Part shown: piece after piece, positions 1 through 64,000 of the stretch
How positions within the stretch are numbered: position 1 is the stretch's first letter
Layout of the letters: each line of letters begins with the position of its first letter
Assembly: GCA_035221665.1 (NCBI GenBank)
Contig: CM069133.1
Location: 96,596,001 to 96,660,000, forward strand
From: Okamejei kenojei
Taxonomy: Eukaryota
DNA length: 64,000 nt
Reading direction: 5' to 3'
Notes under the pieces: generated by a model
What the model saw: the letters and a program-made list of their open reading frames with translations, nothing else
Told to the model about the DNA's origin: nothing
Database searches by the model: none
Translations under genes and position numbers: made by a program

Positions 1-522
1 CACTTCTTCAAAACATAATTACATTTTACTGAGGAATGTAGATTGATGCATTGATGACATATTGAGAATTTCTTAAAACTCACCATCATGAGTGAGAACT
101 TCTTGGTGACATTCTCGGTCTGCAGGTTAGTCATTCAATTTACCTGCTGCCCCACGTTGTGTCTCTCCGTCTTTCGCTCTCTCCCTCCCTCTCTCTCTCC
201 CTCCCTCTCTCTCTTACATGCTCTCTCTCTCCCATTCCCCACCTCTCTCTCAAGCTCTCTTGGTATTCCCGGAATCATTGACGTTTTGTTGTATACAAAA
301 ATGCTGGAGAAACTTAGCAGGTGAGGGACTTCTGGTGGCATCAATGGTGGGGTGAGGGACGCTGCTGTTTTGCTCTACTCCCGAAAGAATGTTTTAATGT
401 GCTTAAATACGATTTAGAAGATGGGGGAGTTCTAAAATATACTACCGGAGCTGCTATTTAATTGTGTGTTATCAGAAATTCTGCTGATAACAGAGAATAA
501 CAGCAGTTTTAAATGAAAAAAA

Positions 523-1566
523 GTGAAACCTCGCCAGAAGCCTGTAAAACCTGCTTCAAGACCTGCTAAAAGAGACTACTTGAAAAAACTTGGAAAGACT
601 CCTCAATCCCCTCAAGCATCAGCTGGAAGCTCAGAAGAAGAAGGTGACTTTCGAAATCTTTCTACAGAAATGACCTCAATGGAGGAACAAAGAGAGCATA
701 TGGAACAATTGGAAAAGTCAGTATTAACTTCAGTCACTGAAGTTATTTCTAAAGTGATACAAGAGGGGAATGTTGCGCTGGACAAAAGCCTCTCTGAAAA
801 AATTAAACAAGATAATGATACGCTGATGGGGAAAATTGATGACTTAACCAAACGTGTGGTCAAGGTTGAGAAGGATTTAAACAAAAAAAATAAGCGGGTT
901 GATAAGGACTGTAATAAAAAGCTGGACGCAATGTTAAAGTCTACTGAGGCGGCTATGGAAGAAATGGATAATACAATCACTGAGATGGCTAAGGAGATAA
1001 AGAGACTAAAAAAGGAACAAGAAAGCACTGGGAGGGAGCTTGCTAAAATGAAGCATAAATGTACGGACTTGGAAGCAAGATCAAGAAGGCAAAACCTGAG
1101 GATAGTTGGAGTAAAAGAAGGAAAGGAGAGTGGTCAAAACTTTCAGGAGTTTGCTGCCAACTTACTCAAACAAGTACTTAAGCTGCCTGAAGCCCCGAGA
1201 ATAGATATGGCTCACCGGGTCCGACGTAAGGTTCAAGCAAGCCCAACTGCCCCCCCAAGACAGATTATTCTGAAATTCTATGACATTTCAACCCTGGAAG
1301 GAATTATGAAAAGGATTCCATATGGTGTGAATTTGATGTTTGGAGAAGACAAACTAAGATTCGTCTGTGATTTTCCAGCGGAAGTCATGGAAAAGAGGGA
1401 CAAGTTTCCAAACACGAGAAGGCTACTGAAAGGGGTCTCGGGAGTAAGATATGGGATAGTATATCCCGCGAAATTGAGAATTACTTATAGCCATGTTGAA
1501 CGTGCATTCACGGATCCAGAAGAGGCATTTAATTATGCACAAAGTATCACAAAGGAGGACTACTGA
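523..1566 (+). CDS. L1 ORF1p (coiled coil, RRM, CTD; Transposase_22-like)
   Basis: 347-aa open frame with a coiled-coil region and motifs DLEARSRRQNLRIVGVKEG, IDMAHRV, PRQIILKF, YGIVYPAKLRI. The ATG at 513 is one base out of frame across an A7 run. Confidence 0.88.
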   Translation: MKPRQKPVKPASRPAKRDYLKKLGKTPQSPQASAGSSEEEGDFRNLSTEMTSMEEQREHMEQLEKSVLTSVTEVISKVIQEGNVALDKSLSEKIKQDNDTLMGKIDDLTKRVVKVEKDLNKKNKRVDKDCNKKLDAMLKSTEAAMEEMDNTITEMAKEIKRLKKEQESTGRELAKMKHKCTDLEARSRRQNLRIVGVKEGKESGQNFQEFAANLLKQVLKLPEAPRIDMAHRVRRKVQASPTAPPRQIILKFYDISTLEGIMKRIPYGVNLMFGEDKLRFVCDFPAEVMEKRDKFPNTRRLLKGVSGVRYGIVYPAKLRITYSHVERAFTDPEEAFNYAQSITKEDY

Positions 1567-2555
1567 TCATGAGGAACGACGAAGAAAGAACTGTGTTTCT
1601 TTTTTTTTTAACATACAAAAATACTGCTATGGTTATGATGGAGAACTTTCCTCGAGGCGTTGTCTAGACATTTTATCTTTGGAATGTGGCGGGGAAAATA
1701 ACGAGAATATGGAAAAATATTATCAGTGAACTTGTATATAGAAATTTATGATTTAAGAAACACACAATTACATACTAACATAAAATATAATTAATAAAAT
1801 TGTGTAATATTAAGGCATAGCTTAATAATGGCTGATGTTTATTTCATGATGTTAATTACTTGCTAAATATAAGAATAACGAGTTAAATATGATTGATAAG
1901 TACAAATAACATACTAACAAATTTTATGGATATTGTAGATTTAGTCTAAATTGCACGCAAAGAGGGGGAGGAGAGGGGAGATGCTTGGAAGTTATCCAAG
2001 GAGAATCTGGTTAACCCCTTGGAACCTGCTGTTGTCTGATACAAAAGTTTGAGACTTAATTGTAATATATCTAGGCATATCGATAGATATGGATATATAA
2101 TGAACATAATTACTGTTATATCTAAACATATACTCGGAAACTTTTTTATTTTGTTTTTCCTCTTTGAAGATATATTTCTAATCTATCTATTGGAGTGCGT
2201 TTTATTTTATATATTTTTTTTTTGAACTTTGTATCGCTCTCTCTTCCAATTAATAATAGCTGGTCAAGGGGGCAGAGCGAAACATATAAAAACATCTACG
2301 GAGGTCAACAAGAATTTTTCCTCCACCTGTTGGTGGTCTGTTTTTAATTATAATATCTTTATTTTTGGATATTATAATATCACTTTTTGTTTGTTAAGTA
2401 TCTTTTCATGACTCAACACTTTCTGGTCTTTTTCAAGGTCTATTCTGAAAGGGAGATGCCAACAAAACTTAACAGCTAGGGATGACCATCCTCCACCTAG
2501 AGTTATGAGGTTCTTGGTTGCACCATATGAAGTAAAGGTATTAACATGATCCATA

Positions 2556-5500
2556 ATGCAAGACGATAAACAAAAGAAAACTGGAGGAATCACGTTCTGT
2601 AGTTGGAATATAAGGGGTGCTAATGAACCAATTAAAAGGGGTAAGATCTTTGCCCAATTAAAAGCCTTAAACAGTGAAATCATTTTCTTACAAGAGACGC
2701 ATTTGAAATATCAAACACAGATAAGATTGAAGGCAAATTGGATTGGGCAAACATACTACTCTTCATTTACTTCTAAATCTAGAGGTACGGCTATTATCAT
2801 TCGTAAAGGTATACCATTTAAATTAAAGAATACCATAGCAGATAAAGAGGGGATATATGTCATAGTCACGGGAGAAATTTATTCTACTCCACTTACTTTG
2901 ATAAATATTTATGCTCTTAATTTTGACAACCCCCAATTCTTTAGTAAAATTTTGGAACAATTACAGAACTTAACTATCAAAATGTGATAATAGGGGGAGA
3001 TTTGAATTGTGTTTTAGATCCATATCTGGATAAATCAGCAAAACATAAAGGATTAACATAAAATCTAAAACTAGTGAACTCCTAAATACATACATGAAAA
3101 ATACCAACATAACAGATTTATGGAGGATCGCTAACCCAGTAGGTAGGGAATATTAATTTTATTCAACGGTACATAAAACATATTCACGTATTGATTACTT
3201 CTTAGTGGACACTAAACTAATTCCATATACATATAATTCTAAATATCATAATAGTATTATTTATAATCATTCCCTGCTAACTTTTTCTTTAAAATTAGAT
3301 GGAATGCCTGATTAAAAAATCATTTTTGAGGTTTAACCCCCAAATCTTAAATAACTCACAAGGATGTACATATTTAAAAGAGTAGATGGGATTCTTTTTT
3401 GAGACAAATGATACACCAGATATTTCACCCTCCTTATTATGGGAAACGTTTAAGGCATTTATTAGAGGAACTATAATCTCATATCAAGCTTTCCAAAATA
3501 AAAAGAATAACACTGAACAATTGCAGTTAGAACAAGAAATTAGACAATTAGATTTAGAAAATGCCAAAGAACTAACTATAGATAAACATAATAAGATAAC
3601 AATACTAAAATATAAATTAAATTAAATTTTTATCGGCCAGAATAATAAGATTATTTCAAACTACAAAACAAGAACATTTTGAATTTGGTGATAAACCACA
3701 TAAACTCTTAGCACGCCAACTGAAAAAACGGGAAACAGAAAATACAATTACTATAATTAAATCAGACAAAGGGGAATTACTAACACTACCTAAAGATATT
3801 AATAAAAGATTTGCTCAATTTTATCAAAATTTATATACATCAAAAACTTCTGCAAATAATACTGAAATTACAAATTTATTAGACAATTGTAATCTTCCAA
3901 AATTAAATATGGTGGATCAAGAGGGATTAGGAGCCCAGATTACACTACAGGAAATAGAAGAAACAATAAATTCGTTGAAGAATGGCAAAACGCCAGGACC
4001 AGCTGGCTTTAGTAATGAATTCTATAAAATAATCTATGAGATAATTTCCCCACGCCTGCAAGATTTATATAGATACGCTTTTAAAGAAAATAAACTACCA
4101 GAAACACTAACTGAGTCAACGATTATACTTAAACAAGGATTATACAAAAAAGGATAAAGATCTATACTTAAACAAGGATTATACAAAAAAGGATAAAGAT
4201 CTAGAAGACCCAGGCTCAGAAAGAGCTATTGCACTCCTAAATACAGATCAAAAAAATTAGCAAAGACCCTAGCGAGAAGATTGAGTAAATATGTTAGCAA
4301 ACTAATAAACCCGGACCAAACAGGGTTTATACCAAAGTGATACTCATTTAACAATTTTAGATGGCTGTCTAATATAATGTACTCACATAATACTGAAGAA
4401 GAACTAGCAATTATTTCATTGGATGCAGAAAAAGCTTTCGATCAAGTAGCATGGCAATATTTATTCAAAGTATTGCAAAAATTTAACATGGGAGATAACT
4501 TTATCTCATGGGTAAAATTATTATATGATACGCCGACGGCTAGAATACTGACTAATAATATATTATCCCCGAAATTCCAATTAGCAAGGGGCAATAGGCA
4601 GGGGTGCGTACTATCGCCCCTGCTATTTGCACTAGTGGTAGAGCCTTTAACAGAAAGTATAAGCAGTCATCCGAATATAATACCAAACACTCAAATAATA
4701 AAATTTCATTATATGCAGACGACATAGTACTATATATTACAAATTCGCAAATTAGCATACCAAATATACTAAACTTAATAGAAGCATTTGGTTCTTGTTT
4801 CAGGATATAGAATAAATTGGAATAAAAGCGAAATTATGATGATAAAACCTCAAGAGCCGACACATTTGTTGAAATTTCCCTTTTAGAATTTCAACAGAAA
4901 AATTTAAGTAGTTGGGCATCCAAATCACTAGGAAATATAAATCATTACTCAACGCAAACTATATGCCTTTATTAACTAAATTAGATGGGTTGATTAAATT
5001 TTGGAAAACACTGCCGATGTCCTTAATAGGCAGAATAAACGCAATAAAAATTATCTTCTTACCTCAAATATTGTACCTATTTCAATCAATACCAATATAC
5101 TTACCTAAAAATTATTTAAAAAACTAGACTCTGATATTATAAACTTCATATGGGATTATAAATCACACAGAATTAAAAAAAAAACACTTGTGTAAATCTA
5201 AAGAATCAGGGGGACTGACACTTCCTAACTTATTGTATTACTATTGGGCAGTGAATATTAAAAATATAATCTATTGGTTGGACAGTTCTGCCCAACAGGT
5301 AGATTGGATAAGAATGGAGAAAGAGGATTGTTCCCCTTATAATATAGGAGCGATTCTTCTTTCCCCGATGAAACTGAACAATATAATATATATAAGAAGA
5401 ATCCAATTATTCACAGTATCATACAAATTTGGAAACAAATAAAACTAACTTTAAAATTCAGAAAATTATCGCTTCTTTCTCCAATAGCTAATAATCCCTC

Positions 5501-6319
5501 ATTCAAATCATCCATTATTGATAAAACATTTATCCATTGGGAAAGAATAGGAATTAAATCGAAGGGAGATATGTATGAAATGGGAAAACTTTTTATCATT
5601 CCAACAATTACAACTAAAATATAATTTGAAAAGTAATCAATATTTCAAATATCTTCGAATTCAACATTATTTGAAAAAATATATACAAGGATATCAAACT
5701 TTAACCCCAGATTTATTGGAGGAAGGAATGAATAGAAAGGCAGAATCAAGCAATTTAATATCTTACTTATATAATACAATTCTAAGTATAGAAAAAACAA
5801 CGACAGAGGCAATTAGAAGGGCCTGGGAACAAGTGTTATTGATAAAAATTCCGAATGATAGATGGGGGAAAAAATGATTATATGTAAATAAATGTTCAAT
5901 GTTCAAATGTAAGACATAACCTAATTCAATTTAAAATTTTACATAGACTATATTATTCGAAAACTAGACTGAATAAAATATTTTCAAATGTTTCCCCCAT
6001 CTGCGACAAATGTTTAACTAAAAATGCCACTATAGCACATTCCTTTGTCTCTTGTATAAAACTGTATACATTTTGGAATGAAATTTTTGGAATTTTTACA
6101 AAACTATTTAACACAAAATTGAACCCCAATACAGAACTGATTATCTTTGGATCAATGGAAGAGGGAAGTAATCTAACTACATTCCAAATGTGGATTTCAA
6201 ACATGTCTGAAATGCTACACCTTGAAGAAATGAGATTCCTCCTACTAGGCAAAGTAGACCTATTCTTAAAGACTTGGTCTCCTTTTATCAACTTTTTACA
6301 AGCAGATGGTGCAACATAA
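2556..6319 (+). pseudogene. L1 ORF2p (APE endonuclease, reverse transcriptase), disrupted
   Basis: Motifs SWNIRG, FLQETH, SLDAEKAFD, RQGCVLSPLLF, SLYADD, KESGGL. More than ten stops or frameshifts, plus a 39-bp tandem duplication at 4124-4201. Confidence 0.93.
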
Positions 6320-6483
6320 GAAATTAAATGGTTTAGAACCAGGTGACGGATGGGCAAAAATACGAAATAGGTAGATCTCTCCTAATCTCTCTTTTCTTTA
6401 TTTTCTCCTTTTCTTTCAATCTTTTTAGCTTCTTATCTCTGTCCTGTATTTCTTTGGCGATCTGTCCCACTATTTTTATCTCT

Positions 6484-6838
6484 CATCTCTGTCCCTATCT
6501 TCAAATTCCCACTTCGAAATAAATACAGTTTTCGACTTTAAAATTTCACAGCAGGATCGCGATTAGTCGATTCCCACGCATTTTCAATCATCGTTCGATT
6601 CAGTGTAATTTTCACATCTGGTTGATATAGTTTTTTTAAATATACAGTACAATAAATAGTGATGAATAGTAATAAATGCAAATGCTTCAAGCTACACTTC
6701 TTGTGTGGTGGTAAGTGCGGAGGGGGGGGGGGGGAATGAAATACCATATATTTGCATTTATATAGCGATCCTGCTGTGAATTTTTTGTCGAGTCGTATTT
6801 TATTTCAAAGTGGGACTTGAAAGATAGGGACAGAGATG
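6484..6838. repeat. Fold-back inverted repeat (~75-bp arms, ~200-bp spacer)
   Basis: CATCTCTGTCCCTATCTT...TTCACAGCAGGATCGC (6484-6560) is the imperfect reverse complement of GCGATCCTGCTGTGAA...GATAGGGACAGAGATG (6765-6838). Confidence 0.8.
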
Positions 6839-6937
6839 CTACACAGAGATTTTGATAGGAAGGAAACGTTACAGCAGCTGAGTAAAAGATCGGTCAAATG
6901 GTAGGTTCAATGGAGATCGGGCGAGGGGGGACATTCT

Positions 6938-7294
6938 GAGAGGATGAGAGGGGACCTCATTGAAACATATAAGATTGTTAAGGGCTTGGACACACTAGAG
7001 GCAGGAAACATGTTCCCGATGTTGGGGGAAGTCCAGAACCAGGGGCAACAGTTTAAGAATAAGGAGTAAGCCATTTAGAACGGAGACGAGGAAACACTTT
7101 TTCTCACAGAGTGGTGAGTCTGTGTAATTCTCTGCCTCAGAGAGCGGGGGAGGCCGGTTCTCTGGATGCTTTCAAGAGAGAGCTAGATAGGGCTCCTAAA
7201 AATAGCGGAGTCAGGGGATATGGGGAGAAGGCAGGAACGGGGTACTGATTGGGGATGGTCAGGCACTCCTGTACCTATTGTATATTGTCTATTG
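6938..7294 (+). mobile_element. CR1 LINE 3' fragment
   Basis: Encodes RMRGDLIETYKI...FFSQ and ends in the CR1 3' stem region with a (CTATTGT)n-like tail. Confidence 0.8.
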
Positions 7295-8510
7295 AAATGT
7301 CCCGAGCTCCGACATAGCCGCTACGTTCATCCTACGTGTTTACATGTTTGATTTTTTTTAAACTCAGGGGAGCTCTTGTGTGAACTTGCACAGTGGGACA
7401 AGGCTTCACACCCGCTGAGTTTCTCCAGCATTTTTGTCTACCTTCGATTTTCCAACATCTACAGTTCCTTCTTAGACGTTTTGCGGTGATGGTTGCATCT
7501 GCGGTTCCTTTCTGTTGGAGGGGGGGGGTAAGGGAAGAGTCCTGGCCCATGGCGGCTCCTGGTCCATTCCCTCCGTGGGTGCCACCTTGCCTGCCGAGTT
7601 CCTCCAGCACTCTGTGTTTTTTGTTTGGCTCTGAAGTTGAAGGTGGACCCCCCTGTGTCTACCTTCAACTCCCTGTCTGTGGTGGCTCAGCGGGACGGGC
7701 AGGGGGTCTGGGGAGAGGGTTGCGTTTCTGGTTCTTCAGACAATCACAAGTACTCTCACCGACGATAGTTCAGTTCAGTCTGAAGAAGGGTCTTCTCTCC
7801 AGAGTCACTGCGCAGCCTGTCCCGCTGAGCCACTCAATTGTTGCTGTACTGAGGGATAGCCAAGTCTATCCCTCATTGGTAGCAGTTGATTGGAAGCGGC
7901 TGTAAAAGGACAGCGCTGCTGGGGGGGGGGGGAGATTTCCATTCACAGCATGTGGGTATTTTGTCCGGGGGTAACGTTGCGGGGAGGGCAGGAGCATTGA
8001 GAAGGAGGGGGTCGGCCAGGGATCATCCAGCTCAAGAGCGGGTCAGCGGGCGATGGATAACAGGGCAGCGGTGGAGCTTACTCCAAATGTCAGGGCAAGT
8101 AACCTCAACTGATCCCTTGTTCACGCTGACACAGGAGTAAGCTACACCGCCCGCTGTGATGTTATCCTTCACCCACTGACCCACTCCGCTCTATGATCTT
8201 TGCTCTTGAGCTGGTCCCCTCACTGTTCAGACGAGGAGCACTGCCAGAGGTGAGCGGGCCGGCAGAAGGCGTTGAGTTGGCAGTCGGTTCCGTTGTCTCG
8301 TGATGGCGGCCGCTCGTAGCCACGCGAGCTGTTTCCCTCTCCGGCCACAATGTGGTGGTTCCGCGCCCGGAAGCGATGAGGCAGCGGTGAGTGAGTGAGT
8401 TACTGGCATGAATCCGACCCTCTCCTTCTCAACGCTTCTGCAACTTTACCCCTGGCTAGACTCTCCACACGCTGTGAAAGGAACTCTCCCCCGAATTGTC
8501 ATGTCACTCA
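7295..8510. repeat. GC-rich mosaic repeat built from Penelope terminal-repeat pieces; homologous to 60180-60590 and 62440-62760
   Basis: 7480-7830 is the reverse complement of ~60190-60530. 8224-8500 is the reverse complement of ~62440-62757. Confidence 0.7.
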
Positions 8511-8574
8511 CAACACATTTATAATTATTTATTTATATTTCTACGAACATGTTTCCCAATTGGACCCGCACCTC

Positions 8575-9985
8575 CCAAGGCCGGCCCTGCGTATGTTAGT
8601 ATGCTCTCTGTGGTGCAGCGGGAGAAGCTGTTGGGGCAGACCAGTCATTTTCTGTGTTCTCAGGAAGAACAGTCGTTGCTGTGCGTTCTTGACCAGCGCA
8701 GCGATGTTGGTGGACCATGTGAGGTCCTCTGAAATGTGTGTACCCAGAAACCTAAAGCTGGACACTCTCTCCACACTGTCCCCGTTGATAGAGATTGGAG
8801 CGTATTCCCCATTATGTGTCCTCCTGAAATTGATAATCAGCTCCTTGGTCTTAGAGGTGTTTAGGGACAAGCTGTTACCTCAATCTGTAGTTTGTTTCAT
8901 CACCGTTGGTGATCAGCCCAATCACCGTTGTGTCATCTGCAAACTTGACAATGGTGTTGGTGTTGAATGCAGGAACACAGTCGTGTGTGAAGAGGGAGTA
9001 GAGCATGGGGCTCAGTACACAGCCTTGTGGTGTGCCGGTGCTCAGGGTGATAGTGGAGGACAGATGCGGGCCCAGTCTCACTGCCTGCGGTTGCTCCATC
9101 AGGAAATTCAGGATCCAGTCGCATATCGGTGAGCTGAGGCACAGCTGGTGGAGTTTGGTGGTCAGCTTGGTGGGGATGACCATATTGAAGGCAGAGCTAT
9201 AGTCTATGAAGAGCATCCTCACGTGGGTGCCCTGTCTTTCCAGGTGACTCAGGACAGTGTGAAGAGCCAAAGAGATGGCATCCTCTGTGGATCTATTTGC
9301 CCCAAATGCAAATTGATGAGAGTCCAGTGAGGCAGGGATGCTGGATTTGATGTGTGAGAGGACTAGCCTTTCAAAGCACTTTATGTGTATTGGAGTTAAG
9401 GCAACCGGACGGTAGTCGTTCAGGTTGATGATTTTTGACTTTTTTGGCACCGGCACTATGGTAGCTGTCTTCAGGCACTTGGGGAGCCGTTGCCAGGGAT
9501 AGAGATAGGTTAAAGATCCTCGTGAATACCTCAGCCAGCTGTACAGCACAGTCCTTTAGTACCCTTCCTTGGACTCCGTCCGGGCCTGCAGCCTTGCGTG
9601 GATTGATCCTTTGCAGAACGCACTGTACATCCTGTGTGCTCAGTGTTAAGCCCTGTCCCTCCTCCATGCCTGGGGTTATTTCACACTCCTGGTGGTGTTG
9701 CCAGTTTCGAAGCGGGCAAAGAAGGTGTTTAGCTCGTTGGACAATGTACAAAAATCCAGCCCTGACTGTGGCCTCCTGGTTAAAAGTGAGGTTCAGTGGG
9801 GTGGTGGGTGTAAGAGTAAATGGGATTGATTGCACTGTCTGTCAGCATCACTCCAAGTGCTAGATTCTCATGAGGTGGAACAGTCATGAGGTGGAAACCC
9901 CCCCCCCCCCCCCCGCAGCTTCCTGGTATCATCCTTGTAAATCTTCTCTGCACTCTTTCCAGTTTAACGACATTCCTCCTATAGG
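8575..9985 (-). mobile_element. Rex1/Babar LINE RT fragment, disrupted
   Basis: Motifs [81 protein letters not shown]. Confidence 0.9.
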
Positions 9986-10164
9986 ATTCCTACCAATCAT
10001 CCCCATTTCGCCAACACCCACCACCCCCACCAAACCCCTCTTTCACTCAGGAGGCCAGTCAATGGTGAGTCTTCGTACACAGGAGGTCTTGTTTGTTTCA
10101 ATCGTGATCTAATTGCATTCTGTAGGATATAGGAAGGACCATTTCACAGGGCCAAGTGCTCATA

Positions 10165-11230
10165 GATCGTGGAACATAGAGCAGCACAGCACAGGAACAG
10201 GCCCTTCGGCCCAATGTCTGTGCCAAACATGATGCCAGTTAAACTAATCTATTCCATTTGCATGTGATCTATATTCCTCCATACCCTGCATATCCATGAC
10301 TTATCTCAAAGCCTCATAAATGCCAATATCGAATCTGCCTTCACCACATCACATTTTACAGCGTGTTCCAAGCACCCAACAGTTTGTGTATAATAATTGT
10401 TTAACTTAGTTCATTGTTTAGTTTGTTGTCACGTACCAAGGTACAGTAAAAAGCTTTTGTTGCATGCTAACCAGTAAGTGGTTAGACAATACATGATTAC
10501 AATCGAGCCATCCACAGTGTACATGATAAAGGGAATAACGTTTTGTGCAAGATAAAGTCCAGTACAATCTGATTAAAGATAGTCTGAGGGTCTCCAATGA
10601 GGAGATTGTAGCTCAGGGCCACTGTCTAGTTGTTGGTAGGATGGTTCAGTTACCAGATAACAGCTGTGAAGAAAATGAACCTGAATCAAGGGGCATGTGT
10701 TTTCACACTTATGTACCTCTTGCCTGATGGGAGAGGGGAAAAGAGGGAATGACCGGGGTGAGTCTCATCCTTGATTATGCTGTAAATTAAGTCAATGGAA
10801 GGGAGGTTGGTTTGTGGGATGAACTGGGCTGCGTCCACGCCTTCTGTGGACATGTTACAATAGACAATAGGTGCAGGAGTAGGCCATTTGGCCCTTCGAG
10901 CCATTCAATGTGATCATGGCTGATCATCCCTAATCAGTACCCCGTTCCTGCCTTCTTCCCATATCCCCTGACTCCGGGTCTATTTAGCTCTCTCTTGAAA
11001 GCATCCAGAAAACCTGCCTCCACCGCCCTCTGAGGCAGATAATTCCACAGACTGGACCGGCTCCTGGACAGCCCCTTTAAACTTTGCCTCTCTCACCATA
11101 AAAGTATGCCTTTGGTAATTGGACAGCTCGTTCCTGGGGAGAAAGGTTCTGACTAAGCATCGTATCTATGCCTCATAATTTTATATATTTCTATCAAGTC
11201 TCCATCAGCCTCCGACACTCTAGAGAAAAC
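10165..11230 (-). mobile_element. Nested CR1 3' fragments (10165-10390, 10858-11230) with a Rex1 3' end (10410-10850)
   Basis: CR1 tails such as ACAATAGACAATAGGTGCAGGAGTAGGCC. Rex1 C-terminal IIKDETHPGHSLFSPLPSGKRY with a GTGACAACAAAC tail. Confidence 0.72.
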
Positions 11231-13599
11231 AGGCATTGATTACCGCTCTATTACTTCCATACTCTAATTTAAACAGAGTAACTGATCCCTTGAGGCCTTA
11301 CTCCACTCCACTGTAAGAACAACATACTTTACCCCTGAATGAGAATTAAAACAGTAATGGTAGAAATACTCACCTGTTGCCAACTACTTTCCTCAGCAAA
11401 GATCCCTCACTTACCAAAGTGCACACTTTGAGACAATTGGTCAGGAGCTGCAGTGGGACCCGCTGGCTGCACTTTGAGGTCTGCAGTGCAATGGACGCAT
11501 TTGGAGTGCGAATGTACCAAGACCCATCAGCAAATTTGAGGCCTTCAAATCTAATCATTTCATTGATACAAACATTCCCATAAAGCAGCATAAATTCCGT
11601 ATGCCTTATAAAAACTCAAACCAAGTTGCAACCCATGAAACAATAATGAAGCAGGGCTTTTATATAACAGTCCAACAGATTCACTCTATCACCGATGCCG
11701 ACTCCAAATTAAAATTCTTAAATGAGTGCTGAGAATAAAACTGACAGTGGGCTAAGCTGGAATGTCTCCGAAATCTATGTGGGATCATGGCGTGCAATTA
11801 ACCCTCCCCAATCCGACATAATGTAGGCAGCAAACCAAATTCATGCTTCCTGGTTATTATACAACGTTCCTCCTCATTGAGCACCAGATGTAACGGCAGA
11901 TTTTCATATCTTTCAGGAAATTAGCACCCTAGCCGCTAAATGGTTGAGCATGGTTGAAGGGGGTTCACATGGTTAACCTTCCCCATCGTCTCTCCAAACT
12001 AATCTAAAAACTAAACTTCTGCACAAGCATCTCAAACACGCCCAAAAACACGTCATAAATCCCACCCGCAATATAACGGGCAGTCTAAAATTTAAAGGCA
12101 CATGCCATCATCAATGACATGCAAAACAGGCCAAATGGCTACTACACCAAACAGAATGTGTTTTTTGCTTCAACAGTAACCTCAAATACTTATAGGCTAG
12201 TATCAGCTACAGGAAGCCTACAATACTGCTATAGTCAGTCTGCACTTCTTACAGGGGATCAGCACTGAACTGTATTCGATGGTGCCACTCATTATATTCT
12301 GATGCAATTTGCCAAAAGAGTTAGGGCACCGCACACACGACACAACAGGATCCATGTGTGTTGCCTGCTTCACTGAAGGTCAGTACATGAGGCAGGGAGG
12401 TGGATATGTGCTGTTTACACAAAATAATCTATCTGAGAGGAAGTCCAAACATTCCAGAAGCCACTCCATGCACTGAACAGTTCAGCATGCTTCTCTCCTA
12501 CACCTCCATGTGCTGGCCCCTATTCAGCCATGATGGGCACACTCCCATAACACATTGTACGACACATTTCCCGCTCTCTTCTACAAAACAGAAAACATGT
12601 CTTCATCTGCAGTATGGTGAGACTCCCAGAGATGAGTGGTTTGCAGACAGGGCACAATGATTCAAAGATTCAATGGTGATTCAAGGACACTTTATTGCCA
12701 CCCATACCGAGGTGCTGTGAACGGCTTTGTTTTGCCTATAACCTGGTAAAATCATACAACAGACCTCACCTAGGCAGTACACAGGAACCGGCACATTTCT
12801 GGCTCGACGAGGTTAGAAAATGTTACAAAAAGGGGGACACATGCCAGTTAGCTGGATGACAAGGATCACGTTAAGTAATGGTGCAAAAAGATGCAGAATG
12901 CAAGATTTGATGCAACAGCATATAGAAAAGAGCAAAGGCGGTACAGAATGAAAAAAAATGGTGCTTTGGTAGGCCTGAAGAAAACCTGTATTGCTGCAAT
13001 TTTATGCAGGGGTCTGTGAAGAACATAATCCAACTTCCGAGTATGAAAGTGATGAGCAACATCGTTGGTGTGTGCGTTTTATGGATTCGTCCATCAGGCA
13101 CAGGTTTATACCCAATAATTTAGTTTCAATTGCAGCACAACAGTAGTTGTAGGAATGAGGTGACGTTTTCACCCAGAAAGTTGTGAATTTTATTCCCTTA
13201 CAAGGACAAATCACTTGTAAGGTAGGGACTCAAGGGATATAGCAATCGATCAGCCATGATCACAATGAATGGCGGTGCTGGCTCGAAGGGCCAAATGACC
13301 TCCTCCTGCACCTATTTTCTATGTTTCTTTGTTTCTAAGCAGGGTTCAGAACATGCCCCAGTCTGCATCAATGATACTGGGCTTCAGGCTCCTGGGTGTA
13401 AATATTGTGCAAAGTACTATTGATACAGAGTCATTATATATCATAACAAGTAGTTTTATTAGAATACATACAGAGACCATTGAAATGTATACTGTAGGCT
13501 CATAATCTTAAGTAGAGCTAACTAACATGGCTGCCCATATGCCACTAGGTGGTAATGTGGAAACCTGACATGGATTATGGATCAGGTCGGCAGCAGCAA

Positions 13600-14110
13600 A
13601 ACCAGACACGGTTCAAATCAGCAATACTGTTTGATCTACAATTATCACCAACAATGTTCACTTGTCCAATTGCATTGACAATCCAGCCACCAAAGCACAC
13701 TAACACCCCTTACTAAGTTCTACAGATGTACCATCGAAAGCATCCGATCCTGACGCATCACAGCTTGGCATGACACCTGCTTTGCCCATCACCGCAAGAA
13801 ACTGCCAAGAGATCTGGATTCCACCCTCCAAACCAGCTTTCCCCTGCCTCTGCTCTGGAAATCAGACAACATAATTATGGACCACTCACACCCCTGTCAT
13901 GCTCACTTCTCCCCTCTCCCATTGGTTAAAAGGTACAAAAGCTTAAAAGACATACAATCAGATTGAAGAACACATTCTTCCACAGTGTCAACAGACTCAT
14001 GAACGGACTTCACATATGCTCACAATGTATTTTCAATGTTCCAATCTACCTCATTCTGGCCCTAGCACTTTTTTGTTGTCTGCTCATTCTATGTAGCTGT
14101 ATCACTATAT
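13600..14110 (+). mobile_element. Rex1-type LINE 3' fragment, degenerate
   Basis: Encodes remnants such as KFYRCTIESI and DHSHPCHAHFSPLPL. Confidence 0.6.
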
Positions 14111-14170
14111 TATGCAGTCGATTTTCCCCTTAAGTTTCCCTGAAATCTTTCCCCTCTCACCTTAAACCTA

Positions 14171-14864
14171 ACTACCACCAGGTGGCACCAGCAATAGTTG
14201 TCTCGCCAACAATCTGTCTGTCCCTTTCTTCTTCGTTATTTTTTAGTATGTGTTAAATGTATGTTTTTAGTGTTCTTTAGCTTGTTTTGTGGAGGGTGGG
14301 GGAGGGGGTTGGGGGAAACTTTTTCTAATCTTTTACCTCAACGGAGATGCAATTTTTTTTCCGTATCATATTTATGCCCGCACGGCTGCCCAACATCGAG
14401 GAGTTGACGGTCTTTGCTGGAGACCGACTTCGAGAGTTCCACCGCAGGGAGCCTACGAGACTTTAACTTCACAGAGCCCGCGATCCCTTTGCCAGGGATC
14501 GACCTCTGAGCTCTACCGCGGGTGCTTGTGGACTTTAACATTGTCAAGCCCGTGGTCTCTGGTCAGAGACCGACTTTGGAAACTCCAAGCCGCAGCAGCT
14601 TCAACTGCCCCGATACGAGAGCTTCGATCGCTCCGACGCGGGAGCTTGGATCGCCCCGACGGATGGTTCGACTGCCCCAACCGTGGGAGAAGAATGAGGG
14701 AAGAAGATTGGACTTTATTGCCTTCCATCGCAGTGAGGAATGCAGGGGATGTTTATGTTAACTTTTATGTAGTTGTGTGTCTTGCTGCTTTTTTTGGTAT
14801 GGCTGTATGGTAATTCGTATATCACTGTACCTTAATTGGTACATGTGACAATAAAAGACCTTTG
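14171..14864 (+). mobile_element. Non-autonomous retroelement with a Rex1-type tail, inserted into CR1
   Basis: 7-bp direct repeat AAACCTA (14164-14170 and 14865-14871). 3' end GGTACATGTGACAATAAA. Homologous copy at ~22228-22965. Confidence 0.7.
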
Positions 14865-14871
14865 AAACCTA

Positions 14872-15715
14872 TGTTCTCTGGTTCTTGATTCTCCTAATCT
14901 TAGTAAAAGAGTTGGTGCTGTCACCCTATCACCCTGATTATTTTATACTCCTTTCTAAGATCACTCCTTTGCCTCCTGCACTCCAAGGAATAAAGTTTTA
15001 GATGACCAACTCAGGCTCCCGAATCCTGGCAACATCCTCGTTAATATTCTCTGCTCTCGTTCCAGCTTAATCACATACAGTACTTCCTATAGCACGGCAT
15101 CCAAAACTGATTGCAATACTCGAAATGCGGCATCACTATGCAAAGTACAACTGTAACATAATGTCCCAACTTCTATACTCAATATCCTGATTGATGAAGG
15201 CCACAGTACCAAAAGCTAAAAGCTTTCTTGATCGCCCTGTCTACCTGTGATGCCACTTCCTGGAAACTATGCACCTGTATTCCTAGATCTCTCTGGCCCA
15301 CAACACTACCCAGGGCCCCATCATTCACTGTGAAGGCCCTGCCATGGTTTGAGTTCCCAAAATGAACAGCTTGCACTTACCTGCATCAAACTTCATTAGC
15401 CATTCCTCAGCCCACATGCCTAACAATCAAGATCCTGTTGCAATTTTTTATCATCATCTTCACTGACTACAATACCACCTACTTTAATGTCATCTGCAAA
15501 TGTATTAATCATGCTTAATACATTCTGATCCAAATCCAGATAGCAAAGGGCCTGGCACTGATACCTGCAACATACCACTAGCCACAGATCTCCAGTCTGA
15601 AAAACAACCTTCCACTACCACCCTCTGCTTCCTTTCACAAAGCAAATTCTATATCCAGTCAGCCTACTCTGGATCCCATGTATCTAACCTTCCAGAACAG
15701 CTTACCAGGCAGAAT
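14872..15715 (-). mobile_element. CR1 LINE RT-to-3' fragment
   Basis: Degenerate CR1 ORF2 C-terminus (HFG..N, QRDLGIQVH, ASQVDR). Confidence 0.75.
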
Positions 15716-16154
15716 GACAGGCCATTTAGTCAGACTGCTATGCCTTTCAATAAGATCATGATCGATCTTTTGTGTAGGAAAAAACTGTAGATGCAAATTT
15801 AAATCGAAGTAGACATTTCAGGTCAAGACCCTTCTTCAGACTGAAGGAATGTCTCAACCCGAAACTTAACCCATTCCTTCTCTTCAAAGATTCTGCCCGT
15901 CCCGCTGAGTTGCTCCAGCATTTTATGTTTACCTATGGTCGATCTTTTATTTTTTCCTCAACTAACCACATTTCACTTAAAAGAATCATCTCAAAAGCAA
16001 ATGTTCTCTTGCTTTCTGTCTTGATTTATGATTTGAATAGCCAACATTCCATTTTGACTCTGAAACTCTGATTTTAAACACCCTTTTGCGAGCACAATCA
16101 TTAACTCCTTATCTACCTTGTCAAGTCCTTTAAGAATGTTCTGTTTCAGCAAGA

Positions 16155-17008
16155 ATGTTTCTATAGATGAGGCTCTCACCAGGGTCTCTTCTATACCCCG
16201 TAACTCTGCTCTCACTCCCCATCCCCCCACTCGTAACAAGGGCAGAGTCCCTCTTGTCCTCACCTTCCGCCCTACAAGCCGTCACATACAACAAATAATC
16301 CAACATTTTGGCTACCTCCAACGGGATGCAAACCACTGGCCACATCTTCCCATCTCCTCCCCTTTCAGCTTTCCGCAGAGATCACTCCCTCCTTAACTCC
16401 CTGGTCAAATCGTCCCTTCCCACCCAAACCACCCCCTCTCCTGACACTTTCCCTTGTAACTGCAGGAAATGTTACACTTGTCGCTTTAGCTCCCCCTTGA
16501 CTCCATTCAAGGACCCAGGCAGTCTTTCCAGGTGCAGCAGAAGTTCACCTGCACCTCCTCCAACCTCATCTATTGCATCCGCTGTCCTAGATGTCAACTG
16601 CCTTACATTGATGAGACCAAGCGTAGGCTTGGCGATTGCTTCGGCGAACACCTCAGGTCGGTTCGCAATAACCAACCTGATCTTCCGGTAGCTCAGCACT
16701 TCAACTCCCCCTCCCATTCTGAATTCAACCTTTCAGTCCTGGGCCTCCTCCATGGCCAGAGTGAGGCCCACCATAAATTGGAGGAGCAGCACTTCATATT
16801 TTGTTTGGGTAGTTTACACCCCAGCGGTATGAACATTGACCTCCAATTTCACGTAGTCCCTGTTTTCTCCTTCTTTGCCCCTCCCCTTCCCAGCTCTCCC
16901 ACAGCTCACTGCCTCCACCTTTTCCTTTCCTCCTGCCCACCCCCCACCCCCACTTCGCTCCGTAGATGCTGCCCCATCCGCTGAGTTTCTCCAGCATTTT
17001 TGTCTACC
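16155..17008 (+). mobile_element. Penelope-like element 3' fragment (GIY-YIG endonuclease plus terminal repeat)
   Basis: Encodes FTCTSSNLIYCIRC..C.LPYIDETKRRLGD..EHLRS..PVAQHFN..LEEQHFIFCLGSLHPSGMN. Flanked by a ~16-bp TSD TTCTGTTTCAGYAAGA (16139-16154 and 17009-17024). Confidence 0.88.
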
Positions 17009-17879
17009 TTCTGTTTCAGTAAGATCAGTTCTAATTTTTCAAACAGAGTGTCTGGGTTCAGACCCTTTCATCTCACCTTGAACGCTGAGCCTCCTTTCCA
17101 GGAATTGAAGCAGATGAACCTAGATTACACTGTCATAACTTCAACTCTATCCTTCTTTGTGGCCAGAGTTACAGACAAATTTAACATTGCCAGAGTTCTA
17201 TACAACTGGGACAAAGTGTTTCTGCAATTGGACTCACATCTTTTCTAATAAAGACTTAAGACTACTTCCCTTCATAAATGCTTGGTATACCTATTATTAT
17301 TTTCCCATGTACCCTCCGACCACTTCCTTCATATCAGATTACAGCATTTTCCCCATAGCTGATATTTAAATAACCTACATATAGCTCCTCATTTTCTTGC
17401 TTCTTCCTTTCTTAAAAAGGGAGGTTACATTTGCTATCATCCAATCTGTGCAAGCTATTCTAGAATCTATGGACTCTTGGAAGATACAACTAAGACCTTC
17501 ACTGTCTCCATTGTCACCTGCTTCAATACGTTATGATGCACGTCATCAGGACCTAGGGATTAATTGCATTTCAACCTCATTCACGTATGGAAAGTCATCC
17601 CATTCTTATTCATTACAGTAATTTATTTGTGTTCAACATTCAAAGACCCATTGTTCTCCATCAAATATTAACACTAAACTTTGGTTTAATTTATCAGTTA
17701 TTAGCTTATCTACTGATATAATTTATCCTATCACAGTCTGTCAGTGATGCACATGGACTTTAGCTAGATTTATTTTCTATTTACAGTCAATAGAAACAGT
17801 GAAATCTACTTTTATATTTCCTATGAGCCGCCTCTTATTTTCTACATGCCCCGTTTAGTATCTACATGCCCCTTCTCAG

Positions 17880-19092
17880 CGGTCCCTTGCAGTCAGAAAC
17901 AGATGAATTGGTCATGGGGAACAAGGACATGGCAGAACAATTGAATAACTACTTTGGTTTTGTCTTCACTAAGGAAGACATAAATAATCTGCCGGAAATA
18001 GCAGGGGACCGGGGGTCAAATGAGATGGAGGAACTGAGTGAAATGCAGGTTAGCCAGGAAGCGGTGTTAGGTAAATTGAATGGATTGAAGGCTGATAAAT
18101 CCCCAGGGCAATATAGGCTGCATCCCAGAGTACTTAAGGAAGCAGCCCCAGAAATAGTGGATGCATTAGTGATAATTTTTCAAAACTCTTTAGATTCTGG
18201 AGTAGTTCCTGAGGATTGGAGAGTAGTTAATGTAACCCCACTTTTTAAAAAGGGAGGGAGGGAGAAAACGGGGAATTACAGACCAGTTAGTCTAACATCG
18301 GTAGTGGGGAAACTGCGAGAGTCAGTTATTAAAGATGGGATAGCAGCAGATTTGGAAAGTGGTGAAATCATTGGACAAAGTCAGGATGGATTTATGAAAG
18401 GTAAATCATCTCTGACGAATCTTATAGAATTTTTGAGGATGTAACTAGTAGAGTGGATAAGGGAGAACCAGTGGATGTGTTATATCTGGACTTTCAGAAG
18501 GCTTTCGACAAGGTCCCACATAAGAGATTAGTATGCAAACTTAAAGCACACGGTATTGGGGCTTCAGTATTGATGTGGATAGAGAACTGACTGGCAGACA
18601 GGAAGCAAAGAGTAGGAGTAAACGGGTCATTTTCAGAATGGCAGGCAATGACTAGTGGGGTACTGCAAGGCTCGGTGCTGGGACCGCAGCTATTTACAAT
18701 ATATATTAATGATTTGGACGAGGGAATTGAATGCAACATCTCCAAGTTTGCGGATAACATGAAGTTGGGAGGCAGTGTTAGCTGTGAGGTGGATGCTAGG
18801 AGGCTGCAAGGTGACTTGGATAGGTCTTTTAGGACTGATTTTAGAAAAACATTTTTCACACAGAGAGTGGTGAATCTCTGGAATTCTCTGCCACAGAAGG
18901 CAGTTGAGGCCAGTTCATTGGCTATATTTAAGAGGGAGTTAGATGTGGCCCTTGCGGCTAAGGGGATCAGGGGGTATGGAGAGAAGGCAGGTACGGGATA
19001 CTGAGTTGGATTAGCCATGATCATATTGAATGGCGGTGCAGGCTCAAAGGGCCAAATGGCCTACTCCTGCACCTATTTTCTATGTTTCTATT
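17880..19092 (+). mobile_element. CR1 LINE ORF2 fragment with internal deletion and intact 3' end
   Basis: Motifs KSPG, VPEDWRV.NVTPLFKKG, NYRPVSLTSVVGK, YLDFQKAFDKVPH, SGVLQGSVLGP, SKFADNMKL, FFTQRVVNLWNSLP; (TTTCTATG)n-like tail. Confidence 0.92.
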
Positions 19093-20605
19093 TCTAAAAG
19101 GAACAGTTTTCTTTCTCACCAATACCTGTACCCATGTCACAAGGATTTAATTCATTTTGCAACGCAATATTCTTTGTGCCTTGTAGTCAATGGTCTGACC
19201 AATTTGCACGTAGCTCGGTAAGCAATAGTGAGATTGTTACCTTTGCGATTCCAATTTTTAATATGGATACCAACTGTTCATGTCCCTTCAGCAGAACATC
19301 CTGCTCAGTTTTATCTATGCTATTGCTTTCCACATAAATCACAACAATGGATCACTCCCTCTCCAATTCCTAGTTCCTTCATGGGGTTGATGTTTTCACA
19401 TTCATCAGCAATTGTAAACTAAATCACCAACTCTCTATTATGCATTATGATAAAATAAATGGAAGATTAAATTATTATATTAAGTGCAAAACATCAAATA
19501 ACATTTTAGTGAAAGGTTGCACTATGAAACACAGCTATTAATGATTAAAATAATGAACCAGGAACAAATCATTATCTAACATCAATTTCAGTACATCATT
19601 CCATGACAAAAAAATCCACAAGGCCACAGAGCTGTTTAAAATGGAGAGACTCAGCATGAGTCTAAGTATTGCTTCTGGCCAGTCCTGCTACACTTATTTG
19701 GTCGCTGGTATTGGTAATGATTTTGGAATTTGTTCAAAGAAACTGAGGAGAATGGAGAACCGTTCTTCGCCACTGATTCATTGCCTGGACATTGAGAACA
19801 CTGGGGCTGTTTCAGCATGGCTGTTGGATCTAATAGTGCATTCATAACAAATCCTCAGACACTGTGACCATCATGATCAAGCGTGTATGAAACTAATTAC
19901 AGAAACAAAGGCTGAGGTTTCTGAGCCACTTCTCTTTGTACAGAAACCATCCAGGAACAAGCAGGAATCGACCTTTCATTCTCCTTGCACCAGATTTAAT
20001 ATTCAGAGAAAATGCTGCAATTTTGGAAACTCTAATAATGACGAGCCTTAAACCAGTAAAAATATTTTAATTAATTGTAAATAGGAGTTAATATTTCTTT
20101 ATCATCAATATCGTGGTCTTTTCTACTATTAAAAAATTAATGGTTGATGTAACCAAAATTACCGTAGGACTTGATAATCATCAACAATTGCTAGAAAAAA
20201 ACTCAATCAAATCAGCTTACACAGCAAACCTTGTCCCCAGTAACCAAGTTCCGTCTTATCACAAATGAAAATGTACAAGTTATTGCATTTCACTCCATTA
20301 CAGGACCTTTCCCCTGTCTCATTCTTCCAAGCCATCACTGCTGCACCGTAAACAAAGGCGTCGTGCTTTGTGGGATGCATATTTTTTTTGAAAAAAAATG
20401 CTTCAACTGAAGAAGACACATGTTTGTAGGAAAACATAAGCTGGGTAATATAGTCTTCTAATCAGCAGATTGGGAACAATAGTAGAAGGCAGCACTTGAA
20501 ATTTAAAATAGAAGACTACTAATTGCTACCTTTTAGTAGGAAGAGCAAGGGGAAACAATGTAAACCAAAGGACACAATTGAAATGGGTTACAACATTGGA
20601 TACAT

Positions 20606-20885
20606 TTAGTTTGGTTTATAGATACATTGTGGAAACAGATCCTTCAGCCCATCGAGTCCGTACTGACCAACACACTAATTCTATCGTACACACTGGGGAC
20701 AATTTACTGAAGCCAATTAACCTACAGACCTGCACGTCTTTGGAATGTGGGAGGAAACCGGAGGACATGGAGAAAACCCACATGGTCACTGGGAAATGCG
20801 CAAACTCCGCACAGACAGCACCCATAGTCAGAATCAAATGTGGGTCTCTGGTGCTGTGAGGCAGTAACTCTACCACTGCACACCC
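20606..20885 (-). mobile_element. tRNA-derived V-SINE (HE1-like)
   Basis: A-box-like GCAGTGGTAGAG and V-domain TCCGGTTTCCTCCCACATTCCAAAGAC. Confidence 0.75.
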
Positions 20886-21894
20886 CCTGTAACAGGGCAG
20901 ATTGAGAACATGGTTTAAAAAAACACACACGATTCCGAGTTTTACAAATGAGACAAGGAAAGCAAGAGAATGTGTCTCAATGAATCTTTGTGGTTTGGCC
21001 TCATTATTATGTAAATTTCACTTTATGAATGAGGTTCTGAGGGAGGGCAGAGAAGATTTATGCCAAGAATGAGGGACTTTAGTGGAGTGAATGGACTAGA
21101 GAAGCTGGTTTATCTTCCTCAGAACAGTGGACATTGAGTTGAGATCTTCCTCTTGGTCAAGGTCGAGAACCAGAGGACTTGAAATTAAAATGAATGGCAA
21201 AAGAACCAAAAGCAATATGAGGAAACTGTTTTTTAAAAGGTAGTTTGGAATGAATTGCTGGGAGTGGAGTTGGATTCAGTTCAGCATTCAAACAGAACTA
21301 CATAAGTAGAACATGTCGTTCTACATAACCTACATAAGTAGGAAAACAAATGCAGATCTACGGGGAGAGGAAGGAGAAATTGAAGTACCTGATGATTTTG
21401 ATGCTCCAAATTGCCTAGCTATTTATTGCAAAATTTCTGTGATTCTCCATGTAAGTTGAAGAGGAGCCTGCAGGTAATTGTGTTTCCATGCGCTTGCTTT
21501 CTTTGATGGTAGAGGTATGGATTGAGGTGGTGCTTTCAAAAAGGCTGTGGTGAGTAAATGCAGTACATGTTGCAAATTATGGTCAATTATGGAAAAAGTG
21601 AGCGTAGAGGGTGGTATATATATTTGGGATGCCAATCAAACAGATTGTTTTATCCTGGACAGTATTAATTGTATGGTTTTAATTTTATGTTTTTGTCAAG
21701 TCTAGAATATTTAATTGATTTAATTAATCTGCTGATTTAATTGATATACAGTATGTACTGTGAGTGGAACAATGACATTTTCACTTGCCGCTGTTTTACA
21801 GGCACATTAAACACGACACAACAAATAAATATACAATACTAGTTATATTTGGCATACCTAAACATAATGGCTCAGGCCAAAGTAGGGGATGGCA

Positions 21895-22176
21895 TGGAGG
21901 CAGAGCGGTATAGTTGTTGTCTTACAGCACCAAAACCCAGGTTCAATCCTGACTATGGGTACTGTTTGCATGGAGTTTGTATGTTCTCTGTGTGACGGTG
22001 TGTGTTCTGCTCCGGGTGCTCCGGCTTCCTCCCACACTCCAAAGACCTACATGTTTGTAGGTTAATTGGCTTTGGAAAAAATTGTAAATTGTTCCTTGTG
22101 TGTTGTGTAGTGCTAGTCGGTGTGGACTCGGTGGGCCGAAGGATCTGTTTCCACACAGTAACTCAAAACTAAACTA
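21895..22176 (+). mobile_element. V-SINE (HE1-like)
   Basis: B-box GGTTCAATCC, V-domain, (AAACT)n tail. Confidence 0.75.
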
Positions 22177-22227
22177 ATGTAAACTACATAGCACAACCTT
22201 ATACTGCGCAGTAGTTCAGTGCTGAGG

Positions 22228-22965
22228 TACCAGGGGCGCCGCACAATTGGCAGCCCCGCCAACAGTTGTCTGTTTTTTCTTCTTTTATTTTTTATTTAGT
22301 ACCTTTTAAAAGTCTGTGTAAATGTTCTCCGGTATGTTTTATGTAGGGGGATGGGGAGGGGGTTGGGGGAGTCTTTTTTTCAGTTTCTTACATTGCCGGA
22401 GGTGCCATTTTTTTCCAGGTCACATCTCCGGTCGCTCTGTGGCCTAGCATCGACGGAGCTGGAGGCCTCCTCGGACTGACTTTGGGCCCCACTGCGGGGC
22501 GTGGACTTAACATCTGAGTTGATCCCTTGCCTGGGATCGCTCCAACCGTGACCTGTGGAATTTACATCGGGAGCTTGCAGACTCAGGAGAGACTAGTTGG
22601 GAGCTCCAACAGCACAGATGCAGGGTTTGATTGCCTGGTGCGGGTGAGCTGACTTCCCTCCAATGTGGGAGCTGATCACCCTGATGCGGACGGCAAAAAC
22701 GCTGCCGGCTTTGGGAGCCATGATTGTCCCATCAACGGATGTCTCGAGGCCCGCGACCACAGGAGAGGAAAGAAGGGAATAATTTAATTTTTTTTTCGCC
22801 TTCCATCACAGTGAGGAATGTGGAGGAGTCACTGTGATGGATGATTATGTTAAAATGCACTTTGTGCGTTCCGTTGCTTTTTATTTGTATGACTGACTTG
22901 GAAAATGAAATTCCTCATATTTTGAGAAACGTACTTCGCTAATAAAGTATTATTGTGATTGGGAT
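22228..22965 (+). mobile_element. Non-autonomous retroelement homologous to 14171-14864 but with a different 3' tail
   Basis: Shares CGCCAACA, GTGGACTT, GATCCCTT..CC.GGGATCG and GCCTTCCATC.CAGTGAGGAATG. Ends ...CTAATAAAGTATTATTGTGATTG. Confidence 0.65.
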
Positions 22966-23910
22966 TGTGATCGATTGAGGTAGAATTGTTAGTTGGTCCA
23001 TTTTTGAAACTGGAAATGGCATAGCCATTTGATGACACATATCCTCACCAGACTCCACGCAAATGCTAGTATTTGGGAACATTCTAAAAAACTTCCTCAT
23101 ATCTGTTCCACTTTGGATATCCAGCCACAGATGCAGCAAAACAAGAAGACTTTACAATAAAGAATGATTTTGCAGAATACAGAAGCAGAAGAAGCAGGCT
23201 TTGTTTGTGTTTTAGTAGCAGTCTGTCACCATCTGTTTAATGACCATTATTACAGCTGCTGAATGCTTATTTTCACTGGGCTGAATGCCAAAGTGGCATC
23301 AGGGCCTTACTAGAGGCATAGAATTGATTTGCATTTCTAAGTTGCCTCTTGCTTGAGCTGGACAGTGATCCTGCTCTTCCATGACCAGTCTGATCGTGAT
23401 TAAGGTAATGTAAATATTGCTTCATGATCTTTTTTCAACCTTAACCAAAAAAAGTAATCAGCACATCTGGGAATCCCTCCAGAGCCGTGTTATTTGTCTG
23501 GTTCCTGCTGTTTGTTAATTATCTGCAGCACGTAAAACTCATCACCACTTAGAATCAGAGAGTCATACTGCATGGAAGTTGGCCTTTTGGTCCAACTTGT
23601 CCACACCGGCCAAGATGTCCCATTTGCCCATGTTTGGCCCACATACTTCTAAACCTTTTCTATCTATGTACCTGTCCAAGTGCCCTTTAAATGCTGTCAT
23701 AGATCCCTGCCTTTTATTACAATTACCTCCACTGGCAACTTGTTCCATATAAACCCCACCTTCTGAGTGAAAAAGCTGCCCCTCAGGTTCCTATTAAATC
23801 TTGCCACTCTCATCTTAAAATATGTCCTCTGATTCTTGATTTCCTTCTCTCAGTAATACAAAAGTCTTGTTTGCCACTCTATCTACCTGTGATGCTACTT
23901 TCAGGAACTA

Positions 23911-25532
23911 CAGTGGCTTGCAAAAGTATTCATACCCCTTGAGCTTTTCCACATTTTGTCACGTTACAACCACAAACGTAAATGTATTTTATTAGGATTT
24001 TATGTGATAGACCAACACAAAGTGGCGCATAATTGTGAAGTGGAAGGAAAATGATACATGGTTTTCAAATCTTTTTACAAATAAAAAACTGAAAAGTGTG
24101 GCGTGCAAAAGTATTCAGCCCCATTTACTCCGATACCCCTAAATAAAATCCAGTGCAACCAATTGCCTTCAGAAGTCACCTAATTAGTAAATAGAGTCCA
24201 CTTGTGTGTAATCTAATCTCAGTATACATACAGCTGTTCTGTGAAGGCCTCAGAGGTTTGTTAGAGAACATTAGTGAACAAACAATGTTCCTTGGGCATC
24301 ATGAAACCCAAGGAACACACCAGACAGGTCAGGGATAAAGTTGTGGAGAAGTTTAAAGCAGGGTTAGGTTATAAAAAAAAAATCCCAAGCTTTGAACATC
24401 TCACGGAGCACTGTTCAATCCATCATCCGAAAATGGAAAGAGTATGGCACAACTGCAAACCTACCAAGACATGGCCGTCCACCTAAACTGACAGGCCGGG
24501 CAAGGAGAGCATTGATCAGAGAAGCAGCCAAGAGGCCCATGGTAACTCTGGAGAAGCTGCAGAGATCCACAACTCAGGTGGGAGATTCTGTCCACAGGAC
24601 AACTATTAGTCGTGCACTCCACAAATTGGGTCTTTATGGAAGAGTGGCAAGAAGAAAGCCAATGTTGAAACAAAGCCATAAGAAGTCCCATTTGCAGTTT
24701 GCCACAAGCCATGTGGGGGACACAGCAAACATGTGGAGGAAGGTGCTCTGGTCTGATGAGACCAAAATTGAAGTTTTTGGCATAAATGCAAAACGCTATG
24801 TGTGGTGGAAAACTAACACTGCACATCACCCTGAACACACCATCCCCATTGTGAAACATGGTGGTGGCAGCATCATGCTGTGGGGATGCTTTTCTTCAGT
24901 AGGGACAGGGAAGCTGGTCAGAGTTTATGGGAAGATGGATGGAGCCAAATACAGGGCAATCTTGGAAGAAAACCTGTTAGAGTCTGCAAAAGACTTGAGA
25001 CTGGGGCAGAGGTTCACCTTCCAGCAGGACAACAACCCTAAACATACAGCCAGAGCTAAAAATGGAATGGTTTAGATCAAAGCATATTCATGTGTTAGAA
25101 TGGCCCAGTCAAAGTCCACACCTAAATCCAATTGAGAAGATCTGGCAAGACTTGACAATTGCTGTTCACAGACGCTCTCCATCCAATCCGACTGAGCTTG
25201 AGCTATTTTGCAAAGAAGAATGGGCAGAAATTTCAGTCTCTAGATGTGCAAAGCTGGTAGAGACATACCCCAAAAGACTTGCAGCTGTAATTGCAGCGAA
25301 AGGTGGTTCTACAAAGTATTGACTCAGGGGGGCTTTTGCACGCCACATTTTCCATTTTTTATTTGTAATAAAATTTGGAAACCATGTATCATTTTCCTTC
25401 CACTTCACAATTATCCACCACTTTGTGTTGGTCTATCACATAACATCCCAATAAAATACATTTATGTTTGTGTTTCTAACGTGACAAAATGTGGAAAAGT
25501 TCAAGGGGTATGAATACTTTTGCAAGCCACTG
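23911..25532 (+). mobile_element. Tc1 (DD34E) DNA transposon, full length, 1622 bp
   Basis: TA TSDs (23909-10 and 25533-34). ~210-bp TIRs begin CAGTGGCTTGCAAAAGTATTCATACCCCTTGA. Inserted into a minus-strand CR1 fragment. Confidence 0.97.
24301..25322 (+). pseudogene. Tc1 transposase with two +1 frameshifts
   Basis: Motifs MKPKEH, GRPPKL, ARRKP, WSDETK, KHGGGSIMLWGCF, QQD-34aa-E, GGSTKY. Extra A in the runs at ~24373-24382 and ~25057-25061. Confidence 0.93.
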
Positions 25533-25811
25533 TATGTACCTCTACTCCTAGATTTCAGATGTGCAACATTCCCCAGGGCTCCAACATTCACTGCAAATGT
25601 TCTGCTCTGGATTCACTTCCCAAAATGTATCTTCTCACATTTATCGGCATTAAGCATTAGCCATTCCTCAGCCGAGCCAAGCTCTCCTATCTCTTCTGAG
25701 CATTGTCTGCATTAACCCATGAACCATGCTTGAGCAGAGACCACAAAGAAAGTAAACCAGTGGGATTATGATTAGCCTATAGACTAGAATTTATATGGTA
25801 ATCATTCCCCG

Positions 25812-26200
25812 TGGATTGTCACTTTGTTGTGGTGGAGAAGCTTGTGTGTTCCTGCGATCCTGAGAGCGATGCCATCTGGAGCTATGTTCCTGGTAGGGCC
25901 ACCCATGGCGGTAAGTTTGAGGGGGAGGTCTCTGACAAAGAGCAAACCAACCAATACCTCAACGGTGGTACAGGTGGAGGATGATAGCTGACTTTAGTGG
26001 AGCTCCACAATGGCTGGGAAGGCGGATGAAGGCTGCAGTAGAAAAGGGTCGCTGGACATCTTGGATTCCATGCCACTGGATTCTGGAGCAGATCTGTCAA
26101 GGACCAGGTGGCTATCTGTGCACCAGTCTCCCCATGTTAAACAAAGTCACACATAGGTATCCTCCATGAGAGGACAGTCATACTCGTTTTGAGTGACCGC
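25812..26200 (+). mobile_element. RTE-clade (Expander/Rex3-like) 5' UTR fragment
   Basis: GTGGTGGAG..GATCC..GAGC..CCTGGTAGGG.CACCCATGGC..GACAAAGAGC resembles fish RTE 5' ends as recalled; no alignment was run. Confidence 0.5.
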
Positions 26201-27444
26201 ATGGAGTTTATTCACAAACATCACACAACAATAATTTAAAAAATAATAATTTTACGCCCTTTGTTATCACATAATTGCTCAGGGACATGAAAGTGATGTT
26301 ATTATCAGAAGACAAGTTTCAATCAATTGAGAATGTCCTGCCCTGCTTCACCATGCAAACAACAGTTCTCGCAGTAGGTCAACAAATGCATTGGAATAGC
26401 ATATGGAGGACTTTTGCTCAACTATATGCAAAAATTCCAGCCTTAAAACCAACTAACACATCAATCCTCTCCCAATATTTGCAGAAAACATGAAGAGCTT
26501 ATTGTGCATTGCATTAAAGTAACCTGAAAATCTGTGCAGCACTGTGTGTGAAATTAAAGAATATTGAAATTTAAGAATACTGTCAACAGTTTTATTGAGG
26601 TGACCTTGAATTTTAGTAGCTGTGGCAGCGCAGTGGCTTTTTATCCCAACACACCCAAGGGATTTTGCATAAATAAATCATTAACATGTGTTTAATTGCA
26701 CCATCATTTTTATTGATTCTTTTCAACTATTTTGTCAATCTACCAGAAAAAGCTTCATTAGAAAAAAGCCATGGTTTCAGGCGGGACATAAAGCTTTATG
26801 GTTCAACTTGGGGAAAATTATCCGCAGGCAGCAAATAATTTGTTTCAATGCATAATTAATAGATTTGTCAGGAAGTACTTAGATTGTGAAATACTACGAA
26901 TAGACCTCTTTATAGATAGATTAAGATAAATGGATTCTGTTGCACATTGGAAAATTTCATTGCTTGACATTTGCATTCTAGAGCTTCTGAGGTTGCTTTA
27001 GTAAATTCTTGCTTTCTTTTTGGTCAGCAAGGAAGCAAATGAGAGAATCATAGCTCTTATCTAATTTGGTTTGACAATGTGAAGGATTTGTGTGTTTTCT
27101 AAATATTTCATTTTTTGTTAAAATACAATATATATTGCCTCATTTTCTACTTTGCACATTTCTGTTTTCAACTATAGTTCTTTTTGTTTAAATGCTGCTT
27201 TCATTATTACATAACAAAGTCAATATCCAACAATCTGTCAATGAGCAATTGTTTTCACACCACAAATGTACCATAATTTAAAATGATACATACACAAACT
27301 GCTTTTATAAATTGGCTCTATTTTACTTTTGACTATTATAAAGACAAATGAGATATTGATGCCTCCTTTGCCTTTGTGTAAAGATCTTTTTATCAATGTT
27401 TTGTTCATCTTAAATCCCAGTACTTTAAGTTAAATGGAGACATA

Positions 27445-27730
27445 AGACATAGTAACATGGAAAATCGGTGCAGGGGTAGGCCATTCGGCCCTTCGAGCCA
27501 GTAACCCATTCCTGCTTTTTCCCCATATCCCTGGATTCTGTTAGCCCCAAGAGCTAAATCTAACTCTCTCTTGAGAATTCCACAGATTCACAAGTCTCTG
27601 GGTGAAAAGGTTTTACCTCATCTCAGTCCTAAATGGCCTACCCATTATTCTTGAACTGTGACCCCTGGTTCTGGACTCTACCAACATGGGGAATATTTTT
27701 CCTGCATCTAGCCTGTCCAATCCTTTAAGA
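27445..27730 (-). mobile_element. CR1 3' fragment
   Basis: Contains GGTGCAGGGGTAGGCCATTCGGCCCTTCGAGCC and GAATTCCACAGATTCAC. Confidence 0.75.
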
Positions 27731-28059
27731 TGACCCTGCAGTTGTTGGAATCTGAAGCAACAAACAATCTATTGGGAGAACTCAGTGGATTGAGTACCAA
27801 TGATGTTGCACAACCCATTTAATTACTCCAGCAGATTATTTGTTACTTTGAATCAAATTTGGCAGCAGCTGCCAAGTTTGGACTAACTATGGTACTTTAA
27901 CGTGCAGTGCTCCTGGTTTGGATACCACTTCCCTGAATTTTTCAACACTTTATTATCACAGTAATATTATTGCATTACATCTATTTTTCTTTGGCCCTTT
28001 AATTGCAATATCATAGTCTGGATTCATAAAAATGCTTGAACATTGCCTTAGCTAAATGA

Positions 28060-28345
28060 TACAGTTTAGAGACGGACAGCACCGAAACAGGCCCTTTCGC
28101 CTGCCGAATCTGTGCCGACCAATGATCGCTGTACACTAGGGATAATTTACATGTTTTACCAATTCCAAATTAACATACGAACCTGTACATCTTTGGAATG
28201 TTGGAGGAAACCGGAGCATTCAGAGAAAACCCACATAGTCATGGGGAGAACATACAAACTCCATGCAGACAACACCCATAGTCAAGATCAAACCTGGGTT
28301 TGTGGCACTGTAAGGCAGCAACTCTATTGCTGCACCACCATGTTG
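28060..28345 (-). mobile_element. V-SINE (HE1-like)
   Basis: Contains TCTTTGGAATGTTGGAGGAAACCGGAGC, the reverse complement of the V-domain. Confidence 0.72.
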
Positions 28346-29989
28346 CCCAACAACTCCTACTAACTTCCATCAGTGTGCAGAGTCTTTTCCTGAAAGTGTC
28401 TCGACCCAGGAAACATTGAGTATCGCACTTGTTGAAATGGAAAAGGGCCAAATGCACATATTTTCAATTGACCACATTAAATATTCATTTGGAAGCCTGC
28501 TGACAGATGAGGGCAGGAATCAGTATGCAGCTGAAGCTCTTACAAATGTGTGCTGCCATTTAAAGGAGCCCCTCATGAATCATTGCAAATACAAGGGCCA
28601 GACCTCTGAGCACGCTTCCTTAATATCCTTACAACCATTGTCAATCCTTTTGCAAGAAAGTGTTGCAAAGGAGAACTGACTTCACACTTTCTTGGTCACA
28701 CTGTGGAACATAGAAAGTAAGGCTAAAATAGCCCAGCCCCTATTTTTTTTTCTACGACTGATATCAAGATATAATTTGTCTAAACATATTGCAGTACATT
28801 CATCGGTTACCCTTTATTGTAAATAACATCACTCCAGTTACTTACAATATACAAGTTATATCAGTGTGACATCAATTTTTTCACAAACACTCCACAATGA
28901 GCAAGTCTGAGCAGCATCCAGCTCTGTGTGGAACTGAATGAGGGTTTAAACTCATTGCCTTTCCCAGAGAGTCTTTGTTATGGCTGCACGAAGCTTCAAT
29001 GAATCCCTCACCATGTAATTCTGGACCTTGGAATGTGCTTGCCTGTGATATTCAGTTGCTGACGTCAAGTTACTGCATCTTGCATTAAGTTGAGCATGTT
29101 CCAGTGACAGGTAGACAAAAAATGCTGGAGTAACTCAGCGGGACAGGCAGCATCTCTGGAGAGAAGGAACGGGTGACGTTTTGGTCAGACTTTGTTTGTC
29201 TCATTGCGGGATCCTGGGAATTGCCTGTGGAGCACAGAATCATGTCACAGGAAACCGTGGAATGGATTTCAATCCAGTATCTTCTTGACAAGTGTACAGT
29301 TTAGAAAGATATGTTTCATCCCACCTGCAGCCGCTTTGAGACTCCGGCTGTCCATGAGGGATCTAACAAGGAAAGGTCTTTTCACCAACAGCCAAGAAAG
29401 GTCTTAGTATATACTTGAAAGTTCAGGTGAAGTGGCACGCTAACATGTAACTTCAACAGTGTTAATTGGGTTTAATTATCATATGCACCGAAAAACAATA
29501 AAATCCTTACACTGCAGTTCTACAGGCCCGTAAACACAATACACTCAGATAAATATAATATATTTTTTTAAATCAATAAATAATAGTTTGCTTGGAGAAC
29601 CATCCAATAGGTTACACTACCTCCATTTCCTACATAATCCCAAGAACCTCCCGTGCACATCCCTGTACAATTGACTAGTGGTCAAAGATTTATTTCTGAT
29701 CGTATCAGCACCTAGTGACATTCTATAAATAGTATTATGGTTTCCAGGGTCCATGTAAAGGTGGGCATCATAAGGATCCTTGACCTGAAACATCACCCAT
29801 TCCTTCTCTCCACAGATGCTGCCAATCCCGCTGAGTTACTCCAGCATTTTGTGTCTATCTCCGATTAAACCAGCATCTGCAGTTCTTTCCCACACAGGAT
29901 CCATGTCATATTGGCTGCATGCTTCTTTCCTATCGCTTACTCTGTTTCCTCTGGATTTTAACCATTTGTAATCCCCAGATTAAATGAGG

Positions 29990-30240
29990 CATGGTTTGAG
30001 TGAATGCCATAGCACATCAACACACCAAGGTGCTGAGAGCACCTCCCACAGTGGGATTCAGTGGGACCAGTTGCCAAGACTGCTTTGCTCCAATTCATTC
30101 TTGCCCCCAGGGCTTGTTCAAAATGGTTTAATGAAATACAAATTAACAGTGGATCCAAGCAGGAGATGGCAATGTTCTTCATGTCACCATTATCATCAGT
30201 CGCTTTATCCAAAGCCACAGCCTGGCTTTGCCACACCTCT
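29990..30240 (-). mobile_element. Old Tx1/L1-like RT remnant
   Basis: FEQALGARMNWSK...HLGV resembles the Tx1 RT motif (F/Y)E.ASGA.VN..KS...YLGV. Confidence 0.45.
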
Positions 30241-30849
30241 TAAGCTCACATCCTTCCTGATGAATTTAGCAAAAGGCTCAATAACACACAAACAAGACTG
30301 AGAGAAAAGACAGCTGACTAACTCTGGATTTAACCAAGCGAGTTTCCTACCTATTACGTAGGACAACACACGTGATTCCCTGCATAAAGCAGTTATCTCC
30401 ATTGACAGATTTCCATCCTCTCACATACCTCAGTGAACAAATCAGTGGTCACTTTGAACTCAGCCTCTGAGTGAGTGCAAGCATTGTCCGTAGTGCACGT
30501 CGACTACTGACGTCTGGGTAACTGTAGTTCTGGAATGTAGCTACAGTAGGTAGATCACCTCCCTTCAATTTTTCTATCTCGGTTGGCACAGACTGTTCTG
30601 CCGGGCATGTCCAGCAGCCCTGCTTTTTGGGTTCTTAATTTCATTTGTCTGCATTGTCACTCTTTATTAGCCCTCATTTCATAACCTTTACATGGAAAGG
30701 TCCATGTTTAACCTGCCTTCCGACCCCCATTAACTCATCGACCAAATGATTAAATGTATGCACGGCAATCTGACCATTAGAATGTTTGTCATTATATGTC
30801 CTACAAGTTATACAAGTCCTTCATATAAATTCTTTCTTATTTTTGAGAA

Positions 30850-31190
30850 TATTCTGCAGCCGCTCAGATACGTCATGGATCCTAGCATCAGGGCCAGGAC
30901 AGTAGCTGCACTCCTGACCACTGCTGCATTCCCCCTTGACTGGTCATCCAGAAAGAAAAACAGTCTGAAAAGGAGTGTACCTGTCTAAAGACCTGTTGTC
31001 AAGGGAACAGTCCCAGGGGATTACTGCACTCTCTGCCTCTCCTGGTGGTCACCCACCTACATTCTGCCTGTACCTTAGTCATGACCGCCTCACTATAACT
31101 CCTATCCATGACACCCTCACACCCACAGATAATCCTGAGGTTGTTCAGCTGCAGCTGAGACAAAACCTCAGCACTGCGTTTCCTCAAACT
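30850..31190 (-). mobile_element. CR1 ORF1 remnant
   Basis: LQLNNLRII...EGVMDRSYSEAVMTKVQ...WVTTRRG resembles CR1 ORF1. Confidence 0.55.
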
Positions 31191-32434
31191 GCTTTTTGAT
31201 CCTCAGCCTGCACTTCACCTCAATACTGCCTCTCTCCCAACATGGCTGTTCCACTGATCCTTTCCTTCCATTTATTGGCAGCTTTGCCTCTCATTGAGCC
31301 AATCAAATGCTTCTTTTTTATATGTTCCTTATCTCTGAAAAAAAACCTTTGAATTGCAAAAACCTGCTTTTAAACTCTTCTAATGAATTTTCAAAACAGT
31401 TTCTCAGCACTGAAAATGCCTCCTCTACAAATCTTTCCTTGATTTCTGAAGATAAAAAGAATATCACCCCTTATCCTTCTTCATTCTAAATAGACAATTC
31501 AAACTTTTCTAATTTCAACCACACTATTGAAAGTCATCCTGTCTGGTGTCATCCTAATGAATTTACCCTATTCTACCATAAAACATCGATTTCTTCAGCA
31601 GAATTAAATACAATTACCCAGCTGAAATGAAACTATAGATGTGCAATGTCATTTAATTTTAGTATTCCCTGCCCCTATATACAAGCATGTATCTTAACTG
31701 CTTTATTGACCTCTCCTTTCATGTTTGAGCCTTGTCAATATGTATCTCCAATTCCCTGTGTTCTGGTCGCTTCGCCCATCATTATAATGCTGTGTACTCT
31801 AGATTGCTTCTCCGTGATCTTTTTTCATCCACACTAATTTCCATCCACACATTTCAAAATTCCCCTTGATCTGGTCCACATCATTTGCATGCAACTGTGG
31901 TCCTAATACCAGAACTTCATATTTCCTCTCAAAATTGAAAACTATTCACTACTGCTCACCTCCTCCTCTCCGAGACATCTTTATTCGAACTTCCCACCAT
32001 CCTTTTACTACCATGGCTTTCTAGTTTCTACAAAAGATAAATATTAAAGTACTTTAACAAATATCTGTTGAAAGTTGAGGTGCATAACATCCACTATCCT
32101 GAATTAACCAGTCCACAATTTTACAATTCATTCAGGTCAGCCAGATATAATGTATCTTTGCTTATTTCAATGAGCTATTCCTTACTATCTCATGATTCTG
32201 CAGGTGAGGATTGATTTTGTCTTTGATAACAGTCCATGATAGTATTTCTCACCATTGCAGTTAGATTGGCTACGAGATTTTCAAAATGCATCATCTTAAC
32301 ACAGTAGCTGCCAAGGCTTCTCCTGATCATTTACCATCAATTTTACAGAAGGTATCTAGAAAGCCAAATTAACTTTTTCTCTTAGGCATCTTTGAATTTT
32401 CTACTGAAATAAAATCAAAGAATCAGGCAGCATA

Positions 32435-33410
32435 GAGATGCAGCGGTGGAGTTGCTGCTTTACAGTATCAGAGACCTGGGTTTGATCCTCACTATGGGTG
32501 CCTTCTAGACTGTGTTTGTACATTCTCCCTGTGATCGTGTGGGTTTTATCTGGATGCTCTTGTTTCCTGCCACATTCCAAAGAAGGTAGACAAAAATGCT
32601 GGAGAATGTCAGCGGGTGCGGCAGCATCTATGGAGCGGAGGAAATAGGCAACGTTTCAGGCCGATGCAGGGTGGGGGGCGGGATGAAGAAAGGATGAGGA
32701 GGAGCCAGATGGCTGAGGGAGAGCTGAGAAGGGGAGGAGACAGCAAGGGCTATCAGGTGTGAGAGGTTCACCTGCACCTCCACCAACCTCATCAGGTGCA
32801 ACAGAGGTTCACCTGCACCTCCTCCACCCTCATCCATTGCATCCGCTGCTCTAGATGTCAGCTGATCTACATCAGTGAGACCAAGCGTAGGCATGGCGAT
32901 CGTTTCACCAAACACCTCCGCTCGATCAGCATTAACCAACCTGATCTCCCTGTGGCTCAGCACTTCAACTCCCCTCCCATTCCAAATCCGACCTTTCTGT
33001 CCTGGGCCTCCTCCATTGCTAGAGTGAGCACCATCGGAAACTGGAGGAGCAGCACCTCATATTCCGCTTGGGCAGTCTGTACCCCAGTGGCCTGAAGATT
33101 GACCGCCAATTTCCGGTAGCCCTTGCTGTCTCCTCACCTTCTCAGTTCTCCCTCAGCCCTCTGGCTCCTCCTCTTCCTTTCTTCTTTCTGCCCCCCCCCC
33201 CCCCCCCCCACCCTGCATCAGTCTGAAGAAGGGTTTCAGCCGGAAACTTTGCCTATTTCCTTCGCTCCATAGATGCTGCCAGTTTCTCCAGCATTTTTGT
33301 CTACCTTCGATTTCCAGCATCTGCAGTTCCATCTTGCTTATTGAACATTCCAAAGACGTTCAGGTTTGTAAGTTAATTGGCTTCTGTACATTGCCCCTAG
33401 CGTGTAGGGT
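32435..33410 (+). mobile_element. V-SINE interrupted by a Penelope insertion
   Basis: SINE 5' part at 32435-32583; it resumes at 33345. Confidence 0.75.
32584..33344 (+). mobile_element. Penelope-like element with an inverted 5' segment and a GIY-YIG fragment
   Basis: 12-bp TSD ACATTCCAAAGA (32572-32583 and 33345-33356). Encodes FTCTSSTLIHCIRCSRCQLIYISETKRR. Terminal repeats lie in inverted orientation. Confidence 0.88.
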
Positions 33411-33569
33411 GCAAAGAGGCAAAGAGAGCAGTCAGAATCATTTTCCCATGGTGAAAATGTCAAAAACTAGAGGACATATCTTAAAGTTGAGAGAGATAAG
33501 GTTTAAACATGATTTGTAGGATAGAGCTGGAACCCCCTTGTGGTGGTGGAGGCAGATACAATAGTTTTA

Positions 33570-34469
33570 CTAGACTAAGTGGGACCCATTGGGTCCCATG
33601 TTGACACAGGAGGGCTGGTCCCCCAACACAATATTCCACCTCTCCAACAATTCCAATATTGGCGGCCAGTGGGGGGGGGGGGGGAACTTTCTGGAGCACT
33701 AGCATGTGTGTTGTGGGCTGAAGGAACTGGTTTCCAGGGGGCTAGCATGGACATTGTGGGCCTAATGGATTCAGTCACTCAGGGCTGGTGGGCTGGCAGA
33801 TCAGTCACTCAGGGCAAGGGGGCTGGCTGTTCCCTCGCGGCTATTCCTTGAAATTCCATTTCAAGCAGAGTGCAGGCCACCACATTCAATTTCATAGCAT
33901 TTCAAGCAGTGCAGGCCACCATATTCAATTTCATAGCATTGCAAGCAGAGTGCAGGCCACCACATTCAATTTCATAGCATTTCAGTCAGAGTGCATGTCA
34001 CCAAATTCAATTTCATAGCATTTCAAGCAGAGTGCAGGCCACCAAATTGCCAAACAACTCATTGCATTGTCATTAAGGGCTAACAAATCATTTATTGCAA
34101 GTACATTGTAGACTCACAGTTCAGTTGATTCACAACTTAGAATGACAGTTGTGGACTCTCCCTCATGATCTTCCAGAGTGACTGACTCACTTCCAGGCAT
34201 CCAAGGTTTTATAGTCCTGCCACCCCACCGGAAGGGACGTTACCTTCATCATGGTGATTGACAGGTGATAGGACTAATTAGCTGATCTCAAGATTTTTTA
34301 AACATTCATAACTTTTTTATCTTCCATCGATCGGAAAAAACCTCTGGGCTGCCTCAGAGGACTGTGAGTAAGGGCCAAAATTCATAGTGGTATATAGTAG
34401 TGTTTTTTTCTAAAATCAATATACAGCACAGACAGGAAGCGGTCAAGATTAGACTTTTAGTTATATAGA
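33570..34469 (-). mobile_element. Non-autonomous Helitron (900 bp)
   Basis: On the minus strand it begins TC(TATATAAC) and ends CTAG, inserted at A|T with no TSD. Subterminal hairpin TGGGACCC-AAT-GGGTCCCA (33580-33598). It splits a CR1 3' fragment. Confidence 0.85.
33860..34048. repeat. 41-bp minisatellite (~4.6 copies) inside the Helitron
   Basis: Unit TTCAAGCAGAGTGCAGGCCACCACATTCAATTTCATAGCAT. Confidence 0.9.
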
Positions 34470-36359
34470 TTTAAGAGGCTTTTATGTAGGCACCTGGATA
34501 TGCAGGGAATGGAGTGAATGGTTTAACTTGGCATCATGTTCAGCACAAAGGGCCTATTTCTATGCTGCATTGTTCTATATTCTGTTCTATTTTTTTTGGA
34601 GAACAAAATGAGCACACATAACTAATGTACTGTGCAGACTCGCCTAGTTTGATCAATACAATTTTGTCTTGCATAATAATTTAAATTGGCTATGTGCCAC
34701 ACTCATCTATATTAGTTGATCATCTTCATAACCTTGACAAACTGGATTGCTGCAAAAGTAGGAAGATGTGACATATAGGCTTTTATTTGCATTGCAAGCA
34801 TAACCTTGATGTCAACATCTCCGCAATTAACACCTCCATTTGAAAAAAACAGTGAAATATGTGTCAGTGTTTCCATTTCTGCCAAATTTTCCTTCAATCC
34901 CTTCCATTTACAAAAGCCCTCTTAGAGGAAAGCAGTGGGGGAATTGTGTAACAGGGTTAATAGCTCAATGTCCTCAGCTGGAGATATATTGCTATCGAAG
35001 CTTCCACTCACCCTTCTTCAGTTAACTATATAAACATCTGCAGCAGAATTATAAAAATGACCAGCGAAGGCATTCGCGCTTTTTACCCAATTAGAGACGA
35101 TTCCTGCTATCCCACCTGAGGATAAGAGCTCTTTGAATGCAACGTCAAAAAGGCAACCTGCAAAAGATGATGCATTATGTTATACTAATGCTAATCCATC
35201 TCTCCTTGGAGTAGTAGTCACCTAATTATTACCTCAGGAGGAGCCATGGTGAGGAATATAAATCATTGTAGTGCCAAGAGTTTAGGTCAATAAATTATTA
35301 AGAAAGTTAAGACATATTTGCTTGAAAGAAATAACGAGGTAACTAAACATTTTTTTTAATAACTTATGAAACTGACCTGGAATTGTTAGACATTTCAAAC
35401 TCAGGTTAAATGTTGGGAACTTTCAAATAAGGCAGAGACAAGACTAACTTGACTAACAAGATGTGAATAGATGAGTGAATCTGTTTAAGCCAAGGCTTTT
35501 TTTCATATTTGTAATATTATTATTACCCCCAAAACTCCTTGTCATTGGATTTTTGTCTTTTATTTTCCAACAAGCTGTGGAATACTTTTCTGAATGGTTT
35601 ATGCTGAAAGTTTTAAGCTTTGCTTGACCCTCCCCATGTTCTGCTTTCTGAGTCTCTCAGCTGCCTGATTTAAATGCATTTAAATGAAGGCCAACAATCC
35701 TGCAGGCCTGAATGTCCTTATTTAATGCTGGCAAAGCTGCAGGGGAAGAATAGGAAACATTATTGAATCTGTCCAATTTTAAAAAGTTAGAATGAAAAAC
35801 ATCAGACATAGCTATTTGTTGGAATGAAATGCATCGGTTCAGACCTTGTATTTGTTGAGTTGAACTGTTGAAAGTTTGATTAGAGACCACTCGAGTTTTC
35901 TGCAGGATTTGTCCTGGATATCCTCCAATATCAAATCTTGTGAATCACAAAACCGACAAAGCTCTGCACCATGTTACCTGACGCAACTCACCTTAGTGGA
36001 TTTTCAGGCCTTAAATTTTGTTTTTCTTTTCTTTCTGACTGTAATTCTTTGCTGGAACACATTGAAATATTTGGATATAGAAAAGTGCTATGGATTGGCC
36101 AGTTTATTTTTCTTCTCTTATTATTGGGTTCATTCCACACTCAAAAGCCCATAAAAGGTATTTCTAAGAGTTTTCCAACATAGTCAGAAGCAAAACAATA
36201 TTTGAAGTGGATTGTCTGATCCTCTGATAAGGCCTTGCATTTAGTTGATGTATCCACATCATACTGCTCTTTAAATTACACAAAGGTTGGAAACATAATT
36301 TCCTGAAATGTTATAATGTAGCAATATACATTAATCACAATTTATCAGTGGGTAATAAA

Positions 36360-37690
36360 CAACTGTACGCCCCTGTATGTTGCTTTCATTGACCTCACCA
36401 AGGCGATCGACCTCGTCAACAGAGATGGCCTATTTAAGGTTCTGCCAAAGATCGGCTGCCACTAAATCTGCAGAGCATGATAGAATCCTTCCACATCAAC
36501 ACGAAGGGGACAGTGCAGTTCAATGGCAGCTGCTCTGAGCCCTTCGACATCCGCAGTGGCGTCAAACAAGGTTGCGTCCTTGCTCCCACACTCTTTGGGA
36601 TTTTTGTCGCTCTGCTCCTGAAACATGCCTTCGGCACCGCAACAGAGGGGATCTGCCTGTGTATTAGATCAGATGGCAGGCTCTTCACCCTCACCCGCCT
36701 CAGAGCAAAGACAAAAGTATGTGAAGCTCTCATCAGAGACATGTTGTTTGCCGATGACGCTGCAGTTGTGTCCCACACCCAGCAAGAATTACAATCACTG
36801 ATGGACCGCTTCTATCGGGCATGCAAGGACTTCGGGCTGACCATCAGCCTGAAGAAGACGAACGTCCTGGGGCCGGATACAGAGGCGTCGCCTGTCATCA
36901 CCATCGACGACTATGAACTTGATGCCGTCCATCAGTTCACGAACCTCGGCTCCACCATCACCGACAACCTCTCCTTGGACACAGAGATTGACAAGAGGAT
37001 CGGGGAAGGCAGCTACAACTCTCGTTTGTCTCACAACACGAGTGTGGACGAACCCAAAGCTGACAGTGAAGATAAAGATAGCAGTCTACAACTCCTGTGT
37101 CAACAGCACGCTGCTGTACGGCAGTGAGACATGGACTACATATGCCAGACAGGAGAGAAGACTCAACACCTTCCACCTGAGTAGCATCCGTCATATCCTG
37201 GACATATCCTGGCAAGACAGAGTGTCCAATGCCGAGATCCTGTCTCGTGCTGGCCTTCACGGTATGTACACTCTACTCAGGCAGCGCAAACTGCGGTGGC
37301 TAGGCCATGTCTACCACATGGAGGGTGGCCATATTCCAAAAGACATCCTCCAGGGAGAGCTGACATCTGGTAGGAGAACCATCGGCCGCCCCCAACTACG
37401 TTACATGGATGTCTGCAAGAGAGATATGACGGTGCTCAACATCAATGTGGAGTCCTGGAGAGCCTTGCAGCTGACCGCACGAGGTGGAGAGGCACCCTGA
37501 GCTAACATCTCAAAATGGGGGAAGAGAAACTAATGAATGCAGCGGCAGAGAAACGGGCACGCAGAAAGGAGCGCAGCAACTTCAACAGACCAGAGACCAC
37601 ACACAAATTTGATCTTTGCCACAGAGACTGTCAATCCAACATTCCTTCAGGATGCATCACCCATAGTCAGTCATGACCGAGGGGGGCCTA
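36360..37690 (+). mobile_element. RTE (BovB-like) LINE, 5'-truncated and frameshifted
   Basis: Motifs FIDLTKA, SGVKQGCVLAPTLFGIF, MLFADD, GLTISLKKT, LLYGSETW, LRWLGHV, GRPQLRY. Confidence 0.92.
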
Positions 37691-38814
37691 CTATAATACC
37701 AATAAACTACCAACAATGCAATACCAACAATCTTCTTCCCTAACAATTATTTAAACAACACTGATCAAAAATGACCTAGGCTCAATACACAGTGCACCCA
37801 ACATTTGTTGCCAGTTCAGTTCAATGGGAGTACTCTTTCAATAAAATCAAAATATGCTGAAAATACTGTCAGCCAGGAAATGTGGGGATCCAAGTTTCAG
37901 GTCAATGATTAGAACAGGCAATTGATCAGAAATTTTATAGTCTAGAAAGTGGTCAGTTCCTGTAAATTATTAGCCAGTCAGTTCATGGTGAGCTGACATT
38001 CTATTTGAAAATCTATCCTGGGAAATATTATAGCACACAAGAACCAAGGTGCCATTGTGGAAGCTTCACTATGACAAGTGTTAAGATAGTTGTATATTAC
38101 AAAGACATTTGAGCATCCTTTGACGTACAACACAAGGTTCATGATAGTCACCGTTTGACCTTTATCTAGCTATAACCTGGAGCACAAGGTTCTTGATAGT
38201 CATATCTATATAACTAAAAATATTTGCCTTGTTTGTGCCCACGATGTGCCTGTGTCAATCTGGTTAATTCCTCCCTTCTTCCAACTGCTAGGCCACAACC
38301 TTCCCATTTTCACACATCCTACTCACATTTTCCCCTTGGTGATGATAAAAATCTTCCTGTCACATTTACACCTACATTTCCAAAGATATTAATCATTAAA
38401 TGTTTTAAAACAGCCCGATTTCTTCAAACTCACCCATTTTGAAAAGAAATCTGAGTGACGTCACAATGCACTCGCAAGGCAGGATGGACCACTCCGGGAG
38501 GGAGGGGTACTCCAGCGATCCAAACACCCCTCCCCCTCCCCCCCCCCCCCCCCCAATGATAAGAAATTAGAGTGCGTGCACGATTTCAAGTCAAAATCTG
38601 TATAAAAGTTGACAATCCCAATTGGAATTTCGAGTAGTGTGGTAATTGAGAATGTGATGCTCTCCTTGTGCACAAGTAAATAAAGTGTGTCTGGAAAACG
38701 AGTGCAGGTTATCAAAGTCCACTTACTCAGCGTTGACACCATAAGTTAATGCATATTCAAGTTATTCCTTTGTATGCTTCATCATAGCAGAACATCATTC
38801 CTTCACATTAGTAG

Positions 38815-39060
38815 AAACAAAAAACTGCAGATGCTGGTTTATGCCAAAGATAGCCAAAAAGTGCTAGAGTAACTCAGTGGATCGGGCAGCATCTTTGGAG
38901 AAAAATGATGAATGACATTTTGGGTTGGGACCCTTTTTCAGACCAATTAGAAATGTTCTTCAGTCTGAAGAAGGGTCCACCCTGAAATGTCACCTATCCC
39001 TTTTCTCCAGAGATGCTGCCTAACCTATTGGGTTACTCCAGCACTTTATTTCTATCTTCC
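38815..39060. mobile_element. Inverted pair of Penelope terminal repeats
   Basis: 38815-38943 is the reverse-complement homolog of 38962-39058. Confidence 0.75.
38965..38991 (+). ncRNA. Minimal type-I hammerhead ribozyme core
   Basis: CTGAAGA-AGGGT(CC)ACCCT-GAAA-T-GTC. Confidence 0.5.
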
Positions 39061-39174
39061 TTCACATTACATTGACTATTAACACAGATACAAACAATTG
39101 ATGTGTTAAACTTGATGGAGAACAGAATCCTATTTTAAGTAACACCTCCCTACTCACTCTGTCTTTCCTGTGAT

Positions 39175-39590
39175 ACCCCCACACCCATTGGGGGTGTACA
39201 TCCATTTTTCCCACCATCAACCAGTCACATTTCCCCTCCTTCGTATACTCATCTCCCATCACCGAGTCCCTCTCTTCCATTTATATCCCTTCCGCTCATT
39301 ATCTGACACACTGCTGTCTCCTGTGTCACTTACTCCACCCATCTGCCAATCCAAGACCCCTCACCTGTATCCACCTATCACTTGCCAGGCTTTGTCCCAC
39401 CCCCACCTCTCTTTTCAGGCTACAAACCACACCACTCCCCCCGCCCACTATGATCAGACTGAAAAAGGATCCCGATCTGAAATGTTGCTTGTCCTCTACT
39501 TCCAAAGATGCTGCCTGAACCGCTGAGTTCCTCCAGCACTTTGTGTTTTTGATTGAGTTTCCAGCATTTGCATTTCTTTGTATCTCTAGA
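39175..39590 (+). mobile_element. Penelope-like 3' fragment with terminal repeat
   Basis: Pyrimidine-rich 3' region, a degenerate hammerhead, and GATGCTGCCTGAACCGCTGAGTTCCTCCAGCA. Confidence 0.6.
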
Positions 39591-42539
39591 AGCAGAATTC
39601 TTCTTGATACAAAAAACGTTCACGCTTAGGCCTATATTTCACAGTGATACTTTAAATACACACATCATACACATTCATGTCTTGGTTCATGTATCCTTAA
39701 TGCGTAAGACCCTGTTGGTCCCTCATGCCGTGAATGCTCCAGTTCAGACTTTAATAAATCTCACCACCAGGTAATTTGAATATTTGTCTCAGTACTGTCA
39801 CTAATTGAATGTGTAAAGGCCAGTTTGAAAAATGCAACTATCTTTTTTTTAAGTGCAGCATTTCACTTAAGCTGGGGTGTTTTATATACATTCCTGTAAC
39901 CATTGTAGAACAGTTTTCATACTTGCCCAGAATTAAACATGAAAGCTACAACATATTATAATGGAAACTATAAAGAACTACAATGTCAGCACAAGATCTT
40001 CTTCTTCATGCGTATGGTTTCTTCTTGCATATGGCGGACCACGTGAAGGTTGCAATCTCCCACCCCAGCACAAGATTAATTTGACTTTCTGCAAGCAATC
40101 TGAGTTTCTATTTGTAAGAAAGAGTGTAATTGTACTCGTACCAATTTCTGAAAACCACGCTGAGAATGAAGATATTAATTTCCAGCAGTAAAATTCACAA
40201 TAGATCCACCACGAAAATTCATTTTCAGTCCATTCAGTAGCAGAAAAATGGAAAGAAAAGAGTGAAGCTACTGACAGCTTCAAAACTAGAAAGCAATTCC
40301 AGATCGAGTGCTTTCTATCCAAAAGCTTCTGAGATCCGATGCAGGAGATTGAGACTTGATAGATTATTATTGTTTTCTCGACACAAGGTAATGTTAAACT
40401 TTGTTGGTTGTCAAGAATTTTTCAAAGACAAGCACAGTCTCTTTGATGAACATGTTTCTCTTTGCGACCAAAATAACACATAATGATAATGTCCTGAATA
40501 CAATATGTGAGCATCAATTGTTTCTGCCCTTGTGCAGCAATAATTGGATTTTAATATGCTTGAGTACAAAAAGGATCCAAATTGTTTTTCTTTAATATGA
40601 TATTCAGCTTGCGGCAATGCAGTTCAAAAAACAACCAGATGGTTTAAACTGGATCAATGGGGAGTGAGGATTTCAACAATCTTCCGTGGATACATTGATG
40701 AGCAAAAAAAGAGAATGTCTATTGCTCATACATTAGCTTTAAAATAAGTATAGAGATGAGGAATTTTACAGTGTAACACTCAATCCGCCAACATTGCAGG
40801 ATTGCAGGTACATCACCATGGACTAGGTAGTACGCAGAAATACTAGGCGATCGGCCAAAATAAATGCTGGTCTCCTCAGAATATGTTAATAAAAGTTCAA
40901 CACCTGAATCATGACACTTTGTTTAAAGCTGCCTCAAAGAATGACTATTTGGTTACTGGTTTAACATTTAAAAAGAATCCTTTCCAGCTTCATTTGTTCG
41001 CTCAGTAAATGATTCCAAATGAAATGGGAGATTAACAGCAAGAAGGGTAGTGCATAGCTGGAGTAGCTGCTGAGGAAAGGCAAAGAAAGGGAGCGCCCAT
41101 ATGGTATTATAGCACTTGAGCCTTGGAAACACATACTTGAATTTGAGCCAGACAGAGAAGCAGTGAGTAAGGCAGTTCTGCTTGAGTGAGACAGAAGTTT
41201 GTGCATTCTGTCATGTGCTGCAGCAAGAACTGGAGGTTAAACCAGAATATATTCTCTCCCACTCTCAATCTTTCTGCAGCTCGATGGTTCCAGGCCGCTT
41301 CCAGTCAGTTTGCTTTGTGCACCTTAAATCAGATTACATTGCACAGAAGCAATCATTTAATATCTTCCATGAGGAGGCTAACAAGTAGCAAGAAAATACG
41401 TTGAAATGTTCTGGAATTGTTGGATCTTCTTATACATTGAATAATAGGCGATCCTCGCTTAATACCCCCAACTTTTTGCAAGATCGAGGATCCTCCAATA
41501 TTAAGAGATATTTGGACAGGTACATGGATAGAATAGGTTTAGAAGGATATGGGCCAAAAGCAGGCAGGTTGGACTAGTCTAGATGGCGCAGGTTGGTCAG
41601 CATACACAAGTTGGGATGAAGGGCCTCTTTCCATGCTGTATGACTCTATGTCCCATTAGCCGAATGAATAGTTTTTCTGTGCCCAACAGAACCACATAAG
41701 CCGATGACATTAACCCTAATGCTTTCAAACAGGACTATCTTCACTGTCCCTTCCATTCCATCCATACCATCCAATCAGATGCTGATTGCTCAGAGACAAG
41801 GATTCATATTGTCCAACATGGCATTTCAGAGCTTATGGTTTGGAAACACTGAAGCCCATTTTCTCATGGGAAGACAGTTTCAGATAAATTCAGAATAACT
41901 ACAATGCTATTTTTAAAAACAGATTCCCTGTCAAGATGTTGGATAACATACAGATAAGTTTGAGTATCTGACAAGTAAGAAAGTTCTGCACCACAAGGCC
42001 ACAGGTGAAAATGTGAGGTTTTCTGAGATGGCAGCACAGATAATGAAGGTAGGTAATCCCACAACACTTTAAAAGCATTTGGAGGAGGACTTGAATTGCC
42101 AAGATCTAGTAGGCTACGGACCAAGTGCTAGAAAATGGGATTAGTAGGGATAGGTTTTGATAGTCAGCATGAACATGGTGGGCCCAAGGGCCTGTTTTGG
42201 TGCTCTTTGGCTTCTTGAAAAGAGGAGCAGACTGTTGCTCCCTGCCCACCCTGCTCCAACCAAAATCATCCACATGTCATGGTGACTTAGGATCCCAGAT
42301 GTCTTTCTATCAGCCTACATTGAGGACTAGATAGCACGCAGCAAAAGCTTTTCCATGTACCTCAGTACACTAAACTGTAAACTAAACTAAACTGTAAACT
42401 GTAAATGTGTCACCACTCATTTCATATCTACACATTTTGAAACCTCTTACTCCACCCATCTTACGTCTTAAAATAATGTGCATCGTGTACCATTCCATCT
42501 ACCCCTTGCTGAAAGTCACTGTGAGAAACTCGAGAAGAG

Positions 42540-43110
42540 TCATAGTCATACAGCGTGGGAAACAGGCCCTTCAGCCCAACGTGTCCACACCACTAACATG
42601 CCCTATCTACTCCACTAGTCCTATCTGCCTGTGTTTAGCTCATCGCCCTTTAAACCTATCCTATCCATATACCTGTTTTTAAACATTGTGATAGTACCTG
42701 CCTCAACTACCTCATCTGTCAGATCATTCCTTTACCCCCCACCCTTCGTGTAAAAATGGTTGCCATTCAGGTTCCTATAAAATCTTTTCCCCCTCACCTT
42801 AAACCTATGTTCTCTGCTTCTTGGTTCCCAAACTGTGGGTAAATTACTTTGTACATTTACTCTATCTGTTCCCCTCGTGATTTTATACACTTCTACAAAA
42901 TCACTGCTCATCCTCCTGCATTCCAAGGAATAAAGTTCTAGCCTGCTCTACGTCTCCCTTTTGCTCAGACCATTGAGTCCTGACAACTTCCTCTAATTGT
43001 TCTCTGCACCATTTCCAGCATCCTTCCTACAACAGGGTGACAAAAACTGAACACAATACTCTAAATGTGGCCTCAACAATAACTTGTAGAACTGTAACTA
43101 AACATACCAA
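42540..43110 (-). mobile_element. CR1 3' fragment
   Basis: Encodes ECRRMSSDFVEVYKI...REHRFKVRGKRF. Confidence 0.78.
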
Positions 43111-43609
43111 CATTCAAGTGAGCTCTGTTTCATTAAAAAACAGTGAAAAATGCTAGTCTCAAGAGAGCAATCCGAGGCCACCTATAATAAGACGTCCACT
43201 TTAGCGGCAGATCTGGAGTAATCTGTAATTGAGCTGAAAGGGGTTATCACCACATGTAGTTGGTTGCTGTAAGAAGGAATTACAGATGCTGGTTTAAAGT
43301 GAAGATAGACACAACATGCTGGAGTAACTCAATGGGCCAGGTAACATCTCTGGAGATAAAGAATGTGACGTTTTGAGTCGAGATCCTTCATCAGACTGAG
43401 AGTCAGGAAGGGGAGTTGCAGAACTCACATCGGAGAGAGGAGAACTTCTTCTCCTCTCTCTGATGTGAGATCTGCAACCCCCCTCCTTCTTCACAGTCAA
43501 CATACCTTGAGGAGATTTTGCTGAAGAATTCCCCTATTCTCAATGCGCAAATCTCTCCCCTCTATCAAGTCTGGTAGCATTCTGTGAAAAAAAAAATTCT
43601 CATCAAATT

Positions 43610-43995
43610 AGGCAGTACAGTGTCACAGTGATAGAGCTACTGCCTCATTGAACCAGAGACCCAGGTTCGATCCTGACTACATGTGCAGTCTCTGTGGAGA
43701 TTTTGTTCCGCATGACCGCGTGAATTTTCTTTGAGTACTCAGGTTTCCTCCCACATTCCAAAGACGTGCAGGTTCATAGATTGTGTCAGAAGGAACAGTC
43801 TGAAGAAGGGTCTCGACTTGAAATGTCACCCGTTCCATCTATCCAGAGATGCTGCCTGTCCCGCTGAGTTACTCTAGCATTCTGTGTCTGCCTATCTTCA
43901 GGTTTGTAGGTTAATTGGCTTCTGCAAATTGTCCCTAGTGTGTAGGAGTAATAGTGTGTAGGGGTTATCGATGGCCAGCGTGGACTTGGTGGGCC
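43610..43995 (+). mobile_element. V-SINE interrupted by a solo Penelope terminal repeat (~43780-43897)
   Basis: B-box GGTTCGATCC and V-domain. The insert carries CTGAAGAAGGGTCTCGACTTGAAATGTC (43800-43827). Confidence 0.72.
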
Positions 43996-46484
43996 GATGT
44001 ATAATATTTGAAGATATGAGGGTTCTTACATCCCCTTAGTTACATTTCCTGTTGCTCAGATTGTAAACAAGATGCCTTCTCCTCCAGAGGCTGGTGGTCC
44101 TCCTGTATTGTTAAGATACATTGAGACATTGAGACAATGATACATAAGATACAACCTCCTGTAAAGATACATTGTGTTCCTTTACATCAAATTATTTATT
44201 TTTATCTCTATTTTAGAGTCTCCACCATGAATAATGTGTTTACCAAATGCAAGGATTGATGTAATTTAACTTAGACATTTACAGACTATTATTTTTCAAG
44301 GATGTTATCTAGTAAAACAATTACTTACGATGGTGCATGAATGTAACGTAATAATTTATTCAGAAGGCATTTAAGGGCAGTTGAAAAAAAAAGGCATTTA
44401 CTTTTAAGGCAGAGAACTGGAGATTTATGAATAATTTTCTGGGCCTTATGACTTTTAAATTATCAGTATGTCATTATTTCCTTAAACAAGATCGTGCAAG
44501 GTATTTGCAATCAAACATAATTATTTGAAATAATGTCAAATAATTCATAATGCTGAGAATCTAAAGATGTTTATTCATGAACTTATTCCTCTTTTACTCT
44601 AGGAAATCAAAATGAAAGTCAAAAACACATGGTGAAGGAAATCCCCAGGCTGCAAGTAGTAGAAAAGAAAGTGTACATGAAAGAGTGGGTTAATAGGACC
44701 AACATTATATTTTCAAAGCACGAACTGTTGTAGGAGGAAGGACTCGGCTGTTTCGGTATCTTGGGAAAGAATGCATTAGAGTAAGAAGCAGAGCAATTAC
44801 TATGATTTCTAACACGGTGAAAGGGATGCAGAGGGATGGAAGGATATCGGAAGAACAAGAAAGAGCTCAGAAATTTTAGATGAGTTGTGGTTAGAGCAAT
44901 ATCGATAACAATAGAGATACAGGAAAAGTTGCAATAGAGAAAACGAATGAAAGTGAGAGAAGGATCATTTACCAGATGTCAAGTCATTTTTTAAAATTCC
45001 CAGCATAGAAGTGCAAGCACATGCTGTACCACTAATACTGCAATTAGTTGCATTTCAGATAATAGTCTCCTCCCCAATAGACTTCCAGTCATGGCCCTCA
45101 GCCTAAAAAAATACCACATAAAAATGGTAATTAAATTATTTATAGCTGTTTTGGACTCTTTTCCATGATTTTCATAACTACCCAATTATGAAACCGTTTT
45201 TGCAATAGCTGTAAAATGTATATTTGACAGGTCTTTTTTTTTAATTAATTATCAATGATCAAGCCGACTACAGTAACTACAAGAGGTAAATTGTCATATC
45301 AGGATCAAAAGGCCAGGAAACATTTTTCAGAATAAGGTCAAAGCATAAACGGTCATCTCTAATGACAAGAATGAATAATTATGATGATCAAGTGATTGCA
45401 AATGCCTTTCAGAATATGGTCTCTGCAGTGTAATTGTCCAGTGCGGCAATGTTTTCCTGTGATGGCTTTGTCTCTGCAGGAACCCATTCCAACGTTGTTT
45501 AGTGGCCTTCAACTGCCCTCTGTTGGCATCAGTGCTCAATGACTTTCTCCAAAGACTCAGAAAATAACTGATGGATCTCATAGACAACAAACATCATCAC
45601 TGTTTATTGTATATTGTAATGCTTTGCACCAAAAGTGGAAATACTACGTTAGTATTAGTAAAGCAATTACATCACATGAAATTAAATCATTTAAGAGCTG
45701 TGAACTTGTGAGATTTCTACCTGTTATGTCGTGCTCACAATGAAATATCTAATGAAACATGGCATATTAAAACTACTGTTTAAGGAAGAACTGCAGATGC
45801 TGGAAAAATCGACGGTAGATGAAAATGCTGGAGAAACTCAGCGGGTGAGACAGCGTCTCTGAAGAATGGCCTCGACCCGAAACGTCACTTATTCCTTCGC
45901 TCCATAAATGCTGCCTCACCCGCTGAGTTTCTCCAGTGTTTTTGTCTACATTAAAACACCTTTATGTTCTTATAGATTCTGCAGTCACGGGAAAATAAGC
46001 TTTTATGAATTTAGAAAATATAATATGTAAAATGTCAAAAATATTTTAGTGAGAGAATTTTACAGCACGTTTTCTTGGAGTGCAAACAGGAAAAAACTGG
46101 AGATGCAACTGCATTTTTCAATTGTGACTTCTTTCCCAGATAAAAGATAAATCTGTGTGAAAGGGAAAAAAATGAACTGGACTATTACATTATACGTGCT
46201 TTCAAGAAGACAATAGACATGAAGCAAAATGGAAGATAGACACAAAATGCTGGAGTAATTCAGCAGGACAGGCAGCATATCTGGAGAGAAGGAATGGGTG
46301 AAGTCTTGGGTCGTTACCCTTCTTCAGACTAGAGTCAGGGAAAGGGAAACAAAGGTCTGTTAATAATAAACAAACAAGAATTACAAAATGAAATAATGAG
46401 CAGACTTAGAAGGATGAACCAAGACTACTAATGTTATGAGGGATAAGAAATAGAGCAACTTTAATCAAAGTTAAGCACAGATAT

Positions 46485-47128
46485 AAATAAAATGCTGGTG
46501 TAACTCAGTGGGACAGGCAGCATTTCTGAATAGAAAGAATGGGTGACGTTTCGGATCAAGACCCTTCGTCAGACTGAGTCAGGTGAGAGGGAGGTACAGA
46601 GATAAGGAAGTGCATGGTGTGAAAATGAGACAAAGGGGATGGAGATCAAGGAAAATGTAGAATAGATCATTGATAGCTAGGTGAATGTAACAACAAAGCA
46701 AACAGAGATAATATGTAAATTAGGACAATCAGTCTAGTCGGAGAACTGGTAATGCGGACGGGAAGGAGAGAGAGGGAAGGAAAAGGTTACTTGAAGTTAG
46801 AGGTCAATATTCATACCGCTGGGTTGTAAGCTGCCCAAGCAAAATAAGAGGTGTTATAAACAATAGACAATAGACAATAGGTGCAGGAGTAGGCCATTCA
46901 GCCCTTCGAGCCAGCACTGCCATTCAGTGTGATCATGGCTAATCATCCTCATATCCCTTGACACCATTGTCTTTAAGAGCTCTATCTCTTAATTCCTCCA
47001 ACTTGTGCTGGGCCTCACTCTGACAATGGAGGAGGCCCAGGACAGAATGGTCAGTGTGGGAATGAGTTGGGGAGTTAAAGTTTTTAGCAACAGGGAGATC
47101 AGGTAGGTTTAGGCAGACTGAGCGGACA
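46485..47128 (-). mobile_element. Penelope-like 3' fragment containing a CR1 tail insertion (~46857-46990)
   Basis: Encodes PDLPVAKNFNSPTHSHTDHSVLGLLHCQSEAQHKLEE, followed by the terminal repeat. Confidence 0.82.
46545..46572 (-). ncRNA. Minimal type-I hammerhead ribozyme core, intact
   Basis: Minus strand reads CTGACGA-A-GGGT(CTTG)ATCC-GAAA-C-GTC, with a palindromic ACGT stem III. Confidence 0.65.
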
Positions 47129-47635
47129 AAGCTAAGGTGGGCATACAATCCAATAGATCCAGTGGGTTGACATTTGGATAATGAGTTCATACCTAGCACC
47201 ATTACATTGAAAACGATGACTACAATTTCTGCACAACACACAAACAGAAAGGTCACAAAGAGATAATTGTTAAAACAATAGATTTTAAAAGGTCATCACC
47301 AGCCTTCACACCTTGATCTGCAATCTGAATCTACTCCTAAAGCACCTAAGATACAGATGGTTTGGGGTATTATTTTACTCACTATACAACAATGACCTTT
47401 TAAAAATATTTCAGAGTGCATCTAAATAGCTTTAGGGACTCTGAATTTGACCAAGGGGATATAATTTTCATGAGGGAGAAATCCTTGGAAATCTACTTTC
47501 AGCCTTGTGGAACAAATCAGTCAGTTTTATTGCGTGTGATGCTTCCACAGGCATTAAACAGGAACATTGTTATGCCAGCAACATTTTATTTAACTGGTTG
47601 AAATTGGTGGTAAACCAGTAGTATCCATTGATTTC

Positions 47636-48152
47636 TGCAGGTAGATGGGACTAGGGGAAAACAAATGGTCGGCACGGACTGGAAGGGCCGAGAGGGCCTG
47701 TTTCCGTGCTGTAATTGTTATATGGTTATATGGTTAAGTTAGGTCTTTATTCTTTGGAGCGCAGAAGGTTAAGGGGAGACTTGATTGAGGTCTTTAAAAT
47801 GAAGAAAGGGATAGACAGAGTTAATGTGGATACGTTTTTCCCATTGAGGGTAGGGAAGATTCAAACAAGAGGACATGACATGAGAATTAAGGGACAGAAG
47901 TTTCGGGATAACGTGAGGGGGAACTTCTTTACTCAGAGGGTGGTGGCTGTGTGGAATGAGCTTCCAGCAGAAGTGGTGGAGGCAGGATCGATTTTAACAT
48001 TTAAGAGTAAAGTGGATAGGTATATGGACGTGAAGGGAATGGAGGGGTATAATCTGAGTGCAGGTAGATGGGACTAGGGGAAAACAAATGGTCGGCACGG
48101 ACTGGAAGGGCCGAGAGGGCCTGTAATTGTTATATGGTTATATGGTTATATG
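47636..48152 (+). mobile_element. Two head-to-tail CR1 3' ends
   Basis: Encodes LGLYSLERRRLRGDLIEVFK...FFTQRVVAVWNELP. An identical ~65-bp block and a (TTATATGG)n tail each occur twice. Confidence 0.88.
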
Positions 48153-48277
48153 ATTTCCTTTGGGTGATAATGGGTTAAGGAATACACTACTTCTGTGTAC
48201 TTACACTTAGCAATATTTCCGAACAACAGAGAAGAAGGCCATCAGGCTTACTGTGTCTCAACCAATCCCTTTCAAAC

Positions 48278-48582
48278 GGTGGCACAGTGGTAGAGTTGCT
48301 GCCTGACAGCGCTTGCAGCACCAGAGACCCGGGTTCAATCCCGACTACGGGTGCTGTCTGTACAGAGTTTGTACGTTCTCCCCGTAACCTGCGTGGGTTT
48401 TCTCAGAGATCTTCAGTTTCCTCCCACACTCCAAAGACATACAGGTTTGAATTGGCTTGGTAAATGTAAAAATTGTCCCTAGTGGGTGTATGATAGTGCG
48501 GGGATCGCTGGTCGGCGTGGATCCGGTGGGCCAAGGGGCCTGTTTCTGCGGTGTATCTCTAAAGTAAACTGAACTAAACTAA
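48278..48582 (+). mobile_element. V-SINE (HE1-like)
   Basis: A-box TGGCACAGTGGTAGAG, B-box GGTTCAATCC, V-domain, (AAACT)n tail. Confidence 0.8.
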
Positions 48583-48601
48583 AGTCTGAAGAAACTTGAG
48601 T

Positions 48602-48629
48602 CTGAAGAAGGGTTTCGGCCCGAAACGTT
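48602..48629 (+). ncRNA. Minimal type-I hammerhead ribozyme core, intact
   Basis: CTGAAGA-A-GGGT(TTCG)GCCC-GAAA-C-GTT. Confidence 0.65.
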
Positions 48630-50515
48630 GCCTATCTCCTTCACTCCTTAGATGCTGTTGCACCCGCTGAGTTTCTCCAGCCTTTCTCCAGTGTACCCTG
48701 AACTAAACCTGTTTCCCAGTAACCAATTCTACTACACATACCCTAATTCTCCCACCAGACATTACACTAGGGTTAACATAAAGTTTAATTAACCTAAAAC
48801 AAGCAGGCCTTTTGGGATGTAGGAGGAAATCAGAATACCCAGGTGAAACCCACACAAGTATCACAAGTTCACACAATCAGAGGGACAGCATGTGGTGTCC
48901 ACACAGCTGGTACCCAAGGTCAGGGCTGAGTCAGTTGCAATCTCTGCTGGACCATTCTGGGGTCAATGGACAAATAAACGGTCTGGAATACAAATCTCCA
49001 AACTACGAGTTTAAGCTCTACCGTTGTTGCGAGAGCAAATTGAATTTTAATTAAAAAAACAGACAAAAAACAGATGACCAGTATAGCAGCCCGACTGTCA
49101 TAAATCCGAGCTGATCTATTAAATGAAAAATTAAACTAACTGCAGATGCTGGAAATCAGAGGTAAAACAGGAATTACAGGAACTGTTCAGTAGGTCAGAC
49201 AGAGCATTATTGTGGTTGCTCTGTATACTTTTGCATTATCATGGTCTGAGAATAGCAGGTAATTTATAGTACATTTATTATTGTTGTTTGTAAAGCTGCA
49301 GCAGGTAAGAATTTTGTTGTTCCTGTTCATGTCTGATGCATGTCTGATGGCAAATAAAAAAACTTTTGACTCTTGAAATAGAAACAAAGTTAATGCTTCA
49401 TGTTAAGGATCTGTAGGTCTGACTTTTCATCGTTACTTTTTTGCATATCTTTCATTCACCTGCTCTATATCTCTCTACATCTCCGTCTATGTTTCTCGTG
49501 ACCCTTTCCCCTGACTCTCAGTCTGAAAAAAACATCATCTATTCTTTTTCTCCAGAGATGCTGTCTAACCCGCTGAGTTACTCCAGCTTTTTGTGCCTAT
49601 CTGAAGATCTGACATGTTGGGTGTTTTGGGCAGTTTCTGGTTTATTGATATTCTCATGAAGAAAGCATTGCCTGTATGCATGCGTCTCCAGAATTATATC
49701 AATGGGGATGTCTCTTAAACAACCTCACACGTTATTCAATTTTATGCAGGTCTTTCAGGTTGGCAGCACTTCATCACCCTTCACCAGGCACCTTAGCAAA
49801 GGCAAATAAATACTGGCAAGAACATGCAGCTCCTACTCCCTTCTCAGACAACCATGACACCTCTGATAATGCATCCTCTCAAATCTATTATCACCCACAC
49901 TTCTAAAAAGGTTTTGACTAATTTGCCCTTGCAAACAACCACTCCATCCCTAAATTCCTTTTCCTATTCAAAATCCTTGATTATATTGACTTTTCTTAAC
50001 TTCTCCAATTAAATTTCTACTTGTGCCCGGAAACAGTTGCAATGAAATGGTTGCAATGAAACAGTTGAAAAGCAACAAAATGGTTTGAATCACAATCACA
50101 AATGGCATCCTCTGAGACTGTGCCTTTCACATGAGAGATTATGCCTTTAACATGCACCTTTAACATGCCCTTAACATGCCTACATCATCAACCTCCAATA
50201 CCTCTCTTTAGATGGGCTATCTGTTCATAATTCATAACACCCATTCATAACCAGGAACCCTTTTCTTCTCTTCCTGCTCTCCCACCATTATCTCTGGATC
50301 CATATAAATATGTTTCCATGCTCTGATCCATCTCCTGCCTGTTTCTAGACACAAAATGCTGGAGTAACTCAGCGGGACAGGCAGCATATCTGGAGAGAAG
50401 AAATTAGTGAAGTTTCAGGTCGAGACCCTTCTGTAGATCAAACAGTATTGCTGAGTTGATCCGTGTGTGGTTTTGCTGCTGATGACCTGATCCATAATCC
50501 CTCAGGTTTTCCACA

Positions 50516-50529
50516 CCGCCACCTGGTGG
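50516..50529 (-). promoter_or_regulatory. CTCF core motif match
   Basis: Minus strand CCACCAGGTGGCGG matches CCASYAGRKGGCRS at 14/14. Confidence 0.45.
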
Positions 50530-51979
50530 CACTAGGGCAGCCATGATGCTTTTTATTTTTTAACTTGCTATTCGGAGCCTACAGTACTCATCTCGATGGT
50601 CTCTGTATGTATACAAATTAAAGTACCTGTTATGATATATAATGCCTCTGTATCATAAGTATTTTGCACACCTTCTTCAGACGAAGGGGATTCTGTGATT
50701 TCTTCCTGTTTCTCATCGCCATGTGGCCCTGGAAGCTTGCAGCATGAAGGAGACAACATACACGGTGTGCAGGGAAAGGTGCAGAACATACAGAGTGTGT
50801 TTTTCTGAGTATTCAATCCTGAAGCTAAGAGGTGATTTATACCTTCAAGGAATTTGAAAAGGAAAGAAAAGGTAGGGGTGGAGTGGTTGTTTTCAAGAGT
50901 AGACAGTCAAATTGCAGTTCATTTTGAGGAACGAAGTGATTACAACAGATTTGAAAGAGAGGAACCAGAGGAGAAGGAGTAGACTTCATAGTGGTCTAAA
51001 AAGCACATTTGGTTTATATAGAGTTCCCACCCGTAATCATGCCTGCCTAAATATATTCCATTAATATTACGAAACTGATTAGCTACATCTTTACACATTT
51101 ATAAGTTTAACCAATTCACTGGGTTTTGAATTCTCTTCCATCGCATAAGTGTACTGGTGTTGTTTATGTAGATTACAGAAACTCAATGGATGCTGCAATG
51201 TAGCATCTATTTCTAGAGTAATTGAAGGTGTCTCTTGAGTGCCTTCAGTCATGTTCTATGTCATCTCTAACTTAACAACTGCAGGACTCATTTCCTGAAG
51301 TATGTTCAGTCTCTCAGCTTTCCTTGCTGTTTTCTTGCGTGTCTTGCGCTGAGATTAGGTGGTCTGTGAGATTTGTTCTGAATTTTTCACCTGACCTTAC
51401 AGCACATTAAAGATTGAATTTGCTTGTGTGTTAAACTTCATGTGAACTTGTACTAGTCGCAGAAATATGTCTAACTTACAGGGTTATAACAGATTCTTTA
51501 ACACTATTATATAATCACCAGTGATCCCACCTGCCTTTGGCTTCTGGTTTTTGATTTCTGGCTGATTTTTTTTTCCATTTCCAATGGGGGCAGATTTCTG
51601 CAATCTCTCTTTTACCTCAATGAGCAAAAACATGTTTTTTTGTTTGTTAAAGTGACATGCCTACATAAAGCATAGTAAAAGCAGCAGAAATAAGCCATTC
51701 TGCCATTCAAGCCTGCTCCACCACTAAATATCATCATGGTTGATCATCCAGATTCAGTACCAGGTTCCAGCTTTCTCCACAAATTGCTTAATTGTTTCAG
51801 CATTAAGAACACTATCTAATTTCTTATCAAATATATTTAATTTCTTGGCTTCAGCTGCTTTTTGTAGCAGAGTTCACCACTCTCTTTCTTCTCCTCTTGG
51901 TCTTAAATGGTTTGCCATTTATTCTTGAACTGGTCCTGGGCTCCACTACTCTACTTCCTTCCTACGTCTAACATTTTTT

Positions 51980-52340
51980 TAGGGCAGCATAGTGGCGCAG
52001 CTGGTAGAACTGCTGCCTCAGAGAGCCAGAGACCCAGGTTCGATCCTGACTTCTGGTGCTTTATGTGCGGAGATTGCACATTCTACCTGTGATAACGTGG
52101 GTTTCCTCCAGGTGATATGGTTTTCTCTCACATCCTAAAGACATGCGGGTTTGTAGGTTAATTGTCCTCTGTAAATTTCCCCTTGTGTATAGGGAGTGGA
52201 TGAGAAAGTGTGATAACATAGAATTAACATGTATGGGCGATCAATGGTTGGCATGGACTATATCGGCCTGTAACAATGCTGTATCTCTAATCTAATCTAA
52301 ATGAAACTAAATTTAACTAAAGTAAAGTAAAGTAAACTAA
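51980..52340 (+). mobile_element. V-SINE inserted into a minus-strand CR1 fragment (~51660-52650)
   Basis: A-box TGGCGCAGCTGGTAGA and B-box GGTTCGATCC. The flank encodes QFWSPYL. Confidence 0.75.
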
Positions 52341-53339
52341 AACTAATTGGATCCTGTTAGAATTTTGTTAAATTTTCTTTCAGATTCATTGTCATACTTT
52401 GAAACTCTCGCAAATATATGACACAATTGACCCAATATCACTTCATACCTCTGTCCTGCCATCCCAGAAATCCATCTGATCAAACATTGCTGCACTACCT
52501 CCATAATACAAACATCCATGTTCAGGTAAGGAGACCAAAACTGCATACGATACTCAAGGGTTGGTTATCCCAATGCCCCCAATAATTTCAGCAAACCATT
52601 CCTGCTGAGTGAATTAATCATCTCTCATTGAAGGCTAGCATGCCATCAGGGCAAATGGCAATTACTTTTTTTACCCTGGGGGCAAAAGTGTGTCTGCTCA
52701 AAATAAATTTGTGAGTAAGTTGGAAAACAATCTTGCTAATGGTATGTCCTCACACCATTTTGTTTTGCATAGAGACACCTTCACCCCAGCCCTAATTTTA
52801 AATATTTTGTGCTCTGAAGAATATTTCCATCCATTTTCAATTTAAAAAACTCTGTCTCAGGCATTTGATCATATATCCCAAGCCTCACACTTTAGCCCAA
52901 TAGAGTATGAACTGCCAACCTGCACCAGTGCTATTTTAACAATGTCAGAGCAGTGCCTGATGAACCACATGCATTATACAGTAGTTCTCCAGTGTTCAAG
53001 TCAAATCACAAGCACATTGCTAAAATCTTCTCATTAACATGGTGATGCACCATATCGCTACGTATACAATAACTTGGTATATTTAATGGCTTTTGTTACA
53101 TTGAGCAGCTTCATTTTTTAGGTTCACTGTTTTGGTCAGTGTAATGTCTGTGGATTCCTATTGTAAAGTTCAAAAACATGCATTTTGTTTAGGTGATAAG
53201 TAGAAACACAGAAAGCTCTGCAGTGTGTAAGAAGGAACTGCAGATGCTGGTTTATACTGCCGTATAGTTTTTCTGGTTTACTCAAAGTTCGTCTCAGACA
53301 AAATATGTGCATCAGAACTTATTTTGGCAAGATCTCTAC

Positions 53340-53840
53340 TCAAGACCCCAAGAAGTAGCCCTATCCATCACACATACCAGCCTCCACCCATCAACTCTAC
53401 CCCCCACCCCCTTCAGGAAAGCAACCAACATAATCAAGGACGATTTATGTCCTGGTTATTCCCTCAGCCCTTCTCCCCTGTCGGGCAGAAGATAGAAAAA
53501 CTTGAAAGCACGTACCACCAGATTCAGCCACAGTTTCTTCTTCATTCTTGTCTGACTACCGGACAGTACTCTCATGAGCTAAGGGTGTAGTTTTGATCCA
53601 CCAATCTATCGCAGTCTGGTCCTTGCACTGTTTTCATTTGCACTTTCTCTGTAGCTGTTATATTATATGGTTATATGGTTATACTAGGCCAAGTGGGACC
53701 TGTTATTATTTTTCTCTATCCACTATGTGTTGTACTTGTGTATGATTTGATTGTACTCATGCATAGTATAATTTGACTGAATAGCATGCCAATAAAGTTT
53801 TTCACTGTATCTCGGTACACATAACAATAATAAACCAATA
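53340..53840 (+). mobile_element. Rex1-type 3' fragment
   Basis: Encodes RKATNIIKD...PG...SPLSGRR; tail TTTTCACTGTATCTCGGTACAC..ACAATAA. Confidence 0.65.
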
Positions 53841-56414
53841 ATAAACCATAAATATACCAATACCAGTAAACCGACAACGCCCACACGAGAGCAACTATGT
53901 CATGCAATGTCTTCACAGTTATATACTCCTTCACTATAATCTTTCAAATTATTCCACAGCCTTACCCTTCCCTCTCGCTGTAACCTGCTCTAGTGCTGTG
54001 CACTTTCAAGAATTTGACAATTCTCTAACTATTGTGCCTCTCCCATTTATTTATCCCACTAGTCTTTGCTATATATACGTTTAGTCACCTGGACCACAAA
54101 ACACTGCATTTTCCATTCTATACCTTTGCATGCCCCTCCTATCAACACGTTCCTTAACATTTTCATTCTGTTCCAGAAGTTAGCCTTTATCCATTATCTT
54201 GGTGTTGGTTTTCATGTGAATGTTTTGTTCTGTGGACATCTTTATGTGCTAAGGACATGAAATAAATTAATGTTCTTATTCTCAAGAACAATTATAAATA
54301 TAAATTCTTGAACCAATTTGCAAAACCATAATTGTGCCTCAACAAGGGAATATTACAGTCCTCCTCTTACATTACCATGGACTTACTATTTTGTGTTTTG
54401 CACTAAGATCTAGTGTTTCGGCACGTAATGGCTTGCTTTTCATTCTTATAGAAATGTTTATGTGTAATTTGCTTTTGTGCTTGTCTGAGTCTATGTGCCT
54501 GTGTTGCTGCTACATGCAAGGTTTTCATTGTACTTCACCATACGTGCATGTCACAATAAACTCGCGTAACCTGACTTTTTGAAGGCTAAAATCTAAACCT
54601 TAAGAATTTCTCCACACAGAAATATCATTAGAATTCATATTCCTGTTTTAACAGCTGAGTGTAGGCAGCACCAGTTTGAACGCTACAAGGAGTTAATACA
54701 GATAGTAAGGACTGATGCTTCATGCCGGATCACTATAATGGAACTGCATGGGCAGTAATCATTCAAGAAACCCGACGCTGTTGCAATGCAGATGTCTTGA
54801 AGTCCAATAATATCAGATAACGCTCTATTAGTGAAGTTTGTGCTCATCTGTACTACTTTCAATCATACAAAAGGCTGGAAGAATTGTCCATTACCATCCC
54901 AATGCATGGCTTCTTGCAGTTGGAAGAAAGTGGGAGGTCTTTGGATGTGGGTCAATTAGCTCCAGACATCAGAAGCTTGGGGTAGATATATTGGCCTGAA
55001 TGGTTCTTCCCTGCTTGGGCATGTGTTCATGCTCTGCTCAAGAGCTCAAACAAATTCAAGATTCACATACATTATATGTATGCTCTGTGCTATTCTTACT
55101 CACATCACAGATGTTCTGTTTGCTATTAATCTGGGATAATAATTGAATTTTATGACTGATGAGAAATCAGGAAACTAGCCCCAGCATAGTTGGTTTTGCT
55201 CATTATAAGTGCACTATTATTTAGAGTAGATTCAGGTGGTAGAAACCCCAACCGATTTTAGATATTTCTTCATGTGTATTTGTATTATTCAATAATTTTG
55301 CAAAATAATTTAATCCACTTTATGTACATTTCCATATATCCGATTACCACAGAATTTCAGCCACTACACAAAACAAAAGAGCACAATTCTTTGATGAAAA
55401 TATGATTATTTTTTATAGCAAAAACCTTAACAAGATAAGAATGCTCATGTAAATTTCTGCCTTGGCTGTCTACTACTGTAGTTGCTGGTTGCTTGTTATT
55501 TATATATTTGCTCATGTCTGTCTGAATCAGGTATTAGCTGTGAAAACCATTACAGGAATTAATTTTGATCATAATATAGCTTACAGAGGCAGAAAAACTG
55601 GGTAAGGAAAAAACTATCAAAGGCTTCGAAAGTGTTCCAGTCCCTTATAGTTCCATTAAGATGTGATGAAAACAAATTCAAGAGAGAGCCATTTTTTTAG
55701 TCTACAGTCTTCGTTTTCGTAATAGCCTCCCAAAAAACATTTCAATTTTTCCTTCATATTTATTTGAATGACATATCTACAAAGTAATTTTAGTCCCCTT
55801 TATGTATTTTTTCTAAACAAATGCACTGAACAATAAACTCATCAATAAAGTAAATACGTTAACACCCAACAGTCATAGGAGAGTCCGCCATCTAGTGTAT
55901 TGAATGCTGGCTCAGTTAAAGTGTCCAAAAAGGAACTGAGTCAGTTCTAAGTAGAAAGATGTGTGTTTTGAAAGAAGTAAAAGATCAAAAATCTTATGGA
56001 CTTGAAGTAGGTCTGATTAATGGAGGACAGGTGGTAGAAAATGGCCTAGGTGCTTCTGTTATATTCTTGTGGACTTAAATAGGGGATATGAGTAGTATAT
56101 TATTTATTAAGAACATCATATAACTTTAAGTCGAGATTTAAAAACTGAGTGCTTGGTTAAAAATAAATGAACAAATTTAGGAGAACTCTATTAAGGTCCA
56201 ATTAAGATATATTTTACAAGGCACTAGCCTTCCAGCTACAATGCATACACAATTTTCCATTATACAAGATATGCTCAATTAACTTACTTGGACATTGCTG
56301 ATGCTGAATAAGAAAATAAATCTCTCTCAATTCAGAGATCCTTCGAGTTTTCAAATTCCTACATGGCCTCTTCCTTTCCAATCTCTGTAAAGTCTTCTAG
56401 CTCAGCACTTCTGG

Positions 56415-56697
56415 TAGAGTAGTGCAGCGGTAGAGATGCTGCCTTACAGCGCCAGAGACTCAAATTTGATCCAGATTACGGGTGCTGCCTGTATGCAGTT
56501 TGTATGTTCATCCTGTAACCACGTGGATTTTCTTTGGGGTTTCTCCTACGTTCCAAAGACATGCAGGTTAGTAGATTAATTGGCTTTTGCAAATTGTCCC
56601 TAGTGTGTGAAATAGAACTAGTGTACAAGTGATTGCTGGTCGTGGACTCATTGGTCCAAAGGGCCCATTCCCCATGCTGTATCTCTAAACTAAACTA
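56415..56697 (+). mobile_element. V-SINE (HE1-like)
   Basis: GCAGCGGTAGAG head, TTCCAAAGAC V-domain, (TAAAC)n tail. Confidence 0.7.
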
Positions 56698-56737
56698 GTT
56701 TGAGTGGGACTCCAGTCAGCGGCCACTGGTCGTGGCA

Positions 56738-57005
56738 CCACACAGCACCTCCCGACTCCACACAGCGGCTTTCCTGACTCCAGGCAGCGGATTACCCGAC
56801 TCCACACAGCGGTTTTCCCGACTCCACACAGCAGCTTTCCCGACTCCACACAGCGGCTTTCCTGACTCCACATAGCAGCTTTCCTGACTCCACACAGCAC
56901 TTCCCGACTCCACGCAGCAGCTTTCCTGACTCCACATAGCAGCTTTCCTGACTCCACACAGCGGCTTTCCCGACCCCACACAGCGGCTTTCCCGACTCCA
57001 TACGG
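56738..57005. repeat. 22-bp minisatellite (~12 copies)
   Basis: Unit ACACAGCGGCTTTCCCGACTCC; GACTCC recurs at 56754, 56776 and 56798. Confidence 0.92.
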
Positions 57006-59637
57006 CGTTTACAAAGTACCCCCGCCAACTCCTACTATGTTCTGTCCCCCCCCCCCCATTGTTCATCGTTCTTCCCCCTCCCTCATGGTGGTCTCCCCAT
57101 GCTGGGTCCCCCATTGTTATTCCCCCTCCCTCACAGTGGGTCTCCTGTGCCCTCATCGGCCGCCGCACCACCAACCATGGGTCGACCCGCGAGGCTCCAC
57201 CGCCGCTGCCGAGGCTCCATTGGCTCAGGGAGGCTTCGCCACCCGACTTCTCCACAGTCTCCTGGGAGGCGTCTGCTGCCAGGGCCACGTAGGACGCCTG
57301 TGGGTGCGAGTAAGGTCTACCGGGCGGTTCTTCAGCAGGTGAGTCGCTATCATTTTACTGACCTGCAGAATAGGCTTGAGTGACTGATCATCCTACTGCT
57401 GCTATTGTTTCTTTCATTCTAATGTTGTTATGTCATTCTCTCTTTCCCCTTTCCACTTCAAATGCTTTTGTATTGATGTAATTTCTCTTATGCTTACCTG
57501 TATTCATCTTCTTTGTCCAACACTCACTCTGAAAACATTTGTATCTGCCTTCCTTTCATTTGTCTTCCAACATTTCCCTTTAACTTGTGCTTTTCCATTA
57601 GGAATGTTGATGAAAAACGATTGTATTTAATGCTAAGAGTCTAGTTTTTTTCAAAAAAAACCTTTTATTTAGAGACACAAGGAAGTGCAGATGCTGGAAT
57701 CCTGAGTAAAACGTGGTTATGCAGCATCTTTGGAGGTAATAGACAGGCGAGGATTTCGTTCAGGACCCTTTTTTAGACTGCTTATAGTAGAGGGGATAAA
57801 GTTGGAAAATAGATGGGAATGGGATAAGGCCTGAAAAGTGATAGGTGGATACAGGTGAGAGGGGTGATGATAAGCAGATGAGTGGAGATAGTGACAGAGG
57901 TGAATAGGAGACACTAAAGAATGTCAGATAAGCAGAGAAGAGGAGTGAAATGTAAAGCCAGAGTAAATCCAGCACTTTGTGTTTTTATCCCTTTATTGAC
58001 TTTGTTATTGCCAAGTCAAAATGGAAAAATTAAATAACAAATTGCCAACACCATCTATTGCAACATAACTGGTGAAAATTTATTCCCAGTCAGTGGAGTA
58101 AAATTCTGCTTCCAAAGTTCAGTTCCTTAAAAAAACAACAGAAAATTTGAGAAACACTCAATGGGTCAGGTAACATCTGCAGAAGGGGGAAGAGAGTTAA
58201 CTTTTTAGCTTCTGGCAGCCTGCTGCCTGACCTGCTGAATGGTTCCAATATTTTCTGCTTTTATTTCAATTATTTAAACTTTTAGTGATTTTCATTGATG
58301 CTTGGACTTGATTTTCAAAGTGTGCAGTTGTTAATTGTACCCAGATTAACAGGAGCGAGTGACTGGCAGTTAGCTGCACAGGGTTCGGTGGTGCAATTCC
58401 AAAGGTTGCCCAAAAATGTATTATCCCACAACGGTTTGAGAGAAAACCGCAATGCATTGGAGGAATTCAGTGGGTCAGGTAGCATCTGTGGAGGGAAATG
58501 TTTTGGGTCAGGACCCTTATTCAGAATGAAAGTGTCTGAAGAATGTTCCTGACCCAAGCCATTGTCTGTCCATTTCCTCCAGCAGTGTTTTGTTCAAGAT
58601 TCCAGTATCTACAGTTTATTGTGTCTCCATGTTTGGGGCGTCCAAGGTTCTGTGGAATGTACATACTGTGAGAATGTTGAGAGAGACAGAGAAAGATAGA
58701 GAGAGAGGCATTTGTCTCATGTGACAGGGTTATCGCACGCACAATATTGTTGTAACTTAGAGGTTTGATACCTGAATTGCATCCTAAGAAGCTTTAATGG
58801 ATTTTTTAAAGATGCTGACATGCAGAAATTCTCTGCTTACACAATGCATTGGGGTTAGCTTCCTTTAAAAACAAAGAGCTAATGCTTTGAAAAAGTGGTA
58901 GTGAATGTGAACTTTTGATTTCCCCAGCTGAAATGTATCCTATCGTGAATATTCACTTGAAATATCTTTGCACTCAAAATCTTATTGAAGTGCATCTCAC
59001 TATAAATACTGAAACTGCGTTTAATCATTGGGAATGTAATTTAAAATTATGACTTTGTAACATTAAAAACGATATCAAGCACATTGACACGGATACCAGA
59101 CAGGAGAGGGGAAGAGAACTAAAGTAATGATTGCTCGGCTTGGAGGGTAGGAGCCTGCGAAACTTGGTGTTAGATCAAAGCAGCTACAGCTTCTCTTGTC
59201 CATGACAGTGAAGTTTAACCTGAAAATAAGACCTCTCAGCCACAAAGAAGTTGCTGACAAGTAGAAGTGATTTGGACAGCCACTGGAAGTTGTGCCTCAT
59301 TGAATTATAGATAGATTGACCCATGGGGTAGTTGTGAGTATACACAGGAACAAGGGGAGGCAAAAAGAAATGAAGGGTTTCTAGAGGAAGATGTTACATT
59401 AAGATTACTGTAATCCCTCAACCTCAAGTACCATTTTACTGAGTGATGGAAATGGGTTTTAGGAACTAGGGGGACACTAAGGTCCGTGCAGCTGAGGTTG
59501 GGAAGGGGGGGGGGGGGGGGGGGAGATTTTCTTATGTGCGGTCATACCCATGTAAGAATTCAAGAATGTATCACTTTTTTATGGTGTATTTATAGTATAG
59601 TTTATTGTGTATTATATGTCATAGCGGCTTTCTTGCA

Positions 59638-59675
<38 letters not shown>

Positions 59676-59754
59676 CTCTGTAGGCTGCAGCCATCGTCCG
59701 CTTCGGTGAGGGAAGCAGGTCGGTGATTGATCAAACGGCCCTTAGGAGACTGTG

Positions 59755-59922
59755 TCTGATTGGCCACCGAGTGACCAGCATATTATGTGATTAGACACAA
59801 TGCCCTGGGAGACAGCGGCTGATTGGACGGGAGGAGACCAATTTGTTGATTGGACGGGAATTTTAAGGGAAGCTGGTCGGTGATTGGACGTAACTCCCTG
59901 AGAGACAGCGGTTGATTGGCCA
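59755..59922. promoter_or_regulatory. Cluster of six CCAAT/ATTGG boxes
   Basis: ATTGG at 59759, 59822, 59849, 59883 and 59915; CCAAT at 59838. Confidence 0.4.
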
Positions 59923-60015
59923 CCAAATAATCGGGCACAAAAAAAATTAAAAACAGGAAAAAAATAAAATAGGAATTACGATTTAAATCAGTAGAATATC
60001 ATGTCTGATCTGCAG

Positions 60016-60047
60016 CAAAGATACTAGTATCCGCTCTGGTATCTTTG
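60016..60047. mobile_element. 32-bp TIR-to-TIR remnant, P-superfamily-like
   Basis: CAAAGATACTAG...CTGGTATCTTTG flanked by a perfect 8-bp TSD ATCTGCAG (60008-60015 and 60048-60055). Confidence 0.75.
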
Positions 60048-60589
60048 ATCTGCAGTTCCTTCCTATTGAAGAAGAACCCCGGCCTGAAACAACTCCTAAT
60101 CCATTCCCTCCACAGATGCCGCCTAGCCCGCTGAGTTCCTCCAGCACTCTGTGTTTTTTATTTAACACACGAAATTGAAGTTAGCCATAAAGCTGGAGTA
60201 ACTCAGCGGGACAGGCAGTGATTCTGGAGAGAAGACGCTTCTTCAGACTGAACTGAACTCTCATCCGTGAGAGTACTTGTGATTGTCTGCAGAAGGGTCT
60301 CGACCCGAAATGCCACCCACTCTCCAGAGCCGCTGCCTGTCCTGCTGAGCCACCCAAGCCTGGGCCCTGTCCACCTTCAACTCCAGAGGCAAACAAAAAA
60401 CACAGAGTGCTGGAGGTACTCAGCGGGCCAGGCGGCACCCACAGAGGAAACGCCACGGGCCAGGGTTCCCCCTCCCCCACCCCCCCAACAAGAACGAACC
60501 GCAGATGCAGCCGTCTCTGCAAAACGGCAAATGATTCCGGGAATGCCGACGTAAGAGGGTGAGAGAGAGAGAGAGTGAGAGAGCAAGTG

Positions 60590-60986
60590 AGATCCAAAGG
60601 ACAGATTTGGATCCCAACTACGCCTCGTTGAGACCTCGCCAGAAGTTTCAAACCTATGGCCCCCTCAAGTTCAAACCACATGGACCAAGATACCATGTTG
60701 TAAACATCCACGTTCGCTACTTTTACTGGGAGTTCGCGTTCCACCATAGACTCGCCAGCGGTTTACAGCTGTTTGATATCCGCTTCAGGAAGGAGCGGGT
60801 GGTCTACAAGTTGAGTGTCCAGGAGGTGAACTCCGTTTACGGCGGAGAGACGCCAGGTCTGATGAGGGCCAAGTTCTTAGACACTCGTTATGGAATTGGG
60901 AAAAGTTCTAATGAGCTGGGGAAGACGTGGACTGCCCTTACAGTGCCACTTTCCTCCACATTCTCCATCTCATGGTGACTGGAAAC
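60590..60986 (+). pseudogene. Copper amine oxidase (AOC1/2/3 family) exon fragment, frameshifted
   Basis: Encodes GPLKFKPHGPRY..WEFAF..SGLQLFDIRFRKERVVYKLSVQE..YGGETP..KFLD..GIG; after a frameshift at ~60920 it reads VDCPYSATFL. The paralog cannot be assigned. Confidence 0.85.
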
Positions 60987-61102
60987 CAAAGATCCTATAA
61001 CGGAGCAAGATAGTCCACTCGACGAAAAAGACGTAGTAGGGTCATGGGTAATCTTCAGCATCATTTCAGTAACCGGCTTCCGTCTCTGCTCTAGTATCTT
61101 TG
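60987..61102. mobile_element. 116-bp MITE with CAAAG TIRs (P-superfamily-like); no TSD
   Basis: Left end CAAAGATCCTATAACGGAG versus reverse-complemented right end CAAAGATACTAGAGCAGAG (15/19). Confidence 0.65.
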
Positions 61103-62199
61103 CTTTGGTCATGGCTTCTTCATTCTTCATGCAGAAATCTTATTTTTTCTCAGCTGCAGGTGATCATTTTGATATTCCTGCCTAGTCCTCCTTTTTAACT
61201 TTGAACATACAAAATATTGCCATTTGGAAGGAGCTCCTTCACCCACTCAAGCATTTCATCATTTAGTAAGATCCAACAACTAGTGAGCAGTCCTGAGCTA
61301 CTATCCAGCTCATTGGAGAACCTCAGACTATCTATGACTGGACTTTACTGGACTTTATCTTGTGCTAAATGTTATTCATGTTATTCTCTTTATCATGTAT
61401 CTGTACTGTGGATGGCTTGATTGTAATCATGTATTGTCATGTTGACTGGTTTGCACACAACAAATATTTTCACTGTACCTCGGTACATGTGACAATAAAC
61501 TAAACTAAACTAAGATTCCTGGTCAGGAGTTCTGAAAAGCCAGTAACAATTCAACTAAGGCCTGTTTTATAAACATAAGCAGGCCAGGAGAAGAAAGTCT
61601 CCAGCACAAGACTCCCCTGACTCTGAACAAGGGTCTTGACCCAAAATGTCACTTATCCATGTTCTCCAGGGATGCTGCCTGATCCATTGTGTTACTCCAG
61701 CATTTGGTAAATTCCCAGGAGAAACATCAATCGTACATCTAACCATTGCCACATCAAAGGGTTGGACCTCAGTAATAGGACACCCATCACTGTAAAGTAA
61801 ACCTGAGACTAGTCAATTAAGAATCAAAATGTTTGCAGATGCCAAAAATATGAAATAAAAACAGGACAGAAAAATGGAAATACTGAGCAGGTCAGGCAGC
61901 ATCTGTGGAGAGAGAAATAGAATGAATGTTAAGGCTACTGTTAGTAGACTAGAATGTGGAGCAGAAGTTACAATCAGATCAAACATGAGTGCCATGAACT
62001 TATTCACGGTCTGAGCATGCGGAAGGTCTTGATTGTCTACTCTGAATAATAACGTTAGTATGTTCATGTCAGTGACCATTCAGCAGATGAAAGTATGTTC
62101 AAGGTCGTCTTTTTATTAAGGGAATATCAGTATATCAATAAGATGTATCACAAAAGATTCAGAAAATGATCATCCCAACAAGAAAATGTAACTACCTAC

Positions 62200-63743
62200 C
62201 AGGCAGGTGCCGTGAGTAATTACTCAGGGTAGGCAGTCAGCCGGCTTTTTAAAAAAAAAAACTTAAACCGCGCATGCGCAGATTATTCTCTTCGTAAAAA
62301 ATAAGTAACAATTCAATTTTATCAAGGCTTCTCAATCTCCTTCATTTTCTAATCACTGAATGGGTGAGGGGCGGAGGATGAAGGCAGGTGGAGAGATGGT
62401 GGGAAAAACGGGAGCACACCGGGACGTTGAACCAGTTGTCATCTTATTGAATGACAATACTAATTCAAGGATCCATTTGGAGGGAGCGTTCCTTTCACAG
62501 CGTGTGGAGAGTCTGTGCCAGGGGTTAATGATGCGGGGAGGGCAGGAGTGTTGAAAAGGAGGGGGTCAGAGATCATATCAGTAACTCACTCACCGCTGCC
62601 GCAGCGCTCCGGGCATGGACAGCAGAACTGGCCGCCACTTCCGAGGATAGAAGCAGCTCGGGTGCGTGCAGCCACCGGGACCCGACAACAGAACCGGCTG
62701 CCACTTCAGCGCCTTCTGCCGGCCCGCTCACCTCTGGCAGTGCTCTCCGTCTGAACATCTCTCACCTGCCGCTCGCCGGCTTCGCTCATGTCAACCGCAT
62801 CCCGCAAATCCTTAAATTCCCACAGCTGAGTAACCTCAACTGGTCCCGTGAACGCGCTGTCGGAATTTAAAGATTTGCGGGATGCCACCGGCGAGCGGCA
62901 GGTGAGAGATGTTCAGACGGAAAGCACAGCCAGAGGAGACGGGGACTAGCAGACGGGGCTGAAGTGGCAGGGTCCCGGCGGCCGCTCAAAGTCAGTCACC
63001 CGAGCTGCTTCCTTCCTCGGAAGTGGCGGCCAGTTGTGCTGTCTGTGCCCGGAGCGCTGCGGCAGCCACCCAAGCTAATTCACTCCCCGGCCACAATAAA
63101 ACCATATAGCAATTATAGCACGGAAACAGGCCATCTCCGCCCTTTTACTCCGTGCAGAACACTTACTCTCACCTAGTCCCATCTACCTGCATTCAGAGCG
63201 GAGTGTGGCAAGTGGGTTACTGACCCCGAACCTGTCCTTCACAACGCCAGACTCCCCAAACACTGTGAACGGAGCTCTCCCCCCCCCACCCCGGGAAATA
63301 CAGTATTTACAAAAATTAAGCACCAAGAAATGCACTTACCACGTTATTGGTAGATTAAGTCCATTCTTCACTCTTTGTTTCCTGAGAAACTCTTAAAATA
63401 ATGGCAATCCATATTCAAAAATCCCACCAAGAAACTCGCGCTGGGCATGCGCAGTATACTGCTGCGCCTGCGCAGTACTGCAAAGGCAGAATTTCTGCTG
63501 CCTTCAACTCCCCTTGAAACTGACGGCTCAGACAGCGCTGACGGCACGTGGACTGCACAGCCCTTCCCGTGTTACAAGCGCTGCGGACGAAAGGCACGGA
63601 GAATTATGCCTACCTAAGAGATCCATCTCTTAGAGAGGCATAATTCTCCCATGCCTTTACTATTTATATTTAATAATTGCCATTTCATAATTTTAGTCAG
63701 GGTAGGCAGTGCCTACCTTGCCTACCCTGACGGCACGTGCCTG
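62200..63743. mobile_element. Non-autonomous hAT-like DNA transposon (1544 bp)
   Basis: 14-bp TIR CAGGCA(G/C)GTGCCGT, perfect 8-bp TSD CTACCTAC (62192-62199 and 63744-63751), subterminal GGGTAGGCA repeats. Confidence 0.88.
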
Positions 63744-63751
63744 CTACCTAC

Positions 63752-64000
63752 CCTTGATATTCAATAACATTACCACCCCCAAATCATCAATATCCTGGGA
63801 TTCACCATTGTCCAGAACCTCAACTAGAACTCCCATACAAATACTATAGCTACAACAACAGGTCAGGGGCTGAATATCCCGTGGCAAATGATCCTCCTTT
63901 TGACACCCAATTCATTACCACCAGCTACAAGGCAAAAGTCATGAGATTCATGACATTCACTTCACTTGCCTGGTTGTGTGCAATGCCAATGACTTTCATA
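63752..64000 (+). mobile_element. Degenerate CR1/L2-group RT C-terminal fragment that hosts the hAT insertion
   Basis: Encodes INILGFTIVQNLN*NSHTNTIATTTGQGLNI and joins the sequence at ~62165-62199. Confidence 0.55.

Follow-up and report, generated by a model that had tools for sequence, protein, structure and literature searches.

Hammerhead-bearing terminal repeats of Penelope-like elements in Okamejei kenojei and the fixed 5' boundary of their short copies

Hammerheads in Penelope-like elements

Penelope-like elements (PLEs) are the closest relatives of telomerase RT. The hammerheads described in the terminal repeats (pLTRs) of metazoan PLEs have an extra base at A9/G10.1, a G10.1-C11.1 pair, a palindromic 15.2-16.2 segment and no loop 3, and are mostly dispersed singles or opposite-strand pairs (Cervera and de la Pena, 2014, PMC4209133). 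Minimal type-I hammerheads have been reported in fish Neptune elements, and the passages on single motifs term these 'probably truncated PLEs' and report no fixed 5' boundary (PMC4209133). In EN+ elements of the Neptune type, a zinc-finger linker and GIY-YIG come after the RT, and copies display partial tandems, an inverted 5' arm under one TSD, an optional tail of 30-40 nt, palindromes at inverted junctions and solo pLTRs (PMC8557442; PMC3846280; PMC11167929). For the regeneration of PLE terminal repeats 'no obvious mechanism' is given (PMC2377424; see also PMC11167929). Animal non-LTR retrozymes, kin of Penelope terminal repeats, are non-coding, hammerhead-bearing and present in high copy, and comprise tandem repeats of ~150-450 bp with a hammerhead in every unit and canonical loop-loop contacts, and they give rise to circular RNA (PMC7229834; bioRxiv 10.64898/2026.07.22.740005).

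The repeat units of Okamejei kenojei resemble the published pLTR hammerheads and EN+ elements in each of these structural respects. However, the stems are shorter, 4 bp for stem II and 2 bp for stem I where S. mansoni has 7-8 and 4-5 bp, and 77,341 exact cores are found in the genome compared with ~9,000 in Xenopus tropicalis, counts that come from different search methods (PMC4209133). Unlike in described EN+ elements, a minimal stub dominates (only 7 of 180 units have a linked ORF) and its start point is fixed. The units share with retrozymes their non-coding nature, hammerhead, kinship and abundance, but they are scattered, singly or as inverted pairs, carry a minimal motif and form no lineage of their own.

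The unit, a minimal hammerhead plus tail, is the terminal repeat of PLEs whose motifs suggest the Neptune type. ORF linkage and core sequence thus bear out a preliminary description of Penelope terminal repeats with minimal type-I hammerheads and palindromic stem III. In all 20 long-ORF loci, a same-strand unit directly follows the end of the RT/GIY-YIG ORF, and 73 ORF-to-hammerhead junctions enclose a UTR of 81-283 nt. Pfam matches on the ORF to RVT_1 (E=2.8e-6) and GIY-YIG (E=0.002) each lie below the Pfam cut-off. The ORF of one locus (L061) carries DKG, a CX4CX2C linker and two extra cysteines between the GIY and YIG parts; by motif comparison these correspond to the Neptune motifs, namely a CX2-5CxxC linker ahead of a CCHH-type GIY-YIG, plus DKG (PMC8557442). 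In full-length copies the unit also precedes the ORF, with partial tandems in 12 of 30 loci, and another locus (L073) has an inverted arm and a ~15-nt TSD. Two alternative 3' ends, differing by the optional tail of 30-40 nt, were found among 112 copies (65 short, 38 long and nine other).

The family majority sequence has the minimal type-I core, with CUGANGA, the extra base, G10.1-C11.1, GAAA, palindromic stem III and UH. As the preliminary description held, stem I is only 2 bp (U-A or U.G, and G-C) in all seven intact genome copies folded, short of the 4-5 bp of a minimal type-I hammerhead. Predicted folding disfavours self-cleavage without protein. A long-range stem I, formed by an upstream CAG and a downstream CTGAG, appeared in one predicted fold, but away from the cleavage site, and was rejected. 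Covariation in stem II, proposed earlier as a check, is not evident among 211 copies, which decay after insertion: each pair has at most two two-sided changes, and only U-A to U.G recurs. A search for a divergent hammerhead family for such a comparison gave only point variants of one family among the 100 matches listed of 5,767. Divergence is 7% at non-CpG core positions against a tail median of 9%, and a clear signal of selection is absent.

Units in the 64-kb window

The window, the whole 64-kb stretch of DNA analysed, contains six cores of the form CTGANGA-N-stem II-GAAA-YGT-H, at 15812-15839 (-), 38965-38991 (+), 43800-43827 (+), 45859-45886 (+), 46545-46572 (-) and 48602-48629 (+), just where the preliminary description had placed them, against a mean of 0.025 and a maximum of one in 200 dinucleotide shuffles. 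Its statement that all core nucleotides are present stands for the motif in all six, but only two (46545-, 48602+) are fully intact, keeping both G10.1-C11.1 and the ACGU palindrome. The cores at 15812, 38965 and 43800 have C11.1>U plus ACGU>AUGU, changes that are due to CpG decay; that at 45859 has lost G10.1, and that at 15812 is without a stem I partner. The decayed copies named earlier are genuine: a profile search recovers 34 units and a refined profile 31, the latter with none in a reversed-sequence control. The list of window repeat families agrees that this is the commonest short repeat, the other families having no separate counts. Rfam gave nine matches at E<=1 in the window with no hammerhead among them, a result that carries no weight against the motif because minimal hammerheads may escape Rfam models.

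Three of the 31 window units are ORF-linked. At 16160-17012 (+) lies a 5'-truncated Penelope-like copy with the RT-thumb/GIY-YIG end of the ORF (tblastn to residues 444-669 of the L061 ORF, 65% identity), the 3' UTR and a terminal unit (16953-17003) whose hammerhead is deleted. A typical insertion at 32583-33335 (+) comprises an inverted terminal arm on the minus strand (32583-32752), a GIY-YIG ORF end (32784-33103), UTR, an inactive hammerhead at 33223 (GAAACTT) and a long tail, flanked by a 14-nt TSD with one mismatch at 32572 and 33345. The copy at 46472-47127 (-) combines a GIY-YIG fragment (46993-47127), a ~280-nt UTR match, the intact core at 46545-46572 and the tail.

The remaining cores lie in head-to-head pairs or solo units. 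In the pair at 15770-15938, the minus arm carries core 15812-15839 and an internally deleted tail, the plus arm spans 15836-15938, the junction is a CAG-W-CTG palindrome, and a 14-nt TSD with one mismatch stands at 15758 and 15935. Both arms of the pair at 38815-39058 begin at the hammerhead edge, with core 38965-38991 in the plus arm and a 14-nt TSD with one mismatch, and no TSD was recovered for the pair at 45775-45956, whose plus-arm core (45859-45886) is the one without G10.1. The solo unit at 43794-43898 (+), which holds core 43800-43827, sits within a SINE-like repeat and has its start at the hammerhead edge, and a scripted search found no TSD; that at 48596-48704 (+) starts G-AGT-CTGA, has the intact core 48602-48629 (GUU triplet) and a 12-nt TSD with one mismatch. 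Decayed units are found at 29106-29186 (-), starting within stem II; 29761-29900 (+), with a long tail and a 12-nt TSD with one mismatch; 39452-39557 (+), with ~100 nt of UTR upstream; 43300-43399 (-), with G12>A and ~19 nt of UTR; and 46229-46331 (-), with ~22 nt of UTR. A unit at 49430-49603 (+) has stem II deleted and ~100 nt of UTR, and the profile search added decayed solo units at 50345-50435 (-) and 61617-61723 (+) and an old head-to-head pair at 58443-58582.

The preliminary description called this population dense, a view that does not hold locally: the window's 31 units in 64 kb amount to 484/Mb, and 40 arbitrary stretches of 10 kb hold 180 in 400 kb, or 450/Mb, so its density is the genome average and local enrichment is rejected. 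Its "very high copy" is, in turn, confirmed by the 77,341 exact genome cores, and ~450 units of ~100 nt per Mb extrapolate to ~1.2 million copies.

About seven window copies (7534-7837, 60067-60448) are not separate insertions but passengers of a non-autonomous DNA transposon. The copy at 59441-61252 (+) has a 16-bp TIR, lacks its right end in the window, and carries four dead units (60067+, 60183-, 60284+, 60400-) plus a copper amine oxidase fragment (Cu_amine_oxid, E=7.8e-19). A partial second copy at 7477-7837 (-) holds three unit-derived pieces. Among 20 loci, six have both TIRs, all six with an 8-bp TSD whose two copies agree at six positions or more, and a 23-nt internal word has 346 exact genome matches. 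On the TIRs and 8-bp TSDs of sister copies, mobilisation of the 1.8-kb composite by Penelope was rejected. With short TIRs, an 8-bp TSD, captured host sequence and many copies, the element has the features of a hAT-type Pack-TIR; no transposase was seen, and we take it to be hAT-type from its TSD length. Multicopy animal Pack-TIRs likewise have TIRs, 8-bp TSDs, host gene fragments and many copies, the difference being the four dead Penelope ends carried here (Tan et al., 2021, PMC8277862).

The 5' boundary and the origin of short copies

Among the 112 intact-core copies, the 5' end lies no more than 9 nt from CUGA in 61, at 15-137 nt in 15 and at 221 nt or more in 36, and the stop rate per nucleotide is ~24-fold higher at the hammerhead edge. 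In the arbitrary sample, 88 of 111 units have less than 20 nt before the core, a short class that would be inflated if the 20-member UTR library lacks old-subfamily UTRs, an effect smaller in the young 112-copy set. The ends accumulate at (C)AGT|CTGA. Most solo copies (34 of 57) nevertheless have the templated C before AGT, which makes the boundary a zone of 4-6 nt; G accounts for 13 of the 23 non-C cases against 28% expected (p=0.004), an excess resting on those 23 cases, with microhomology a possible confounder, and one expected from cap copying (PMC3287187). Of 30 loci with the 5' part of the ORF, 16 extend to the hammerhead start and four end there (one judged by eye); 12 of the 16 full-length 5' ends continue into UTR, so other templates are used too.

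Short copies frequently have TSDs of their own, as the preliminary description had asked (27 of 55 against 1 of 55 controls, the search finding none in the other 28), and 7 of 16 window insertions have one against 7 of 200 controls. Many are head-to-head pairs enclosed by one TSD: neighbours among the 180 arbitrary-sample units form 35 head-to-head, three tail-to-tail and six tandem pairs, and 803 perfect palindromic junctions (CAG-W-CTG) were counted. Only 3 of 211 copies start at the hammerhead cleavage site, a count on which cleaved RNA as their template was rejected. That solo units are only 5'-truncated copies, the refuting case first proposed, is not quite right, as the 5' ends are fixed rather than random.

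On balance, we favour an origin of most short copies by reverse transcription that is initiated within the tail, on uncleaved mRNA, and proceeds until the template ends at a 5' terminus, likely capped, shortly before the core. Transcription would start on the A of a YCAGT that resembles an initiator, 3 nt ahead of C3. The endonuclease would nick both strands, and either nick could serve to prime cDNA synthesis, at tail sites that lie ~88 and ~128 nt 3' of C3. The anole element PAc has been shown in vitro to use uncleaved RNA, to initiate at two internal sites and to exploit both nicked strands (PMC11167929). On the 5' repeat copy, cDNA would run off after 90-130 nt and, joined to the target, would leave a solo unit, or, joined to a second cDNA, a head-to-head pair, sometimes via the CAG-W-CTG palindrome. 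Long copies would require the 3' repeat, tandem read-through or a template jump. Counting against this origin, the start site of D. virilis Penelope lies upstream of an intron rather than at the hammerhead edge (PMC2377424; PMC4209133). A transcript search drew on seven of 24 listed runs, all of assembled contigs, most presumed RNA and several probably DNA; it gave no RNA 5' end and is uninformative on starts, ends and expression; one contig set covers the 5' part of the ORF and the tail but misses the core.

Short units might instead be truncated copies of longer templates, with RT stalling or jumping template at the 5' edge of a folded, possibly protein-bound hammerhead, helped by the palindrome. 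Heavy truncation is usual for PLEs (PMC8557442), the boundary falls on the 5' strand of stem I, CAG-W-CTG supplies microhomology at the 803 perfect junctions, and contig joints from many positions converge on the boundary, a weak indication. Nevertheless, since RT travels 3' to 5', a stall is expected at the 3' foot of the hairpin (~+40 to +48 in predicted folds) and not past it, yet just 10 of 211 copies start in that region; the G excess is left unexplained and most short copies lack the palindromic junction, so that we regard this origin as unlikely, though worth keeping in view. Much less credible is a UTR that is an intron, with its 3' splice site (pyrimidine tract, CAG|T) as the boundary and spliced RNA as the source of short copies. 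The UTR is indeed pyrimidine-rich and variable in length, often has GTA at the stop codon and ends in CAG, and an intron of D. virilis terminates at the 5' end of helix I (PMC4209133). However, the ORF-end motif lies within 22 nt of a core in only 52 genome matches against 77,341 intact cores, ~4 of the 52 resemble a precise join, the best 15 of 44 contig joints include none, and several solo copies have a TSD within ~5 nt of CTGA, which leaves no space for an exon. A splice-acceptor origin was rejected on the contig joints and the 52-match count, and we rate it as highly improbable.

The preliminary description also proposed an independent, retrozyme-like non-autonomous family; in such a view the units, SINE- or retrozyme-like, would be transcribed, would self-cleave or circularise and would be copied by the Penelope protein in their own right. 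Fixed ends, own TSDs, huge numbers and the 173 of 180 arbitrary-sample units without an ORF-end link are in keeping with this, and animal retrozymes descend from Penelope terminal repeats (bioRxiv 10.64898/2026.07.22.740005). Against it, identity between short copies (95.1%) equals that between short and ORF/UTR-linked copies (95.1%), short copies occur in all three subfamilies, and label changes on a tree number 19 against 20.2 when shuffled (67 of 200 shuffles equally low; of the 112 copies, the tree left out 14 intermediate ones and 20 without a tail). Within 500 bp, only two of 100 intact cores have a neighbour on the same strand, median same-strand spacing is ~21 kb, and there are no hammerhead tandem arrays; nor do the units, with 3 of 211 cleavage-site starts, span cleavage site to cleavage site. 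Solo units also lack the RNA downstream of the RT start that PAc requires (PMC11167929). The tandem hammerhead units and lineage separate from an autonomous element that characterise non-LTR retrozymes are thus not found, and the independent family is largely refuted and very unlikely.

Meaning of the short copies

As the fixed start likely marks an RNA 5' end, the stubs are probably defunct by-products of element copying, not a new family of self-cutting RNAs. Solo units likely lead no further, and the hammerheads they carry are likely inactive given neutral decay, the lack of a dimer partner and a predicted competing hairpin; cleavage of host pre-mRNA and production of circRNA by the units, both raised in the preliminary description, are unlikely.

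A bolder reading, which we consider rather doubtful, holds that the ~1 million stubs are integrated strong-stop cDNAs. The YCA+1GT initiator would act with a downstream promoter element, the hammerhead's ACGT stem III at +27 to +30, making promoter and ribozyme one sequence. Cleavage in the 3' repeat would leave a 31-nt terminal redundancy, which would let the cDNA jump as in LTR elements and regenerate full copies. The openly accessible literature searched yielded no paper describing such an origin for solo pLTRs, nor one on elasmobranch hammerheads.

Hammerheads in Penelope terminal repeats and scattered single or inverted motifs had already been published; the Okamejei kenojei genome adds scale and a mechanistic footprint. 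A fixed boundary away from the cleavage site, the surplus of G, the pair of alternative 3' ends and insertions with two arms under a single TSD predict a capped YCA+1GT start and run-off cDNA. For annotation, the units are easily mistaken for a SINE or retrozyme family, and if the strong-stop reading were true, every intact stub would act as an internal Pol II promoter that can be carried to new sites.

The hammerhead-bearing repeat and its copy number

All six hammerhead cores named in a preliminary description of the window were recovered where it had placed them, at 15812-15839 (-), 38965-38991 (+), 43800-43827 (+), 45859-45886 (+), 46545-46572 (-) and 48602-48629 (+), against 0.025 motifs expected from 200 dinucleotide shuffles. 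Only two of them (46545- and 48602+) are fully intact. CpG decay at C11.1 and within ACGU is seen in three of the six, and G10.1 is lost in one. All six belong to a single repeat of about 100 nt, of which the window holds 34 units by a first profile and 31 by a refined one, with none in the reversed control. In hammerhead numbering, the family sequence consists of CUGAAGA plus one extra A, then a stem II of 4 bp closed by a loop of 4 nt, followed by GAAA, the loopless palindrome ACGU and the triplet GUC or GUU. This layout is that of the minimal type-I hammerhead as set out by Cervera and de la Pena (PMC4209133). An Rfam scan of the window gave nine matches, none of them a hammerhead.

A core pattern of 27 letters is matched exactly at 77,341 places in the genome and not once in the reversed control. 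Forty arbitrary 10-kb stretches contain 180 units, and in 14 of them the core is complete and stem II has 3 bp or more; over a 2.76-Gb genome this extrapolates to approximately 1.2 million units and 96,000 intact cores. The density of units in the window is ordinary, at 484 units per Mb compared with a genome average of 450 per Mb.

About seven window units are passengers in a non-autonomous DNA transposon, present at 59441-61252 (+), with four dead Penelope ends aboard, and as a fragment at 7477-7837. Its cargo includes a coding fragment of copper amine oxidase (60670-60924, E=7.8e-19), both 16-bp TIRs and 8-bp TSDs are found in 6 of 20 sister loci (L256-L275), and at least 346 copies exist in the genome, resembling multicopy Pack-TIRs as reported in PMC8277862. 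The window also contains a Tc1-type DNA transposon at 23909-25534, whose inverted ends are 187 nt long (93%) and which carries a transposase piece of 235 aa, and tandem repeats of 22 bp (56708-57029) and 41 bp (33842-34071). Remains of an element that we take to be L1-like, with an ORF1-like frame of 349 aa and ORF2 fragments, lie at 517-4500, where Pfam returned no specific match.

Penelope-like elements and their short copies

Three window units sit behind the ends of GIY-YIG ORFs, and the open frame at 16490-16984 is such an end. A GIY-YIG ORF protein query against the genome gave 117,810 first-look candidates, and 20 of 20 loci picked for long open frames have a unit on the same strand beyond the ORF end. 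Over 73 ORF-to-hammerhead junctions, the UTR between them varies from 81 to 283 nt, and the unit is common to all. The ORF encodes an RT, a DKG motif, a linker of the form CX4CX2C and a GIY-YIG that contains cysteines, a motif layout that suggests the Neptune type outlined in PMC8557442. In full-length copies the unit is also found 5' of the ORF, with partial tandems in 12 of 30. Locus L073 carries an inverted 5' arm and a single TSD flanking the entire insertion, as does the window insertion at 32583-33335. In addition, units end approximately 88 or 128 nt past C3, the first base of the core CUGA (65 short, 38 long and 9 other among 112). These two 3' ends match the optional tail and also the pair of internal sites at which RT has been shown to start in the anole element PAc (PMC11167929).

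Long inverted two-armed insertions, with both arms reaching into the ORF, occur at L079 (1813-3485), L061 and L063. Across the young subfamily represented by L061-L080, an antisense open frame of 244-273 aa recurs over the GIY-YIG region, opposite the ORF 3' end, a recurrence behind which there may be only shared descent.

Most units are solo, as the preliminary description held, since only 7 of the 180 in the arbitrary sample are tied to an ORF end. Solo copies also have their own TSDs of 12-25 nt, found at 27 of 55 short copies (6 of 61 having been dropped for an unclear 3' end) and 1 of 55 controls, showing that they are real insertions. Within the window, TSDs flank 7 of 16 insertions compared with 7 of 200 random intervals. 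Neighbouring units are paired head-to-head in 35 cases, tail-to-tail in 3 and in tandem in 6, and perfect palindromic junctions number 803 sites, many with clear TSDs; inverted structures of this kind are already known (PMC3846280).

A dispersed SINE-like family is present at 22010, 32444, 33321, 43629, 48297, 52002 and 56428. The Penelope insertions at 32583-33335 and 43794-43898 lie inside its copies near the same internal motif, which is possibly a preferred target. Behind a single hammerhead-bearing unit, locus L074 carries tandem arrays (2494-2926 and 7501-7985) of a 66-bp tail piece spanning the GAAAC to CAGCAC region; because the CUGA half is missing, these are minisatellites without a ribozyme. 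Matches with a 54-bp period occur in several further loci (L002, L219, L230 and L255).

Ribozyme activity and relation to retrozymes

Stem I is indeed short, at 2 bp. Folding predictions for 7 intact genome copies give stem II a probability of at most 0.02 in all 7, since a downstream pyrimidine run pairs with the core, and in three of three cases the best fold is predicted to be more stable than the active dimer as drawn by about 20 kcal/mol. Core CpG positions have diverged by 23-35%, and no compensatory changes in the stems were seen among the copies. Relatives described in PMC4209133, PMC11167929 and PMC6765202 are poor cleavers, acting as dimers or together with the protein of the element. 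The two motifs of a head-to-head pair lie on opposite strands. On these grounds, solo copies are unlikely to cleave host pre-mRNA.

Short copies are 95.1% close to long copies and 95.1% to one another, and are present in all three subfamilies. When 51 short copies are placed on one tree with 27 long ones, the short/long label changes 19 times, compared with 20.2 when shuffled. Retrozymes are described as tandem repeats with a hammerhead in each unit (PMC7229834; bioRxiv 10.64898/2026.07.22.740005), whereas here a neighbour on the same strand lies within 500 bp for 2 of 100 intact cores, the median distance being 21 kb. With no separate short lineage on the tree and no hammerhead tandem arrays, the independent, retrozyme-like family proposed earlier is not supported.

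A fixed 5' end at the hammerhead edge

The 5' starts of 112 intact-core copies fall no more than 9 nt from CUGA in 61 cases, at 15-137 nt in 15 and at 221 nt or more in 36, with a per-base stop rate about 24 times higher at the hammerhead edge, (C)AGT|CTGA. In the arbitrary sample, 88 of 111 units have less than 20 nt upstream, a count that unseen old UTRs may inflate, and of the 16 full-length copies extending as far as the hammerhead, 4 stop at its edge. The cleavage site is the start in only 3 of 211 copies. A splice-site origin was rejected, with approximately four precise joins among 52 matches. Separately, at L037, L179, L195 and contig joints, the edge is fused to an internal segment of the element with nothing in between, as though the cDNA had switched template on reaching the boundary.

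The best reading of this boundary, and probably the correct one, is that reverse transcription, primed from one or both nicks, would run off uncleaved mRNA at its capped 5' end. The main rival, a structural stall of reverse transcription, would likewise set a fixed boundary, and we consider it rather improbable. Among 57 solo copies starting at AGT, the preceding base is C in 34, G in 13, A in 6 and T in 4, and G is over-represented among the non-templated bases (p=0.004), modest evidence that fits cap copying as discussed in PMC3287187.

Should the run-off mRNA start at the A of YCAGT, stem III would have its ACGT at +27 to +30. In Drosophila Penelope and LINE promoters, the RGACGTGY downstream element is positioned around +27 to +30. 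The element itself is documented for these promoters in PMC2377424, and an overlap of promoter element and stem III, combined with LTR-like strand transfer, is a speculative extension of run-off at the cap. The units are a very abundant new member of an already known kind of repeat, and their fixed start is the part of the finding worth testing.

Follow-up and report, generated by a model that had tools for sequence, protein, structure and literature searches.

A 32-bp pair of fused P-superfamily ends in the genome of Okamejei kenojei, probably an excision scar amplified within a host repeat

We analysed a stretch of 64,000 nucleotides from Okamejei kenojei (contig CM069133.1, positions 96,596,001 to 96,660,000; referred to here as the window), in which the 32 bp at 60016-60047 consist of two P-superfamily transposon ends that are fused to each other and enclosed by an 8-bp target-site duplication. 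We consider it likely that this piece is a donor site repaired after excision by a THAP-domain P transposase, which would have cut 20 nt inside the element ends (18 nt in a sister family), and that the resulting scar was then amplified in a host repeat. The ends, the duplication, the empty site, the amplification of the host, a parent with P-type coding sequence and a sharp limit on retained end length were all directly observed, with genome searches run on the 2.76-Gb assembly.

Results

Two transposon ends joined within an 8-bp duplication

The 32-bp piece lies between two identical copies of ATCTGCAG on the plus strand, at 60008-60015 and 60048-60055, confirming the perfect target-site duplication reported in a preliminary description of the window. 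Its first 12 nt (60016-60027, plus strand, CAAAGATACTAG type) correspond to a P-family terminal repeat and show the same end type as the intact elements L287 and L288, while its last 18 nt (60030-60047, minus strand) correspond to the outermost 18 nt of the terminal repeat at the other end of the element, with 17 of the 18 identical to the family end. A short junction fill at 60028-60031 (plus strand), whose last 2 nt are shared with the right arm, completes the palindrome GATACTAGTATC at 60020-60031, which had also been recognized in the preliminary description. The junction thus belongs to the class 12 + 18 with 2 extra nt, and the fill would be a templated insertion of the same class as those of Drosophila (PMC2895639, in part). 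The left 16-mer of the piece has 518 matches in the genome compared to 6 for its reversed control, which, together with the existence of host copies that carry a single ATCTGCAG, excludes a chance origin. The single copy in the window shows no sign of function.

In the adjacent sequence at 60048-60450, copies of a short and abundant repeat, which presumably contains a hammerhead-like core, are arranged head to head (arms of 60 nt, 85%). The target 8-mer ATCTGCAG of the scar is the end of this short repeat.

The right 16 nt of the piece agree with 61087-61102 at 14 of 16 positions, as had been observed before. However, the 116-bp stretch that ends there (60987-61102), previously regarded as a related element, was rejected as element or parent: not one of 26 copies, taken from 30 loci, is flanked by matching 8-bp sequences. 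Its 116 bp form the beginning of a larger, non-autonomous P element (835-911 bp), represented by L287 and L288, which have real 8-bp duplications. In the window, the left end of this element is nested in the host repeat and covers 60987-61217 on the plus strand, with 82% identity over 251 nt to positions 1-250 of L288. Non-autonomous derivatives with duplications are abundant, with sizes from 395 to 1883 bp (1208 matches to the 25-nt end), and one derivative of 74 bp is also present.

Amplification of the scar as a passenger of a host repeat

The scar is located in a composite, non-coding element with terminal inverted repeats (TIRs), whose start is (C/G)AGTGATGGAAATGG (CAGTGATGGAAATGG) and which spans about 59441-61252 of the window on the plus strand, with coverage by 18-47 loci. 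The window's copy has no right terminal repeat; in L008 and L081, the host is complete at both termini and flanked by its own 8-bp duplications. The host may be a hAT element.

Among the first 30 loci, 24 of the 27 distinct ones with the window's left end have the same duplication and the same flanks within one host. Of these 24, 21 contain 32-33 bp or damaged forms, two contain 20 bp and one contains 25 bp. Host copies with an empty site, that is, with a single ATCTGCAG, gave 35 matches versus 0 in the control (69-84% identity to the window's copy in the 12 compared), and, given that such copies exist, the 8 bp represent a true insertion duplication. In a tree of 25 scar-bearing and 12 empty copies (20-mer copies left out, weak support, midpoint root), the two states require 2 label changes compared to 10.4-10.6 when shuffled, with 0 of 500 shuffles as low; judged from these sequences, the tree supports the clustering of scar versus empty copies and no order of events. 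The shared site and flanks, the empty copies and the tree together argue for one insertion and one scar that formed once and then spread with its host. The window's 32-mer is therefore a passenger, one scar copied hundreds of times inside the host repeat.

The preliminary description held that many identical 32-bp copies would speak for a mobile mini-MITE. Such copies are formally present, but they stem from one scar copied with its host. It is very improbable that the remnants are tiny mobile MITEs that make their own 8-bp duplications: even though the hundreds of near-identical 32-mers would suit this explanation, the 24 loci described above share one duplication and one set of flanks in one host, rather than being identical copies at many target sites.

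Host copies with an intact element at the window's site were not found (3 matches, all of them scar variants), nor did any site occur in the empty, the intact and the scar state alike. At one other site (L294), a longer end was found beside scars. The 20-mers at the window's host site would be explained most simply by a later deletion between two 8-nt repeats (CTAGTATC) in the 32-mer. The host copies L003-L026 form a young subfamily with outer flanks in common, indicating that the host itself is nested in another amplified repeat.

Independent remnants across the genome

Excluding the window's host, the fused-end pattern has 4437 matches in the genome compared to 709 for the control. From a position-ordered sample (the first 100 matches listed, all on C1 within its first 73 Mb), we obtained 86 distinct remnants, about half of which are passengers of a few hosts. 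As expected of footprints, stubs of both ends lie inside both copies of an 8-bp duplication (at most 2 mismatches) in 73 of the 86 remnants, and in 17 of 17 loci of the short-end family described below, while duplications of 6, 7, 9 and 10 bp were found in 0, 1, 0 and 0 remnants, respectively. This sample contains 27 classes, 23 of them outside four big hosts, with imperfect flank clustering that merged a few unrelated sites. Scaled to the genome, it would correspond by extrapolation to roughly 900 excision events. A wider sample, whose later additions are enriched for long remnants and in which two cluster merges are wrong and the CTGCAGAA 38-mers were put together with the window's site, has the duplication in 146 of 170 remnants, with 53 site clusters and 57 junction classes.

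The target consensus of the remnants is (G/C)TNNNNA(C/G), and most junctions are located at microhomologies of 1-6 nt. The preliminary description anticipated a length peak near 30-34 bp; discrete length classes with 8-bp duplications do occur at many independent sites, but in place of a single peak there are peaks at 22, 24, 28, 33, 34 and 38 bp.

Several individual cases were observed along the way. In the coding P elements L121-L140, two sites in the first intron are occupied by scars that belong to the elements' own family and are flanked by 8-bp duplications (e.g., L135 at about 2700-2810, coding orientation). L325:1501-1540 is a 40-bp scar with the signature of a templated insertion, in that its insert copies the flanking duplication together with the outermost bases of the end; near-identical copies of it recur among the short-end remnants. 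The scar in L244 has flanks that resemble an arm of a fold-back element of about 470 bp at 62595-63066 of the window, which has nested inverted arms (91-93%). Also in the window, 19898-19946 contains 33 bp of the form CAAAG...CTTTG (19906-19938) between two perfect copies of TACAGAAA. With 6 matches versus 1 in the control, none of them related, this piece was rejected as a member of the family; a local duplication or an old scar from a different family might account for it.

Coding copies of the parent element

The model PF21787 has 39 matches in the genome, and the 30 loci compared show a mutual identity of about 74-98% among the alignments listed. A search for full-length elements in 20 extended transposase loci retrieved L134 (6452 bp, TIRs and 8-bp duplication, 0 mismatches) and L137 (4892 bp, TIRs and 8-bp duplication, 1 mismatch), which differ in their outer flanks. 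Despite these unrelated flanks, both have nearly the same target 8-mer, CTTTCAAC.

In the coding copies, the left end is followed by the THAP exons and then by the RNase H and GTP-binding domains. THAP (PF05485) was found above the cut-off on exon 2 of L137 (E 1.6e-9) and below it on exon 1 (E 0.004), and the split RNase H with a GTP-binding insertion was found above the cut-off with PF21787, PF21788 and PF21789 in L136 and with PF21787 in L137. The only PDB match of the transposase is the Drosophila P transposase (E 2.6e-29 and 1.2e-28). Aligned to 6P5A, the catalytic residues D230, D303 and E531 (FDEM, CDQG, VVEN) are found, and the GTP-site residues K385, V401, S409, F443, D444, N447 and D528 are kept, while K400 is R (list of residues from PMC7776569, in part).

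The expectation of autonomous copies that encode THAP and a P transposase thus agrees with the full-length elements L134 and L137, but an intact transposase was found in none of the 20 loci examined out of 39, with the longest stop-free frames being 124-566 aa. In L132, at about 7500-9150 (coding orientation), a 546-codon frame with zinc-knuckle and protease-like motifs looks, by eye, like an LTR-retrotransposon insertion in the P element.

The terminal repeats of the family are imperfect, about 40 bp long and start with CAAAGAT, and their first bases, CAAAG, would fit the CANRG start that the preliminary description gives for P-superfamily ends, a consensus that did not turn up in the literature covered. 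The target consensus (G/C)TNNNNA(C/G) resembles hAT targets, and the ends could on this basis be attributed to a hAT element (8-bp duplication, NTNNNNAN target); yet they enclose THAP, TNP-like RNase H and GTP-binding domains. Given this coding content, the hAT reading has next to no probability and is already refuted for the elements examined. As the preliminary description had supposed, the partner is P and not hAT and, judged from its ends, its THAP and P-transposase exons and its PDB match, the parent of the remnants is a true P element.

A sharp limit on the retained end length

When matches are counted by the length retained on one side (both strands, passenger copies included), 497 have at least 17 nt, 284 at least 20 nt, 31 at least 21 nt and 7 at least 22 nt, with 0 in the controls, and among the 7 matches one clearly retains more than 22 nt. 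This shows a sharp upper limit on retained end length, which is not 17 nt but 20 nt, or 18 nt in the short-end family. Intact ends are fixed to 25 nt and remain similar up to about 40 nt, so that any longer retention should have been seen. The microhomology products within 20 nt (22, 24, 27, 28, 33 and 38 bp) were all seen at independent sites, and the 16+16 30-mer product was not seen among the remnants. Among the matches with at least 22 nt there was no exact microhomology product that needs at least 23 nt, including one with a 4-nt microhomology; this better microhomology, at positions 24-27 of the end, was never used. L251, scored as 25 nt retained but ambiguous, is one substitution away from a 25-nt product. 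Blunt 20+20 joins at L299 and L300 and a 20+20-2 join at L304 have perfect duplications at different sites.

The 31 matches at 21 nt continue with A, and the independent sites L157, L159, L244, L245 and L253 can be read as 21-22 nt. Because the limit coincides with a GC microhomology, the tail could be 1 nt longer (21 nt). Taking this uncertainty of 1 nt into account, the enzyme likely cut 20 bases into the ends, and 18 bases in the sister family.

These numbers bear on the suggestion in the preliminary description that the cleavage geometry is the same as in Drosophila, where the greatest retained length equals the overhang of 17 nt and the junctions fall into the same classes (PMC2895639, in part; overhang also in PMC7776569, in part). 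P excision with a 17-nt overhang, in which longer tracts are templated fill-in, would account for the window's scar taken alone (12 + 17 or 18 nt), and some junctions, in 30-mers, are blunt at 17. Against this, positions 18-20 are retained exactly in 284 of the 497 matches with at least 17 nt, although on neither end could a 17-nt tail serve as template for them, and both the blunt 20+20 joins and the 20+20-2 join are found at independent sites. Given that a 17-nt overhang is unable to leave 20 nt or more, the Drosophila geometry is not supported, and we assign it very little probability. The window's scar by itself fits either 17 or 20 nt, and it is the family data that decide.

A further explanation is internal deletion without a defined cut, either by TIR collapse through hairpin slippage or by aborted sister-chromatid gap repair joined at microhomologies. 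It would be in line with the microhomologies at most junctions, with the derivation of the host-site 20-mers from the 32-mer by deletion between two copies of CTAGTATC, with the 74-bp derivative and with the rare remnants that keep 26-34 nt (L227, L247 and one 46-mer), which are what gap repair would give. Gap repair followed by end joining is, moreover, common after P excision in the fly (PMC2895639, in part). However, the terminal repeat extends over about 40 bp, yet retention drops from 284 to 7 matches between 20 and 22 nt, the 4-nt microhomology at 24-27 is unused, and blunt joins stop at 20 or 18. The host's own terminal repeat, a weak control because it is shorter, gives no such series: it has 134 fused-end matches per strand versus 9, the full terminal repeat continues in 0 of 50 matches listed, and an 8-bp duplication is present in 1 of 10 loci examined. 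We therefore regard internal deletion as improbable, and as already largely refuted by the retention cliff.

A sister family with shorter ends

The left ends of five coding copies are two bases shorter, and remnants with such short ends have 439 matches, the commonest being 18+18-2 = 34 bp, with blunt 18+18 joins also present. Among the 100 matches listed, as judged by eye, 6 extend beyond 18 by one further base of the end and 1 by two. All 17 loci examined carry an 8-bp duplication. The 34-mer is found at 9 different sites among these 17 loci, as could be expected from a mobile mini-MITE, but the 34-mers mix end types, as expected from different parents. Additionally, the remnants do not have the inner repeat that is gripped by the Drosophila enzyme (PMC7776569, in part), and two cuts placed 18 nt in would presumably leave no paired DNA. 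A one-base-shorter end type also exists (20+19-2 = 37 bp, L148).

In all three end types, the kept tract stops just before AAGAT, a repeat of tip positions 3-7. The strand-transfer complex of Drosophila contains a required helix, which forms when the transferred strand folds back onto the 5' part of the non-transferred strand and pairs with it (PMC7776569, in part). A cut directly before AAGAT would, in a post hoc consideration, permit five fold-back pairs, and we infer, with less weight than the cut length, that the inner cut was placed just before an AAGAT able to pair with the tip. Nevertheless, the transposases of the 20-nt family and the 18-nt family belong to different subfamilies (about 79% identity), so that two fixed rulers explain the lengths of 20 and 18 nt as well as a sequence-set cut does. 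We thus put forward only tentatively the notion that P transposases have no fixed 17-nt cut, that an internal tip repeat (AAGAT here) onto which the tip folds sets the inner cut, with spacer changes giving overhangs of 18, 19 and 20 nt, and that natural excision scars, perhaps a thousand or so, persist in this genome as a record of where an extinct enzyme cut.

Discussion

In the mechanism that we propose, the transposase would cleave one strand at the tip, with the cut on the complementary strand lying 20 nt inside (18 nt in the sister family), which would leave two 3' single-stranded tails on the chromosome. End joining would fuse these tails at microhomologies, bluntly, or with short templated fills. 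In the case of the window's scar, the left tail may have annealed at CTAG, been extended by 4 nt with the other tail as template, and then come off and annealed again at TC. This path corresponds to the class of templated insertions that, in flies, has been linked to polymerase theta (PMC2895639, in part). Snap-back on one tail and copying from the other end yield the same letters at this junction; copying from the other tail would be the simplest path, given that snap-back needs a loopless hairpin.

The remnants are similar to Drosophila donor-site junctions (PMC2895639, in part), in which two terminal-repeat stubs lie inside an 8-bp duplication, joined by annealing of the terminal 2 nt, internal microhomology, blunt joining or templated insertion, with a length capped by the overhang. 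They differ in the cap, which is 20 nt here (18 in the sister family) versus 17 nt in the fly, in the end sequence, and in forming a natural germline archive at many sites, with some scars amplified by hosts, in place of a laboratory assay. The coding element shares with Drosophila P (PDB 6P5A/6PE2; PMC7776569, in part) the THAP domain, the split RNase H, the GTP-binding insertion, the catalytic D, D and E, most GTP-site residues, the 8-bp duplication and the presence of introns. In contrast to Drosophila P, it has imperfect repeats of about 40 bp starting with CAAAGAT and large non-autonomous families of 0.4-1.9 kb, and all examined copies are broken. Pdre2/zfTHAP9 of zebrafish (PMC10983969, in part) is likewise a P-like element of a vertebrate that has 8-bp duplications and derivatives with deletions, but its 13-bp repeats start with CATACC; deletions after its excision are reported there without an overhang length.

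P-like elements were thus already known from zebrafish (PMC10983969, in part) and P scars from fly assays (PMC2895639, in part), and the accessible parts of PMC4350176 and PMC3698922 contain no statement on vertebrate P scars or on the P cut length. In the literature covered, a scope outside which most subscription papers, supplements, Repbase and Dfam fall, we found no report of natural P scars in a vertebrate genome or of a P overhang other than 17 nt. A study on microhomology-mediated miniaturisation reportedly, by its title, concerns mobile MITE families from a Tc1/mariner element. The remnants described here are likewise short derivatives joined at microhomologies, but, unlike those MITEs, they are 19-40 bp long, capped in length and probably immobile.

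Taken as excision scars, the remnants would reflect large-scale excision of P elements in the germline of a vertebrate lineage, and they would also record the outcomes of germline end joining. Such scars may offer a way to read the cut geometry of other P and THAP9 families, and the kept ends of 20, 19 and 18 nt, which form a natural series with the stop always in front of one internal repeat, would provide a direct test of how the cut is positioned.
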